Part shown: piece by piece, positions 1 to 64,000 of the stretch
Numbering within the stretch: the stretch's first letter is position 1
Layout of the letters: the number at the start of each line of letters is the position of its first letter
NCBI GenBank assembly: GCA_963707025.1
Contig: CAVPOM010000003.1
Span: 224,001 to 288,000, forward strand
Length of the DNA stretch: 64,000 bases
Origin: an uncultured Verrucomicrobiae bacterium
GTDB lineage: Bacteria; Verrucomicrobiota; Verrucomicrobiia; Limisphaerales; Palsa-1400
Reading direction: 5' to 3'
Made by a program: the position numbers and the translations under genes
The notes under the pieces: generated by a model
Database searches by the model: none
What the model saw: the letters and a program-made list of their open reading frames with translations, nothing else
Told to the model about the DNA's origin: nothing

Positions 1-908
1 GGTATTGGAAATCAACGGCGCCTGACGCCCCGCCCGCAACGCCGCCTCCCAAGCGTCCACACAAAAGTCCGCCTCCAACGTGTTGCTCAAGCGCCATCCC
101 AGCACGTAACGACTCCACCAATCCATCACCGCCACCAAATACATAAACCCAGTTGCCATAGGCACATACGTAATGTCCGAACACCAAACCTGATCCGGTC
201 CCGTCACTGCCAAATTGCGTAACAGATACGGATAAATCTGGTGCCCCATCTCCCGCAGACTCGTCTTGGGCTTGGCGTAAATCGCCTCGATCCCCATCAA
301 CCGCAGCAGCCGCACCACCCGTTTGCGATTGATGGTCAAACCCTCCCGGCGCAACAGCACGGTCAGTTTGCGGCTGCCATAAACCGGGTGGTCCAAATGC
401 ATCTGGTCCAACCGCCGCATCAGCGCCAGGTTCTCCTCTGTCTCCGGACAGCACTGGTAATAATAACTGCCACGGCACACCGCCAGCAGCTCGCACTGGC
501 GCCGCACGCTGAGCTGCGGATCGGGAGCGATTAAACATGTTAAAGCCCCAGTTGCCTGGACTTTTTTTTAAGCCAGTCCAAGTCCACCGTCAGTTGGCCA
601 ATCTTCTCATGCAGTTGGGCAATCAACTGTTCCTGATCCTCCGTGCGGGGTTACCCGGGCTCAAACAATTCGGGCATGTGATCCCGAATCGTCGCCCGCC
701 ACTGCGTGACCTGCGCCGGATGCACCGCATACTCTCGCGCCAATTGCGCGACCGTCTTCAGCCCCACCAGGGCTTCGAATCCCACTTTGGCCTTGAAGGC
801 CGCACTGTGTCTTTTCCGTTTTGCTTTCATAAGTCTGCTCTTTCTTATCTACAGCAAACCGGCAAAAATCGAAACTTACCTGTGGTCTAAAAATAGGGGT
901 CCAGCTCA
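1..908 (-). mobile_element. IS3-family insertion sequence, copy 1 (runs off window start); orfA has a premature stop
   Basis: Near-identical to 22134-23627 and 25429-26922. Terminal IR TGAGCTGGACCCCTATTTTTAGACCAC ends at 908. CAA->TAA at 651-653 (+ strand 'tta') truncates orfA. Confidence 0.95.
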
Positions 909-2080
909 GGGGTCCGGTTCACGATGTAATTTTGTTTTGCAGCAAAAGCGACAACTTCGCCTGGAATCAAATCTTCCAAGATTATTCCGCGGCTTACATT
1001 GACGGCTTTTATCACAACACAGATGAAAAGGGACGTTTTCAAATTGATAATTTGACAGGCGCCGGCACAAGAACTGGCGAATCTGGCCAAGCGTGGCGGC
1101 AGGTCAATCCAACAGAAGTCGGCCGTCATTGGGCTGTTCCAAACAAAATCCTATTGGAGACCTTTGGAAAAGAAGTCGGAGGATGGACCGTTCAGCAAAA
1201 GTTGGACGCCTTAGACAAACAAGGTTTGATTTATTGGCCACCGAAAGGTCGCGTTCCTCGTTTCAAACGCTATCTCAACGAAAAAGCCGGCGTTCCGATT
1301 AACGATATCATAACCGACATAAATCCAATCGGCGCTCAAGCCCAAGAGCGTCTTGGCTATCCAACGCAGAAACCACAATCATTGCTTGAACGCATCCTTG
1401 AAGCCAGCAGCAATCCGGGCAACATCGTCCTCGACCCGTTTTGCGGTTGCGGCACGACCATTCACGCGGCGCAAAAACTCGGCCGGCAATGGATTGGCAT
1501 TGATGTCACGTACCTGGCCATCAATCTCATCAAACGACGGCTCAAAGACGCTTTCGGGGAAGAAGTTCAATTTGAGGAACGCGGCCAGCCCACGGATTTC
1601 GGCAGCGCGAAGGCGCTGGCGGAACTGGACAAGTGGCAGTTCCAGCAATGGGCGCTCTCCCTGATTGATGCCCGTCCGCGCACGGACGGCGGCGGCAAAG
1701 GCGCGGATCGCGGCGTGGACGGAATGCTTTATTTTTACGAGAGCAAGGAGAAACGGGAGAGAATCCTGGTGCAGGTGAAAGGCGGCGGCGTGCAGCGCAA
1801 CGACGTGGCGACGCTGCTCGGCGACGTGAACAATCAGAAATTTGTGGCGGGCATCCTCATCACCCTGGAAAAGCCGTCCAAACCCATGCGCATCGAAGCC
1901 TCCGACGCGGGCCGGTACACCTCCAAACTTTGGCACGAAAAGGACTATCCCAAAATCCAGATTCTGACCATCGAAGGCCTGCTGGACAAAACGGAGCGCG
2001 TTGACGCCCCGCCGCCACTCAATCCCTTCGCCCAAGCCCAGCGCGAGTCCAAGCCCGAAAAACAACAGGAGATGCTGTGA
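909..2080 (+). pseudogene. 3' part of a site-specific DNA methyltransferase (N6/N4, beta class) fused to a C-terminal Mrr-like restriction endonuclease domain, interrupted by IS3
   Basis: In-frame GPVHDVILFCSK directly after the IS end. YPTQKP and VLDPFCGCGTT (motif I). C-terminal DRGVDG..LVQVKGG nuclease-type motif. N-terminal DPPY/F motif absent. Confidence 0.85.
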
Positions 2081-2115
2081 GCATTTGATGTCGCGGCTTT
2101 CCCCTTAACATTTCC

Positions 2116-2922
2116 GTGGACATATCCTTCAAGCCCAGCCCGCACGAGGAAGCCATCGCTCTCGTCAAAGGAAAGCCCGTCGTCTTGGCGAAGGTTTTCT
2201 ATCCACTGCCGCCTGAAATCCGCGCCCGCCTTTTCACCATCTCCGGCGTCGAGTCAGCCAATGTGATGGAGGCCGTGCGAGAGGAGGTAGCCGCCGTCCC
2301 ATCCGGCCAAACCTGGGACAAAAGCAAAAAAAACATCACGGCTGCCCTCGAACCGTATTTCGGCAAGGAAGCGGCAAGAATACGAGCCGAAGTGATCCTG
2401 CGGGTCAATTGCTACCAGGCCCTGGCCACCGCCAACCACCGCTACATCATGGCCTCGCCGAACATTACGCATTGCCGATACGTCCACGGAAATTGCGAGG
2501 TGCCCACGCCGAGCCACCTCGCGCTCGACGGCATTATCCTCCCCAAAGACGATCCGTTCTGGGACGATCACACCGGCCCGTGGGGCCATCTCGGCTGCGT
2601 CTGCAGAAAAATCGGCCTCTTCGGCGACACGGTTGCCGCCGAGGAAAAGAACGACCAGGCGCGCGAGCCGGACGAAAAAATGGTCCTGACCGGCCCGGCC
2701 CTTTCCCACCTGCACGACGGCGATTTCATCCGCGCCGGGAAAAAATACTCCGTCGGCACCGCGGAGGACAATTTCCAATGGCACCCAGATTACCTGGGCC
2801 TCTCGTTGCAAGAACTGAAAGCGCGCTACGACAGCGAAATATGGAGCCGATTTAAAGAAACCGCTCAAAGGACAACTATTGAGAAGAGCGTCAGCCTTTG
2901 GGAATGGCTCGGCGGGGAGTAA
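2116..2922 (+). CDS. Phage Mu F (gp30)-like head morphogenesis protein
   Basis: RLFTISGV N-terminal motif and PSHLALDGIILPKDDPFW..GPWGHLGCVCR, typical of the MuF domain. Confidence 0.8.
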   Translation: MDISFKPSPHEEAIALVKGKPVVLAKVFYPLPPEIRARLFTISGVESANVMEAVREEVAAVPSGQTWDKSKKNITAALEPYFGKEAARIRAEVILRVNCYQALATANHRYIMASPNITHCRYVHGNCEVPTPSHLALDGIILPKDDPFWDDHTGPWGHLGCVCRKIGLFGDTVAAEEKNDQAREPDEKMVLTGPALSHLHDGDFIRAGKKYSVGTAEDNFQWHPDYLGLSLQELKARYDSEIWSRFKETAQRTTIEKSVSLWEWLGGE

Positions 2923-3310
2923 CTGCCACCGAGGCATCATGCCCGCGCGCCCCTTCTTGCCCGTCCTCAGCGGATGGCTCACTCCCGCCGCCGAAACCCA
3001 GATCGCCGCCGCCGGCCAGGCCGCGCTGTACCGGCAAATCAAAGGCTGACCATGCGCCCGGCCACAAAAGGGGAAATCCCGGAAATCCCGGAAAGACAGA
3101 CCCGCGCCGCCCGCGTAGATTGACGCCGTGACATCGAATAGCGCCATCGCCACTTTGGCCGCCAGCCTCAAGAACGGCTGGAAACTCGGACAAAACGGTC
3201 ATTGTCGGTGCGGTGGGCGGAGCCAGTTGCGCCACAGCCCCAACAGTTCAAAGCCAAAATCGGTGGTCAATCGTGGCATTCGTAAAATCCGCAGTTGTAA
3301 TAAATTCCGC

Positions 3311-3586
3311 ATGAAATCCATCAAACCAACATTCCAGGACTTTCGACTTCCGCCTGCCCGCCGGTTCATCGCACCGGACGCCCCCGGCAAAATCCAGATC
3401 CTCCGTCCCGAACTCACAACCGCGCAGTTTGCCAAAATGATCAACCGCACCCCCAGCCGGGTCCGCCAACTTTACGACCAGGGCATGATCAAAGGCCGGC
3501 GCCTTCCCGGCAGGACACATTACGGACGCATCCTCATCCCCGTCCAAGAACTCACCCCCTGGCTCGGAGACAACGAACCGGCCTGA
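3311..3586 (+). CDS. Small helix-turn-helix DNA-binding protein (excisionase/MerR-like)
   Basis: LTTAQFAKMINRTPSRVRQLYDQGMIKGRR..GRILIP pattern. ATG at 3311. Confidence 0.65.
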   Translation: MKSIKPTFQDFRLPPARRFIAPDAPGKIQILRPELTTAQFAKMINRTPSRVRQLYDQGMIKGRRLPGRTHYGRILIPVQELTPWLGDNEPA

Positions 3587-3767
3587 AGGAGAATCGCAAA
3601 TATCGCAAACATCGCCTGTAAATCCTGAAAAGAAGTGCCCAAAGTGCCTCTATGGCAAAAACAACTGTCAATGCAGGAACGTCCCAGCAAGCCCAATATC
3701 GGCGGCGTCGCCCGGCTTGCAAAAACCAAGCCCGTACAAAATGTAAATCCAACAAAATCAACATATT

Positions 3768-4028
3768 ATGCTTAGATTAGATAAAGACGAGTTCGGTCCA
3801 GCTCTCAGAAAGCTTCGAGATCTGCCCAACAAGCTAAAACAATGGGAAAGAGAAATGAACGCCGCGAGGCCGTTCCGCTTGACCATCGGGAAACCGGCCA
3901 TGAAAGGCCCATTCTCAAACCCCGGAGGCGGCGTGAATCATTTTCACGGGATTTTCGAAAGGGAGCGGAGGGAGGAGGAAATCCGCGCAAGACTCCAAGC
4001 AAAGGCCGATGACTACATGAAACATTAA
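3768..4028 (+). CDS. Hypothetical protein
   Basis: 86-aa ORF co-oriented with neighbours. No recognisable motif. Confidence 0.3.
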   Translation: MLRLDKDEFGPALRKLRDLPNKLKQWEREMNAARPFRLTIGKPAMKGPFSNPGGGVNHFHGIFERERREEEIRARLQAKADDYMKH

Positions 4029-4094
4029 GCAAAACCGGGCCAATAAAGTTAGGAATTAAGCCAAATTAAGCCAAATTAAGCCAAAAAAAGATTT

Positions 4095-4763
4095 ATGACG
4101 CGAAAAGGCAAAATAGCACGGCTGCCGCAAGCCATCCGTGAGCAGATCAACGTCCGCCTGCAAAACGGGGCCGAAGGCAAACAAATCGCCGAATGGCTCA
4201 ATACGCTGCCCGAGGTCCAGGCCGTCATCGCGGCGGAATTTGAAGGCCAGCCCGTCAACGAACCCAACCTCTCGCACTGGAAACTCGGCGGATACCGGGA
4301 TTGGGAGGCCCAACAGCAGGCATTGGAAGCCGTCTCCAGGATCGGAGCGGACGCCGCCGAGATCAATCAGTTGGCTGGCGGACAACTGGCTGATCAATTG
4401 GCCCTTTGCCTGACCGCGCGCATCGCCGTTTCCTTGCAACAGCCCTGTTCCGATGGCGATGATGCTGAAAAACAACGGCAACGGCTGGGCCAATTGTGCG
4501 CGCACCTGGTGGCGCTGCGCAAGGGGGATCACAACGCCGAGTGGCTGCGCATCGAGCGCAAAAAGTTGGAGGTGGCGGTGGAGAAAAACGCGGGCGAACA
4601 AGCCGAACGCTTCATCAAGCTGGTCAACGACCAGGAAGCCGCCGCCATCGCCCTCAGCAGCATGCCGACCCCGGAAAAAATCCAGAAACTTCGCGAAGCC
4701 TACTTTGCCGACGTTGACGCTTTGGAGGCCACGGGCGAAATCCAGGCAATGATGCCCAAATGA
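4095..4763 (+). CDS. Mu gp27/DUF3486-like protein (putative small terminase-type DNA-binding protein)
   Basis: N-terminal RKGKIARLPQAIREQINVRL..IAEWLN resembles DUF3486. Helical C-terminus. Confidence 0.6.
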   Translation: MTRKGKIARLPQAIREQINVRLQNGAEGKQIAEWLNTLPEVQAVIAAEFEGQPVNEPNLSHWKLGGYRDWEAQQQALEAVSRIGADAAEINQLAGGQLADQLALCLTARIAVSLQQPCSDGDDAEKQRQRLGQLCAHLVALRKGDHNAEWLRIERKKLEVAVEKNAGEQAERFIKLVNDQEAAAIALSSMPTPEKIQKLREAYFADVDALEATGEIQAMMPK

Positions 4764-5406
4764 GCCGCAAGGGTATTGAGGCCGCTGTCATCCAACGCGC
4801 CGGAAATGAAAAGTCGCAACACGTTCGACGCAAGGAGGTTGCTGCGCGAGTTTGAGCGGATCTGGCCTGCCAGACAGCCTGGTTTCGAGGGGCCAGCCCC
4901 TCCTCCGCAAGGGAGAAATGAAAAAGTTCAATATGTTGGATTTTTCTCTTGCATGTTGATATGGATTATGGTGTAATCCGCTCAAATACAGCATCTGAAC
5001 AGCAGGGGAAGCCCGTCTTAATTGGGTATGTTGAAGCGGGCCAACACCGCGGCGGATTGGTTGTTAAGTCTTGAGTATGAAAATGATAGACATGCCAGGC
5101 CGGAAGTTCGAGGGGCGCCGTTTGGGGTTTGCCGGGGACGTGGTTCCCATGGGGTTCAAATGCATAACCGCAGGATTTCCGATGGATTGGGCAAGCCTCA
5201 ATCCGGCATGATAATCTCGTAAGAACTGCGATCAGATTAAACCAACATTTGTTCCGAACCGACCGACTGCGAAGAAAAACAAACCGGTGCCTTGGAAAAA
5301 GAAGCGGCGGGGTTTTGTCGCCTCTGCTCCACCACCCAACCAGCAAATTTGTATGAACATCAGCAAGTTAAATTGTCAACCCACAACGGAAACCACTCCA
5401 AATCCT

Positions 5407-8400
5407 ATGCGTAAACACCCAAGCAGCATCCCGATTGTCCTGGCCATGCTTTTGGCGTCCATCGCCGGCCTGACCGCGCACGCCCAATCCTTCACCCCCT
5501 ACTCCAACGCGGTTGTCGCTCTGAATCCGCTCGGCTTTTGGCCGTTGACAGAGACCGTGGCGCCGCCCGCCACCCCGCCGGTCGCGAACAACCAGGGTTC
5601 CCTGGGCTCCACTGGCAATGGGCAGTACTTGGGCGGCGTTTATCCCGGCCAGCCCGGGGCGTTGACGCTTTCCGGCGACAACAGCACTTCGGCGGGTTTC
5701 GACCGGTCCACAGGCGAGGTGGTGGTTCCTTACAGCTCGGGGTTGACCCAGGGCGGGACTTTGGGGATGACATCGGGAGTTGGGGCGGGGTTCACCGCTG
5801 AGTGCTGGTTCAATCCGCTGTTCACCAACGGCACTGCGGAATACATGCTTGGCTATGGCGATTTTGGCAACACCGCCGCCAACCCCCTCACTGCCAGCGG
5901 CGCCAGCATCTATTCAGGTTTCCTTTTGGAAATGACCGGCGCCAGGCTCGAGGTTAAGCTTTACAACACCAACGGCACGACCGCATCGGAGACTCTGGAA
6001 ACTGTCTCCACCGCTGCCTTCCTTTTGCAACAGAACACCTGGTATCATGTCGGCGTGGTGTTTAGCAATAATCCCACAGGCACTTTTAACCTCTTCATCT
6101 ACACCAATGGCGTGCTCGCCACCAGCGCCAATGTCGCGTCGGTCAATGGCCTGGGTTACGCCTTCGTGTCCGATGACGGCCTCGGCCAGGCTGGCACTTC
6201 CATCGGCACCACTTTCACGGTGGGATGCGAGCCAAACCAGGAAGGCTTCTTCCAGGGCAACATCTGCCAGGCGGCCCTTTATCCCAGCGCGCTCTCGTCA
6301 ACTGTCCTGTTGTCGCACTATAACAACGGGCACAATCCCGCTCCCCTGCAGACTTACTCTTCGCTGGTATTGGCGTCCTCCCCCTTGGTCTATCTTCCCC
6401 TGAATGAGAATGGCGCCGGCTACACCTATCCGGTGGCGAATAACTACGGCAGCGCCGGCGCCGCCGGCAACGGGTATTATCTGCCAGGCACAAATCCTGG
6501 CGGCTCCAATGGACCGGCCGCGCTCGGTTCGCCCCAAGTCGTGACCTTCCCCCCCAGCACGCAACGGACGGCCTACGGGTTGACCGAAACCGGCCGGGCG
6601 TTGACCGTCGGCGCCAACGTGGAAATCGCTCCGCTCAACGACCTCCTTTTAAACATCAACACTAATTTCATGGCCTTGCCCTCCTCGACCGCCAACACCA
6701 ATACGACGGTCCTGGCCTGGGTCCAAGTCCCGACAGGCCCGGTCCCCTGGTTCCAGAGGCTCATGGGCAGGAACGACGGCAGTTCCTGGAGAATGAACCT
6801 GAATCAAGGCTTTTATGTGCCCACCAACAACTTCCCTGGATACCCTGATTTCGTGGACGGCGGCCCGGACAACGTTGGCACAACCGCCATCAACGACGGC
6901 CTGTGGCATTTCTGGGCGGCTACATACAATGAAACCAACTTCACCGAGTCCCTTTATATTGACGGCGTCCTCGCCAACAGTTCGTTGATCCAGACCCTGC
7001 CTTCGTATGCCAACACTTCACCGCTGACCATCGGATCAGGAGCCACCAGCACCGGGGACGACGGCGGCAATTTTATGAACGGCAACATCTGTGGCGTCGC
7101 CGTCTTTACCAATGCCTTGTCGCAGGCTCAGATTCAGGCGATCTATGGCTCCACGTACGGCGGCATCATCACCCAGCCGCCGGCCACCGTCAATTATGCC
7201 GCCGGCCCTATCAGCATTTCTGCGGCTGTGCAAGGTTCCTTCGTCCAATGGTACACAGGCACTCCCGGCAGCGGCACGCCCGTCGGGACCGGGGGTAGCG
7301 GTGAGATTTCAGGAGCCAACACCGAGACCTTGACTCTCAATCCTCCCGCGCCGGCCGACTTCACCACCTATTTCGTGATCGTCGGCAACGGCACGACCCT
7401 GGCCAACAGCACCCTCACGGCAACGAGCAGCGTCGTCACGCTGAGCAAACTCAGCATCTCCGGCTCTTTTGTCGCGTCCGTGCAGGCCCTCAACCCGGTC
7501 GGCTTCTGGCCGCTCAACGAGAGCAGCGGCACGGTGGCCTATAACTGGGGCAGTTTGGGAGCCGTCGCCAACGGCGTCTATGTGGCTGACCCGAACGGAT
7601 CCTCCACCTACACCCTGCTGGGCGTGGCGGGACCGAATTATCCCAACATGCCCTCAGCGATGGCCTTCGAATTGGGCTCGACCCGTGCCACTGATATGTC
7701 TGGCGCCGGCGTTTATGTTCCCAACCAGCCCGGCCTCGAGCTTTCAGGAAGCAATTCCATCACGAGAACACCCAATCCGGTCTCGATAGCGGAATGGGTC
7801 CAAGTGATCGGCACTCCCACTTGGTTCCAGAGCGTCACAGGCAAGGGCGACGATTCCTATCGCACGGATGAGGAAGAACCCAACGCCGGGTGGAACGCCC
7901 ACGCCAGCAGCGACCTGCAATCTACTTTCAGCCTGGCTGATGGCAAGTGGCACTTCTGGGTTGGCACATGGGATGGCATCAAGGTTCAGAATCTCTACAT
8001 TGATGGCCTGCTGGCCGGAAACAACACCGTCTCGCCCAACACGGGCGGCAATTCACACCAATTCTTCATCGGCGGCGCGCCCGATTACGTTGGCCGCAAC
8101 TTTTCCGGCAACATCGCCACCGTGGCCGTATTCAACTATGCGTTCACGGCGGCCCAGGCTCTGCAGCTTTGGAACACCATGTACACCCCCTCCATCACCG
8201 TGCCGGCCAATGTGTATTATGCCAGCGGCACCGGCGGCGCGAGCATTACCGCCCAGGCGCAAGGCCCCTACCAGCAATGGTACTACGGCACGCCCGGCAC
8301 CGGCACGCCGGTTTTCAATAGTGGCAGTATCTCAGGAGCGGGCACCACTTTGGGCTCAGCCCTTCCCATTCTGACCTTCACGGCCTCCGGCAGTCCCCTG

Positions 8401-11400
8401 GCTCTTCCGCCGGGCGACTACGGCACCTATTACCTGGTGGTGGGCGATAACAACGGCAACTTTGTCACCAGCAGCGTCGTGACCTTTGCCTCGCTCAGCC
8501 TCGGCGGCACCTTCGACAATGCGGTGCTGGCCCTCAATCCCATCGCCTACTGGCCGCTCAATGAGCCGCCGGCAATGTTGCCTTGAATTACACCCCCACC
8601 TTTGGCCCCGCTCTGAACGGCGTTATCCAGCAGAACAGCGAAGTGCCCAACGTGCTCGGGTTGCCCGGACCGGCTGGTAGCGGGTTCGGTGGCGGCAACA
8701 ATGCCATTTCCTTCGGCCTCCTCACCCCCGGTCCCGGCAACGACCTGCTAGGGGCCAATTATTGTGGAACGGAAAACAATCTTGCCGGGACCCCGTCGGG
8801 CACTGGCATTCGGATTGCCAACAGCAACCTCATGGTTGTCTCCAACTTGAGCATAGCCATGTGGGCTTTGCTGCCGCATAATCTGAATACGGGAGGCAAT
8901 CAAGGCTACGCCTATGGCCAGCAAAACAACGCCAACGGAAACATGGCTTTCTTGGGAGCGACCGGGGGTGGCGCGATCTATTGGTCGGATGGCGGCAACG
9001 CCTTCCAAGGCGGTCCTAATCTGGGCGACGGCACCTGGCACTTCTGGGTGGCGACTTACAATGCCACCAATACCACGACCTCTAATTTTATTGACGGCGT
9101 TTACGTTGCGGGGACCGCAAAAGTACAGGCCAACATCCCCACCTTCAACACGGCTGACGAGATCACGACCATTGGCTCTGATTCTCCCGGCGGTTTCACC
9201 CGGAATTGGAACGGCGACATCTGCCGGATGGCTGTTTTCAGCAACACCCTGACGCCGGCCCAGATCTCCAGTCTGTATAACGTGGCCGGTTTCCCGCCGA
9301 CCTTCACAGTGCAGCCGCCCCCATTGGTGGTCGCCAACGCCGGCACCGTGGCCACCTTGGGCATAGTGACCGCCACGGGAAGCGGGCCGCCCACCTTCCA
9401 GTGGTACAGTGGCGCGCCCGGTTCCGGGACCGCCTTGACCGCTGGCCCGCGCTATCCTTCCGGAGTGACCGGCTCCTCCCTTGTGATTGACCCCGTGGAG
9501 CCAGGCGACGCCGGAGGTTATTACGTGATGGCCATTAACTTCGTCGCGTCCGTTCCCAGCACCGCGGTTACGCTGTCGGTTCCTACCGCGGTCACTGCGG
9601 ATGTTTACGCGGGCGGGAGTCCCACCTTCACCGCGGCGCCGGGCGCCGCTTCTTATCAGTGGAGCAGCAACGGATTCGCGGTCACCGGGGCGACCGGCAG
9701 CTCTTTCACCCTGGCCAACGTGACGGTGGCCCAATCTCCCGTGACGGTGTCTTGTTTGATTAACGGCACCATCAGCAGCGCCACTTATACGGTGAATATC
9801 GCCGCCGCGCCGACCGACTTGTATCCTCTGGCGGTGCTGGCCGACCATCCCATCGCCTACTGGCGTTTGGATGAAGCCGATAATGGAACCGGCAACAACG
9901 GGCTGCCTGCCTTCGATTATATCAGCGGCAACAATGGCATTTACAGCAACACCACCCTCGGCGCGACGGGCTACCCCATTGACGCCGGCGTGGCTGTCAA
10001 CAGCGACGGGGCGGCCCAGTTTGGCTCGCTGGCCACCTCCGACAGCTTTGCCGCGTTCATTCAGAATATAGATTTCGGGCTGGCGGCCAGCAATTCCCCG
10101 GCCCAACTCGGCAACGGGGAGTTCTCGGTGGAAGCCTGGGTCTTTGGAGTGCAAGGAGGCAACAGGGGCATCGTCACCAAGGGCTATGGCGGCGGCAACC
10201 AGACCTTGCCGTACGGCGAGCAGTTCTCGCTCCAGACCAGCGCCGCCGGCGCGAATTTCGAGTTCCTGGTTAATGACGCGGCCGACGACACCGCCAACCT
10301 CACCTATGTCACCAGCCCCAACGCCTTGAGCGGCGATTTCGTCACGCCGCTCTGGTACCACCTGGTCGGCGTCTGTGACCAGACCAATGGCTACATTTAT
10401 CTCTATAAAAACGGTTTGCTGGCCGGCAGATCCGCCCTGGGCGCCGGCAAAGGGATCTTAAGCGCGCCGACCACGCCGTTGAGCATCGGCGCCAAGCAAA
10501 CGGCCGACGACAGCGGCAACTACACCGGCCAGTGGATTGGAACGGTTGATGAAGTGGCCATTTACAACAAGGCCCTGACCTCCAACCAGGTGCAGAACCA
10601 CTATTTCGCCGCCGGGATTGTGCCCATCTTCCTGGTGGAACCGACCAACGATCCCAACATCGGCAGTTCCGCCAGTACCAACGCGGGTCTGGGATCGAGC
10701 GTGACGCTGACCTCGCTGGGCTTCGGCAGCCCGGCCTTGCATTACCAATGGTATGATTACAATGGCGGCGCACCCATTGCGGTGAGTTCGGCGGCTGAAC
10801 CGGGAAACATCGGGGCCACCACGCCGACGCTCACGCTGAAGAACGTCAGCTCGATCGCCGCCGGCGGCACCGTCAACACCATCGGGAGCGGGGCTTTCTT
10901 TGTGACGGTGAGCAACCCCTATGGCTCCACCAATAGTGCCATTGTGACGATCACCCCTGTTTCCGGCCCGCCGTCCATCAGCCCGAATCTGCCGGACACG
11001 ACCTACGCGCTGGTGGGCGGCTCCGCTGTTTTCTCCGTGGGCCAGAACGGGCAATTCCCGCAAACCAATGCCTGGTACTACAACAACGGCGGCGGCGCCG
11101 TGAAGCTGACGGAACGGGCCCCGTATCAGCGGCTCCACCACCGGCAAGCTGACGATTGCCAACGTGACGCTGGCCGACGAGGGCACTTATCAGGTATTTA
11201 TCACCAACGCCATCTCGTATCCGTCCGCAGTGTCGAGTTCTCCTTCAACGCTGGTGGTTGACTTGGAGCCGGCCTTCAACGGCGGCGGCGGCTGGACGCT
11301 GAATTTCGTGGGGGGGACGACAACGTTCCCGACCATCTCCGGCACCTTGCTGACCATTTCGCAAGATGTCGGTGGTCAGGCCAACAGTTTCTTCTTCAAT

Positions 11401-12153
11401 ACTCCGATGTATTGCGGCGCCTTCAAGGCTTCGTTCACCTACCAGGATGTCAACACCGCCGGGGCGGATGGGTTTGCCTTCTGCCTGCAAAATGATCCCA
11501 GGGGTGTGGCGGCGCTCGGTGAGGGCGGCGGCGACCATGCTTATGGCGGCAATGAGACAGCGAACGCCGACGGCATCACCAACAGCGTCGCCGTCAATTT
11601 CAACATCTACGCGGGCGGCACCGGTTACGCCGGCGGAAATGGCATGGCCATGTCCTTCGATGGGTTGCAGGGTGGCGGCGATCCGCAAGCCGGGGGCTTT
11701 GGCCCCGTTGGTGGTGGTGTCAGCATCCGCAATGGCGATCAGATCAACATCGCCCTCAACTATGATGGCAATACCATGACCGTCACATTGTCGGATCCGA
11801 GCATCCCCGCTACCTATGTCACCAACTATCTGATCGGCCCGGTCTCGGCCTATCTGGGCGGCAATACCGCCCTGATCGGATTCACCGGCGCGACCGGGGG
11901 AGTCGAGTCTCAGCAAAATATCTCCGCGTTCTCCTACACCCCGATCCCGATTATGTCGGCGGGGATGAGCGGCAACAACGCCGTGATCACCTGGCCGACC
12001 GGGATAGGCGGTTATGTGCTGCAATCCTGCGCGACCGTCAATGGAACCTATACGGCGGTGACGACGGGTTCCTTTACCATCGTCAACGGGAATAACCAGT
12101 TGGTTGTGCCGGCGGGCCCAGGCAATACCTTCTACCGGCTGTTCCTTCAATAA
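5407..12153 (+). CDS. Giant secreted multi-domain protein (~2250 aa): repeated LamG/concanavalin and Ig-like domains, legume-lectin-like domain, C-terminal FYRL-type tail; two apparent frameshifts (~8567, ~11110)
   Basis: Signal peptide MRKHPSSIPIVLAMLLASIAGLTAHA-Q. Repeated P(L/V/I)(G/A)(F/Y)W(P/R)L.E and DG.WHFW LamG motifs. GADGFAFCLQND and IGFTGATGG lectin motifs. Ends ITWPT..YVLQS..FYRLFLQ. ORFs 5287-8586, 8583-11261 and 11164-12153 join across single-base shifts. Confidence 0.85.
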
Positions 12154-12211
12154 AGAACCGGTTTGAACGGGATGCCGGCAACTTCGGCATCCTGGCAAAA
12201 AGAGAATACAG

Positions 12212-12247
12212 GCAGCGGCTGGGAAGAAATTCCCAGCCGCTGTTTTT
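12212..12247 (+). terminator. Intrinsic terminator
   Basis: GCAGCGGCTGGGAA-gaaa-TTCCCAGCCGCTGT hairpin followed by a T-run downstream of the giant gene. Confidence 0.8.
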
Positions 12248-12394
12248 AAAGGATTTTGTCCGGACAAGAATTCAAACAAAGAGGTGGTGATGCCGTGATG
12301 CGGTGTAGTGTCGAGCCTGTGGCTCGAAATCGGCGCATAGCGCCGACTCTGCAACATTCAGTTTAGGCAAGATCAAACAGTAGCAAGAATAGAT

Positions 12395-13885
12395 ATGATG
12401 ACAAAGCGCGGAGTCACAGTTGCAGCGGCCTTGGTGCTGCTGGCCGGGCTGGCGGCGCAGGCCGAAGTCAAGGTGCTGATAGACCACAACGCCGGGGGCG
12501 ATCCCGCCTTCAAGTTCAAAACCGTGCCGGGGCCGGTCAAGGGCGATGCCGCCGAGGGCGCGCCTGGCGCCAGACTCCGGTTCACCATCGTGGACGGCGA
12601 AAGCGACTCCAACGGGAGCAATATCCGGGCGCTCAACGATGGCAGGCTGCCCGAGCAAGATGATGATCCGGGCAACAATTTTTTCTTCGCCGCCGGCAGT
12701 GAAGGCGGCCGGCTCAAGCTGGATCTGGGCAGCGCGATTGAGGTGAAGCAGGTCAACACTTATTCCTGGCACAGCGGCGGCCGCGCCCCGCAGGTCTATA
12801 ATCTCTATGTGGCCGACGGCACGGCGGCCGGTTTTGACGCCGCGCCCAAAAGACCGGCGGACCCGGAAAAGTGCGGCTGGAAACTGCTGGCCAAAGTGGA
12901 CACCCGCCCCCAGTTTCAATTGGCCGGCGGACAATACGGGGTGAGCATCTCCGACGACGCCGGCGCGCTGGGCAAGTATCAGTATTTTCTGTTCGATGTC
13001 TTCAAAACGGAAGACACCGACACCTTCGGCCACACCTTCTACAGCGAGATGGATGTGAGGGCGGTGACCCCGGCCGGAACGGAAAAACCGGCGGGACCGG
13101 AACCGGTGGTGCGGGAGAAGACATTCACCTGGGACCTGGATTACTCGCAAGCGCCGGATGTGAAGGAATGGGCGGAAACGAAATTGAAGCCGGCGGTTGA
13201 CCAGTGGTATCCCGTTTGGGTGGCCTGCCTGGCCAGCGACGGTTTTACCGCGCCGAAACATTTCAAAGTTACCATCAAACCGATGGGCGGCGTGGCGGCC
13301 ACCGGCGGGACGGAGGTGCAGGTGAGCGAGTCCTGGATCAAAGGGCAAACCGCCAGGCCGGGCGATTGGAATGAGGCGATTGGCTCCGTCATCCACGAGT
13401 TGGTCCATGTGGTGCAGCAGTATGGCAGCGACCGGCCCGGCGCCCCCCGCACGCCCGGCTGGATGACCGAGGGGATTGCCGACTACTTTCGCTGGTTCCA
13501 CTATGAGCCGGTGGCGCATAAGCCAGCCATGTCGGCCCGTTCCGCCGCCACGGCCAACTACACGGGCAGCTATAAAATCACGGCGGGTTTCCTGGATTAT
13601 GTGGCCAGAACCCACGATCACGAGTTCGTGACGAAGATAAACGCCGATCTGCGCGAGCACCGCTATAGTCCCGATCTTTGGATGGAATATACGGGAATGA
13701 GCGTCGGGGACCTGTGGAAGGAGTACGTCGCCTCGCTGCCTCCGGGCGCTCCCCGCCGCGGCAGGGGCGGCGCCGCCACGGGCACGAACAACCCGGCCCT
13801 GCCTCAAAATCTCAGAATCATCCCGGGCGACGCGCCGGCGGGCACGAACCTGCCAGCCCCGGCCACCCCGCCGGCGGGAGGCTGA
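12395..13885 (+). CDS. Secreted BSP (basic secretory protein)-family zinc peptidase with an N-terminal discoidin-like domain
   Basis: Signal peptide. HELVHVVQQY and PGWMTEGIADYFRW BSP motifs. LKLDLGSAIEVKQVNTYSW discoidin-like segment. Confidence 0.85.
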   Translation: MMTKRGVTVAAALVLLAGLAAQAEVKVLIDHNAGGDPAFKFKTVPGPVKGDAAEGAPGARLRFTIVDGESDSNGSNIRALNDGRLPEQDDDPGNNFFFAAGSEGGRLKLDLGSAIEVKQVNTYSWHSGGRAPQVYNLYVADGTAAGFDAAPKRPADPEKCGWKLLAKVDTRPQFQLAGGQYGVSISDDAGALGKYQYFLFDVFKTEDTDTFGHTFYSEMDVRAVTPAGTEKPAGPEPVVREKTFTWDLDYSQAPDVKEWAETKLKPAVDQWYPVWVACLASDGFTAPKHFKVTIKPMGGVAATGGTEVQVSESWIKGQTARPGDWNEAIGSVIHELVHVVQQYGSDRPGAPRTPGWMTEGIADYFRWFHYEPVAHKPAMSARSAATANYTGSYKITAGFLDYVARTHDHEFVTKINADLREHRYSPDLWMEYTGMSVGDLWKEYVASLPPGAPRRGRGGAATGTNNPALPQNLRIIPGDAPAGTNLPAPATPPAGG

Positions 13886-13956
13886 GTCCCGGCGGGCCAG
13901 GACACGCGAACCCTCTTGCGCAAATGAGAACTCCTGCAAACCTCAATATCGCGATT

Positions 13957-14024
13957 GTAGCGGCGGTCTATGACCGCCGGTCTTCAGGTGTATTTGATTT
14001 GCGGCGGTCATAGGCGGCCGCTAC
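13957..14024. repeat. REP doublet (REPIN), GTAG family
   Basis: GTAGCGGCGGTCTATGACCGCCG ... CGGCGGTCATAGGCGGCCGCTAC, an inverted pair of internally palindromic units. Confidence 0.75.
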
Positions 14025-14090
14025 GGCAGATCTGCCGACGCCTCATATTTTTTCATCGAAAATCTTAATTGCGGGTATGCTCTTAATATT

Positions 14091-16438
14091 ATGAATTCAT
14101 ATCATCGGCGGTCACCCTTCCGCATAGCCCTTGGCCTGTTCGCGGGAATCGCGCCTCTCTCCCCGGTCGGACCGGGCCTTGCCAGCGCGGCGGCAAGCTC
14201 AACGGATCAACCGGCGCTGTCCGGTTATATTCGCCCCATGGTCGGCACCAAGGGGCAGGGGAACACTTTTCCCGGCCCCTCCGCCCCGTTCGGCATGGTC
14301 CAGTTCAGCCCGGACACAGAACGCGATTTATGGGATACCGCCTCGGGGTATCAGTACACCGACACCTCGATCATGGGATTCTCCGTGACGCATCTTTCCG
14401 GGACGGGCATCCCGGATTTGGGGGATTTTCTGTTCATGCCGCAGATTGGCCCGCCCAAGCTGGTGGCCGGGACCAAGGACAACCCGGACGCCGGCTACCG
14501 GGCGCGGTATTCGCACGCTGAAGAATCGGCGGCGGCGGGTTATTACAAGGTCAAATTGCTGAACAACAATGTGACGGTGGAATTGACGGCGGCGGAACGC
14601 GCCGGGATGATGCGCTTCACTTTTCCGCAAAGCGACCGCGCCTCCATCATGACCGACCTGCAGCATTTCCTCAGCGGCAAACGCTTCCGCCTGATCTGGT
14701 CGCATGTGCGGGTGGAGGACCAGGCCACCGTGACCGGTTTTCACCTGGTCAATGGGTGGGGCAAGGAGCGCTATCTCTATTACGCGGCGCGGTATTCCAA
14801 GCCGTTCGACAGCTTTCGCATCATGAGCAACGGCGAGGAAGTCAAATACGACAGCTACAAGTCCTACCGGTTTCGCAGCCGCCGCGAAGCGGCGGGCACG
14901 AACCTGCAGTTTCTGGCCGAATATAATACCAGCCCCGGCCAGGTCATCCAGGTCAAGGTGGCCGTTTCCGCCGTCAGCGCCGCCAACGCGCTGCGGAACC
15001 TGGACTCGGAGATTCCCGGCTGGGATTTCGAAAGGTCCGGCAGCAAACCTGCCAGAAATGGGACCAGGAATTGAGCCGGATCGAAATAGACGGGACGCAG
15101 CAGGAGAAGGAGACCTTCTATACCGCCCTTTATCACGCCTTCCTCGCGCCCAGCCTTTATGAGGATGTGACCGGCGAGTACCGGGGGCAGGACTCGAACA
15201 TCCATCACGCCAGCGGGTTTCAAAATTACACGGTTTTTTCATTGTGGGACACCTTCCGCGCCACCCATCCGCTTTTCGCCCTGATCCAGGCCAAACGGGA
15301 CGGCGACATGATCAATTCCCTGCTGGCGCACTATGACCAAAGCGCGGACCATTTGCTGCCGATGTGGCTGCTGCAGGGCAATGAAACCTGGTGCATGATT
15401 GGCTACCACGCCGTCCCCGTGATCGTGGATGGCTATTTTAAGGGAGTCAAAGGCTTTAATGTCCAGCATGCCTACGAGGCCATCAAAGCCACCGCCATGA
15501 ATCCGGATTATGACGACGTGGCCGGCTACGCCAAACTCGGCTGGGTGCCCTACGACCAGGAGGTGGAGTCGGTGTCCAAAACGCTCGAATATGCCTACGA
15601 CGACTGGTGTGTGGCGCGCCTGGCCAAGGCGCTGGGCAAAAAGGACGACGCCGATTACTTCAGCAAACGGGCGGAGAGTTTCAAGAATCTCTATGACCCG
15701 TCCCTTGGGGTCATGCGGTCCAAGGATTCGCAGGGGCGCTGGCGGGTGCCCTTCGACCCCCACTTTTATGACGATGACTCCCGCAGCAATGACATCACCG
15801 AAGGCACCGCCGCGCAATACACCTGGTTCGTCCCCCAGGATGTGCCCGGGCTGATCGGGCTGATGGGCGGGCGGGAAAAGTTTATTGACAAGCTGGACGA
15901 ACTGTTCACCTTCACCAACATCAACGCCAAGGGATTGGACGATGTGCAGGGGCGCATCGGCGAATACTGGCACGGCAATGAACCGAGCCACCACGTCATT
16001 TACCTCTACGACTACGCCGGCCAACCCTGGAAAGCGGCCCGCCGCCTCCATGAGGTCGTCCGCACCCAGTACGGAAACCAGCCGGATTCCCTCAGCGGCA
16101 ATGATGACTGCGGGCAAATGTCGGCCTGGTACCTGTTCACCGTCATGGGATTTTACCCCGTTTGCCCCGGCAGCGATTATTACGCCATCGGCAGCCCTTC
16201 CTTTAAAAAATCGGTCCTGCATCTGTCCAATGGAAAAAAATTCACGACCACCGCGGAAAATCTTTCCGCTGAAAACATTTATGTGCAGTCGGCCCGCTTG
16301 AACGGGCGCAACTGGGACAGTCCGTTCCTGCCCTACAGCGAGTTGAAGAACGGCGGCACGCTCAGCCTGAGCATGGGACCGCAGCCCGGCAAGACCTGGG
16401 GAACCGGGGGAATGGAGGGCGCCCCGCCCCCCAATTGA
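14091..16438 (+). CDS. GH92 alpha-1,2-mannosidase, secreted; one frameshift at ~15032 (A-run)
   Basis: TFPGPSAPFGMVQFSPDT, THLSGTG, FSLWDTFR, SVSKTLEYAYDDW, HGNEPSHH and GNDDCGQMSAW. Adding one A restores DFEKVRQQTCQKWDQELSRI. Confidence 0.92.
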
Positions 16439-16589
16439 TCGTGGGAATGATCTTCGGGGGTTGTTTAATATAGTGGAAATAGTTCTTGTAAAATGGATTC
16501 GCTTGGGGCATATTGAAGTCCTGTGGATGACGGAACAATAAACCGGCCCCGGGCGGGCCGTCCCGGCATGCACAGAAGAAAGGTTTGAA

Positions 16590-17621
16590 ATGAAAGCACT
16601 GGTTAAAAGCAAGGCGGAACCGGGATTATGGCTGGAAGATATTGCCATGCCTGAAATTGGCCTCAACGACGTGTTGATCAAGGTGGATCGCACCGGCATC
16701 TGCGGGACCGACCTCCATATCTACAAATGGGACGCTTGGGCGCGCAAAACCATTCCCGTGCCCATGGCGGTGGGCCACGAGTTTGTGGGCGAGATCGTGG
16801 AAGTCGGTTCCAACGTGAAAGACTTTTTCCCCGGTGATCTGGTCAGCGGCGAGGGCCATGTCGTCTGCGGGCGGTGCCGCAATTGTCTGGCGGGCCGGCG
16901 CCACCTTTGCGCGGACACCAAGGGCATCGGGGTCAACCGTCCCGGAGCCTTCGCCGAATACCTGGCCTTGCCCATGACCAATGTCTGGCACCACCACCCG
17001 GACATGGACCGGGACATGGCGGCGATTTTCGATCCCTTCGGCAACGCCGTGCATACCGCCCTGTCCTTCCCCGTGCTTGGGGAAGACGTTCTCATCACCG
17101 GCGCCGGCCCCATCGGCATCATGGCGGCAGCCGTCGTCCGCCATGCCGGCGCCCGCTTTGTCGTCATCACCGACCTCAATCCCTACCGGCTGGAGCTGGC
17201 CCGCAAGATGGGAGTGACGATGGCAGTGGACGTTCGCGAAATGGAACTGGGCAAGGTGCGCAAAAAGCTGGGCATGGCCGAGGGTTTTGATGTCGGCCTG
17301 GAAATGTCCGGCAACGCCTCCGCCTTCCGCGGCATGGTCGCCAACATGAGCCACGGCGGCAAGATCGCCATGCTCGGCATTCCGGATGGCGAAATGCCCA
17401 TTGATTGGAACACGGTCGTCTTCAGCATGCTCACCATCAAGGGTATTTACGGACGCGAAATGTACGAAACCTGGTACAAGATGACGGTGATGCTGCAAAG
17501 CGGCCTGAACATCAGCCCGGTCATCACCCACCGCTTTGACCACACCGAATTCCAAAAGGGCTTCGACGTCATGCTCTCCGGCCAATCGGGCAAGGTGATC
17601 CTGGATTGGAAGACCGCTTGA
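16590..17621 (+). CDS. tdh: L-threonine 3-dehydrogenase
   Basis: [22 protein letters not shown] zinc sites, [19 protein letters not shown]. Confidence 0.97.
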
Positions 17622-17641
17622 GCGGAGAAGCGCCCAACGCC

Positions 17642-18826
17642 ATGTCCGGCTTGATCCCAGAGCATCTGCAAAAGCAACTGGCTGAAATCCGGGCCGGCGG
17701 CTTGTTCAAGTCCGAACGGATCATCACGACCCGGCAAGGCGCGCGGGTGCGGGTGCAGGACGCGCCGCCGGTGTTGAACCTGTGCGCCAACAATTATCTC
17801 GGCCTGGCCGGCCATCCCCTCGTCATCCAGGCCGCGCACGACGGTTTGGATCAATGGGGCTACGGCCTGGCTTCCGTGCGCTTCATCTGCGGCACCCAGG
17901 CCCCCCACAAGCTGCTGGAGGCGCGTCTGAGCGAATTCCTTGGCACGGAGGACACCATCCTTTACAGCTCCTGCTTTGACGCCAACGGCGGGGTCTTTGA
18001 AACGCTCCTCGGGGCCGAGGACGCCATCATCTCCGATGAATTGAACCATGCCAGCATTATTGACGGAGTGCGTTTGTGCAAAGCGCAACGGTTCCGCTAC
18101 AAGAACAATGACATGGCCGATCTGGAAGCCAGGCTGCGCGAGACCCAATCCGCCCGCTGCCGCATGATCGCCACCGACGGCGTTTTTTCCATGGACGGTT
18201 ATATCGCCAATCTCCCGGCCATCTGTGATCTGGCGGCCAAGTATTCGGCGCTGGTCATGGTGGATGATTCGCACGCCGTTGGTTTCATGGGCAAACGCGG
18301 CCGCGGCACCCACGAATATCATGGCGTGATGGGCCGGGTGGACATCCTCACCGGCACCATGGGCAAGGCGCTGGGCGGGGCCAGCGGCGGTTATATCAGC
18401 GGGCCAAAGGAGATCATCGCCTTGTTGCGCCAGCGCTCGCGTCCCTACCTGTTTTCCAACACCGTCGCCCCCGCCATCGTGGCCGGTTCCATCAAGGCTC
18501 TGGAAATCCTTTCCGCCGCCACGGAACTGCGCGACAAATTGGAAGCCAACACCCGCTTTTTCCGCCAGGAATTGTCCAAACAAGGATTCAACATCCTGCC
18601 GGGGGAACATCCCATCGTGCCCCTCATGCTGGGCGATGCCGTCCTGGCCGCGCGATTCGCCGAGGCCCTCCTGGCCAAGGGCGTCTATGTCATCGCCTTT
18701 TCCTATCCCGTCGTCCCGCAAGGCAAGGCCCGCATCCGCATCCAGATTTCCGCCGCCCACAGCCGTGAAGACCTGGAATTCGCCCTGGCCAAGCTGAAGG
18801 AAGCCAAGCAGGAATTGGGAATCTAA
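17642..18826 (+). CDS. kbl: 2-amino-3-ketobutyrate CoA ligase (glycine C-acetyltransferase)
   Basis: [35 protein letters not shown] (PLP lysine), [11 protein letters not shown]. Adjacent to tdh. Confidence 0.97.
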
Positions 18827-21800
18827 CCCGCCTCGACTCCAAATTCAGCGGTTGAACTTCAGCCGGAGAGAACTCAGCGCGGCCAGCCGCCACCGAATCC
18901 GGAATCGCCCGCAGAGGCACGCAGATGGACGCAGATGCGGAAATAAGAACACCTCAGCAAAAGCAGTGGGGCCGCAGACGCCGGCCGCATCTTGTGAGCG
19001 GCCTTTGCCAACGAAGGCCGCGAATTTGTCAGCTTGCCGGTAAAAACACATTCTGGTAACGTCGCGCAAATGCCAACCGGTTTTGACCAAGCGTTCAGCC
19101 AGGTAAAGGATTTGGTTGCCGATTTCAAAGCCAACGAAACCTTTTACCTTTCGCCGCAATTCTCCGAGGCACAGACGCGCAAGGATTTCATTGATAAATT
19201 GTTCATCGCGCTCGGCTGGGATGTGAACCACGACACGCAGAAGAACCCCTACGAGCAGGAAGTCAAAATTGAGAAAAACGAATCCGGTTCGCCAGGCCGG
19301 GCGGACTACGCCTTTTACCTGTCGCCGAATTTTCACGCCGCCCGGTTTTTGGTCGAGGCCAAGAAACCGCACGGCGAATTCGGTTCCACCGAGAATTATT
19401 TTCAGGCGCTTCGTTACGGCTGGAACAACAAGACTCCCCTGGTCGTTTTGACCAATTTCGACGAGCTTCATATTCTCGACAGCCGTTACAAACCGCATAT
19501 CGGCGACACCTTGAGCCGCGTCGTCAAAAAATTCAGCCATTCCGATTATATTGATTCCGAAAAGTTCGCGGAAATTTACTGGCTCTTTTCCCGCGAAGCC
19601 GTCGCCAGTAATTCTCTGGCCAAGCGGGCGGAAGAACTGCCCAAGCCGAAAAGCAAAACCTTCCGGCGCGAACTGTTCAAAGTTGGCGAGCAAAGTCCCG
19701 ATGAAGCTTTCCTCATCGTGTTGGACGGTTATCGCGAAATGCTGGCCAAGGCACTCAAGTCAAAGAATCCAAATCTCCACAGCGCCCAGCTTACAGAGAT
19801 CACGCAACGAATCATTGACCGCCTGGTGTTCATCCGCTTTCTCGAAGACAAGCAGATTGAGCCGACCCGCCATATAGAACGGTTCGGCGCGGACGGCGGC
19901 AGCGCCTGGGAAGATTTCCTGCGCGTCTCGGTCAACTTGGATCGCATTTATAACGGGGTCGTTTTCAAACGGCACGAAATTCTCGACGCGCCGGGTTTTC
20001 AAATTGACGAAAAGCCGTTCCGCATCATTTGCGAAGAGCTGGCCGATCCTACCTCGCCATACAATTTCGCCAACATCCCGATCCACATTCTCGGGAGCAT
20101 TTACGAACGCTTCCTCGGCAAAATCATCACCGACGGCGCGCGGGTGGTGGAAAAGCCGGATGTCCGCAAGGCCGGCGGCGTTTATTACACGCCCGAGTAC
20201 ATCGTCCGCTACATCGTCGCCAACACCGTGGGCAAGGCCATCGCAGGCAAAACGCCCGCCGAAATCGCCGGACTGCGGTTTGCCGACATCGCTTGTGGCA
20301 GCGGCTCATTTCTGATTGAAGTTTTCGATCTGCTCGTGCGCTATCACGCGAAGGTTTACAACGAGAATCCGGGCAAAGTGAAAAAGGGCGATTGCGTCCA
20401 GCGCGATGACGGCCTGCATCTCTCGCTGAAAAAGAAGCAGGAAATCTTGCGGAACAATATTTACGGTGTGGACATTGACCGGCAGGCCGTCGAAGTGGCC
20501 CAGCTTTCGCTCTACCTGAAATTGTTGGACGACGAAACCATCGGCTCGGCCGCCGCGTTTCAAAATGAATTTCACTTCACGCTCCTGCCGCCGCTGACCG
20601 ACAACATCGTTTGCGGCAATTCGCTCATCGGGGCGGACATTTTGGAGACCGGCAAATTCACGCCGGAGGAGGAAAGGAAGCTGAACCCGATGGATTTCGG
20701 GCAACGCTTCCCGAAAATTTTCCGGCGCAAAACTTCCGGCGGCGAACTGCATGACGCGCCCGCGCCCGCTTCCGACTACACAATGCCCGGCGTGCCGCTG
20801 CACGGCGCCTACGCCACAGTGAACTACAAGAAAAAGAAAGGCGAAAAACCTGCGCCACCGCCGGAAATGGAATACGAAGGCGGCTTTGATGCGATTGTGG
20901 GAAATCCGCCGTACGTGCGGATTCAAGGTTTTCCGCAAAATCAAATTGCTTACCTTTCCAAACGCTATCGCAGCGTAAAAGGCAACTGCGACCTCTATGT
21001 GAGTTTTGTCGAGCGCGGTTACGAGTTGCTCAATTCCGAGGGCAAATTTGGCCAGATAGTGCCGAACAAGTTTCTCAAGACCGACTACGGGGAATATTTG
21101 CGCCATCTCATCGCAGCCCACCGGGCATTGAGCGAATTGATAGATTTCGGCGCGAATCAGGTTTTCCAAGCGACCACTTACACTTGTCTGATCTTTCTTT
21201 CGAAAACATCAACGGAAGATTTCCGTTACGCCCAATCCGAAGCAAAGGCGGAAGCTCTTGCCAAACTTGCTTTTATCAGGCAGAGCGCCGCGACATTGGG
21301 TAGCCAGGCTTGGCTTTTTGCAGATCAGCAGATAGCCCATTTAACTGAGATGCTTTCACACGGCACGAAGCGGTTATTGGATTTGCCAGCCAACATGAGT
21401 CGTGGCAGCAGTAGTGGCGATGACGACGTTTTCATGCTCCAAAGTGATGCGACGATTGAAAAGGAATTGCTTCGTATTCCAGTTTTCGCCACGGATTTCA
21501 ACCGGTACACATTCGCTCCTGCGAAGGAGTGGTGGATTATCTTTCCGTATGACTCAAAGGGAGACAACTTTCCATTACACAGCCATCCCACAGGAAATTG
21601 GAAAAAAGTGTTGGCTTGACCATTTGAACCTGCCACAAGGCAGGCATGAAAAACAAAAAAATCAAACCAACACGGTCCCGGTTTAACGTTTTGCGCCAGA
21701 TTTGCAATCTCATTCCTGCGCATGAAGTCTCCAAAATAGCGCGGGAGACCGGGCTCTGGATAAGTCGCGCACCTTCAGTCCGTGGAGTCACACGGTCAGT

Positions 21801-22133
21801 TTGCTGGACGCGCAACTCACCCATTGCATCGGACTCAACGATCTGTGCGACTCGCTGCAATTGCATTCCGGGCCGCTGTCCACTTTGCGCGGCGCCAGCG
21901 CCCCCAGCCGCAACGGCCTCTCCCACGCCAACCGGGAGCGTCCGGCCCAGATGGCCGAACAACTCTTCTGGCGGGTCCTGGAGCATTTGAAAGCACAGAC
22001 GCCCGGCTTTGCCGCGGGCCAGCGCCGTGGCCCCGCCTTCCGTTTCAAGATGCCCATCCATGTGATTGATAGCACGACCATGGAACTGGTGGCCAACTGC
22101 CTGGACTGGGCCAAGCACCGCCGGCGCAAGGCC

Positions 22134-23627
22134 TGAGCTGGACCCCTATTTTTAGACCACAGGTAAGTTTCGATTTTTGCCGGTTTGCTGTAGATAAGAA
22201 AGAGCAGACTTATGAAAGCAAAATGGAAAAGACACAGTGCGGCCTTCAAGGCCAAAGTGGGATTCGAAGCCCTGGTGGGGCTGAAGACGGTCGCGCAATT
22301 GGCGCGAGAGTATGCGGTGCATCCGGCGCAGGTCACGCAGTGGCGGGCGACGATTCGGGATCACATGCCCGAATTGTTTGAGCCCGGGCAACCCCGCACG
22401 GAGGATCAGGAACAGTTGATTGCCCAACTGCATGAGAAGATTGGCCAACTGACGGTGGACTTGGACTGGCTTAAAAAAAAGTCCAGGCAACTGGGGCTTT
22501 AACATGTTTAATCGCTCCCGATCCGCAGCTCAGCGTGCGGCGCCAGTGCGAGCTGCTGGCGGTGTGCCGTGGCAGTTATTATTACCAGTGCTGTCCGGAG
22601 ACAGAGGAGAACCTGGCGCTGATGCGGCGGTTGGACCAGATGCATTTGGACCACCCGGTTTATGGCAGCCGCAAACTGACCGTGCTGTTGCGCCGGGAGG
22701 GTTTGACCATCAATCGCAAACGGGTGGTGCGGCTGCTGCGGTTGATGGGGATCGAGGCGATTTACGCCAAGCCCAAGACGAGTCTGCGGGAGATGGGGCA
22801 CCAGATTTATCCGTATCTGTTACGCAATTTGGCAGTGACGGGACCGGATCAGGTTTGGTGTTCGGACATTACGTATGTGCCTATGGCAACTGGGTTTATG
22901 TATTTGGTGGCGGTGATGGATTGGTGGAGTCGTTACGTGCTGGGATGGCGCTTGAGCAACACGTTGGAGGCGGACTTTTGTGTGGACGCTTGGGAGGCGG
23001 CGTTGCGGGCGGGGCGTCAGGCGCCGTTGATTTCCAATACCGACCAGGGATCGCAGTTCACCTCCCCGATGTTTATCAATGCGGTGGAATCGGCGGGGGT
23101 GGACGTGAGCATGGACGGACGGGGTCGCTGGATGGACAACCGGTTTATCGAGCGGCTGTGGCGGAGCGCCAAGTATGAGGACATTTATTTGCAAGACTAT
23201 GGCGACGGGTTGGCGGCAGGGCGCGGACTGGGCCGGTGGTTTGACGGCTACAACCGGGAACGACCGCACCAGGCGTTGGGCTATGCGACGCCGGCGGACG
23301 CGTATTTTGATCCCGGCACGCATGGAGCCCAACCGGCCAAATGGGAAGCGATGCAACCTGCCAGAGGCAGGAGCGATCGCAGCACTTGACAGAGAGGCAG
23401 GCGGCAGGAAAAGGCTTGAAATCAGACCGCCTGCGGCGGTAGAGTTGAGAACCCTAAGAAAACGGAGAGGGAGGACGGGCAGTGCTCCGCATCGCTCGTT
23501 CTCTCTTTTCGAAAGGGTTTTGAAACACGGAATGAACAGTAGTCAACTACAATTAGTAATGACAGCAATCGGCAAAAGTCGCGCTTATTTCATGCGCTCC
23601 GTGGTCTAAAGGATGGGGTCCACCTCA
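22134..23627 (+). mobile_element. IS3-family insertion sequence, copy 2 (1494 bp), nested in the IS4
   Basis: TG...CA ends with ~27-bp imperfect IRs. 3-bp TSD GCC (22131-22133, 23628-23630). Confidence 0.97.
22212..23389 (+). CDS. IS3 transposase OrfA (22212-22502) / OrfB (to 23389), joined by a -1 programmed frameshift
   Basis: OrfA HTH. A8G slippery site at 22473-22481, with an open -1 frame into OrfB. WCSDITY, NTDQGSQF and DNRFIERLW (DDE integrase core). Confidence 0.93.
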
Positions 23628-25259
23628 GCCGCCGCCAAAACCCATATGCGGTTGAATCTGCAGAATCTTTTGCCCGGTTTTGTCATTGTGGACACTGCCG
23701 CCGAGCACGACAACCGACGGGCGCGGGAACTGTGCGCCGACTTGAAGAGCGGCGAAATCGCCTTGTTCGACAAGGGTTATGTGGACTTCGGCCACTTGCG
23801 GGATTTGGACGGGCGCGGGGTCTTTTGGGTGACGCGGGCCAAGGAGAACATGGGCTATGAGGTGGTGCGGAAAATGCCCGCCTCCAGAGACCCGAAGATT
23901 TTGCGCGACGAAGTGATCGTCCTGAGCAACGAGAACAAACCCGCGCCGGAGTTGATGCGCCGGGTGGTGGCGCTGGTCGAGATTGATGGAGAGGAACGGG
24001 AAATGACCTTCCTGACCAACAACCTGGAGTGGAGTCCGCGCAGCGTGGCCGACCTTTACCGCTGCCGCTGGCAGATCGAAGTCTTCTTCAAACAAATCAA
24101 GCAGACCTTGCAGTTGGCGGATTTTCTGGGCCACAACGCCAACGCCGTGCGCTGGCAGGTGTGGACGGCGCTGTTGACCTACGTGCTGTTGCGCTACCTC
24201 AGTCACCTCTCCAACTGGGCGCACAGCTTCACCCGGCTGTTCACGATTTTGCGGGCGGCGCTCTGGGAGAAATATGATCTGCTCAATTTGCTGGCGTGCT
24301 ATGGGACAGCAGGCGGCAGCTTTCGCCACTTGGCGCGGCCCGAGCAGGCGTATTTCCCCGGCTTCCAATAAAGCTATGGGACAGCACACGCGCCCAAACA
24401 GGCGCATACCACACCCAAAAGCCAAACTCGGAAAAATCAAAATCTCATTTTACCCCGAAGACCAATTAAACCCTTGCAAATGAACAGGTCAGCACCAGAC
24501 TTTTCCCCTTATGAGACGGGTGTGTTTCCATTATTTTCGGAAAATGAACTGAAATCTCGCTTTCCAAAAGGCTACGCTTATCTCAAATCCAAAAAGGCCG
24601 CGCTACAAAAACGCAGACAATATGCCCAATGGTTTTCGTTCAGTGCTCCGCGCAACTTGGTTTTGCACGATCAGGCCCAAATCGCAGTTCCGTTGCTGGC
24701 AAATCGTGGGCTTTGCGCCTTGATTCCCAAAAGTATGCGCGGCAATGTTTGTCCAATGGCAAGTGGCGGCTTTACAATTACCCTCTCACGGGAATGCAAG
24801 TTCAAGCCGGAGTATGTGCTGGGTCTCCTCAATTCGCGTTTGTTGTTTTGGAAACTCCAAAAAAGCAGCAATGTTTTTCGCGGGGGCTGGATTACTTGCA
24901 CCAAGCAATATTTCGGCGAACTGCCGATTGCCGTTCCAGATAAACCGCAACATGATGCTGTTGTGGCAAAGGTGGAACAAATGCTTGAAGCGAAAAGGCA
25001 TTTGTCCGCCGCCCTGACTGACGGCGACAGGGATTTTTATACCAATAAATGCGACACGCTTGACCGCCAGATTGACTTGCTGGTTTATGATCTTTACGGC
25101 CTGTCCAGCGAGGAGATCAAAATCGTGGAGGGCGAAAAAGCAATGCCAGGCCGCGTTTGAGGGCGCGCGCTTCCACCTCTTCCAAAATGGCCCCTGCCGC
25201 GATAAAAATCCGGAAATCCCTTCCCCGGCATTTTTTCTTATTCATGGTCGGGCTGATAT

Positions 25260-26970
25260 TTGCTCGACGAGGCAATGATACGGAACATAGCCATCGCCCG
25301 GCGCTCAAATCGCTGCTGGAAGCGCTTGATCCCCGCGTGGTCGTCCCCAACAAACCCAAACGCATTGAATGCGGCGCGACTGACCTGGTCATTACCCGCA
25401 AAAAAGACGCTCTGTTGCTCGGACACCTTGAGGTGGACCCCATCCTTTAGACCACGGAGCGCATGAAATAAGCGCGACTTTTGCCGATTGCTGTCATTAC
25501 TAATTGTAGTTGACTACTGTTCATTCCGTGTTTCAAAACCCTTTCGAAAAGAGAGAACGAGCGATGCGGAGCACTGCCCGTCCTCCCTCTCCGTTTTCTT
25601 AGGGTTCTCAACTCTACCGCCGCAGGCGGTCTGATTTCAAGCCTTTTCCTGCCGCCTGCCTCTCTGTCAAGTGCTGCGATCGCTCCTGCCTCTGGCAGGT
25701 TGCATCGCTTCCCATTTGGCCGGTTGGGCTCCATGCGTGCCGGGATCAAAATACGCGTCCGCCGGCGTCGCATAGCCCAACGCCTGGTGCGGTCGTTCCC
25801 GGTTGTAGCCGTCAAACCACCGGCCCAGTCCGCGCCCTGCCGCCAACCCGTCGCCATAGTCTTGCAAATAAATGTCCTCATACTTGGCGCTCCGCCACAG
25901 CCGCTCGATAAACCGGTTGTCCATCCAGCGACCCCGTCCGTCCATGCTCACGTCCACCCCCGCCGATTCCACCGCATCGATAAACATCGGGGAGGTGAAC
26001 TGCGATCCCTGGTCGGTATTGGAAATCAACGGCGCCTGACGCCCCGCCCGCAACGCCGCCTCCCAAGCGTCCACACAAAAGTCCGCCTCCAACGTGTTGC
26101 TCAAGCGCCATCCCAGCACGTAACGACTCCACCAATCCATCACCGCCACCAAATACATAAACCCAGTTGCCATAGGCACATACGTAATGTCCGAACACCA
26201 AACCTGATCCGGTCCCGTCACTGCCAAATTGCGTAACAGATACGGATAAATCTGGTGCCCCATCTCCCGCAGACTCGTCTTGGGCTTGGCGTAAATCGCC
26301 TCGATCCCCATCAACCGCAGCAGCCGCACCACCCGTTTGCGATTGATGGTCAAACCCTCCCGGCGCAACAGCACGGTCAGTTTGCGGCTGCCATAAACCG
26401 GGTGGTCCAAATGCATCTGGTCCAACCGCCGCATCAGCGCCAGGTTCTCCTCTGTCTCCGGACAGCACTGGTAATAATAACTGCCACGGCACACCGCCAG
26501 CAGCTCGCACTGGCGCCGCACGCTGAGCTGCGGATCGGGAGCGATTAAACATGTTAAAGCCCCAGTTGCCTGGACTTTTTTTTAAGCCAGTCCAAGTCCA
26601 CCGTCAGTTGGCCAATCTTCTCATGCAGTTGGGCAATCAACTGTTCCTGATCCTCCGTGCGGGGTTGCCCGGGCTCAAACAATTCGGGCATGTGATCCCG
26701 AATCGTCGCCCGCCACTGCGTGACCTGCGCCGGATGCACCGCATACTCTCGCGCCAATTGCGCGACCGTCTTCAGCCCCACCAGGGCTTCGAATCCCACT
26801 TTGGCCTTGAAGGCCGCACTGTGTCTTTTCCGTTTTGCTTTCATAAGTCTGCTCTTTCTTATCTACAGCAAACCGGCAAAAATCGAAACTTACCTGTGGT
26901 CTAAAAATAGGGGTCCAGCTCACCTTGAAGCCAAGGACATCGGCGTTTCGCTCAACCAAGCCAAAGGATC
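25260..26970 (+). pseudogene. N-terminal remnant of a type ISP/IIG-like RM gene, split by IS3 copy 3 and truncated
   Basis: TEHSHRPALKSLLE..KPKRIECGATDLVIT..GHL / EAKDIGVSLNQAK reads through once the IS and one CCT are removed (PD-ExK nuclease N-terminus). Confidence 0.7.
25429..26922 (-). mobile_element. IS3-family insertion sequence, copy 3 (1494 bp; orfA 26554-26844, orfB 25667-26521)
   Basis: Same IRs. 3-bp TSD CCT (25426-25428, 26923-26925). Near-identical to copy 2. Confidence 0.97.
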
Positions 26971-27263
26971 GGGATATAAAATATGGAATTGAACTGGAAT
27001 ACACTCCATATTTTATCCCGGGAGGAAATTTGCTGGGGTGCATGTGTGTCCGTGAAATTCGCCGGCAAATCGTGGGAAGAATTGGAATTGTGGCTTCAAG
27101 TGTTGCTGGCTTATTCCGTTGATTTACGGTCAAAGGGGAAGTTTATGCTCAACGGTGGATCATGCATACCTTCGGATGTGGGCCTTGCAAGGCGTAGAGT
27201 CAATAAGTAGAATGGAATCGAAATTATGATGGCCGCTGTTCGAGAGTCAGGAATTGTAAAGGG

Positions 27264-28504
27264 GTTAACGGTATTGTAATATACCTCCAAGAGACCATCA
27301 TCCCCTTCGCCGAGACTGAGCGTGTGATTCCCCTTGTCAGAGCTACGCCTCAAACGCCAGACTCGCCGAAGCCCCTGGTATCGGCCTGGTCGGGAAGTCG
27401 CTGAAGATCCCTTTACGACGGAGTCTCGGCCTTCCGCGAAGCCCTCGGCCACTACGTGCCCAAGCAAGAAGTGCAAAGGAAGCTCCCGGAACTCCACGCC
27501 ATGAACGACCTCGTCCTCGAAGCGCAAAAGGAAGAAGAGGCGCTGGAAGCCGCCGAGGCCGCTCAGGAGGCGGTTGATGGGCAAAAGGAGGGAGAGGCCG
27601 TCCAGCAGATCATGGCCAGCATCGAAGGGGCCAATGACACGGAGCAACTCATCGAAGACCTGACCGATCTGATGAAGGGCCGTAAGTTGGATGTAACAAA
27701 ATGTAACGGGGTGTAACGGGGGCAGATTTTGTAAACCGTTGATAATCAACAACTGTAACGGTGTAACGCGTGTAGCGCACCTCACCCTGCCTGCAAGTCA
27801 AAGCGGTCAAACAATAGCTTTGTCCCATAGAAGGTCGAACATCCTCGAAATCAATGCCGGTGTCAATGCCGGTGTCAGTCCTAACTATTGACACTTTTTG
27901 CACAAAGGGTTCAGTTAACGGTATTGTAATATACCTCCAAGAGACCATCATCCCCTTCGCCGAGACTGAGCGTTTGATTCCCCTTGTCAGAGCTACGCCT
28001 CAAACGCCAGACTCGCCGAAGCCCCTGGTATCGGCCTGGTCGGGAAGTCGCTGAAGATCCCTTTACGAAGGAGTCTCGGCCTTCCGCGAAGCCCTCCGCC
28101 ACTACGTGCCCAAGCAAGAAGTGCAAAGGAAGCTCCCAGAACTCCACGGCATGAACGACCGCGCCCTCGATGCGCAAAAGGAAAAAGAGGCGCTGGCAGC
28201 CGCCAAGGCCGCTCAGGAGGTGGTTGATGGGCAAAACGAGGCACAAGCCGTAGAAAAGATCATGGACAGCATCGAAGGGGCCAATGACAGGGAGCAACTC
28301 ATCGAAGACCTGACCGATCTGATGAAGGGCCGTAAGTTGGATGTAACAAAATGTAACGGGGTGTAACGGGGGCAGATTTTGTAAACCGTTGATAATCAAC
28401 AACTGTAACGGTGTAACGCGTGTAGCGCACCTCACCCTGCCTGCAAGTCAAAGCGGTCAAACAATAGCTTTGTCCCATAGAAGGTCGAACATCCTCGAAA
28501 TCAA
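27264..28504. repeat. Direct repeat of two ~591-bp units (27264-27854, 27914-28504) with a 59-bp spacer; each unit has an 86-aa helical ORF
   Basis: Aligned by eye: period 650 bp, about 22 substitutions, no indels. ORFs 27456-27716 and 28106-28366. Confidence 0.95.
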
Positions 28505-28578
28505 GGACTTATAAACGGCTCGAAACGGGTCCGCCATCATCGCCACCACTCCATCACTCCACCACCCCATCACTCCCT

Positions 28579-29196
28579 TTACCGGTAAATGTCCACCAGG
28601 AACACCACGGCGTCGCCCTTGCCGATGTTGATGATGGCGTGCTGCACGTCGGCGCGATAATTGACAGAATCCCCGCGATCCAACTCTTCGCTGTCCCCGC
28701 CGGATTCCACCCGGACCCGGCCTTTCTGCACGGCCAAAAACTCGCGGGTGCCTTCAAAATGGGCCGCGCTGCGCAAAGCCCCTCCTTCCCGCAGTTGCAC
28801 TTCATAGAATTCGACATCCTTTTCCAGATGGAGAGGGGACAGGGTGCGAATGCGGCAATCCTGGTCGGACCGATAGTCGTAGGCATGGTCGCTGGCGCGG
28901 ATGACGATCAAGGACGACATGGCGCCGGGAGATTGGACCAATTCGGCCAGGCTCATGCCAAACGCGCTGGCTATGCGCGAGGCGACCGCCAGGGTGGGGT
29001 TGGCCCGGTTGCGCTCCACCTGGCTCAACATGGAGCGGCTGACTCCCGAGGCGCTGGCCAGCACGTCCAGCGACCAGCCGCGCTCGTCGCGCAATTCTTT
29101 CACGTGGCAGCCCAGCAGGTTGGCCGCCGCCTCGGCGCTACTGGCGGTGGGGGAGGGTTTGGGCTTGCTTTTTGCAGAGGGAGGGATGGGGGCCAT
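28579..29196 (-). CDS. XRE-family HTH regulator with a C-terminal cupin domain
   Basis: LRDERGWSLDVLASASGVSRSMLSQVERNRANPT HTH. HFEGTREFLAVQKG cupin segment. Confidence 0.9.
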   Translation of the reverse strand: MAPIPPSAKSKPKPSPTASSAEAAANLLGCHVKELRDERGWSLDVLASASGVSRSMLSQVERNRANPTLAVASRIASAFGMSLAELVQSPGAMSSLIVIRASDHAYDYRSDQDCRIRTLSPLHLEKDVEFYEVQLREGGALRSAAHFEGTREFLAVQKGRVRVESGGDSEELDRGDSVNYRADVQHAIINIGKGDAVVFLVDIYR

Positions 29197-29373
29197 ATTG
29201 AAAATATTGCCATGACGGCTTTTCTCCGGAGCTTATGCTGGCATGATCTTTTGGTACTACAGTTTATTGCCCGCGAAGTCAAACCTATTGCGAACCGTGG
29301 CGCGGCCCTGGGCGCATTTCCTTCTTTCCCTGTCTGCCCCTAATCCCAATCTTAATCCTAATCTTAATCTTAA

Positions 29374-30681
29374 TCAGAACACGCCCGCGCCGGTTTGCAA
29401 AATCATTTCCACGGTGCGGCTCGTGGCGCCCAGGTTGTTCTGAAAAACTTGCCGGGCGCACTCGCCCAGGCGGGCGCGCCGGGTGTCGTCGGCCAGCAAT
29501 TGGGCCAAGGTCTGCTCCAGTTCCGCCGCCGTCTGCACCTGGATCGCCCCCTGCGCGGCCAGGAAGGACTGGGCGACGGCGGTGAAATTCTGCATGTTCG
29601 GCCCGAAGACCATTGCTTTGGCCAGCGCCGCCGGTTCGATGGGATTTTGTCCGCCGCGCGCCGTCAGGCTTTTGCCCACAAAGACCAGGGAAGCCTGTTC
29701 ATAGAAGGACTTGAGTTCCCCGGTGCTGTTGACCAGGAGGCATTGCACCTGGCCGGGCGGCAGGGCCGTCTGCGGCGTGATGTCGGAGCGGCGGACGAAT
29801 TTGACGCCGCGCGCCTCCAGTTCCTGGCCCACCGCCCCGGCGCGCTCAAAATGGCGCGGCACCAGGATGAGAAACAAATCGGGGAACCGCAGGCGCAGGC
29901 GCGGCAGCATTTCCGCCAGGACGGCCTCCTCCCCGGCGTGGGTGCTGCCGGCCACCAGCAGGCGTGCCTTATTATTGACACCAATTTGGCGCAGCAATCC
30001 GGGCACGTCCGGCCCGGAATGCTCGTCCGGTTTGGCGGCGTCGAACTTCAAATTTCCCGTCACCCGCATGGCGGCGGCCGGGAAACCCAGTTGCGCCAGG
30101 CGGCCGGCCTCGCCGGCGGACTGGCAGCCCACGCCGCGGAATTGGGCGAAAATGGGCCGGAACAAAAAGCCGAAGCGGCGGTAGCCGCGCAGGGAGCGGT
30201 CGGAGACGCGGGCGTTGACCAGGAAGACCGGCGTCCCCCGGTCCTGCGCCTGCCAGAGCAAATTGGGCCACAGTTCCGATTCCACCAGGATGAGGGCGCG
30301 CGGCCGGATGGCGTCCAGGGCGCGCCGGACGACGCCGGCCAAATTGGCCGGATAATAGAATCGGGCCACATGGGCGGGCAGGCGCCGTTGCAGCTCGCCC
30401 ATCCCGGTGGAAGTGGTGGTGGAAACGGCGAAGCGCCAACCCGGCAGCCGCGGTTCCAGTTGGCCGAGCAATTGCAAACAAACGCCCGCCTCGCCCACGC
30501 TGACCGCGTGCAGCCAGAGGACCGGGCCTCCCGCCAGGGCGGCTTTGAATTCCGGGGTGTAGCGGCCAAAGCGCTCCCCCAATCCGGCCCGCCAATTGCC
30601 GCGCCGCCACATCTTGCCAAAATAGTAAGGCGCGCTCAGCCAGAAAAAAATCACGAACAGAATGTTGTAGGCAGTTCGCAT
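29374..30681 (-). CDS. waaA: 3-deoxy-D-manno-octulosonic acid (Kdo) transferase
   Basis: WLHAVSVGE, ESELWPNL, TGNLKFD, AGSTHAGEE, LVPRHFER, GGQNPIEPA. Confidence 0.95.
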   Translation of the reverse strand: MRTAYNILFVIFFWLSAPYYFGKMWRRGNWRAGLGERFGRYTPEFKAALAGGPVLWLHAVSVGEAGVCLQLLGQLEPRLPGWRFAVSTTTSTGMGELQRRLPAHVARFYYPANLAGVVRRALDAIRPRALILVESELWPNLLWQAQDRGTPVFLVNARVSDRSLRGYRRFGFLFRPIFAQFRGVGCQSAGEAGRLAQLGFPAAAMRVTGNLKFDAAKPDEHSGPDVPGLLRQIGVNNKARLLVAGSTHAGEEAVLAEMLPRLRLRFPDLFLILVPRHFERAGAVGQELEARGVKFVRRSDITPQTALPPGQVQCLLVNSTGELKSFYEQASLVFVGKSLTARGGQNPIEPAALAKAMVFGPNMQNFTAVAQSFLAAQGAIQVQTAAELEQTLAQLLADDTRRARLGECARQVFQNNLGATSRTVEMILQTGAGVF

Positions 30682-30684
30682 GTC

Positions 30685-31961
30685 TTACCGGAAAAAGACC
30701 AGCCACATCATTATTAGCAAAGGCAGCAGGATGGGCACAGTCCATTTTATCACGTAACCCAGGAATCCCGGCAGAGCCACTCCCTGCCGCTCGGCGATGG
30801 CTTTGACCATGAAATTCGGCCCGTTGCCGATGTAAGTGCAGCCGCCAAAAAAAACCGACGCCACGCTCAAGGCCGTCAAGGCAAGCTGCCCATGCCCGTG
30901 GGCGAGAATCTGCGCCAGATTGTCCGGCTCGCCCAGGGCCAGTCCCTGGACGCCCAGCCAGGCGCTGAGAAAGCTCAGATAGGCCGGCGCATTGTCCAGC
31001 AGGCTGGAGGAAATGCCGGAGCCCCAATAGAAAAGGGCGGGAGAAGGGCTGGCGCCCAGGCACGCGCGGGCGTTGCTTTGCAGCCAGTCCAGCGCGGGCA
31101 TCATGGTGGCGAAAATTCCCAGGAACAAAACCGCCACTTCCAGGATGGGATGGAAATCAAATTGATTGGCCTCATGCACCGCTTTGCGGGTGGTGAACCA
31201 GGAGGCGGCGGCGGCGGCCAGCATCACCCCTTCCCGCAGAAAAGGCGGTTGCGAAATAAAAACAGCCCCGAGAATCACCGCCAAAAAAACCAGGTTGCAA
31301 AGCCCTTGCACGCGCCAGGATTCGGGCGGCCGGGACGGCGGCGGGGGGGGGCGCGCCGGTCATGACGGCGATCCACAAAATAAAAAGCCGCCAGCAAGAA
31401 TCCCAGCCCGCAACTCCACATCGGCCAGCAGTGCTCCGCCACCCACCAAAATGGCACGCCCTTCAAGTAGCCCAGAAAAAGCGGGGGATTGCCGAAGGGG
31501 GCCAGGCAACCGCCGGCGTTGGAAACGATGAAAATGAAAAAAATCACATGGTGGCTGCCGGCACGCCGGCCATTGAGGCGCAGCCACGGCCGGATCAGCA
31601 GCAGGGACGCCCCCACCGTTCCTAAAACATTGGCCAGCAGCGCGCCCGCCAGCAGGAACACGACATTGGCCGGCGGCGTCGCTTCGCCTTGCACCGCAAG
31701 GTGGATGCCGCCGGAGACGACAAAGAGCGAACCGATCAGGGCGATGAATCCCAGGTAGTCCTGGCCCGCCCGGACGACGGTGGGCGCGGCGGCGGCCGGT
31801 AGAATCAGAAGATAATAGCCCACCGTAATCGCGCCCAGCGCCAGGACCGTTTTGCCATAATGATTCTCCCACCAGGGACGAAAGAGCAGCGGACCCAGGG
31901 CCATGGCGGCCAGCAGCAGCCCGAAGGGCAGAATCATCCATGGATTGGCTTGGTATCCCAC
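30685..31961 (-). CDS. Putative sodium:proton antiporter (ion-transporter superfamily); frameshift at a 9-nt G/C run (31343-31351)
   Basis: Multiple TM helices. SNAGGCLAPFGNPPLFLGYLKG, LDNAPAY and YIGNGPNFMVKAIA. Two ORFs overlap around the homopolymer. Confidence 0.8.
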
Positions 31962-32029
31962 GCGTCAAGACTAGGCATGGCGTTGCATCGGTCAAACACA
32001 TTCGCCGGGTAATGCCCCGGTCCTGCATG

Positions 32030-32134
32030 GCAGGGCGGGTCCCGAATTATCGGGACCCGCCGCGGACGACGGCAGTGCGACGTTGCTCCCTCGGCCAATG
32101 CCCGCCGCGGCGCGCACAGAGCGCGCGCTCCACC
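32030..32134. repeat. REP doublet related to 40036-40138
   Basis: GGGCGGGTCCCGAAwTATCGGGACCCGCCGC..GCAGTGCGACGTTG is shared with 40039-40090. Confidence 0.7.
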
Positions 32135-32210
32135 ACCCAAGAATGACGCACCATGGGCGTTCGGCTTCAAACCACCCAATGCGCAATCCGCAATGAAACG
32201 CGTTTTGCCT

Positions 32211-32552
32211 TCACGCCACGGCCTCTTCCAGCAGGCTCTGGCTGCGATCCCGGATGCATCGTTGTCTGGCCCCCTGGCGCAGGGCCGCGCGCGCCTTTTC
32301 CTCGAGCAAGCCCGGGAAAAACAGGAGCGGGAACGGCGTGAACCAAGCCAGCCCGGCCGCTTCATTGGCGGCGCGGCGCAAAGGGGCGTAGAGTCGCTCG
32401 TCCGGCGATTGCTGGAGCCACTGCTGCAAAAGCCGGGCCTTGAGACGGTCCAGTTCCGTTTCCTGCGAGCCGCGAAACGGCACGGCGGGCACGGGCACCA
32501 CCTCGAAATGGGTCTCCGGTTGGAACCGGGTCAGCACTTTATTTCTCTTCAT
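32211..32552 (-). CDS. Hypothetical protein downstream of a putative attenuator
   Basis: 113-aa ORF with AAGGA upstream of ATG. LRRAANEAAGLAWFTPFPLLFFPGLLEEK core. Confidence 0.75.
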   Translation of the reverse strand: MKRNKVLTRFQPETHFEVVPVPAVPFRGSQETELDRLKARLLQQWLQQSPDERLYAPLRRAANEAAGLAWFTPFPLLFFPGLLEEKARAALRQGARQRCIRDRSQSLLEEAVA

Positions 32553-32598
32553 AAATTAATTTCCTTCAAAAAATTCTCGGTTTGCTTTCTGGGAAAAC

Positions 32599-32634
32599 AA
32601 AAAACCCACGATTGACTGGCAATCGTGGGTTTTT
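32599..32634 (-). terminator. Intrinsic terminator in the 5' leader (attenuator)
   Basis: AAAAAA-CCCACGATTG-actgg-CAATCGTGGG-TTTTT: 10-bp stem with a U-tract on either strand, ~50 nt upstream of the 32552 start. Confidence 0.85.
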
Positions 32635-32653
32635 GAAATTGTTTTCGTCTTTT

Positions 32654-32764
32654 TTAAACAACAGCTTCCACGATGCCAACATCCCGGCGGCCGCGCCACA
32701 TGGTGATGGCTGCTCCGGCGCGATGCGCACACAGATTAGATTGAACTGTGAACGATTTATTCAT
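32654..32764 (-). CDS. Putative 36-aa leader peptide MNKSFTVQSNLCAHRAGAAITMWRGRRDVGIVEAVV
   Basis: Translated by hand. Lies between the promoter and the terminator and overlaps an anti-terminator segment (32668-32678). Confidence 0.6.
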   Translation of the reverse strand: MNKSFTVQSNLCAHRAGAAITMWRGRRDVGIVEAVV

Positions 32765-32775
32765 TTACTGCGCAC

Positions 32776-32803
32776 ATTATGCCCCATCTCCATCAATTGT
32801 CAA
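32776..32803 (-). promoter_or_regulatory. Sigma70-type promoter
   Basis: Minus strand TTGACA-16 nt-CATAAT, 11 nt upstream of the leader ATG. Confidence 0.7.
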
Positions 32804-33008
32804 GCGCCCTCCCGCAACAATCTGGTGACGAGCCGGCGTCACCTTGCCCGCGCCCATCCTTGCCCAAGCCGGACATTCCACACCCGCCTTCGAATAGGGC
32901 CGGCGCTGGGCGCCGGTTTTGACCCTGCCGGCCGCTCATGGCCGCCCGGGTCAAAAAAAATTGCCTCCGGCGGTTGCAAAATCGGCGGGGCGGATTACGG
33001 TAAGGCAA

Positions 33009-34739
33009 ATGGCTGAACCCAAGAAAAAGCCCGTCGCCAGCGGTGCGGCGCTAAAATCGTCTCCGCCCGGCAGTCAACCGACGCCGGGGCCGAAGCCCGT
33101 TGCGCCGCCGCCGGAATTGTTTTTGTCGCGCGAACAGTTGGACGCCCTTTCGCCGCTGCAATTGGTGGACATGATCACAGGCAAACTGCCGCCGCGGCAT
33201 GCGGCCATCATGGACATGGTGTATCTGCGGGACCGGGTGGCGGAGATGGAGGAAATCAACGACGAGGCGCGGCAGGCCATCGAAAAATTGGACGCGGTGG
33301 TGGAAAAGCTGCGCGCGCCCGCTTACCGGGTGGGCACCTTTTTGATGGCGGTGGAACCGGACAAGGCGCACGTCTGCGCCGGGGGAGCGGATTATGTCTG
33401 CCGGCTGGATCCGCAGATTCCACTGGCCAGCATGCAGGTGGGGCAGCGGGTATTGCTCAACGAGGCGTTTGCCGTCGTGCAAGGTCTGGGCTTTGACCGA
33501 CACGGGCCGATTGTGCGGATTGACGAATTGCTTTCCGGGGGGCGGCTGCGCATTGGGCAGGAGGCGGGACTGACCTGCTCGGTCCTGCTGCGCTCCGCGC
33601 TGCTGGCCAAGGAGAAGCTCAAGCCGGGGATGGAAGTGCGGCTGGACGCCAACCAGCGCGTCGCCCTGGAAGTCATCGGCGCGGGCAAACGGATCGAGCG
33701 CGCCCTGGAAACAGTGAGCGAACTGCCTTGGGCGGCGGTGGGGGGCCAGGAGGAGGCGGTGCAGGCGATCCGGGATACGATCGAGCTGCCCTTCTTGCAC
33801 CGGGCCTTGTTCAAGCGCTTTGAGCACAATGTGCCGAAAGGTTTTCTTCTTTACGGTCCGCCCGGTTGCGGCAAGACGCTGCTGGGCAAGGCGACGGCCT
33901 TCAATTTGCGGCGGCAGATCCGGGCGGAGACCGGGGTGGACCATCCGGAGTTCTTCCTGCATGTCAAGGGGCCGGAGATCTTGAACATGTGGGTGGGGGA
34001 ATCGGAGCGGCAGGTGCGCGATCTTTTTGTGCAATGCCGGGAACGGGCGGCGGAAGGCTCGCTGGCCTTTTTGTTTATTGACGAGGCGGAATCCATTTTG
34101 GGGACGCGGCGGGCGGGGCGTTATCACAGCATGTTGAGCACGGTGGTGCCGATGTTTTGCGCGGAAATGGACGGCCTGGAGCCGCTGCAAAATGTGGTGG
34201 TGATCCTGGCCTCCAACCGGGCCGACTTGATTGATCCGGCGATATTGCGGCCGGGCCGGATTGACCGGAAGATCAAGGTCAATCGCCCCGACCAGGCCGG
34301 AGCGCAACGGATTTACGAGATTTACCTCAAGGAAACCCTGCCGCTGGCCGAGCCCAAGGAAGCCCTGGCCCGCGCCCTGGCCGAAGCCCATTACGCGCGC
34401 ACGCGGGAGAACCAATTTTTGGAAATCGTCTATCGCAGCGGCAAGCGGGACCATCTTTACCGGGGCGACCTGGCCAGCGGGGCGGTCATCGCCGCCATTG
34501 TGGAGCGGGCCAAGAGCCTGGCCATCAAGCGCGCCATCGAGACGAAAATGGACACGGCGCTGGGGCGGGACGATCTGTTGCTGGCGCTGCAAAAAGAATA
34601 CGCCGAGAACGACCTGTTTCCGCCCACCGATGTGACCGAAGACTGGCTCAAGCTGACGGACTTCGATCCGGACAACGTGATCAAGCTCGGCCCCATCCGC
34701 CCGCGGCCGGACGCGGCCAAGGCCAGCGGCATCATTTGA
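33009..34739 (+). CDS. arc: Proteasome-associated AAA+ ATPase (ARC/Mpa family)
   Basis: N-terminal coiled coil plus two OB-like segments (GQRVLLNEA). GPPGCGKT Walker A, VKGPEILNMWVGESER pore loop, FIDEAE Walker B, SNRADLIDPAILRPGRIDRKI, ENDLFP. Confidence 0.9.
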   Translation: MAEPKKKPVASGAALKSSPPGSQPTPGPKPVAPPPELFLSREQLDALSPLQLVDMITGKLPPRHAAIMDMVYLRDRVAEMEEINDEARQAIEKLDAVVEKLRAPAYRVGTFLMAVEPDKAHVCAGGADYVCRLDPQIPLASMQVGQRVLLNEAFAVVQGLGFDRHGPIVRIDELLSGGRLRIGQEAGLTCSVLLRSALLAKEKLKPGMEVRLDANQRVALEVIGAGKRIERALETVSELPWAAVGGQEEAVQAIRDTIELPFLHRALFKRFEHNVPKGFLLYGPPGCGKTLLGKATAFNLRRQIRAETGVDHPEFFLHVKGPEILNMWVGESERQVRDLFVQCRERAAEGSLAFLFIDEAESILGTRRAGRYHSMLSTVVPMFCAEMDGLEPLQNVVVILASNRADLIDPAILRPGRIDRKIKVNRPDQAGAQRIYEIYLKETLPLAEPKEALARALAEAHYARTRENQFLEIVYRSGKRDHLYRGDLASGAVIAAIVERAKSLAIKRAIETKMDTALGRDDLLLALQKEYAENDLFPPTDVTEDWLKLTDFDPDNVIKLGPIRPRPDAAKASGII

Positions 34740-36265
34740 GCACAACTCCGATCATCCAGTTCGGCATCGAAACGGAAGTGGGCATCGCTCGCGACCCGGA
34801 GGAAAACCTGGACGTGGTGGCCGAGTCCATCGCCCTGGTGCGCAGCGCGACCAAATCGGGCGTGCTCATGCGGTGGGATTATGAATGCGAAGATCCGCAC
34901 GCCGACATGCGCGGATTCCATGTGGAGGAATTGCGGCAGGATTTCGACGAGGCGCATTATTTTGCGCAGGATTCGGCGCGGGAACTGAGTTTCGTGGAAA
35001 TCAAAAGCGACCTGGTGCTGGGCAACGGAGCCCGTTTTTACAACGACCACGCCCACCCGGAGTATTGCACGCCGGAATGCAGCACGCTGGAGGAACTGGC
35101 GGCGCATGACCGCGCGGGCGAGCGGATTTTGATGCGTTGCGCGCGAAAACTTTCCGAAGAACGCGGCGGCACGGTCCGCCTTTACAAGAACAACACCGAT
35201 TTCCGCGGGCACAGTTACGGGTGCCATGAGAATTACCTGCTGCCCCGCTCCCTTCCCTGGGAAACCCTGGCCCGCGGCGCGGAGGCCTTTCTGGTCACGC
35301 GGCAAATCTTTGCGGGGGCGGGGAAATTCGCCCTGGAGGAGGAGGACCGGTTTGTCGGGGCGGGATTCCAGATCGCGCAGCGCAGCGATTTTTTCAGCGA
35401 ACTGCAAAGCGTGGACACGATGCAGCGCCGGCCCATCATCAACACCCGCGACGAAGCGCACGCCGACCCCGCTTTATACCGCCGCTTCCACGTCATCCTG
35501 GGCGACGCCAACATGTCGCCCTTCGCCACCCGCCTGAAGACCGGCGCCACCGCCCTGATGCTCGAAGCCCTGGCGCGCCATCCCCGCTGGCCCTGCCCCG
35601 TGCTGGCCGACCCGCTGCGCGCCTTGCACGAGATTTCGCGGGACCCGGAATTTCGCCGGCCGGTCGCCTTGCAAGACGGCGCCGCCTCCAGCGCCCTGGC
35701 CGTGCAAAGGGCCTGGTGCGAGGCGGCGCGGGAATTTTGCGACCTGACCGACCCGGCCAAGGCGGCGCTGTGGCAGGACTGGAACCAAGTATTGACAGAC
35801 TTGGCCACCGACCCGATGCTCTGCCGGGACCGGCTGGATTGGGTGGCCAAACTGGGGCTGATCCGCGAATTCCAGGCGGCCCAAAAAATCGGCGGCCAGG
35901 ATGCCTGGCTGCGCAGCCTGGACCTGGAATATCACCGGCTGGATTTGGAGGCGGGCCTTTATTACGCGCTGGAACAATCCGGCGCCATGGCCTGGGCGCC
36001 GGAGGAGGCGGCGGTGCGGCGCGCCATCGCCGAACCGCCGCGCAGCACGCGGGCCTGCATCCGGGGACGGTGCATCCAGAAATTCTCCGAGCATGTCCTC
36101 TCCGCGCAATGGGACCACATCACCCTCCAAGGCAGCCGGCGTCCATTGAAGATCTCCCTGCTCAACCTGTTCACCCCCAAAGAACTGGCCGTGGCGCGCG
36201 AGGCGGTGGAGGCGGCGCGGCAGCCGGACGACCTGGCCGGAATCGCCGAGCCGGCCAATGAGTAA
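34736..36265 (+). CDS. dop: Pup deamidase/depupylase (Dop; PafA/Dop family)
   Basis: GIETEVG, NGARFYNDHAHPEYCTPEC (HAHPEY is Dop-type), KNNTD..SYGCHENY, RPIINTRDE, RRFHVILGDAN, LDWVAK, DLEYH. Confidence 0.85.
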   Translation: MSTTPIIQFGIETEVGIARDPEENLDVVAESIALVRSATKSGVLMRWDYECEDPHADMRGFHVEELRQDFDEAHYFAQDSARELSFVEIKSDLVLGNGARFYNDHAHPEYCTPECSTLEELAAHDRAGERILMRCARKLSEERGGTVRLYKNNTDFRGHSYGCHENYLLPRSLPWETLARGAEAFLVTRQIFAGAGKFALEEEDRFVGAGFQIAQRSDFFSELQSVDTMQRRPIINTRDEAHADPALYRRFHVILGDANMSPFATRLKTGATALMLEALARHPRWPCPVLADPLRALHEISRDPEFRRPVALQDGAASSALAVQRAWCEAAREFCDLTDPAKAALWQDWNQVLTDLATDPMLCRDRLDWVAKLGLIREFQAAQKIGGQDAWLRSLDLEYHRLDLEAGLYYALEQSGAMAWAPEEAAVRRAIAEPPRSTRACIRGRCIQKFSEHVLSAQWDHITLQGSRRPLKISLLNLFTPKELAVAREAVEAARQPDDLAGIAEPANE

Positions 36266-36439
36266 GCCGGCGCGGGCGCATGTCACTTTCTTGGGTCTCT
36301 GCTCCTTGGGATTGAGACGAAGAGTGGTTGCCCAACAAGATAAAATGCGCCCGGCTGCGGATGGGACGGAGGAAGGGCTTGATTTTTCGCGGCGGGGGAT
36401 GCAACTTGAGGCCCAAGAAAGGAAACTTTATTTATGGCC

Positions 36440-36883
36440 ATGCAAGCACTCGATTTAACCCGGCGTCCGCCGCGCAGTCCGCGCGTGCGCCTGGGCGGTT
36501 ACGTCATCCTTCCCCGCATGCTCGACAAGGGGCGGGCCACCATCAACCACAAAGCCGGGGAGTATCACTTCAACTGCCCGCTGGACCAGAGATTTCTGAC
36601 CTACGTCGGAATCCAGGCGGAGCCGCTGAAGAAACAACTGGCGCAAGGCAAAGGCGATGGCGAGATGCTGGCCTGGATCGAGGCCCACGCCAAATTCAAA
36701 CGGTCTGCCGTCGAAATCGCCGCCTGGTCGGTTTTTATGGAGCAGCGCGCGCCGTCGGACCTGGAAACGCGGAAGTATTTCAGCGAATTGCAGGCGGCCG
36801 CGGCGCCCAAACGCGAGGATGTGGCGACGTGGTTTGACTTGCTGGACGTGGATGATTTTGTCACCTTCGGCGGCCAGGCCTAA
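36440..36883 (+). CDS. DUF5069-like protein
   Basis: PRSPRVRLGGYVILPRMLDKGRA..GEYHFNCPLD..TWFDLLDVDD. Confidence 0.75.
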   Translation: MQALDLTRRPPRSPRVRLGGYVILPRMLDKGRATINHKAGEYHFNCPLDQRFLTYVGIQAEPLKKQLAQGKGDGEMLAWIEAHAKFKRSAVEIAAWSVFMEQRAPSDLETRKYFSELQAAAAPKREDVATWFDLLDVDDFVTFGGQA

Positions 36884-36894
36884 AAGGGTCCGCC

Positions 36895-37197
36895 TCAGGG
36901 TTCCTCCGCCAAGCGCCGCAAATAGTCGAAGGAAAAAATGCCGGTGGCGTGGCCGTCGGCCCAGACGGGCTGGATGGCATAGCCGCCCACCTTGGCGATC
37001 CGCGTGAGTTGGAAGGACAGCGGGGTGAGCGGTTCGTCCGGGCCTTTGTAGAGATTGCCCATAATGTCCGGCTCGCCCCGGCAGCCAGCGCAAGGACAGT
37101 GCCGGCGCAGCGCTTCCAGGGGAATAAAACTCTCCCGGCCATCGTCCCACTTGATGGCCAGTTCGCCGCCGATTTGCTGAATGTCCGCCGGATGCAC
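36895..37197 (-). CDS. DUF971 / GBBH-like N-terminal zinc-binding domain protein
   Basis: IKWDDG..LRRHCPCAGC..VGGYAIQPVWADGHATGIFSFDYL. Confidence 0.85.
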   Translation of the reverse strand: MHPADIQQIGGELAIKWDDGRESFIPLEALRRHCPCAGCRGEPDIMGNLYKGPDEPLTPLSFQLTRIAKVGGYAIQPVWADGHATGIFSFDYLRRLAEEP

Positions 37198-37231
37198 CCG
37201 CCCATGATACAGCCGCCGGCGGCGTTGGTCA

Positions 37232-37960
37232 TCAGGGAAAAAGGGCGGCGATGGTGGCCTGAATTTCCTCGGCCATTGCTTTGGGGTCGGGGGCGTTTTT
37301 AATGGGACGGCCCACCACGATGTAGTCGGCGCCATTGCGGAAAGCCTGCGCGACGTCCACCGTGCGTTTCTGGTCGTCCGCGGGTTTGTTTTCCACGGGA
37401 CGAATCCCGGGGGTGACGATGAGGAAATGGCCGCCCAAATGGGCGCGGAGTTTGGGGGCCTCCAGCCCGGAGGAAATGACGCCGTGGCAGCCGAGTTGCA
37501 AGGCGCGTTTGGCGCGGGAAAGGACCAGTTTTTCCACGTCGCAGGCAAAACCCAGATCGTCCAGATCGCCGCGGTCCAGGCTGGTCAGGACGGTGACGGC
37601 CAGGATTTTCACCCCGGTTTGTTCGCGGGCGGCGGCTTCCAGAATGCGGTCGTTGCCATGGACGGTGGCGAACTCGATTTTTTTGCCGCGCAGTTGCGCC
37701 ACGGCCAGGCGCACGGTTTCGGGAACATCGAAGAATTTAAGGTCCACAAAAACTTTTTTGCCCCGGGCGGCCAGCCAGTCAATCAATTCGTAATAACCGC
37801 CGGCCATGAAAATTTGCAGGCCCAGCTTGTAAAAAAGCACGGCGTCGCCCAGTTTTTCCACCCAGAGTTTGGCCTCCTCCACCGTGGAGACATCCAGGGC
37901 GAAAATGAGCCTTTCCCTTCTGGGAACGGCCTTTTGCGAGAGCAGCGGTTGAGTCGTCAT
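37232..37960 (-). CDS. pyrF: Orotidine-5'-phosphate decarboxylase
   Basis: LIFALD, FVDLKFFDVPETV, AVTVLTS, VTPGIRP, DDQKR, IVVGRPI. Confidence 0.96.
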   Translation of the reverse strand: MTTQPLLSQKAVPRRERLIFALDVSTVEEAKLWVEKLGDAVLFYKLGLQIFMAGGYYELIDWLAARGKKVFVDLKFFDVPETVRLAVAQLRGKKIEFATVHGNDRILEAAAREQTGVKILAVTVLTSLDRGDLDDLGFACDVEKLVLSRAKRALQLGCHGVISSGLEAPKLRAHLGGHFLIVTPGIRPVENKPADDQKRTVDVAQAFRNGADYIVVGRPIKNAPDPKAMAEEIQATIAALFP

Positions 37961-38102
37961 GCCGGCCTCAAAACTGGGCCGGATCAAACCGGTTGTCAAA
38001 AGCAATTGAATTCCACGGCGCCGATTGTCCTTGCGCGGAAGGCCGCTCGGGTGCTTGCTTTTACCGGCCCGGCCGGCGCCGCCGCCGGCGGGGCGAACCG
38101 TC

Positions 38103-38531
38103 ATGTATAAAAAAATTCTGGTGGCGCTGGAGAACAGCGGGGCGGACCAGGCTCTGCTGCCGCACGTCGCGGAGCTGGCCGGGCATTTCCATTCCCAACT
38201 GGTGCTGCTGCACGTGGCGGACGGCTGGGTGGCGCGCAATTTCGAGCGGATGAAACTGGCGGAATCCGACGAGATGAAGGAGGACCGGACTTACCTGGAA
38301 AAAACGGCGGCGGCGTTGCGCGAGCAGGGCTTGCAGGTGGAAACGCAACTGGCGCTGGGGGAACCTTCCACGGAAATTCTGCGCGCGGCCCGCCAGGAAG
38401 ATTGCGATTTGATCGCCATGACGACCCACGGGCACCGGTTCCTCGGCGACCTGGTTTTTGGCAGCACCATCCATCAGGTGCGGCACAAGTCGTTGATCCC
38501 CATTTTGCTGGTGAGAGCGGCTTCCAAATAG
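38103..38531 (+). CDS. Universal stress protein
   Basis: MYKKILVAL..DLIAMTTHGH..GDLVFGSTIHQVRH..PILLV. Confidence 0.92.
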   Translation: MYKKILVALENSGADQALLPHVAELAGHFHSQLVLLHVADGWVARNFERMKLAESDEMKEDRTYLEKTAAALREQGLQVETQLALGEPSTEILRAARQEDCDLIAMTTHGHRFLGDLVFGSTIHQVRHKSLIPILLVRAASK

Positions 38532-38537
38532 GAAAGC

Positions 38538-40178
38538 TTACTTGGCCGGGGCCGGAGTTTCGGGCTGGTTCCAGCCGCCGCCCAGGGATTTGTAGAGGCG
38601 GACGATGATCAGGAGTTGGTTGAGCTGGGTGCGGGCCAGGGCGTTTTCATCGGGAAACAATTTTTGCTGGGCGTCGAGAACCTCGAAATAATTGGCGTGG
38701 CCGGCGCGGTAGCGTTCGGTGGCGACCAGAACCGCTTCTTGGTAGGCGGCGACGGAACGGGCCTGCTGGAGGCGGGCTTCGTCGTATTTTTGCCGGGTGT
38801 AAAGCTGGCCGGAGACTTCATGGAAGGCCTGGAGGACGGTTTGCTGGTACTGCAGCCTGGTCTCGTCCCAGAAGGCCCGCGCCTGCAGGTATTGCCCATG
38901 GAGAAAGCCGGCCTGGAAAAGCGGGCCGCTGGCGTCGAGGCCGGCGGACCAAAGATGGGAGCCGGGGGCGGTCAAGGCCGAAAGCTCCGGGCTGACGGCG
39001 CCGAAAAGAGCGGTCAGGCCTATTTTTGGCAGGAAATCGCCCATGGTCACGCCGACTTGAGCGTTGGCGGAACGGAGCAGTTGTTCGGCTTGGCGAATGT
39101 CGGGCCGCCGCTCCAGCAGGGCGGCGGGCAGGCCGGCGGGCACCGCCGGGGAGACGGTTTGGGCGGTCAGGGGGGCGCCGCGCGGGATGGAGCCGGAACC
39201 CTGGCCGAGCAGAACCTTGAGTTGGTTCTCCTGCAGGCGGATGCGCTGTTCCAGATCGGGGACGACGGCGGCGACATCGGCCAGAGCGCCCTCGGCGTCG
39301 TCGGTTTCGAGTCGGGAGGCCACTCCGCCGCCCAGGCGCTGGTTGAAGAGCGATAAACTTTCGCCATAGGAGTTGGTGGTGCGCCGGGCAATTTCCAGTT
39401 CCGCGTCCAGTTCCAAAAGCTGGAAATAGTCCTGCGCCACCTCGGCGAGGAGGGAGAGGCGCACGCCGCGGCGGGCCTCTTCGCTGGCGAAGAATTGGGC
39501 GCGGGCGGCTTCATTGAGGCGGCGCACACGCCCCCACAGATCAATTTCCCAGGTGGCGTTGAGCGCGGCCTCGAAGGAACTGGTGGTGGCGCCGTTTCCC
39601 TGGGCATTGGCCCCGCCGCCGCTGGCGTTTTTTCCGCGGTAGCCGTTGACATCGTAGCCGGCCTGGGGGAAGAACTGGGAGCGCGCCTGCACGGCCAAGG
39701 CGCGGGCCTGCTCGACGCGGGCGGCGGCGATGCGGATGTCGTAATTATTGGTCAGGGCCAGGTGGATGAGGTTGGTGAGGGTGGGGTCGTTAAAAACCTC
39801 CCACCAAGGAAGGTCCGCCAAGGAATTGGTGGCGCCGGGATCGAGGCTGTATTTGAATTCTTGGGGAATGTCGGCGGCGGGGCGGTGATAATTGGGGCCG
39901 ATGGCGCAGCCGGACAGGAGAAGCAGGGCCAACCCCAGGATTGCGGATTGTCCCGATCTATCGGGACGGATTGCGGATTGGAAACACCGGGATAGCCAAC
40001 GGTGTAATGCGTTAGTAATGCGTGGGCCGGGAAAGGTAGGGCGGGTCCCGAAATATCGGGACCCGCCGCACGACCGCAGTGCGACGTTGATTCCTCTGCC
40101 CATGCCCGACGGCGGCCAGGTGACTGCCCGCCCTGCCATCCATGACGGACGCATTACCCAGCGGCGATTTGTCCTCAC
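38538..40178 (-). CDS. NodT/OprM-family efflux outer-membrane lipoprotein; start uncertain, N-terminus lengthened by repeats
   Basis: LLLLSGC lipobox, WWEVFNDPTL, WEIDLWGRVRR, LLERRPDIRQAE, LYKSLGGGW. GTG at 40178 overlaps the RND stop. Confidence 0.9.
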   Translation of the reverse strand: MRTNRRWVMRPSWMAGRAVTWPPSGMGRGINVALRSCGGSRYFGTRPTFPGPRITNALHRWLSRCFQSAIRPDRSGQSAILGLALLLLSGCAIGPNYHRPAADIPQEFKYSLDPGATNSLADLPWWEVFNDPTLTNLIHLALTNNYDIRIAAARVEQARALAVQARSQFFPQAGYDVNGYRGKNASGGGANAQGNGATTSSFEAALNATWEIDLWGRVRRLNEAARAQFFASEEARRGVRLSLLAEVAQDYFQLLELDAELEIARRTTNSYGESLSLFNQRLGGGVASRLETDDAEGALADVAAVVPDLEQRIRLQENQLKVLLGQGSGSIPRGAPLTAQTVSPAVPAGLPAALLERRPDIRQAEQLLRSANAQVGVTMGDFLPKIGLTALFGAVSPELSALTAPGSHLWSAGLDASGPLFQAGFLHGQYLQARAFWDETRLQYQQTVLQAFHEVSGQLYTRQKYDEARLQQARSVAAYQEAVLVATERYRAGHANYFEVLDAQQKLFPDENALARTQLNQLLIIVRLYKSLGGGWNQPETPAPAK

Positions 40179-43100
40179 GGCTCTCCTTCGGCTGGCTCCG
40201 CCGGAACCGGCGCGGGATGCGCTTTGAAACGATGGGCGATTCTTTCCACCACATAGAAAGTCACCGGGATGAGGAAGATGGCGATGCAGGTGGCGGCGAG
40301 CATGCCGCCAATGACGACGGTGCCCAGGATGCGCCGCGAAACACCCCCCGCCCCCGTGGCGATCCAGAGCGGAATGCACCCGAAGATGAACGCAAAGGAG
40401 GTCATCAGGATGGGACGTAGCCGGATGCGCGCCCCGGTCAGGGCGGCGTCGGTCAGGGATTTCCCCCTGGCATATTCCATGCGGGCGAACTCGACGATGA
40501 GGATGGCGTTCTTGGCGGCAAGGCCAATGAGCATGACCAGCCCAATCTGGGCATAAACATTGTTGTCCATGTGCCGCGCCATCAGGGCGGCGAAGGCGCC
40601 AAAGACAGCGATGGGTGTGCCAAGCAGAACGCTGAAGGGCAGCGACCAGCTTTCATAGAGGGCGGCCAGAATGAGAAAGACAAACAGGAGGGAGAGGCCA
40701 AAAACGGCGGCCGGTTTGACGCCTTTCTGGGCCGCTTTTTCCTGGAAGGACATGCCATAGTAATCGTAACCCATCTCCGGCCCCATGGTTTGGGCGAAAA
40801 CCTCCTCCAAGGCCTGCATGACCTCGGCGGAACTGTGGCCCGGCTTGGCGCTGACGTAGATGCGGGCGCTGCGAAAGAGGTTGTAACGCTCGGTGAATTC
40901 CGGCCCGGACTGCATCTTGATGCTGGCCAGGGCGGAGAGCGGCACGGGCTGGCCGGCGCGGTTGCGCACGTAGAAAAGGTTGATGTCTTCCGGGCGGGCG
41001 CGGTATTGGTCCTCCGCCTCGACATAGACCTGCCACTGGCGGCCGAAGCGGTTGAAATAATTGATAAACGTGCCGCCCAGATAAGCCTGGAGGGTCTGGT
41101 AAACCTCGCCGATATCCACGCCTTGCTTCAGGGCCTTGTCGCGGTCCACATTTATGTAGGCCTGCGGGACGAGCGGCAAAAAGGTCGTGCTCACACTGGC
41201 TACTTCCGAACGTTTGCGCGCCGCGACGAGGAACTTGTCCAAGTTTTCGCTCAAGAACTGAACGTCCCTGCCCGAACGGTCCTCCAGCATGAAGGTGACC
41301 CCGCCCGCCGCGCCCACGCCCTGGATCGCCGGCGGCGTCGAGACCCTGGCGGCGGCGCCAGGAATTTTCGCCAGTTCGGTGTCGAGGTGGCTGATGATGG
41401 CCTCGTACTGTTCGTCGGGCTGCTTGCGCTCGCTCCAGGGTTTAAGCGCGATCCACAAGAAGGCGCTGTAAGTGTTGCGCACGCCGCTCAGGAGGCTGAA
41501 TCCGACCACCGTAAGATAAGATTTGATGCCGGGCGTTTTGCTCAGGATGTCCTCGCACTGCCGCGCGACCTCGCTGGTCCGCTCGGTCGAGGCAGCGAAG
41601 GGAAGCGACGCCCCCACATAAATGTAGCCCTGGTCTTCTTCGGGGAGAAATCCGCCGGGCAGCCTTTTTCCAGACCAGGCCACAGCCAGCGCGACCAGGA
41701 GAAGGAAGGTCAGACTGATGGCCGATTTGCGAATCAGCACGGCGGAGAATCCCACGTAGCCGTGAGTCACCCGCCCATACTGGCGGTTGAACCAATCATA
41801 AAACTTGCCCAGCGGCCCGCCGCCTTTTTTCCTCGGACGCAACAGCAGGGCCGACAAAGCCGGACTGAGACTCAGCGCGTTGAAGGCGGAAATGAGCACG
41901 GAAATGGCGATGGTGACGGCGAATTGCTGGTAGAGGCGGCCGGTAATTCCCGGGATGAAAACCGTTGGCACAAAGACCGCCGCCAAAATCAGCGCGATGG
42001 CCACGACCGGCCCCGAAACCTCGGACATGGCCTTGAGCGCCGCCGCTTTGGGGGCCAATCCCTCCTCGATGTGGCGTTCCACGCACTCGACCACCACAAT
42101 GGCATCGTCCACCACCAGCCCGACCGCCAGCACCAGGCCGAAGAGCGACAAGGTGTTGATGGAAAAGCCGAGCATCGGGAACAGAATAAAAGTGCCCACC
42201 AGCGAAACCGGCACCGCCAGCAATGGGATCAGCGTGGCCCGCCATCCCTGCAAAAACACGAACACCACGAGCGTGACCAGCCCAAGCGCGGCCAGGAAGG
42301 TGAACAGGATCTCCCGCATGCCTTCGGTGATGGCCTGGGTCGTGTCCAGCGCTATGTCGTAATCAATGTCGTTGGGAAAGCGCTTCTTCAATTCTTCCAG
42401 CCGCCGCTTGACCTCCTTGGCGGCATCCAGGGCGTTGGAGCCGGGCAATTGGTAGAGCGACATGTTGGCGGCGGCTTTGCCGTTGTAGCGGCCAATGATG
42501 TCGTAATCCTGGCCGCCCAATTCAAGGCGGGCAACGTCGTGCAGCCGCACCACAGAGCCATCCGGGTTGGCTCGCACCACGATTTGGCCGAATTGCTCCG
42601 GGGTCACCAACCGGCCCTGGGCCACCACGTTAAAGGTGAACTGCTGTCCCGCCGGAGCGGGGCTGCCACCCAGCCTGCCGGCCGGGTTGACCGTGTTCTG
42701 AGCACTAACCGCGTTGACAATTTCCGGGACGGTGATGTTCAGTTTGGCCAGCAGGTCGGGTTTGACCCAGATGCGCATGGCATACTGGCCGGCGCCGAAA
42801 ACATTGATTTGGGCGATGCCTTTCACCCGGCTCAACTCATCATACATGTTGATGTAGGCGTAATTGGCCAGGAACTGGGCATCGTGGGTCCCCTTGGGCG
42901 AAAACACCGACACGAACAGGAACGGCGACGAGGTGGCTTTTTGCACCAGGACGCCCAGATCGCGCACGTCAGCCGGCAACTGGCTTTCGGCCTGGGAGTA
43001 GCGCAAAAACGTCAAATCCTGATCCACGTTGGGGTCGGTCCCGACCTCGTAGTTCACGTACATGCGCATCAGGCCGTTGTTGGCGTTGAGGGAATCAAGG

Positions 43101-43330
43101 TAATTCATGTTGTCCACGCCGCTCATTTTCTCCTCGATGGGCGCGGCCACCGACTGCTCCAGGGTGATGGCGTCGGCCCCCACATAGTTGGCCTGAACCT
43201 GAACCTCCGGCGGCACAATGTTGGGGAATTTGGAAATAGGCAGCCCAAAGAGCGTGACCAAGCCGACGATGACCGTGATGATGGAGATCACCATGGCGAC
43301 AATGGGACGGCTGATGAAAAAGCGGCTCAC
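40175..43330 (-). CDS. HAE1-family RND efflux permease (AcrB-like)
   Basis: MSRFFISRPI, GLVVDDAIVVVE, GLAAKNAILIVEFA, RLRPILMTS. 1051 aa. Confidence 0.96.
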   Translation of the reverse strand: MSRFFISRPIVAMVISIITVIVGLVTLFGLPISKFPNIVPPEVQVQANYVGADAITLEQSVAAPIEEKMSGVDNMNYLDSLNANNGLMRMYVNYEVGTDPNVDQDLTFLRYSQAESQLPADVRDLGVLVQKATSSPFLFVSVFSPKGTHDAQFLANYAYINMYDELSRVKGIAQINVFGAGQYAMRIWVKPDLLAKLNITVPEIVNAVSAQNTVNPAGRLGGSPAPAGQQFTFNVVAQGRLVTPEQFGQIVVRANPDGSVVRLHDVARLELGGQDYDIIGRYNGKAAANMSLYQLPGSNALDAAKEVKRRLEELKKRFPNDIDYDIALDTTQAITEGMREILFTFLAALGLVTLVVFVFLQGWRATLIPLLAVPVSLVGTFILFPMLGFSINTLSLFGLVLAVGLVVDDAIVVVECVERHIEEGLAPKAAALKAMSEVSGPVVAIALILAAVFVPTVFIPGITGRLYQQFAVTIAISVLISAFNALSLSPALSALLLRPRKKGGGPLGKFYDWFNRQYGRVTHGYVGFSAVLIRKSAISLTFLLLVALAVAWSGKRLPGGFLPEEDQGYIYVGASLPFAASTERTSEVARQCEDILSKTPGIKSYLTVVGFSLLSGVRNTYSAFLWIALKPWSERKQPDEQYEAIISHLDTELAKIPGAAARVSTPPAIQGVGAAGGVTFMLEDRSGRDVQFLSENLDKFLVAARKRSEVASVSTTFLPLVPQAYINVDRDKALKQGVDIGEVYQTLQAYLGGTFINYFNRFGRQWQVYVEAEDQYRARPEDINLFYVRNRAGQPVPLSALASIKMQSGPEFTERYNLFRSARIYVSAKPGHSSAEVMQALEEVFAQTMGPEMGYDYYGMSFQEKAAQKGVKPAAVFGLSLLFVFLILAALYESWSLPFSVLLGTPIAVFGAFAALMARHMDNNVYAQIGLVMLIGLAAKNAILIVEFARMEYARGKSLTDAALTGARIRLRPILMTSFAFIFGCIPLWIATGAGGVSRRILGTVVIGGMLAATCIAIFLIPVTFYVVERIAHRFKAHPAPVPAEPAEGEP

Positions 43331-43340
43331 TTGGAAATTC

Positions 43341-44526
43341 TCAATCCCTGCCGCGTCCGGGGGAATTCGTCATGGGTTGCGGGTTGACGGCTTCGCCGGC
43401 TCGGGCTTTTTGCAGGCCCTCCACGATGATGGTCTCGCCGGATTGGAGGCCGCTTTCGATGATCCACTTGTTGCTCATTTGCTCCCCGACTTTCACGGGG
43501 CGGATGGCAACCACATTGCTGCCGTTGGTCTGGACCACCACATCCACCTGGAAACTCCCCTGCAATTCCGTGACCGCGCGCTCTGGAACCAGGGCGACTC
43601 CTTTGCGCATTTCGGTGCGGGCTCTAATCCGGGCGTATTGCCCGGGGCGCAGAACATTGCCGGGATTGGGAAATAATACGGCCACGGTCACCGCGCCCGT
43701 GTTGGGCTCGACTTGGCGGTCCAGGAAATAAAACTTCCCCTTCTGCGGATAAACGGCCCCGTTGGCCAGAATCAGATCCAATTCCATCCCGCCGCCTTCC
43801 GTCCCGCTCCCGCTCGCAAAGGCCGCCAGATGGTCCAGGTAGTATTGTTCGGTGACGGTGATGTAGGCCTTGATCGGATCCAGCGTGGAAACCTCCGTCA
43901 GGTTGCCGGTGGCCGGGCCGACCAAATCGCCAATCTGGGCGCGGGCCAGGCCGGCGATCCCGTCAATGGGAGAAGTCACGCTGGCAAATTCCAGGTTCAA
44001 CTGGGCCTGCTCTTTGGCCGCCTGGCCCATGGCCACGCTGGCCACGGCCGCCTTGTTGGATTGCACGGCGTCATCCAATTCCTCCTGGCTGATGGCGTTG
44101 GATATGGCCAGCGGCCGGAAACGTTTGACATCCAGTTCCGTCCGCCCCAATTGCGCTTCCGCCATGCCGAGCTGGCCTTTGGCTTGATCCAGCGCCGCCG
44201 CAAATGGGCGCGCGTCAATCTGGAAAAGCACGTCCCCCTTTTTGACCAAACTGCCTTCCTTGTAATTCTGCGACATGAGATAGCCGGAAACCTGCGCGCG
44301 GATCTGGGCGTTGACGAAGCCGTCGAGCGAGCCAATCCATTCCTGATAGACGGGAACATCCTGGAGCCTCACCGTCATCACCTTGACTTCCGGCGGCGCC
44401 TGCGCCACGGGCGCGCCGGCCTTCTTCGCAGCCGGCCGCGCCGATCAGCAGCGCCATCGCCGCAAAAAAACCCCGGCGCCGGGAGATTCCCAGCCCGCGC
44501 CAATCGAGCAAATCTATGAGTCGCAT
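43341..44526 (-). CDS. RND membrane fusion protein (AcrA-like); frameshift at ~44428 after the lipobox
   Basis: IRAQVSGYL..EGSLVKKGDVLFQID, VTSPIDG, LRPGQYAR. Signal ..ALLIGAAGC lies in another frame (ATG 44526). Confidence 0.9.
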
Positions 44527-44991
44527 GCCATTAGCCTCTTTAATAGGCGAAAAGTGAAGCATACCGGGCCGGGAATGTAAAGAGCGAGCAGAGAATGTCT
44601 GTATTCTTGCTGGCAGCCAGCCGCCCCTTGGGCCGGCTCCGCGCGGGCAGCCAGGCCTGGCCCGATGAATCCGCCTGCGCCGGGCCTTTTTCCGGCCTTT
44701 CCCTGGCGGGAGCGGTTTAGAGGCTATTCTGATTTAGTTGATAATCAACGGGTTGCGAAGGGGAGGGGAAACGGGGGGTCAAAAAAAGGGAAAAAATGGG
44801 CGCGTTTGGCAGGCAAAACGGCCTTTTGCCCAAACTATTTTCACTTTTGCAAATCCACTTGTTTGGGGGCAAACGCGACTTGACCGGCCATTGGCAAGGG
44901 TTTTTTTGGGGTGGGCAGGGGCGTTTTCGGGCATGCATTTTGTACCCACGGTGGGCAGTCGCTTTTCAAAAGGTGTGTTTAAATAGTAAAT

Positions 44992-45351
44992 ATGAAGATT
45001 AAATTATTCTGTAGTCTGATAGTGACGGTAATCACGGTAGCGGGGCTGGCGGGGTGCGCGACCTCGCACAAGAAGGAGTACCTGGTGCATGAGTTTTGGA
45101 CTTACTCCGACGCCGGGCAGGTCACGCGCCACGAGGTGTGGTCGGAGAACCATCACGGCGGCGGGACGGCGCTGCTGGCGGATCCGGTGGCGACGCAGAT
45201 CGCCAGTTTCCACACCGATCAAGCCGGGCTGGGCGGGGCTTCGGCCTTCACGGTGGGCAACGTGCAGTCCACCGTGAGCAGCAACGCGGCGGCCATTATC
45301 TCGGCGGGCGGGACGGCGGTGGGCAACGTCATCCAGGGAGCGGTGAAGTGA
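44992..45351 (+). CDS. Lipoprotein (possible lysis/spanin-like)
   Basis: MKIK..VAGLAGC lipobox. First gene of the operon. Confidence 0.65.
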   Translation: MKIKLFCSLIVTVITVAGLAGCATSHKKEYLVHEFWTYSDAGQVTRHEVWSENHHGGGTALLADPVATQIASFHTDQAGLGGASAFTVGNVQSTVSSNAAAIISAGGTAVGNVIQGAVK

Positions 45352-45377
45352 GCCTGGGGAAGCGGGAAGCGGAAATT

Positions 45378-46316
45378 ATGCAACCACTGCTGGATGGGGT
45401 TTATGACCGGAGGATGGCGGCGGCGCTGGCCAGGGGGGCGGCGGCGGCTTACGGGGAGGACCGGGAGATGCAGGCCTGGGCGGAGCTGCAGGGGTGCGAC
45501 GGCTGCGCCATCGTCCGCGATGCCGGAACCGATACGCTGGTTTTTGTGGCGGCGGCGGGCCAGCGCGCGTTTGTCGTGTTCCGCGGCACGACCGATTTGC
45601 GCAACTGGCTCACGGATCTGGACGCGAGAATGGTGAATTGGGAATTGGGAATTGAGAATTTCAAAATTCAAAATTCAAAATTCAGAATTCACGAGGGGTT
45701 TTCGCGGGCGCTGAGGACGGTCTGGCCGGAAATTGTTGACACGCTGGGAAAGCTGGCGCCGGGGAGGCGGAACATTTATTTCACGGGGCATTCCCTGGGC
45801 GGGGCCCTGGCCATGCTCGCTTGCGCTCGCTGGCAAGAAATGCAGAGTGCAGAGTGCAGAGTGCAGAATTCTGCAGTCCCCACTCTCCACTCTCCACTTT
45901 CCGTTTGGCTTTACACTTTCGGCCAGCCGCGCGTCGGCAACGCAGCCTGGGCACGCTGGTATGACGCGCGGCTGGGGAGCCGCTCCTTCCGGGTCGTCCA
46001 TGCCGAAGACATCGTGCCGCGCGTGCCCTGGCTGCTCGGCGCTTACCGGCACGCGGGGACTGAGATTTTCTTTGATGCGCTGGGGAAGGCGCATCAGGAC
46101 TGGCCCTGGTGGAAAAAGGCGCCCTCCGACGCGGCCGGGTTGTGGCGGCAATGGCGCCGCGGCAAGCTGGCGCTGCTGGGGGACCATCATGTCAGGACCT
46201 ATGTCGGCATGCTCAATGGGAAATGCGGCATCCGCCAGGCGGAGTGCGGCGGGCAAAAGGCTGAAACTTTTTTGCGGCGGTCCCGGACTGCCGCCACGGA
46301 CCAACATGGAATTTAA
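45378..46316 (+). CDS. Class 3 lipase (alpha/beta hydrolase)
   Basis: VVFRGT, IHEGF, TGHSLGGALA, YTFGQPRVGN, DIVPRVP, YRHAG, DH. Two in-frame heptamer insertions. Confidence 0.9.
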   Translation: MQPLLDGVYDRRMAAALARGAAAAYGEDREMQAWAELQGCDGCAIVRDAGTDTLVFVAAAGQRAFVVFRGTTDLRNWLTDLDARMVNWELGIENFKIQNSKFRIHEGFSRALRTVWPEIVDTLGKLAPGRRNIYFTGHSLGGALAMLACARWQEMQSAECRVQNSAVPTLHSPLSVWLYTFGQPRVGNAAWARWYDARLGSRSFRVVHAEDIVPRVPWLLGAYRHAGTEIFFDALGKAHQDWPWWKKAPSDAAGLWRQWRRGKLALLGDHHVRTYVGMLNGKCGIRQAECGGQKAETFLRRSRTAATDQHGI

Positions 46317-46695
46317 CCCACCAGTGGAAATCGCGGCCTGGCTGGGCTGCCTGGCCTTCGGATTCATGTTGTTCAACGAGGGGTCCAAATTTGTGGACCG
46401 GATCCGGGGCAAAACGCCGCACCCGCCCAATGAGCAACTGGAGTTCAGTGTGGCCGTGATGGACCGGAGGGTGTGCAAGCTGGAGGAGGATGGCGCCAAG
46501 CGCTGGGCCAAAATGGAGGCCGACAAGACGGAGATCCTGCTGGCCGGGGAGTTGCGGGCGGAGAAGCTGCACAACCGGATCAACCCCATCGCGGAGGGAA
46601 TGGAGGGGGTGAAGGCGGCGGTGGAACTGAATAATCAACACACCGTGCTGTTAAGCGCCAAACTGGACCATTTGATGGAGACACAGAACGCATGA
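46306..46695 (+). CDS. N-terminal TM + coiled-coil protein (Mu gp25-like position)
   Basis: IAAWLGCLAFGFMLF TM segment followed by a coiled coil. Synteny with Mu late genes. Confidence 0.55.
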   Translation: MEFNPPVEIAAWLGCLAFGFMLFNEGSKFVDRIRGKTPHPPNEQLEFSVAVMDRRVCKLEEDGAKRWAKMEADKTEILLAGELRAEKLHNRINPIAEGMEGVKAAVELNNQHTVLLSAKLDHLMETQNA

Positions 46696-46822
46696 AAAGA
46701 CTTTTGCCCGCCGATCACGCAGATAAGGCGGATAGGAAACGACAAATTCACTACTATAGATTCCGCTTCCTCATCTGCAACCCTCTGCGTGATCCGCGGG
46801 CAAAAAATGCCGGACAAAAAAT

Positions 46823-47092
46823 ATGAATGCGCAACAACATGAGATTTTTCGCGAGACGATGCTGCGGGCCTTCCAGGCGGCGGCGGGCTGCGGCCTGTGC
46901 CTGGCGACGCTGGATGTGACGCTGCGGACCTGCGGGTTCAAGCGGTTCGAGGAGCAGGACATCGAGGCGGAGGTGCAGTATTTCACCGACAAGGGATTTG
47001 TGGCGGAGGTGCCCAAGTCGCACTCGCTGGGCAACCGGATTTGGCGGATCACGGCGGCGGGCGTGGATGATCTGGAGAGAAGGGGACTGTAG
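46823..47092 (+). CDS. Small winged-helix protein (Mu gp26-like)
   Basis: IEAEVQYFTDKGFV..WRITAAGVD pattern. Two genes upstream of the terminase. Confidence 0.6.
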   Translation: MNAQQHEIFRETMLRAFQAAAGCGLCLATLDVTLRTCGFKRFEEQDIEAEVQYFTDKGFVAEVPKSHSLGNRIWRITAAGVDDLERRGL

Positions 47093-47167
47093 GAAAGGCA
47101 AAATGTCCCGATTGATCGGGACAAAATGCAGAATGAAATTTGAAGTTTGGAAGAGGAGAGGTTGTGA

Positions 47168-47833
47168 ATGAAGAAGGCAAAAAAGTTCGACCGGAAACGG
47201 CTGAAGGAGATTCTGGAGTCTTACGAAGGCAGTTTGCACGCCTTCGACGAACTGCGGCCAGATTGTTACGAGCAGGAGGTGGCGGGGCATTCGCTGGAGC
47301 AATTGGATTTGCTTTACTCGGAAATTTTTGCGCCGGGGCAGAGCCTGGAGAAGGCGACCACAAAATGCCCGCCGTGGCCAAAGGGGTCGGCGCATGCCGG
47401 CCAGCCGCCTGGGGAGACGGTGTTGCGGGCAATCCACGACCGGTTCATGACGGAGCAGAGCCTGGACGTGATTCTGGCGGAGAAAGTCAGAAAGGAGCGA
47501 TTCATGAAGGCGGTAGCCCCGCTGCTTTCCAAGGAGCTGCGGCAGGAAGTGGACCGGGTGCTGAGCGAGCTGGCCCAGGAAGTAATGTCGGCCAAAATGC
47601 AGAAAATCCCCATCGCGCGACAATTGCCGTCGGTGGACCGGCTGATCAGCGGGGAAAAGCTGGCGCAGCGCGGGCGGGAGGGGAAGTTGAAGGAGAAGAG
47701 GTTCAAGCTGGAGGAGAGAAGGACGCGCGTGCTGGAGAAGAAAAGCCAGGAGACGGGAAAGCAGGGCGAAGAAGGCGGGGCGATTACAAAGGAGGGCTGG
47801 GAACAGGTGGAGAAGGATTTGAGGCTGCTATGA
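47168..47833 (+). CDS. Putative small terminase (Mu gp27-like position)
   Basis: Helical 221-aa ORF immediately before the large terminase. C-terminus GAITKEGWEQVEKDLRLL. Confidence 0.55.
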   Translation: MKKAKKFDRKRLKEILESYEGSLHAFDELRPDCYEQEVAGHSLEQLDLLYSEIFAPGQSLEKATTKCPPWPKGSAHAGQPPGETVLRAIHDRFMTEQSLDVILAEKVRKERFMKAVAPLLSKELRQEVDRVLSELAQEVMSAKMQKIPIARQLPSVDRLISGEKLAQRGREGKLKEKRFKLEERRTRVLEKKSQETGKQGEEGGAITKEGWEQVEKDLRLL

Positions 47834-47923
47834 TTGCATCCCACAAAGCGAGGATGGAGGATGGAGTGAGTCAGGGCTCGAACGGAGTCTCGCCCTACCG
47901 GAGTGGGCGGGGCGAACTGGCGG

Positions 47924-49279
47924 ATGGAAAACTACTTTTTGTCCTATCAGGCGAAGTGGCTGCGGGATGGTTCGCCGAAACGGTTGATGGAGAAATCGCG
48001 GCAGATCGGCATGAGCCTGTGCGCGGCCTATGATTTGGTGAGGAAAACTTCGCTGGCGGGGAACCAATACGATGCCTGGGTTTCGAGCAGCGATGAGTTG
48101 CAGGCGGAGTTGTTCGGGATGGATTGCGGGCGTTGGGCGCGGATTCGACACCGGGCCTGCAAGCAACAGGAACTGAGGCGGCAGGTGCTGGATGCGAAGG
48201 AGAAAATATCGGCGCACGTGCTGACGTTCAAGAACGGCCGGGCGATTTATTCGCTGTCGTCAAATCCCAACGCGCAGGCGGGCAAGCGGGGGCGGCGGGT
48301 GTTTGATGAATTTGCGCTGAACGCGGAGAACCGGCTGCTCTATGCCATCGGCCAGCCGGGGACGATGTGGGGCGGCGGGATGGACATTATCTCGACGCAC
48401 CGGGGGTCGGAGAATTTTTTCAACGAACTGGTCAATGAGGCCAGGCACAAGGGCAATCCCAAGGGCTTTTCTCTCCATCGCGTCACCCTTGAGGACGCCT
48501 GCCAACAGGGGCTGCTGGCCAAGCTGCAAGACAAATGGCGCCAGGCCAACCCGGACGACAGCCGCTTGCAATGGCGGGATGAGGATTTTCTGCAAGCCAT
48601 GCGCAATGAATGCGCCGATGAGGAGGTCTGGTTGCAGGAGTTTATGTGCGTGCCGGGGGACGATCAGGCGGCGTTTCTGTCCTATGACCTGATCGCCGGC
48701 TGCGAGTATCAGCCGGGAGATTGGGAATTGGGAATTGAAAACTTGAAATTGGCAAAAGAACTCTACACGGGCGTGGACGTTGGCCGCGACCACGACCTGA
48801 CCGTCATCTGGGTCGTCGAACGGCTGGAGGATGTTTGTTTCACACGCCGGGTGATCTGTCTGGAGCAAGCCACTTTCGACGCACAGGAGCAGGAGCTTTA
48901 TCAACTGTTGGCCCTGCCAACAGTCAGGAGAGCCTGCATTGACCAGACCGGGATCGGCCGGCAGTTCGCCGAGCGGGCCGCCCAACGCTTCGGGCGCTAC
49001 AAAGTGGAGGGGATTCAGTTTACCAGCGGGGTGCAGGAGGAGCTGGCCTACGACACGCGCCTGGCCTTTGAAAAAAAAACGGTGCGCATCCCGGCGGACA
49101 AATGGATTCGGGCCGATTTGCGCAGCATGCGCAAGGAGGCCACCGCCTCAGGCCATATCCGCTTCACCGGGGAGCGGACGCGCCACGGCCACGCCGACCG
49201 GTTTTGGGGGCTGGCCCTGGCCTTGCACGCGGCCAAAGCAGCGACGGCCGCGAACCGGATTTTTGCGCAATTGATATGA
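47924..49279 (+). CDS. Large terminase subunit, Mu gp28-like
   Basis: FLSYQAKW, EKSRQIGMS Walker A, VFDEFA Walker B, IISTHRG, GVDVGRDHDLTV, CIDQTGIG, GHADRFWGLALA. Confidence 0.92.
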   Translation: MENYFLSYQAKWLRDGSPKRLMEKSRQIGMSLCAAYDLVRKTSLAGNQYDAWVSSSDELQAELFGMDCGRWARIRHRACKQQELRRQVLDAKEKISAHVLTFKNGRAIYSLSSNPNAQAGKRGRRVFDEFALNAENRLLYAIGQPGTMWGGGMDIISTHRGSENFFNELVNEARHKGNPKGFSLHRVTLEDACQQGLLAKLQDKWRQANPDDSRLQWRDEDFLQAMRNECADEEVWLQEFMCVPGDDQAAFLSYDLIAGCEYQPGDWELGIENLKLAKELYTGVDVGRDHDLTVIWVVERLEDVCFTRRVICLEQATFDAQEQELYQLLALPTVRRACIDQTGIGRQFAERAAQRFGRYKVEGIQFTSGVQEELAYDTRLAFEKKTVRIPADKWIRADLRSMRKEATASGHIRFTGERTRHGHADRFWGLALALHAAKAATAANRIFAQLI

Positions 49280-52173
49280 AGACGATGAACTCCACCTTTC
49301 TATCCCGGCTCCATGCCGCCGCCAACTTGATTTTCAAGAGCGGGGCGCCCTTTCCCTTCAATAAGATCATGCCCTACGACGCCATGGGCGGGGAGCGGAT
49401 GTACCGGGCCTTCGAGCAGTCCACCTGGGTGATGAGAGCGATCAAGAAGATCGCCGGACCGATCGCGGCGGTGGATTTGCATTTCACGCGGGCGGGAGAA
49501 CGGTATCACCAGGCCGGGCTGGAGGCTTATTGGGAGATGCCGGGAGCGGGGCTGACGCGGACGGATTTGATCGAGGCGACGGTGGGCTGGCTCAAGCTGG
49601 AAGGGGAGGCCTTTTGGCTGCTGGATGATGCCTGGCTGGCGCCGTTTCCGGGGCAAGGAAATTTAATTGGCGGCGGTCACAGACCGCCGCTCGCGGTGGC
49701 GCGGCCGGACCGCATGCGGCATGTTGTCAAGAATGGAGAGTTGCAGGGATGGGAGTACGTGGACGGGGCGGGCCGGCGGGCGCTGCTCCTGCCCGAACAG
49801 GTCATCCAGTTGAAGCTGTGGAATCCTTACAACGACTGGCGCGGCATGGCGGAGTTGAAGCCGTGCCGGGACGCGGCGGAGGCGGATTACCTGGCGGGGA
49901 AGTTCAATTTAAACCTGATGCGCAACAACGGGGACCAGGGGGTCTATGTCATCGCCAAGGACGGGCTGCCGGTGGACGGGCAGCGCCAACAAATTGTGGA
50001 CCAGATCCGGGAGAAGCGGGAGCTGGCCCAGCGCGGGGTGTTCAAGCCGGTGTTTCTGGACGGAAACGTCACGATCGAGGACCCGAAGATCCGGGTGCCG
50101 GACGGGGATTTCATCGCCTCGCGGCTGCAGAACCGGCATGAGGTGTTTATCGCCATGGGTGTGCCGGCTTCGATGGCGGATGTCAAGGCCAGTTACTCCA
50201 TCGGCTCGGCCTCGGACTGGTTCATGCTCATCGCCGAGACGTGCATCCCGCTGGGGGAGAAAATCTGCCAGGGGATCAACCAGGTGTTGCGGCGCCAGGG
50301 GGCGGCGCAGGTCAGGGCCTCGCTCAATTGGGACGAGCATCCGGTCATCCAGGCCGTGCGCCGGGAACGGGCCGACACGGCGGCCAAGTATTTTGCCATG
50401 GGCGTGCCGCTCCAGGCGCTCAATGATTATCTGGACCTGGAGCTGCCGGCCTGCCCGGGTTGGGAAAAGGCGTATGTGCCGGCCAAGCTGGCGGAGATCA
50501 GCCAGGAGGCGGCGCCGGCGGCCGCCGTGACGGTGGATGACATGGATGACACGGTCGGCCTGATGCGGCAAGCCCTCAGCCCCGCCAACAGGATCAAACG
50601 GGCTTTTAACGCAAAGGCGCACAGGCGCGAAGACGCAAAGACGGAAGAGGACGGGAATGGCGGATTGGGATTAGGATCAAGATTAGGATTAAGATTAGCA
50701 GGCCAAGAGGGAGCAAGTCAGCGCGCGACGCCCTCCTGCGCTGAAGCTTCCTCCTTCACCGGGCCTGCGCAGGACGGGACGGAGGGCAGGGAGTCCCGCC
50801 CTGCCGACGGGGAGACGGCCGGAGTGCGCCCGTCCCCGGGCGCAGCCACTTTCGGACTTGCACCCCGCCCGGCCAATCCCGCAACCGCCGGGTCTTTGCG
50901 GCCGGCTGCGCCCGGGGACGGGCGCACTCCTTTGCTGATGAAGGGGTTCGTCCCGCGCTTTAACCGGGAGTTGATGAAGGCGCGCACGGAAACGCTGCGG
51001 CGGCTGGAGGGGAACGGGACTTTTGTATTTGACACGGCGGGGTTTGCGCGCGGACTGGCCACGGGACTGCGGCCGGTGGCGCAGGCGGCGTTGCAGGACA
51101 TGCAAAATGAGGACGAGCGGATCCTCTGCTTGGACAGGCGGGAAATGGTCTGGCGGGCGGAGGCGGAACGGATTGGACGGGAGATCGAGACGGCGGCGGG
51201 CCAGGCGGAGGGAGGCGGGCAGGCGGACGCGGTGCGGGCCAAGTTTAATGAGATCGCCAAACGCCGCGCCCCGGAGCTGGCGCGGGAGGAAATGGAGGCG
51301 CTCCACTGCGGATTAGGATTAGGATTAGGATTAGGATTAGGATTAAGATTAGGAGGGGAAGAGGGATCGAGTCAGGGCGCGACGGAGTCTCGCCCTACCG
51401 TCGGCGCGGGCGAAGCCGCTGCTGTTATTCCGGCCTGCGGCGGGCAGGGGACTGCCCGCCCTGCCGTGAAAGGAATGGGGGTGGCGCCGCTGCGGCGGCT
51501 GCTCCATCCGGAGGTCAGGGTGGTGGACGCGCGCCGGGGGATCGTGGATTATATCGCGTCGGATGAAAGTATTGACAGTTACAAGGAGGTCATCCGGGCG
51601 GCGGGCTGGCGCTTCACCCATTTTGCCCGGAATGCGCCCTTCGTGGATTCGCACGATTATTCCAGCATCGAGAAATGCCTGGGCAAGGTGATTGATTTCC
51701 GGGTGGACGGCGCGCGGCTGATCGAACGGGTGCAGTGGGCCATAGATGTGCCGGAGAACAAGCTGGCCCAGATCGGCTGGAAGATGACGGAGGCGGGCTA
51801 CCTCAAGGCGGTCAGCCTGGGGTTTTTTCCTGTCAAGTATGTCACGGCGGGCGCGGGGGAGGAATGGACCCGGCAGTTGCGGGAGCTGGGGTTGCCCGCC
51901 GACGCGCCCGTGCGCACCATTTACACCGAGCAGGAACAGGTCGAGCTGTCCTGCTGCGTGGTCGGGTCCAATCCCAACGCCCTGGCCAAGGCCTGGCAGG
52001 CGGGGGCCATCAGCGACGCGGACATCGCAACACTTTCCTTGGAATACTCACCCCGTGAAAACGGCCGCGCGGCCGACTGTCCTGCTCCCGCCGCGCCGGC
52101 CCCGGGGCAGGCACGGGCGAGGTTTTTGGAGGAATTGCACAAAGCAATGAAAACAGAAGAACAGAAATTATGA
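49276..52173 (+). CDS. Portal protein fused through a repeat-filled, MuF-remnant linker to an HK97-type prohead protease (protease from ~51475)
   Basis: WLKLEGEAFW, RPDRM, PEQVIQLKLWNPYNDWRG, VFIAMGVP portal motifs. IASDESIDSYKEVI..DSHD..AVSLGF..ELSCCVVGSNPNAL protease motifs. Confidence 0.85.
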   Translation: MKTMNSTFLSRLHAAANLIFKSGAPFPFNKIMPYDAMGGERMYRAFEQSTWVMRAIKKIAGPIAAVDLHFTRAGERYHQAGLEAYWEMPGAGLTRTDLIEATVGWLKLEGEAFWLLDDAWLAPFPGQGNLIGGGHRPPLAVARPDRMRHVVKNGELQGWEYVDGAGRRALLLPEQVIQLKLWNPYNDWRGMAELKPCRDAAEADYLAGKFNLNLMRNNGDQGVYVIAKDGLPVDGQRQQIVDQIREKRELAQRGVFKPVFLDGNVTIEDPKIRVPDGDFIASRLQNRHEVFIAMGVPASMADVKASYSIGSASDWFMLIAETCIPLGEKICQGINQVLRRQGAAQVRASLNWDEHPVIQAVRRERADTAAKYFAMGVPLQALNDYLDLELPACPGWEKAYVPAKLAEISQEAAPAAAVTVDDMDDTVGLMRQALSPANRIKRAFNAKAHRREDAKTEEDGNGGLGLGSRLGLRLAGQEGASQRATPSCAEASSFTGPAQDGTEGRESRPADGETAGVRPSPGAATFGLAPRPANPATAGSLRPAAPGDGRTPLLMKGFVPRFNRELMKARTETLRRLEGNGTFVFDTAGFARGLATGLRPVAQAALQDMQNEDERILCLDRREMVWRAEAERIGREIETAAGQAEGGGQADAVRAKFNEIAKRRAPELAREEMEALHCGLGLGLGLGLGLRLGGEEGSSQGATESRPTVGAGEAAAVIPACGGQGTARPAVKGMGVAPLRRLLHPEVRVVDARRGIVDYIASDESIDSYKEVIRAAGWRFTHFARNAPFVDSHDYSSIEKCLGKVIDFRVDGARLIERVQWAIDVPENKLAQIGWKMTEAGYLKAVSLGFFPVKYVTAGAGEEWTRQLRELGLPADAPVRTIYTEQEQVELSCCVVGSNPNALAKAWQAGAISDADIATLSLEYSPRENGRAADCPAPAAPAPGQARARFLEELHKAMKTEEQKL

Positions 52174-53433
52174 AGACGTTAAGTGAAGATCAATTCCAGG
52201 AGACAGTCCTGCGGGGAGTCAACGCGGTGGGGGAGAAATTCGAGGCGGTGGAACGCAACCAGGAGACGCTGCTGCGCAATTACGACCAGTTGGGCCGGGA
52301 AACCAAGCAAACCATGGAGGAGCTGACGCGGCTGAAGAACACGGCCAACGACCGCGCCCAGATTCTGAGCGCGGTGCAGAAGCTGCAACTGCAACTGCGG
52401 GCCGAAGCGGTCGCCGCCGGGATGGACCCGATCCAGCGCATCGTCAACGACCCGGAAAAAAGGGCGCGGCTGAACCTGGCGGTGCGCCTGGCGGTGGACC
52501 GGAACGGGGACCTGCGGCCGGCGATTGAACCGCTGGCCCGGGCCATCGGGGAGGACACCGGGGAAGGGGCGACCCTGATCATCGCGCAGTTGTTCAAGGA
52601 AATCTACGACACGCTGGCCCAGTACCGGGGACTGGAGCACGCTGGGGGTCAGGCGGCTGGGAACCAAGGTGACCAACTTCCCGGTCAAGACGGCCCGGGT
52701 GGTGGCGCAATGGCTGACCACCGAGGCGGTGGCCATCCCGGACGACACCAACGAGGCCGGTTCGACCATGACGCTGACCGTGCTGCCCAACGCGGTGCTG
52801 CTCAACGTCAGCCGGCAGTTGATCGAGGACGCGGAGTTCGACGTGACCACGGTGGTGATGGAGGACTTCCAGGAGGCCTGGAACCTGCGGCTGGACACGG
52901 CGGCCTTCACGGGCAACGGCACGGGCGACGGGAACAACGGCGGCTTCACCGGGCTGTTCAACGCCGGCAACAAGGCGGTGGCGGCGCAGGGGAACACGAC
53001 GGTGGCGGCGCTGGATTTCGACGACGTGACCCGCTGCCTGACGTCGGTGGCACCGGTGGTGTTGAAACGCAAGCCGCGCTGGTGGCTGCACCCGCAGATG
53101 CTGGTGCGGTTGATGGGGATCAAGGACAACAACGGCCGGCCGATTTTCCTGGGGGCGCTGGAGGCGCCCAGTTACGGGGCCATCGGCACCATCCTGGGCT
53201 ACCCGGTGACGGCGGTGATGGCGGCGCCCAACACCGACGCGGCCGGCCAACTGGTCGCCGCCTTCGGGGACCGGAACGGCCAGGTGGTGGGGGTGCGGGA
53301 CGACTTCGTGTTTGAATCGTCGGATCATTACCGGTGGAACACGCTGGAGCGGTCCTTCCGGGCCTACGGCCGGGCGGCCACAGGCTGCCGCCAGGCCAAC
53401 GCGTTTGCGATTTTGCAGACGGCGGCAAGGTAA
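52170..53433 (+). CDS. HK97-fold major capsid protein; +1 frameshift at ~52626
   Basis: N-terminal coiled-coil delta domain. VSRQLIEDA, FTGNGT, WWLHP..LMGIKDNNGRPIF, TILGYPV, AFGD. Removing one C restores QYGDWSTLGVRR. Confidence 0.88.
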
Positions 53434-53571
53434 GACCAAATGCCGAATGCAAAATGAGGAATGCAAAATGAAGAATGAACCGCGGATAAACACGGACAGA
53501 CACGGATAGATCCGCGTTCATCCGCGTCCATCTGCGGTTCTCAAATAAAGATCAAGATTAAGATTAAGATT

Positions 53572-54066
53572 ATGAAAAAGATATTGTTGACAATGATGGG
53601 GATGGCGGCGGCGGGCGCGGCCTGGGGGCAGGAGTATGCGAGCCTGCCCATCACCTACACGCCGCCGGGCACGACGAACACGGGGACGGCGCTGACCAAC
53701 GCGGTGCCGGCCAACGCCACCAACGCGGTGCTGAGCGATCCGATTGGACTGACGAGGTACGACAGTTGCGCCATCCAATGGGAGTTCAACGCCCTGAGCA
53801 ACGCCGCGCCGCTGGGCTGCACCAATTATCTGACGTTCGGGGCCTCGTCGGACGGGTTGGTCTTCACCCCGACGAACGCGCCGTTTCTGACGCTGACGGT
53901 GGTGATCCCGCCGACGGCGACCAACGGGGTGCTGGTGACCAATCTGTCCGGCACGCTGCTGGGAAGCATCGGCTACCTGCAGTTGCAGACCATGGCCTGC
54001 CAGGGGACGAACACCACCACCAACCATAGCGTGCTGATTTGGCGCAAGCCAAAGCGGAACGGGTAG
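53572..54066 (+). CDS. Signal-peptide-bearing beta-rich protein in the head-decoration position
   Basis: MKKILLTMMGMAAAGAAWG-Q. T/N-rich. Directly after the capsid gene. Confidence 0.65.
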   Translation: MKKILLTMMGMAAAGAAWGQEYASLPITYTPPGTTNTGTALTNAVPANATNAVLSDPIGLTRYDSCAIQWEFNALSNAAPLGCTNYLTFGASSDGLVFTPTNAPFLTLTVVIPPTATNGVLVTNLSGTLLGSIGYLQLQTMACQGTNTTTNHSVLIWRKPKRNG

Positions 54067-54296
54067 GCCAGGGCGGATGGCGGATTGGGAGAAACAGGGA
54101 AGGGCGGCGGGGTTGGCGAGCCCCGCCGCCTGAGGGGGCTGAGATTAGGATTAAGATTAAGATTAAGATTAGGATTAACAGCAGGAGCGGGAGGCGTGAG
54201 GACGACAAGAACAAACGGAGTATGGGAGTGTAGGAGTATTGGGATCCGGAATCCCATCACTCCACCGCTCCACCACTCCATGACTCCATTCAGACG

Positions 54297-54941
54297 ATGA
54301 ATATTGGACTGGGAAATTTGACGGAGTTGAAGGGGCAGTTGCTGGCGGCGTCGCTGCGGAGCGACACGAATTATGACGCGGTGATCAGCGGGATCGGGCT
54401 GGGAGTGGCCAATTTGTTCGATCAGTACTGCAACCGGACGCTGTGCCGGACGGTGGGCAAGGTGGACACTTTCTCGGCGGACCGGCGGCACTGGTATCTG
54501 AATTGCTTCCCGGTGGAGACGATCACGGCGCTGGCGAAAAAGGACGATGAGACCGACGGGTTCGTGGCCTCCCCGCTGCCGCCGGCGCCGGGCTCGCTCA
54601 TCCAGGCGATGCAGCCGGACCAGGGCTACATCATGTTTATCTCGATCCAGGGCTATTACTGGTCGCGCATCCAGGTGACTTACACAGGCGGATTTTGGTT
54701 TCCGATGTTGGAGCCGGCCGATGCGGGCTACCCGGACACGATGCCGGCGACGGCCCATCCGCTGCCGGCGGCGGTGAAGTCGGCGTGGTATTTGCAGTGC
54801 CAGCAGGTGTGGAAGCGGATTGACAAGCTGGGGGCGCAGATCGCGCAAAACCCGGAGGGGCAGACGGCCCTGAGCGGGATCGGGCTGATCCCGCTGGCGG
54901 AGGAGCTGCTGCGGCCGTTCCAGAGGATGCAAATGACATGA
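54297..54941 (+). CDS. Head-tail connector protein (gp6/gp8-like)
   Basis: LTELKGQL..FDQYCNR..FPV..IQVTYTGG..LPAAVKSA..ELLRPFQR. Confidence 0.75.
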   Translation: MNIGLGNLTELKGQLLAASLRSDTNYDAVISGIGLGVANLFDQYCNRTLCRTVGKVDTFSADRRHWYLNCFPVETITALAKKDDETDGFVASPLPPAPGSLIQAMQPDQGYIMFISIQGYYWSRIQVTYTGGFWFPMLEPADAGYPDTMPATAHPLPAAVKSAWYLQCQQVWKRIDKLGAQIAQNPEGQTALSGIGLIPLAEELLRPFQRMQMT

Positions 54942-55053
54942 GGAAGAAAGCGAAGAGTGACTAGTGAACAGTGAACAGTGGACAGTGGAAAGTGACCAGT
55001 GAACAGAATTTTAGAGCTAATCACTAACCACTAATCACTGACCACTAAAAACT

Positions 55054-55767
55054 ATGGACTTGCTTTTGCAATTGCAGCAGGACGTGTGCGACAAGCTGAA
55101 TTCGGAGGCGGCGTTTGAGTATCTGGCGGTGGCGACACTGCGCGGGCATGTGATCGGGAGCGAGATCGAACGGCGGGTGGCGCATCTGACGGGGAAGAAC
55201 GGGCGGAAGGGTTGCGGGCTGACGGTGAGGATGCCGTCGCTGCGGGGCTTGCAGCCGAATGTGGCGCCGGCGCAGGGGGAGGTGGCGGTGGCGGTGGATG
55301 TGGTGGAGGCGCCGGAGATCAATTTCAACGCGGGGGGAACGCGGGTGACGGCGGAGGAGGCGGCGCGGGCGGCGCGGAGGGCGCTGCACCAGTTTGCCAT
55401 CGAGGGGAAAATTCTTCTTTACCAGGATGAGAAGGCGATCGAACCGCTGGCGGGGCTGGAGAAGGAGTTTCCGGGCTGCCTGGGCTACCGGGTGCGGCTG
55501 CGGGGACGGATGAGCGAGGCGGCGGCGGGGAAATGCGCGCAGCCGGCCATAGCGGCGCCGGGGCAGACGGTGAGTTTTTCGACGACGGACGAGGGGGCGG
55601 GGATTTATTACACGACGGACGGGAGTTTTCCGGGGCCGGGGAATTGCGGGGGAACGGCGCTGGTGTATGCGGGGCCGTTCGAGGTGGATCCGGGAACGGT
55701 GGTGCGGTGGGCGGGTTATGTGGAGGGGTTGATGGGGAGCGACACGGGGGAGGCGACGATTGGTTAA
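55054..55767 (+). CDS. Putative tail-completion protein with a C-terminal chitobiase/FN3-associated domain
   Basis: Position in the operon. C-terminal VSFSTTDEGAGIYYTTDGSFP..YAGPF motif. Confidence 0.55.
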   Translation: MDLLLQLQQDVCDKLNSEAAFEYLAVATLRGHVIGSEIERRVAHLTGKNGRKGCGLTVRMPSLRGLQPNVAPAQGEVAVAVDVVEAPEINFNAGGTRVTAEEAARAARRALHQFAIEGKILLYQDEKAIEPLAGLEKEFPGCLGYRVRLRGRMSEAAAGKCAQPAIAAPGQTVSFSTTDEGAGIYYTTDGSFPGPGNCGGTALVYAGPFEVDPGTVVRWAGYVEGLMGSDTGEATIG

Positions 55768-55862
55768 ACGCAGCATGGGGAATGCCGCGTGGATAATGCG
55801 AAAGGCAAAAAGCAGGAAGAAAGACTTGGAGCGGGAGCACGGAGTCAAACACACAATAAATT

Positions 55863-56784
55863 ATGAGCATATCGAGATCATTGCTGGCGGGCGGGCCGGC
55901 TTATGTAAATTTTAACGGGGCGAACATACCGCTGGGGGAGGATTCGCGGCTGGAGATCGCGCCGGTCAACCGGGTGATCAGCGCGGCACTCTACGGGGAG
56001 ATTGACGAGGTCTATGCGGACCTGGTGGTCAAGGGGACGGGGACGCCGCTGACCTACGATAATCTGGCAACGCTGTGGCCGTATTTGCAGCCGACGATCG
56101 GGGGGAGGATTTTCGGGAATGCGGACGCGGCGTTGCAATGGCTGTCGAACAACGGGGACGTGATCACGGTGAGGGCGGGGGCGGTGACGAGGATGCCGGA
56201 ATTAATCCTGGGGGTGGAGAAGGCGGGGATCGGGCCGATGGAGTTTGGCGGGGTGGTCGGCAATGGATTGGATCCGAGCGCGAGCAATTCGTATTACACG
56301 ATAGCCACGGGGCAGACGTTCAGCCCGCCGGCGATTGCGGCCGCGAAAATACCGCGGCAGAAATACACGGCGGGATGGGGAAGCGTGGCGGGGTTCACCA
56401 GTTTCCAGGCGCAGGAGGAGTGGACGATCACGCACGAGTTGAAGCTGGCGCCGGTGAGGATTCAAGGGCGGACGGTGGACATGAAGATCACGAGCTACCG
56501 GGCGATGGCGAAATGCATGCCCGGCGGAGCCGACGATGGCGGAAGTGGACGCGGCGCTGCTGGCGCAGGGAGGGGCGGCGGAGCACGGGGCCAAGCTGAG
56601 TGCGAAGGCGGCGGACCTGGTGATCACGGGAGCGCAGACGGTGAGTGTGACTGTCAAGAATGCGGCGCTGAAGACGGCGGGATTTGTGTTTGCGGGCAAG
56701 GCGCTGCGGAACGGGGAGATCGGGTTTGTGTCAACCATAAATGTGAGCAGCGGGACGGCCACGGCGGCGCTGGTGCTGGGATGA
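55863..56784 (+). CDS. Putative major tail (tube) protein; frameshift at ~56523
   Basis: GGPAYVNFNG start, beta-rich two-lobed sequence. ORFs 55863-56810 and 56536-56784 join as KCMPAEPTMAEVD. Confidence 0.55.
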
Positions 56785-56840
56785 GGAAATCAAGATCCGG
56801 ATCAGGATAAAGCAGGAGGAAGCAGAGGCGGGACCGAGGC

Positions 56841-57251
56841 ATGAAGATAACGATCACAGCGGGGGGAGCACCGGCGTTTGTGCTGGCGGACGACGCGGGC
56901 GGGGCGACGGTGCAGGATGGGTTTTGTCCGAAACAGACGCGGATTTTACAGAGCCAGGGGATGTTCCGGGCGGCCTACAAGGCGAACCTGCCGCGCTACA
57001 ACCTGGAGAACCGGCTGAGGTTTGTGGTGGAGCGGACCTTTGGGACGGTGGAGGCGGCGCTGAGCTTCATCGCCGGCCACGCCGACCAGACGCCGGCGCA
57101 GGGGACGCTGACGGTTTATAATCTGAGCGCCCGGGGACAGAGCCGGCGCAGCCTGGCCAACGCGGTGGTGGCGGAGGTGGAGTGCGTGGAACATGTGGGA
57201 GTGAGCTGCAAGTTTCAATACACCATCGCGGGAAACGGAGCCTGGCAATGA
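56841..57251 (+). CDS. Hypothetical tail-module protein
   Basis: 136-aa ORF with an RBS (GAGG) in the tail region. Confidence 0.6.
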   Translation: MKITITAGGAPAFVLADDAGGATVQDGFCPKQTRILQSQGMFRAAYKANLPRYNLENRLRFVVERTFGTVEAALSFIAGHADQTPAQGTLTVYNLSARGQSRRSLANAVVAEVECVEHVGVSCKFQYTIAGNGAWQ

Positions 57252-57351
57252 ACAGGAAAAGCAATGCAACAGCAGCACCCCCAGGGGAGACAGGGGAGGT
57301 TCGACCCCGCCCCGCCCCTCTCCTGCAGGAGAGGGAACTGAAAATAAAAGT

Positions 57352-57987
57352 ATGAGCGCGATTGGAGTTTTACCGATTCGACTTTTTTGCGATCTGGCGG
57401 CGCGGAATGAGCCGTTGCTGGACGTTAATACCGGGCAGGCGGCGGTTTTCTATCGCGGGGACGACGTGGAGATAGACATCGGGATTGGGGAGGATGGGGC
57501 GCTGCTGGCGCCGGTCTTGTCCAACATAACCTCGGTGACGTGCCAGATTTTCGCCAAACAAAACGATGTCAACGCGCCGATGATGTCCTGCACGGTGGCC
57601 GCGGCCGGCATGAATTTGACGCTGACGGCGGCGCAGTGGGCGGGGAACACGGCGCCCTTTTATCACGCGGCGTTCGTGTTTCCGAATGGGCAGACGCAGA
57701 TCCCGCTCAACGGGGCGGCGTCGCAGAATTACTGGCTGCGCATCACGCTGACGACGGCGGACGCGGCCGCCAAGGTGATCACGCTGCTGGACGGGCCGGT
57801 CACGGTGCTGGACGGGCCGGTGAGCGGGGCCAGTCCGGGGGTGGGGAATGTGCGGTTTACGACGGACGCTTCCGGGAACTGGGTCTTGCAGCTCCGCAAC
57901 GACTCGGACGGGAAGTTTTACACGGTGGGGATTGAGAACGGGGCGGGAGGGATGCCGGGGCTTTACCTCGGAGACACGGGAAGCTGA
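57352..57987 (+). CDS. Putative baseplate/fibre-attachment protein (BppU-like N-terminus)
   Basis: FYRGDDVEIDIGI motif and beta-sandwich pattern before the fibre genes. Confidence 0.5.
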   Translation: MSAIGVLPIRLFCDLAARNEPLLDVNTGQAAVFYRGDDVEIDIGIGEDGALLAPVLSNITSVTCQIFAKQNDVNAPMMSCTVAAAGMNLTLTAAQWAGNTAPFYHAAFVFPNGQTQIPLNGAASQNYWLRITLTTADAAAKVITLLDGPVTVLDGPVSGASPGVGNVRFTTDASGNWVLQLRNDSDGKFYTVGIENGAGGMPGLYLGDTGS

Positions 57988-58016
57988 CTGAAATTTTGAA
58001 TTTTGAATTTTGAATT

Positions 58017-60498
58017 ATGAAAACGGAAAAGAATTTAGGATGGATCGGGCTGCTGTCTTTTTTCACTATTCTCTATTCTCAATTCACCATTCCGCTCCGC
58101 GCGCAGACGCGGAGTGCGGTCATGGTGAGCAACGCCACGGGGCAACTGGCCGGGCCGACAAACTTTTTTGCCGCGAACTCCAATTTGCTGAATCAGGCGG
58201 TCAATACGTCCGGTTTTGGGGGCGGCGGCGGCGGCGCGCCGGGCTTTGACCCCTGCTGGTTTTTCACCAACGCGGCGGGCAAGATTGACCTGGCGCTTTC
58301 GATCAGCAATTTCCTGAACGCCGCCCAAACCGGGTCGGTGAACCTGACCAACTGGTCGGCGCTGTCCACCAACATTTTGACGGCGATGGGTGCGGCCTGG
58401 ACCAATGCCATTGCGGGCGGGACCAACGCGCTCAACGCCGGGCAGTATCTTATCGCCAACGGCGGGACGGGCAACGCCAACACCTTCACCGGCGCGCCGC
58501 TGTTCCAGGGCGCGGGCGGGACGGGACCGGGCTTGGCGGCCACGTTCTACAGCAGCGGGACGGTGACCAGCGCCACCATCAGCAACCACACCGGCACCGG
58601 CACCATGCTCAATTTCGACAACGATCCAACCTCCGCCGGGGAGATCCCGTTCAATTTCGGGGGGGCGCAATACTGGATTGTCTGGGCGACGAGCAACCTC
58701 TGGCAAATCAAGGATCTCAACGGGCAGGCCGTGGCCACGTTCAGCAACCTCAATGACAGCCTGCTCCTCGGCGGAAACCTTTACAGCCCGAGCAACGCGT
58801 CCTTCGGCGGCAACTTGGCCATGAACGGTTCGGCCAGTTTTCTGGGCGCACTGACGGAAAGCAACCGCTATTCCTACCACACCAACGCCACATTTGTGGA
58901 ACCGGAAATCCTGCTCGGCGGCACGGGAACCTTTGCGGAAGTCTTCGAGTTTGGCGGACTGTTTGCCTGGCTGCGCCAGGTGCAGAGCAATACCTGGAGC
59001 GTGACCGATTTGAATAACCAGCATGTCATTGACTTCACCAACCTGACCGACAGCATCGGCCTGCACGGCAATGTCAACGTGGACAGCAATCTCACCGTGG
59101 CCGGCGCGGTTTCGATCACCGGCAACCTCTCAGCGGCCAACTTTGGCACGGCCGGCCAATCCAACGGCCTGCAATTCCTGGGAGGCTCTGGGCGGCCAGG
59201 GAAGCAATGACGTGCTCTACGCGCCCATCACCACCAATCTCCATGAGCGTGCGAATCTGACGGTGGATGGCCTCGCCTCTCTCGGCAACGGCAATTTCAA
59301 GGTGAACACCGCCGGCAATTCCACCAATGCGGGGAGCATGGCCATCCAGGGCAGTTTGACGGCGAGCGGTAGCGTGAACATCATCACCCATGCGATGAAC
59401 GGAACGGAAAAAGTGGACATTAACCTGGCCAACCTTTCGGACACAGACGCCCTGGCCGTCATGTCCGGCAACAACAGTTATAACTTCAATTATCCATCCG
59501 CCGTCGGCCCGGAATTTCAGGTCGGTCCGGGCGGCGGAATCAATGAGGCGTTTGTCTATTACAACGTCACCAACGCCGATGGCAATCTCGCTTTGGCGGA
59601 CAACATCTTCTCTGCGCCCACCTGGAATACGGTCATCCAGACTGGCGGGGCCAACACCACGCTGACCTTGCCGACCTCGACCAATTGGAGCACCTCCATT
59701 TATTCCGGCAACGCCGGTTCGCACGCCGTCAGTCTCTTCGGCTCCAACACCTGCGTTTTCGACGTTTTAAACGACGGCGGCGGCATCGAAACCGTGGTGA
59801 CGGCCGACCACGCCTTTTTTCACATCCTGACCAATGGCGGCTACATCGCCATCACCAACCCCTCCATCTCGGCCGGCCAATATATGAGGCTCTGCTACGG
59901 CGGCTCCAACGGCATCGCCATCCTCAACCTTGCCAACAGCTACCCGACGACCAGCGCCAGCCAACTGACCAGCGGCACGGTGCCGGACGCGGTGATGAGA
60001 AGTTCTGGGAGTTATGGGGATAATGAGTCGAACTATGTCCGCAGCGTCACCCTGCCAGGCGGCGATTTCATGCCCGCGACCAATGGCAATCTGGTCACTG
60101 CGACCAATCTGGCGGGCAGCGGGTTCGGCGCGCTCACCAATGGGCCGGTTTCCTTTGCCACCAATTTTACGGCCATCTTTGGCTCGAACATCTTCCAGAC
60201 CATCGTGCTGCCCAACAAGGACTTTTACCTGAGCGCGGTCAGCTTTGTCGGGGCGTCGCAGTATCCGCAGCCGCTCAATCTCATCCTGACAAACAATGGC
60301 AGCGCCACCACCGTTCACCTGTGGATTCCGACCAATCTTATGGCCTTCAACACCAATTGGACGGTGCTGGGGACCAATTACGAAATCCCCCTGACTAACA
60401 CCACCTTTGGCCGGGTGGCGCACCTGAGCATGCTGGCCCTGGCCCCCGACCCGACCATGCACGCCATCGAGTGGAACCTGGGAGTGACCCTGCCATGA
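58017..60498 (+). CDS. Tail-fibre-like G/N/T-rich protein with an N-terminal signal peptide; frameshift at ~59185
   Basis: ..LLSFFTILYSQFTIPLRA-Q. Internal repeat W.(I/V).DLN.Q.V..F(S/T)NL.DS. SASQLTSGTVPDA fibre-type motif. Confidence 0.65.
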
Positions 60499-60542
60499 CG
60501 GGGAAATGAAAAATGAAAAATGAAAAATGAAAAATTGAAGCC

Positions 60543-61373
60543 ATGAAAAAGATCAGACAGATGGGATCCCGATTCCGAATCGGGAGACCGATAGGCCTGA
60601 CATTCTGCATTTCTGCCCTTGCCCAGGGCAGCCTTTCCCCCGCCGGGATGGTTCCCTATCTGCTGCCCATGCCCACCAATGCAGTGGCTTCCAGCGGCGG
60701 CTACACCAACGTGGCCAACGGCCTGCTGGCCTGGTGGAAGCTCAACGACGGCACCGGGGCCAGCGCGGCGGATTCATCCGGCAACGGCAACACGGCGGCG
60801 CTGGTCGGCACGCCAACGTGGGGAACGGGCGATCTCACCCTCAACGGCACCAGCCAATACGTCAACACAACGGACGGCAACTCGATCAAGGGTTTGGCGG
60901 CCTATAGCTTGTGCTTTTGGATTGACGGCCCGTTGAACAATGCCAATGGGTCGGACCTATGGTGTGAGCACAACAATTCGGGAAGCGAGACGCGCTTTGA
61001 AATCTATGTCAATTACCCGGCCCCGTTCACGCTTTGGGTGGATGGCAGTTCAACGGATGCAGCGAGCACGGCCTGGATTACCGCGACCACCAGCGCCATC
61101 CCGGCGAACACCTGGACGCATGTGGCCGTGACAGTTGACTTGACGGCGGGCAAGGTGCTGGTCTATTTCAACGGCTCGCAAGACGCGACGACCGGAACTG
61201 TGAGCGGCACAACGTTTGTCGGGACCAACCCGCAAGTAGTCCCATGCCTGGGCAATGATCCCGACGGCGGCGGTTATTATTTGCCGGCCACGCTCTGCCA
61301 GGCGCGGGTCTATAATCGCGCCCTGACCGCGACGGAGATAAACGACCTTTTCCACTATGACGCGCATCCTTAA
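60543..61373 (+). CDS. LamG/concanavalin-domain protein with a signal-like N-terminus
   Basis: GLLAWWKLNDGTGASAADSSGNGN, NTWTHVAVT, RVYNRALTATEI. Confidence 0.85.
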   Translation: MKKIRQMGSRFRIGRPIGLTFCISALAQGSLSPAGMVPYLLPMPTNAVASSGGYTNVANGLLAWWKLNDGTGASAADSSGNGNTAALVGTPTWGTGDLTLNGTSQYVNTTDGNSIKGLAAYSLCFWIDGPLNNANGSDLWCEHNNSGSETRFEIYVNYPAPFTLWVDGSSTDAASTAWITATTSAIPANTWTHVAVTVDLTAGKVLVYFNGSQDATTGTVSGTTFVGTNPQVVPCLGNDPDGGGYYLPATLCQARVYNRALTATEINDLFHYDAHP

Positions 61374-62751
61374 GATCGGCTTGACATTCTGCATTCTGCA
61401 TTTTGCATTCTGCATTAGGGCGGCGGGGACTGGCCCGGCCTATCCACTGAAATACAACGCCGGCCAGCATTACCTGGTGGACCAGAACAACGTCCCGTTT
61501 TTCATCATGGGCGACAGCCCCTGGTATCTGACCGAATCGCTCTACCAACCGGACATCCTCTATTATTTGACCAATCGCGCGGCGCAAGGCTTCAACTCGA
61601 TCATCCTGGACATCACCGCCGTCACCGAGGAAAGCGCGCAGTCTTTCCCCAGCCGGACAGGCAACATCTACGGGCAGGACCCGTTCACCGGCGTCATCGC
61701 CGGGCCTTACACCAACCTGGCCGCGATCAACGCCAATTATTTCACCAACGTGGACTGGGTTTTGAAGGCGGCGGCGTCCAATGGCATTTGCTGCTTCATC
61801 TATCCCATGTTTGACGGCGTGCAGGACGGCGGCGAGTGGGGCTGGTATCAGGACGCCGCGCAGAACAGCAGCAACGCCATCTACGGCTACGGCCAGTTCA
61901 TCGGCAACAGGTATGCCGCGCAGCCCAACATCGTTTGGATCGGGGCGGGGGATTTCGACGAGCCGCAGCCCCCCGATCCGGTTTGGACCATCATCGCCAA
62001 CGGCATCTTGTCCAAGGACAGCAGCCATCTCATGACCGCGCAGGCCGCGCCGTTTGAAGCGGCCAAACTCCACTACACAAACACCTGGTGCAACCTCAAT
62101 GACACTTATCCAAGGTCGCCTGGCCCGCAAAACACCACCTACGATTTTGAGAAAACCAACTGGTTCTATTCACCGGTCATGCCCAGCTTCTCGCGTGAGC
62201 CGTGGTATGAGAACGACCAGTGGGGGACCATCGGCACGAACTACTTTGACTGCCGGCGTTATGCCTGGGGATCGGCGACCTTCGGGGCCTGCGGCGTGTT
62301 TTACGGGAACCAAAACATTTGGGCCTTCAACGGCTCGGCTTCCAGCCAGGATTGGAAAAGCGCCATGCAATCCCCGGCGGCCGTGACCAACGTGATCAAG
62401 CTGCTGAACACGCGGCCGTGGTGGAACTTCGTACCCGACTACAACAACGCGGCGGTGAGCGCGGGTTATGGGACTTATGGCCAGGAGGCTTACGTGACGG
62501 CCATGCGCGAGGCCAGCGGGCAGGGGATCATTGCTTATGTTCCGTTTGGCACCATGACACCGACGGTGGCCATGAATCAATTGGCTGGATGGTCGGCGAC
62601 GGCCTGGTGGTATAATCCCCGGACCGGCGCGGGCACGGCCATCGGCGCCTATGCCACGAGCGGGACGCAGACTTTCACGCCGCCAGACACCAATGACTGG
62701 GTGCTGGTGATAGACTCGGTGCTGGCGCGGAGCGCGGGGGTTCACCCATGA
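61357..62751 (+). CDS. DUF4038/GH140-like glycoside hydrolase with a C-terminal collagen-binding-like domain; signal peptide
   Basis: YLVDQNNVPFFIMGDSPW, RAAQGFN, GNRYAAQPNIVWIGAGD, EPWYE, AWWYNPRTG, FTPP..DWVLVI. Confidence 0.8.
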   Translation: MTRILKIGLTFCILHFAFCIRAAGTGPAYPLKYNAGQHYLVDQNNVPFFIMGDSPWYLTESLYQPDILYYLTNRAAQGFNSIILDITAVTEESAQSFPSRTGNIYGQDPFTGVIAGPYTNLAAINANYFTNVDWVLKAAASNGICCFIYPMFDGVQDGGEWGWYQDAAQNSSNAIYGYGQFIGNRYAAQPNIVWIGAGDFDEPQPPDPVWTIIANGILSKDSSHLMTAQAAPFEAAKLHYTNTWCNLNDTYPRSPGPQNTTYDFEKTNWFYSPVMPSFSREPWYENDQWGTIGTNYFDCRRYAWGSATFGACGVFYGNQNIWAFNGSASSQDWKSAMQSPAAVTNVIKLLNTRPWWNFVPDYNNAAVSAGYGTYGQEAYVTAMREASGQGIIAYVPFGTMTPTVAMNQLAGWSATAWWYNPRTGAGTAIGAYATSGTQTFTPPDTNDWVLVIDSVLARSAGVHP

Positions 62752-62906
62752 GAAAAATCGGATTGACAAGATGGATGGGACTGATGGGATTGATGGGAGC
62801 GATGGGAGCCATGGGAGCAATGGGAGCGATGGGAGTGATGATGGCCGGCGGGGCGGGCCGGCGCCGCAATAACAGGCCAGGTGGAGATGGAGGAGAATAT
62901 GTCTGA
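62748..62906 (+). pseudogene. Orphan signal-peptide ORF (52 aa) built from a 9-nt repeat
   Basis: MRKIGLTRW(MGL)2(MGA)4MGVMMAGGAG... The ATG overlaps the upstream stop. No mature domain follows. Confidence 0.45.
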
Positions 62907-63693
62907 AGAAGGCCCGGAGTTTGAAGTTCGTGTGGAGACGGCGCTGGAACTGGCCGGGGCGGAGGAGGGGGCGGCGGAGCTGGAGAGGGCCATCGGGAAG
63001 GCCAAGGCGGTGGGCCGGAATTTTGGCCGGTTGGCAAAGCAACTGGCCAGGGCCAGGGAAGGGGTGAGGCGGTTTCGCCTGGCACACCCAGGCGGAGGCG
63101 CCGGGGCGGTGGAGACAAGGCAGAATGCATCGTCCTGCGCAGAGGCTTCCACCTTGGCCGGGCCTACGGTGGACAGGACGGAGGACAGGACGGCGGAGGA
63201 GAAAGGGCAAGGGCAGCATGAAAAGCAGGGGAGGGATTACGAATTGGAAGAGGGAACGAGTCACGGCTCGACGGAGTCTCGCCCTACCGGGGCGGAAGGA
63301 GGGCAGGAGGGCAAAGGGACTGAGGCAAGACAAAATGCATCCTCTCCCGCCGGGCCTTCCACCTGCGCCGGGGCTTCGGAGGACAGGACGGCGGACGAGA
63401 ACGGCCAAGGGCAGAATGAAAACGAGGAGAGGGATTACGGATTGGAAGAGGGAACGAGTCACGGCTCGACCGAGCCCCGCCCGGCCGGAGCGGGAGGCGG
63501 CGATGGTGGAGACGGGAGGATGGCAGAGGCGGGCCGGCGGGAGGTGGAGGCGATGGTGCGGCAGGCGATGGAGGAGCGGGAAAGGACGCGGCCACAAAGG
63601 GAAAACCGGCCGGAGGAGGAGGCGCGGGTGGCGGCGCTGGAGTCGCGGCTGCGGTGGCTGGAGGAACGGACGAGGATTGGCCGGGATTTCTGA
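62881..63693 (+). CDS. Collapsed tape-measure-like protein whose middle consists of two ~190-bp REP-derived repeats
   Basis: Helical A/E/R-rich ends. Imperfect repeats at ~63112-63300 and ~63322-63497. Confidence 0.45.
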   Translation: MEMEENMSEEGPEFEVRVETALELAGAEEGAAELERAIGKAKAVGRNFGRLAKQLARAREGVRRFRLAHPGGGAGAVETRQNASSCAEASTLAGPTVDRTEDRTAEEKGQGQHEKQGRDYELEEGTSHGSTESRPTGAEGGQEGKGTEARQNASSPAGPSTCAGASEDRTADENGQGQNENEERDYGLEEGTSHGSTEPRPAGAGGGDGGDGRMAEAGRREVEAMVRQAMEERERTRPQRENRPEEEARVAALESRLRWLEERTRIGRDF

Positions 63694-63846
63694 AATGAAA
63701 AATGCAGCATGAAAAATGAAAAGACTTATACGACGCTGACTTTTGCAGGGGTGGAACAGTGCCTGGGCGACCCTCCTGAGCTAAAGCTTCCTCCTTCGCC
63801 GGGCCTACGGAGGACGGGACGGAGGGCAGATTGGGGGATCTGAGCC

Positions 63847-64000
63847 GTGACCTATACCACACTGACATACAATGGGACGGAGAAGTCGCTGGCTGATTGG
63901 GGGATCGGCAAGTGGCGGCGCGAGGCCTTTAACCAGGCGAGCGATTCGTTCGCATTCGATCTGCTGGCCGCGACGGACGCGGCGGAGATTCTCCCCTATG
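63847..64000 (+). CDS. Tail protein, 5' part (runs off window)
   Basis: GTG start, VTYTTLTYNGTEKSLADWGIGKWRREAFNQASDSF. A truncated paralogous start lies at 63709-63843. Confidence 0.55.
   Translation, partial: MTYTTLTYNGTEKSLADWGIGKWRREAFNQASDSFAFDLLAATDAAEILPY

Follow-up and report, generated by a model that had tools for sequence, protein, structure and literature searches.

A late-gene cluster between an RND operon and UbiX/UbiA

The window analysed here, a 64,000-nucleotide stretch from the genome of an uncultured Verrucomicrobiae bacterium (the source genome), ends inside a phage-like gene cluster of ~24 kb that extends from position 44733 to ~69140, with its last 5 kb outside the window. 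All genes of the cluster are co-oriented and they specify head, tail, packaging and lysis functions (Table 1). The 5′ part carries genes for a lipoprotein, a class-3 lipase, a transmembrane (TM) protein, a small putative wHTH protein, a candidate small terminase (TerS) of the Mu gp27 type and a large terminase (TerL). The middle part holds a fusion of portal, MuF remnant and protease, an HK97 capsid gene, an adaptor and a T5 pb6-like tail tube, and the 3′ part carries fibre genes, a hub resembling gp27 and VgrG, and a distal tail gene. This order and content had been proposed in an initial annotation made from the letters of the window, and Pfam and PHROG scans together with fold comparison agree with it. 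Genes for replication, integration or lysogeny are absent from the cluster, as judged by Pfam and PHROG scans of all ORFs from the RND operon to UbiX/UbiA.

The spacer between the RND operon and the lipoprotein gene is free of genes. Its length is 430-580 bp, compared with the 470 bp reported, depending on the start of the MFP gene; the lipoprotein ATG is located at 44992 and the MFP start is either 44408 (ORF list) or ~44562 (G003 ortholog followed across a frameshift). The initial annotation also suggested that early genes or element ends be sought beyond 64 kb. Neither was found there, and this region contains the hub gene, an IS630 element and the distal tail gene, followed by UbiX/UbiA. 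A scan of the flanks on either side of the cluster revealed no transposase, MuB, Gam, repressor or integrase.

Table 1. Features of the cluster within the window. G003 is a congeneric species and G015 belongs to another genus.
Feature	Position	Strand	Evidence
Conserved non-coding leader; sharp left boundary of the element	44733..44991	+	Starts at ATTTAGTTGATAATCAAC; 9-locus alignment
Lipoprotein, 119 aa, lipobox LAGC; first gene of a probable lysis cassette	44992..45351	+	Translation; 92% identical in G003
Class-3 lipase	45375..46316	+	PF01764 (Lipase_3) E 5e-31; phrog_21992 esterase/lipase
Protein with one TM helix and coiled coil	46318..46695	+	Translation; 84% identical in G003
Small 89-aa protein, initially annotated as wHTH	46823..47092	+	88% identical in G003
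Small terminase candidate, Mu gp27-like	47168..47833	+	Position directly upstream of TerL; Atlas cluster
Large terminase (TerL)	47903..49279	+	PF17289 E 2e-16; PF03237 E 1e-8; phrog_5909 E 4e-36
Portal, then MuF remnant with many repeat insertions, then HK97-type prohead protease, in one ORF	49276..52173	+	PF04860 E 1e-27; PHROG
HK97-fold major capsid protein with coiled-coil delta domain	52170..53433	+	PF05065 E 1.7e-28; frame broken at 52625/6
164-aa protein after capsid gene, conserved	53572..54066	+	87% identical in G003
Head-tail adaptor candidate	54297..54941	+	Weak phrog_442 match, E 7e-4; 79% identical in G003
Virion protein with C-terminal Ig-like (CHB_HEX_C/Fn3_assoc) domain	55054..55767	+	PF13290 E 1e-9
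Major tail tube protein, double tube domain	55863..56784	+	Model pLDDT 83.6; Foldseek; frame broken near 56520
136-aa tail protein	56841..57251	+	79% identical in G003; intact in 9/9 instances
211-aa protein	57352..57987	+	Corresponds in G015 to the N-terminal region of one ~1300-aa fibre/spike protein
Two N/G/T-rich fibre-like proteins	58017..60498	+	N-terminus conserved, remainder variable
LamG lectin-like protein and apiosidase-like glycoside hydrolase (GH)	60543..62751	+	PF13385 E 3e-23; PF13204 E 7e-54
Short helical protein directly upstream of hub	62881..63693	+	Translation; in-frame repeats at 63114-63417
Tail hub gene, start	63844..64000	+	Continues to extended coordinate 66222; TAA at 64387-64389

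Homologues of the lipoprotein are found at the equivalent place in the complete Mu-like prophage of G015, and its position makes a role in lysis probable. The lipase gene is conserved beside TerL in G015 and G013. There is no family match for the TM protein, which exhibits a dN/dS of 0.19 relative to G003, and its TM helix and coiled coil suggest a holin- or spanin-like function. The 89-aa protein is present in all 11 complete metagenome instances and matches no family apart from a weak hit to phrog_436 (E 0.0065). The assignment of TerS as Mu gp27-like is only a lead, drawn from a nearest Atlas cluster in which 17% of the members have PF11985 (Mu gp27; score 0.93), and G003 has an unrelated allele at this place. 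TerL matches Terminase_6N/6C and is the sole TerL of its type found in the source genome.

The portal-protease ORF encodes 1023 amino acids, and the protease call is based on the match of residues 805-971 to the protease-bearing N-terminal parts of PHROG head families, together with conservation; no Pfam protease family scored. In G003 the fusion is likewise one ORF, and among 14 close relatives it is open in 12, although the linkers vary and are laden with repeats. Separate portal, MuF and protease genes are found in G015 and in loci L079 and L081. The MuF domain (PF04233) is evident in G015, and the source genome and G003 keep only a 120-aa alignable remnant of it. Both the fusion and the decayed MuF domain are derived traits of the form that has late genes only. 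The capsid gene is intact in G003, where it has a 426-aa frame. All components of an HK97-type head module (capsid with delta domain, prohead protease and portal) are represented. The 164-aa protein encoded after the capsid has no family match and is intact in each of 11 instances.

Among the tail genes, the virion protein with the Ig-like domain has an equal architecture in G015. The structural model of the tube protein yields Foldseek matches (E 1e-8 to 1e-5) to the tail tip/tube of T5 (pb6/p140) and the tube of P74-26, and a profile search against PDB sequences found nothing. The fibre-like proteins have no Pfam or PHROG family matches; their first 165 amino acids alone match G003, and this region is variable in all relatives. 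The LamG/GH pair is a variable cargo or receptor module that is absent in G003. Its GH is present in G005, another congeneric species, and has a 61% identical host paralogue on contig C18. The short helical protein upstream of the hub, which is 42% identical in G003 and absent in G015, is a candidate for the tape measure, and a long tape-measure gene was not found in the source genome, G003 or G015. The hub is a single 811-aa ORF in G003 and its fold resembles the gp27, VgrG, Mu gp44 and siphophage Tal hubs; a Pfam scan of 22 distant hub relatives returned nothing. The distal tail gene (497 aa) lies between the hub and UbiX/UbiA. The tail is probably short and non-contractile. A tailocin was considered and rejected, given the capsid, portal and terminase genes of the cluster.

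Probable Mu-like ancestry and boundaries of the element

In G015, the equivalent late genes (30-57% protein identity across the late region) are located behind an early region of 8 kb that encodes a 671-aa transposase-like protein (phrog_310, E 2e-6), MuB (phrog_296, E 3e-29) and Gam (PF07352, E 7e-13). This arrangement indicates that the cluster corresponds to a Mu-like phage minus its early half. The cluster retains the Mu-type late module, namely a gp27-like TerS (a lead), a Terminase_6 TerL and a portal followed by MuF (a remnant in the source genome). Another hallmark of a Mu-like phage, MuA (a DDE transposase) with MuB, is found neither in the element nor in its flanks.

There are 22 metagenome contigs and six IMG/VR contigs on which this late-only form recurs, again without early genes and with a single sharp left boundary; the IMG/VR contigs extend no further than the last tail gene. 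Homologues of MuA, MuB and Gam were not found in G003, in any of the 22 metagenome loci or in the element itself, and early genes are likewise lacking from the late-only contexts with at least 2 kb of upstream sequence (the source genome, G003/L084, L071, L072, L073 and L074). The source genome has no homologue of the G015 early genes save for a weak match inside a Tn7-like region. This MuA-like match, located on contig C12 alongside an AAA_22 ATPase, was evaluated as a possible Mu-like helper and rejected.

Since several genes of the cluster have no family match, and the 89-aa protein could be a regulator, we considered whether the cluster is a complete, autonomous phage that encodes replication and lysogeny in unrecognised small genes or elsewhere in the genome. 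This is very improbable. The unassigned genes fall within the lysis, head and tail order of the full G015 prophage, the 8 kb of early genes that this full relative needs are missing, and host genes are located directly at both ends.

The left boundary is sharp. Homology starts at 44733 in all nine aligned loci, and the sequences upstream of this point are unrelated. Most of the leader that follows (180 bp, 44808-44987) is a dispersed host repeat with five further full copies in the source genome, each of them upstream of ordinary host genes or operons. The leader has no Rfam match, a promoter scan identified a single weak sigma-70-like site, and the leader motif was not found in G015 or the other phage loci compared. 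The leader may represent a phage terminus, or else a late promoter internal to the phage. The right boundary was set at ~69140, and no inverted repeat between the two ends was seen when the alignments were read by eye.

The initial annotation called for a check of synteny across relatives, and the outcome differs between the two sides. The UbiX/UbiA junction on the right is common to the source genome, G003 and G005, which represent three of the six congeneric species. However, the left-flank genes vary by lineage (RND, GH92, AbiEi, aldo-keto reductase or DUF362), giving at least four distinct left contexts among close relatives, and the source genome carries the ortholog of the aldo-keto reductase that flanks one relative's element on another contig. 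The capsid was not found in four of the five other congeners (completeness 64-89%). Among these four is G005, in which the tail end of the cluster is present.

The TerS/TerL and fibre genes have been exchanged even between near-identical hosts. For example, contigs that match G003 with 100% identity in their GH92 flank carry a different TerS allele. The mosaic distribution of TerS/TerL, fibre and distal tail genes suggests that element DNA moves between lineages. Long residence of the operon, as claimed at the outset, is consistent with the host-like dS of G003 at the common junction, but the differing left flanks, this exchange and the strong divergence of the G005 tail genes indicate that inheritance was not purely vertical.

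A common left boundary beside unrelated flanks, the multiple left contexts, and gene exchange typical of elements that touch the phage pool are features that a helper-dependent 'mini-Mu' or satellite would exhibit. Such an element would build its own capsid and keep the phage ends and late genes, and would transpose, replicate and spread only with transposase provided in trans by a complete Mu-like phage. Complete Mu-like phages of this family do exist, and relatives of TerL are multi-copy in G009. Nevertheless, we consider this explanation unlikely. A search of the source genome found no complete Mu-like phage, the ends show no inverted-repeat relation in the alignments, a single right junction with host-like dS is found in three species, and known satellites have integrase or replication genes, of which this element has neither.

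Constraint, lesions and the most probable origin

The dS values of cluster genes relative to G003 (mostly 0.23-0.45) resemble those of flanking host genes (0.12-0.42), and dN/dS is 0.06-0.44 overall. This range is well below 1 and indicates purifying selection, which answers the dN/dS check proposed initially. By gene, the values are 0.06-0.10 for the capsid, 0.13 for the portal, 0.14 for TerL, 0.19 for the protease and 0.24 for the tube. Comparison with 5-8 metagenome relatives gives median dN/dS values of 0.09-0.36 for 14 genes. In G005, the tail genes have a dS of 0.9-1.5 beside flanks at 0.35. Across 19 metagenome loci, 164 of 189 gene instances are an open single match, and 13 of the 15 protease instances add to these. 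This places about 94% of gene instances in relatives as open. Several lipase instances flagged as non-intact align past the natural stop of a shorter C-terminus.

The copy in the source genome has four lesions. Its distal tail gene contains an IS630 insertion, its hub gene has a TAA stop in place of the Tyr codon of G003 and G005, and its capsid and tube genes each carry a +1 frameshift. The two frameshifts, already suspected initially, are present in the assembly as one surplus C each, at 52625/6 and at ~56520. Relatives in peat metagenome X2 (~90% alike) lack the extra base at 56520. Metagenome X1 contains short pieces identical to the window, and none among the matches listed covers the frameshift sites. 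In this assembly, 15 of ~175 host orthologs are also split between frames (~24 events in ~200 kb), or about one host gene in twelve disrupted by single-base indels. The capsid and tube frameshifts match this background and may therefore be assembly errors. The tail is probably impaired by the IS630 insertion and the hub nonsense codon. Thus, the source genome does not carry all structural genes intact, as the carrier of a gene transfer agent (GTA) would. G003 has a single lesion, a TAG at codon 14 of the tube gene, in an otherwise intact cluster.

As a separate observation, reading frames of the source assembly are not reliable at face value.

There are 16 segments of the cluster with between 3 and 125 further copies elsewhere in the source genome. 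Nine of these are intragenic, with five in the portal-protease ORF (50660-50938 and 51307-51466), three in the 62881-63693 gene and one in the 5′-terminal part of the GH gene. None of the nine interrupts a reading frame, as the initial annotation had noticed. Its list of host sites sharing these repeats holds in part, with cluster repeats matching near 28532, 29341 and 40036 but nothing near 13957 or 32030 at the sensitivity used.

These lesions raise the question of whether the cluster is an ordinary cryptic prophage remnant heading for deletion, wherein the signal of constraint is left from its time as a live phage. Further-truncated remnants of related clusters are found in two other genera (G013:C24 and G016:C184), and therefore plain decay also occurs in this family. 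Another verrucomicrobial MAG contains a comparable cluster, of 'Mu-like proteins plus terminase', which was interpreted as a degraded prophage (PMC6920513). We regard this explanation as quite unlikely, however. The early-less form predates the split between the source genome and G003, because both have the left boundary, and it has kept its low dN/dS over the ~0.35 dS accumulated since. The proportion of open genes in relatives, the frame-preserving repeat insertions, and a background indel rate that accommodates two of the lesions also argue against it.

The explanation we favour, with a probability of roughly 0.55, is that the cluster is the late half of a Mu-like siphophage that lost its early region and was retained, in a clade of Verrucomicrobiota from peat and soil, as an operon that builds particles. 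From sequence comparisons, the element is judged to be a long-retained defective Mu-like prophage lineage under purifying selection and a credible candidate for a GTA-like particle. The original proposal of a GTA-like or otherwise domesticated particle is in keeping with the late-only content and the selection, but fits less well with the variation of the flanks, the exchange of modules, the divergence of the G005 tail genes and the tail lesions of the source genome.

Perhaps the 260-bp leader, with its dispersed host intergenic repeat, would switch the operon on. The HK97 protease would then mature proheads, and TerS and TerL would load the heads by headful from unreplicated chromosomal DNA. 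Packaging might begin at a site near the element, which would yield the element plus downstream host DNA, or it might start at random. The lipase, lipoprotein and TM protein cassette would open the cell, and the particles could carry DNA to relatives, where it would recombine. If this mechanism holds, the element would be GTA-like or PBSX-like. A more specific version is tentative: the element might be an independently evolved GTA, the first of Verrucomicrobiota and the first to come from a transposable Mu-like phage, that captured a host promoter repeat and packages itself and the adjoining chromosome from near its left boundary. Because it cannot replicate or excise, the element would package itself together with its neighbourhood, as a form of built-in lateral transduction. 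Such packaging, if true, would account for the strong constraint and also for the mosaic exchange among the lineages.

Only a few lineages have known GTAs, and this element is a well-delimited candidate for a phage tamed by bacteria into a DNA-shuttling particle. A title-level look at the literature on gene transfer agents and Verrucomicrobia found the GTA term absent from the 10 titles listed. The assets of the system include a complete Mu-like relative for comparison, dozens of natural variants and a clear selection signal, and its carriers are peat and soil bacteria that are abundant but little studied. The DNA of any particles made would distinguish a GTA from a self-transducing defective phage or a satellite.

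Comparison with known phages, satellites and GTAs

B3, D3112 and RcapMu are Mu-like siphophages. The element resembles this group, represented here by the prophage G015:C4, in its lysis genes, gp27-like TerS, Terminase_6 TerL, portal fused to MuF and Mu gp44-like hub. Unlike these phages, it is without MuA, MuB, Gam and repressor, its MuF is a remnant fused to an HK97 protease, and it has an extra short helical protein before the hub.

The cf-PICI satellites have their own HK97 capsid, portal, protease and terminase genes, as does the element. However, these satellites also carry integrase and replication genes and have no tails, whereas the element lacks both of these gene types and encodes tail and lysis functions. 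Thus, it does not fit the definition of a capsid-forming satellite.

PBSX, the domesticated defective prophage of Bacillus subtilis, keeps its own repressor and late sigma regulator. Domesticated defective prophages under purifying selection have reportedly been surveyed by Bobay and colleagues. Domesticated or 'grounded' defective prophages are also covered by a review (PMC8987985). The element is similar to PBSX and grounded prophages in being a defective prophage kept in place with constrained structural and lysis genes, and host-DNA packaging is possible in principle. It differs from PBSX in that it has no recognised phage regulator and its leader contains a dispersed host repeat.

Among GTAs, the type represented by RcGTA of Rhodobacter capsulatus shares with the element HK97-type portal, protease and capsid genes in a cluster that specifies head, tail and terminase and is free of genes for replication and integration. 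A right junction common to three related species, purifying selection and probably a short non-contractile tail are further similarities to GTAs. In contrast to GTAs, the element derives from a Mu-like transposable phage, has lysis genes inside the cluster and belongs to a different phylum. Its left flanks vary, its TerS/TerL and fibre genes are horizontally exchanged, and its distribution is patchy (3/6 congeners).

Gene content and phage ancestry

The likely genes between 44992 and 68723, chosen with the help of third-position GC, are all located on the plus strand (see table), and their families and folds match the single co-oriented late-gene operon, running from a lipoprotein to tail genes, that was described in the initial annotation. 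The absence of transposase, repressor, integrase and replication genes noted there was borne out as well, in that no early, replication or integration genes are found on either side of the cluster, from the RND operon to UbiX/UbiA and including the 20 kb past the window (L009). Early genes looked for beyond 64 kb gave way instead to a hub gene, a distal tail gene, a small ORF, UbiX and UbiA.

Features of the cluster and its surroundings, in window positions (the window being G000 C3:224001-288000; extended beyond 64000 into L009) unless a contig or L009 is named
Feature	Position	Strand	Remarks
RND efflux operon (OEP, AcrB, MFP)	38538-44408, or to ~44562 following the G003 ortholog over a frameshift	minus	Left neighbour
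180-bp leader repeat	44808-44987
Five further full copies of the repeat	G000 C5:296363-296542, C4:726144-726323, C14:22379-22561, C2:75461-75641, C17:33926-34105
Lipoprotein	starts 44992	+	First gene of the cluster
Class-3 lipase		+	After lipoprotein; PF01764, E 5e-31
Protein with one TM helix and coiled coil		+	After lipase
89-aa protein		+	After TM protein
221-aa protein (TerS candidate)		+	Precedes TerL; in its closest Atlas cluster, 17% of members carry the Mu gp27 family, a lead only
TerL		+	Terminase_6N/6C
1023-aa ORF		+	Portal domain; C-terminal 220 aa match PHROG head families in their N-terminal, protease-bearing parts
HK97 capsid with coiled-coil delta domain		+	PF05065, E 1.7e-28
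306-aa protein	55863	+
Fibre-like N/G/T-rich proteins; LamG protein		+	Between tube and hub
Apiosidase-like hydrolase	61357-62751	+	In fibre region, between tube and hub
Short helical protein		+	Between tube and hub
Hub gene	63844-66222	+
497-aa distal tail gene		+	3' of hub
IS630 copy, 1.0 kb	66782-67794; L009 2844-3774		Splits the 497-aa gene
IS3-family transposase	L009 7726-8742		3 kb beyond UbiA, after low-GC stretch 70739-71629
Host frame splits (examples)	G000 C11:52189, C18:2256, C6:256270, C17:32755

The tail genes match no Pfam or PHROG family, and thus two of them were identified by fold. A model of the 306-aa protein (pLDDT 83.6, built from 40 homologues) matches tail-tip and tube proteins of T5 and the tube of P74-26 with E values of 1e-8 to 1e-5, and the protein is identified as a siphophage tail tube with a double domain. 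The hub gene was modelled in its 797-aa form from the congeneric genome G003 (pLDDT 78.6), which resembles contractile-injection-system spikes, VgrG, Mu gp44 and siphophage tail-tip hubs. There is no long tape measure gene in this genome (G000), in G003 or in the complete prophage of G015, a member of the same family but another genus. The tail may be very short, and the short helical protein could be its tape measure, itself very short. The apiosidase-like hydrolase has a 61%-identical chromosomal paralogue (G000 C18:416086-417381), and a repeat at 61385-61416 codes for the hydrophobic N-terminal stretch of the hydrolase.

Relatives of TerL are present in 23 of 41 related genomes, G000 included. 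In G015 the late genes keep this order, at identities of 30-57%, and are preceded by genes for a transposase-like protein of 671 aa (phrog_310, E 2e-6), a transposition ATPase of the MuB type (phrog_296, E 3e-29) and the Gam protein of Mu (PF07352, E 7e-13). Because these late genes lie behind early genes in G015, the G000 cluster corresponds to a Mu-like phage reduced to its late half. The G015 portal is fused to MuF (PF04233); only a 120-aa remnant of MuF is left in G000 and G003, with repeat insertions on its flanks and an in-frame fusion to the protease. Elsewhere in the family, the complete 6-Mb genome of G009 has about eight separate TerL-like matches on one contig (C1), some split and one with an internal TAG, such that a single cell houses many loci derived from phages with this type of terminase.

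Distribution, junctions and module exchange

In G003, as in G000, the cluster has the RND operon on one side and UbiX/UbiA on the other. Protein identities are 94-96% for the capsid, 90% for the portal, 89% for the protease, 90% for the tube and 84% for the hub, and 77-92% for the adjoining host genes. In G005, also congeneric, the hydrolase, hub and distal genes abut the same UbiX/UbiA junction. There is no capsid match in three further congeneric genomes (G001, G002 and G004; 78-89% complete), and the element was not seen beside whichever of their RND or UbiX genes were found. Directly 5' of UbiX, G002 and G004 have a different gene, and this puts the right boundary of the element near 69140.

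Searches with the portal yielded 22 metagenome loci and searches with the hub yielded six IMG/VR contigs. Nearly all belong to the same clade (capsid identity 87-94%), with three more distant or fragmentary metagenome loci (L079, L080 and L081), and no MuA, MuB or Gam homologue occurs in any of these loci or contigs. Where at least 2 kb of upstream sequence is present, it encodes ordinary host genes that differ by lineage: GH92 in L063 and L084 (the RND operon is also visible in L084), AbiEi in L071, an aldo-keto reductase in L072 with an 87%-identical G000 ortholog on contig C1, and DUF362 in L073 and L074. In G003 (C3:9788-12028), as in L063 and L084, a GH92 gene separates the RND operon from the element. 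The G000 ortholog of this gene, 77% identical, lies on contig C12; thus, the left flank has been rearranged between two close species. The synteny that the initial annotation proposed to check holds at the right junction in G003 and G005; the left flanks differ between lineages.

All nine aligned loci start on the left with ATTTAGTTGATAATCAAC at 44733 and have in common the 260 bp that lead up to the ATG of the lipoprotein gene, which argues that the early-less form arose once. A single origin is further supported by the portal-MuF-protease fusion as a derived trait, since these form a single ORF in G003 and 12 of 14 close relatives and separate genes in G015, L079 and L081. The linkers of this ORF (49276-52173, and relatives L064-L078) hold lineage-specific repeat-derived insertions that act like translatable spacers, the ORFs ranging from 922 to 1103 aa with one frame open in 12 of the 14 relatives.

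G003 has a TerS unrelated to that of G000 and a TerL with just 74% identity to the G000 protein (dS 1.14). L063 and L084 carry a G000-type TerS next to a GH92 flank that is 100% identical to that of G003. The fibre region is different in every lineage, and the G005 hub and distal genes have dS values of 0.9-1.5 as compared with 0.35 for the adjoining flanks. These comparisons indicate that TerS/TerL and fibre modules are exchanged. Together with the differing left flanks, such swapping makes it more likely that the DNA has stayed mobile. No complete Mu-like phage able to act as helper was found in G000. A Tn7-like or Tn5053-like run in this genome (C12:202307-209149; L085) has genes of 337, 907, 524 (AAA_22) and 432 aa, and the 337-aa product is weakly similar to the N-terminal part of the transposase-like protein in G015.

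Constraint and damage

Nei-Gojobori estimates between G000 and G003 give dS of 0.12-0.42 and dN/dS of 0.11-0.24 for the host flanks, and dS mostly of 0.23-0.45 for element genes. Element dN/dS is 0.06-0.10 for the capsid, 0.13 for the portal, 0.14 for TerL, 0.19 for the protease, 0.24 for the tube and 0.39 for the adaptor, and medians for 14 genes against five to eight metagenome relatives are 0.09-0.36. The purifying selection originally proposed is thus evident, as are repeat insertions that preserve the reading frames, which are open in G000, G003 and 12 of 14 relatives. Of 189 complete gene instances in the 19 close metagenome loci compared, 164 give a single open match. Compared in frame, 13 of 15 protease instances join the open set, and most of the remaining flagged instances appear to be lipase alignments overrunning a shorter C-terminus.

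The copy in G000 shows damage. Single extra C residues put the capsid gene out of frame at 52625/6 and the tube gene near 56520, the hub has a TAA (64387-64389) at a codon that is Tyr in G003 and G005, and the distal gene is split by one of the approximately 19 IS630 copies in the genome. To place these breaks, 235 G003 genes were called, of which 178 have an ortholog in G000 with at least 70% identity. Twenty orthologs matched in more than one piece: three element genes, two same-frame splits and 15 host genes. These 15, of about 175 host genes, are split between frames by single-base insertions or deletions within otherwise conserved sequence (roughly 24 such events over some 200 kb, with some genes split four times). 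Because the host rate equals that of the element, the capsid and tube frameshifts, although present in the assembly, are no sign of element-specific decay. The pattern points to consensus indel errors in the assembly or to unusually many pseudogenes, and G000 reading frames are not to be trusted without reads. The G000 copy is probably tail-defective.

The G003 tube gene has a TAG at codon 14, and a 99%-identical metagenome protein (P0001) is annotated as full length. Related clusters are cut back further in two other genomes, without terminase or protease in G013 (C24) and inside the portal in G016 (C184).

Possible host control and relation to known systems

Within the conserved leader, 180 bp belong to a dispersed intergenic repeat whose copies are 81-84% alike and stop a few bases 5' of a start codon. 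It has no Rfam match. The genes behind the other copies are a type II/IV secretion (T2SS/T4P) ATPase operon, a radical-SAM gene, GH127, an M28 peptidase and lepA, and the repeat is fixed 5' of the phage-derived operon in all relatives. Perhaps it serves as a portable promoter or leader. The sharing of this sequence with five host genes or operons, and the lack of a recognisable phage regulator in the cluster, lean towards host control of the operon.

A recent remnant under neutral drift and an autonomous phage are both excluded by the data. The reading that best fits the sequence comparisons is that of a defective Mu-like prophage lineage retained for its particles. Such retention may benefit the host in a GTA-like or PBSX-like way, or it may serve the spread of the element itself, by self-transduction or through mobilization by a helper. 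The long-resident, selected, GTA-like particle operon initially suggested is partly supported by the conservation and constraint, against which stand the damage to the G000 copy and the exchange of modules. GTAs have been reviewed as domesticated defective phages (PMC8987985), and another account names five GTA kinds, none in Verrucomicrobiota (PMC6172770). Among the papers listed for GTAs in Verrucomicrobia, none carries the GTA term in its title. The cluster is a good but unproven GTA candidate.

It belongs to a known kind, the defective prophage retained under selection. Systems for comparison are the defective prophages of the Bobay survey, PBSX, cf-PICIs and Mu-like siphophages.
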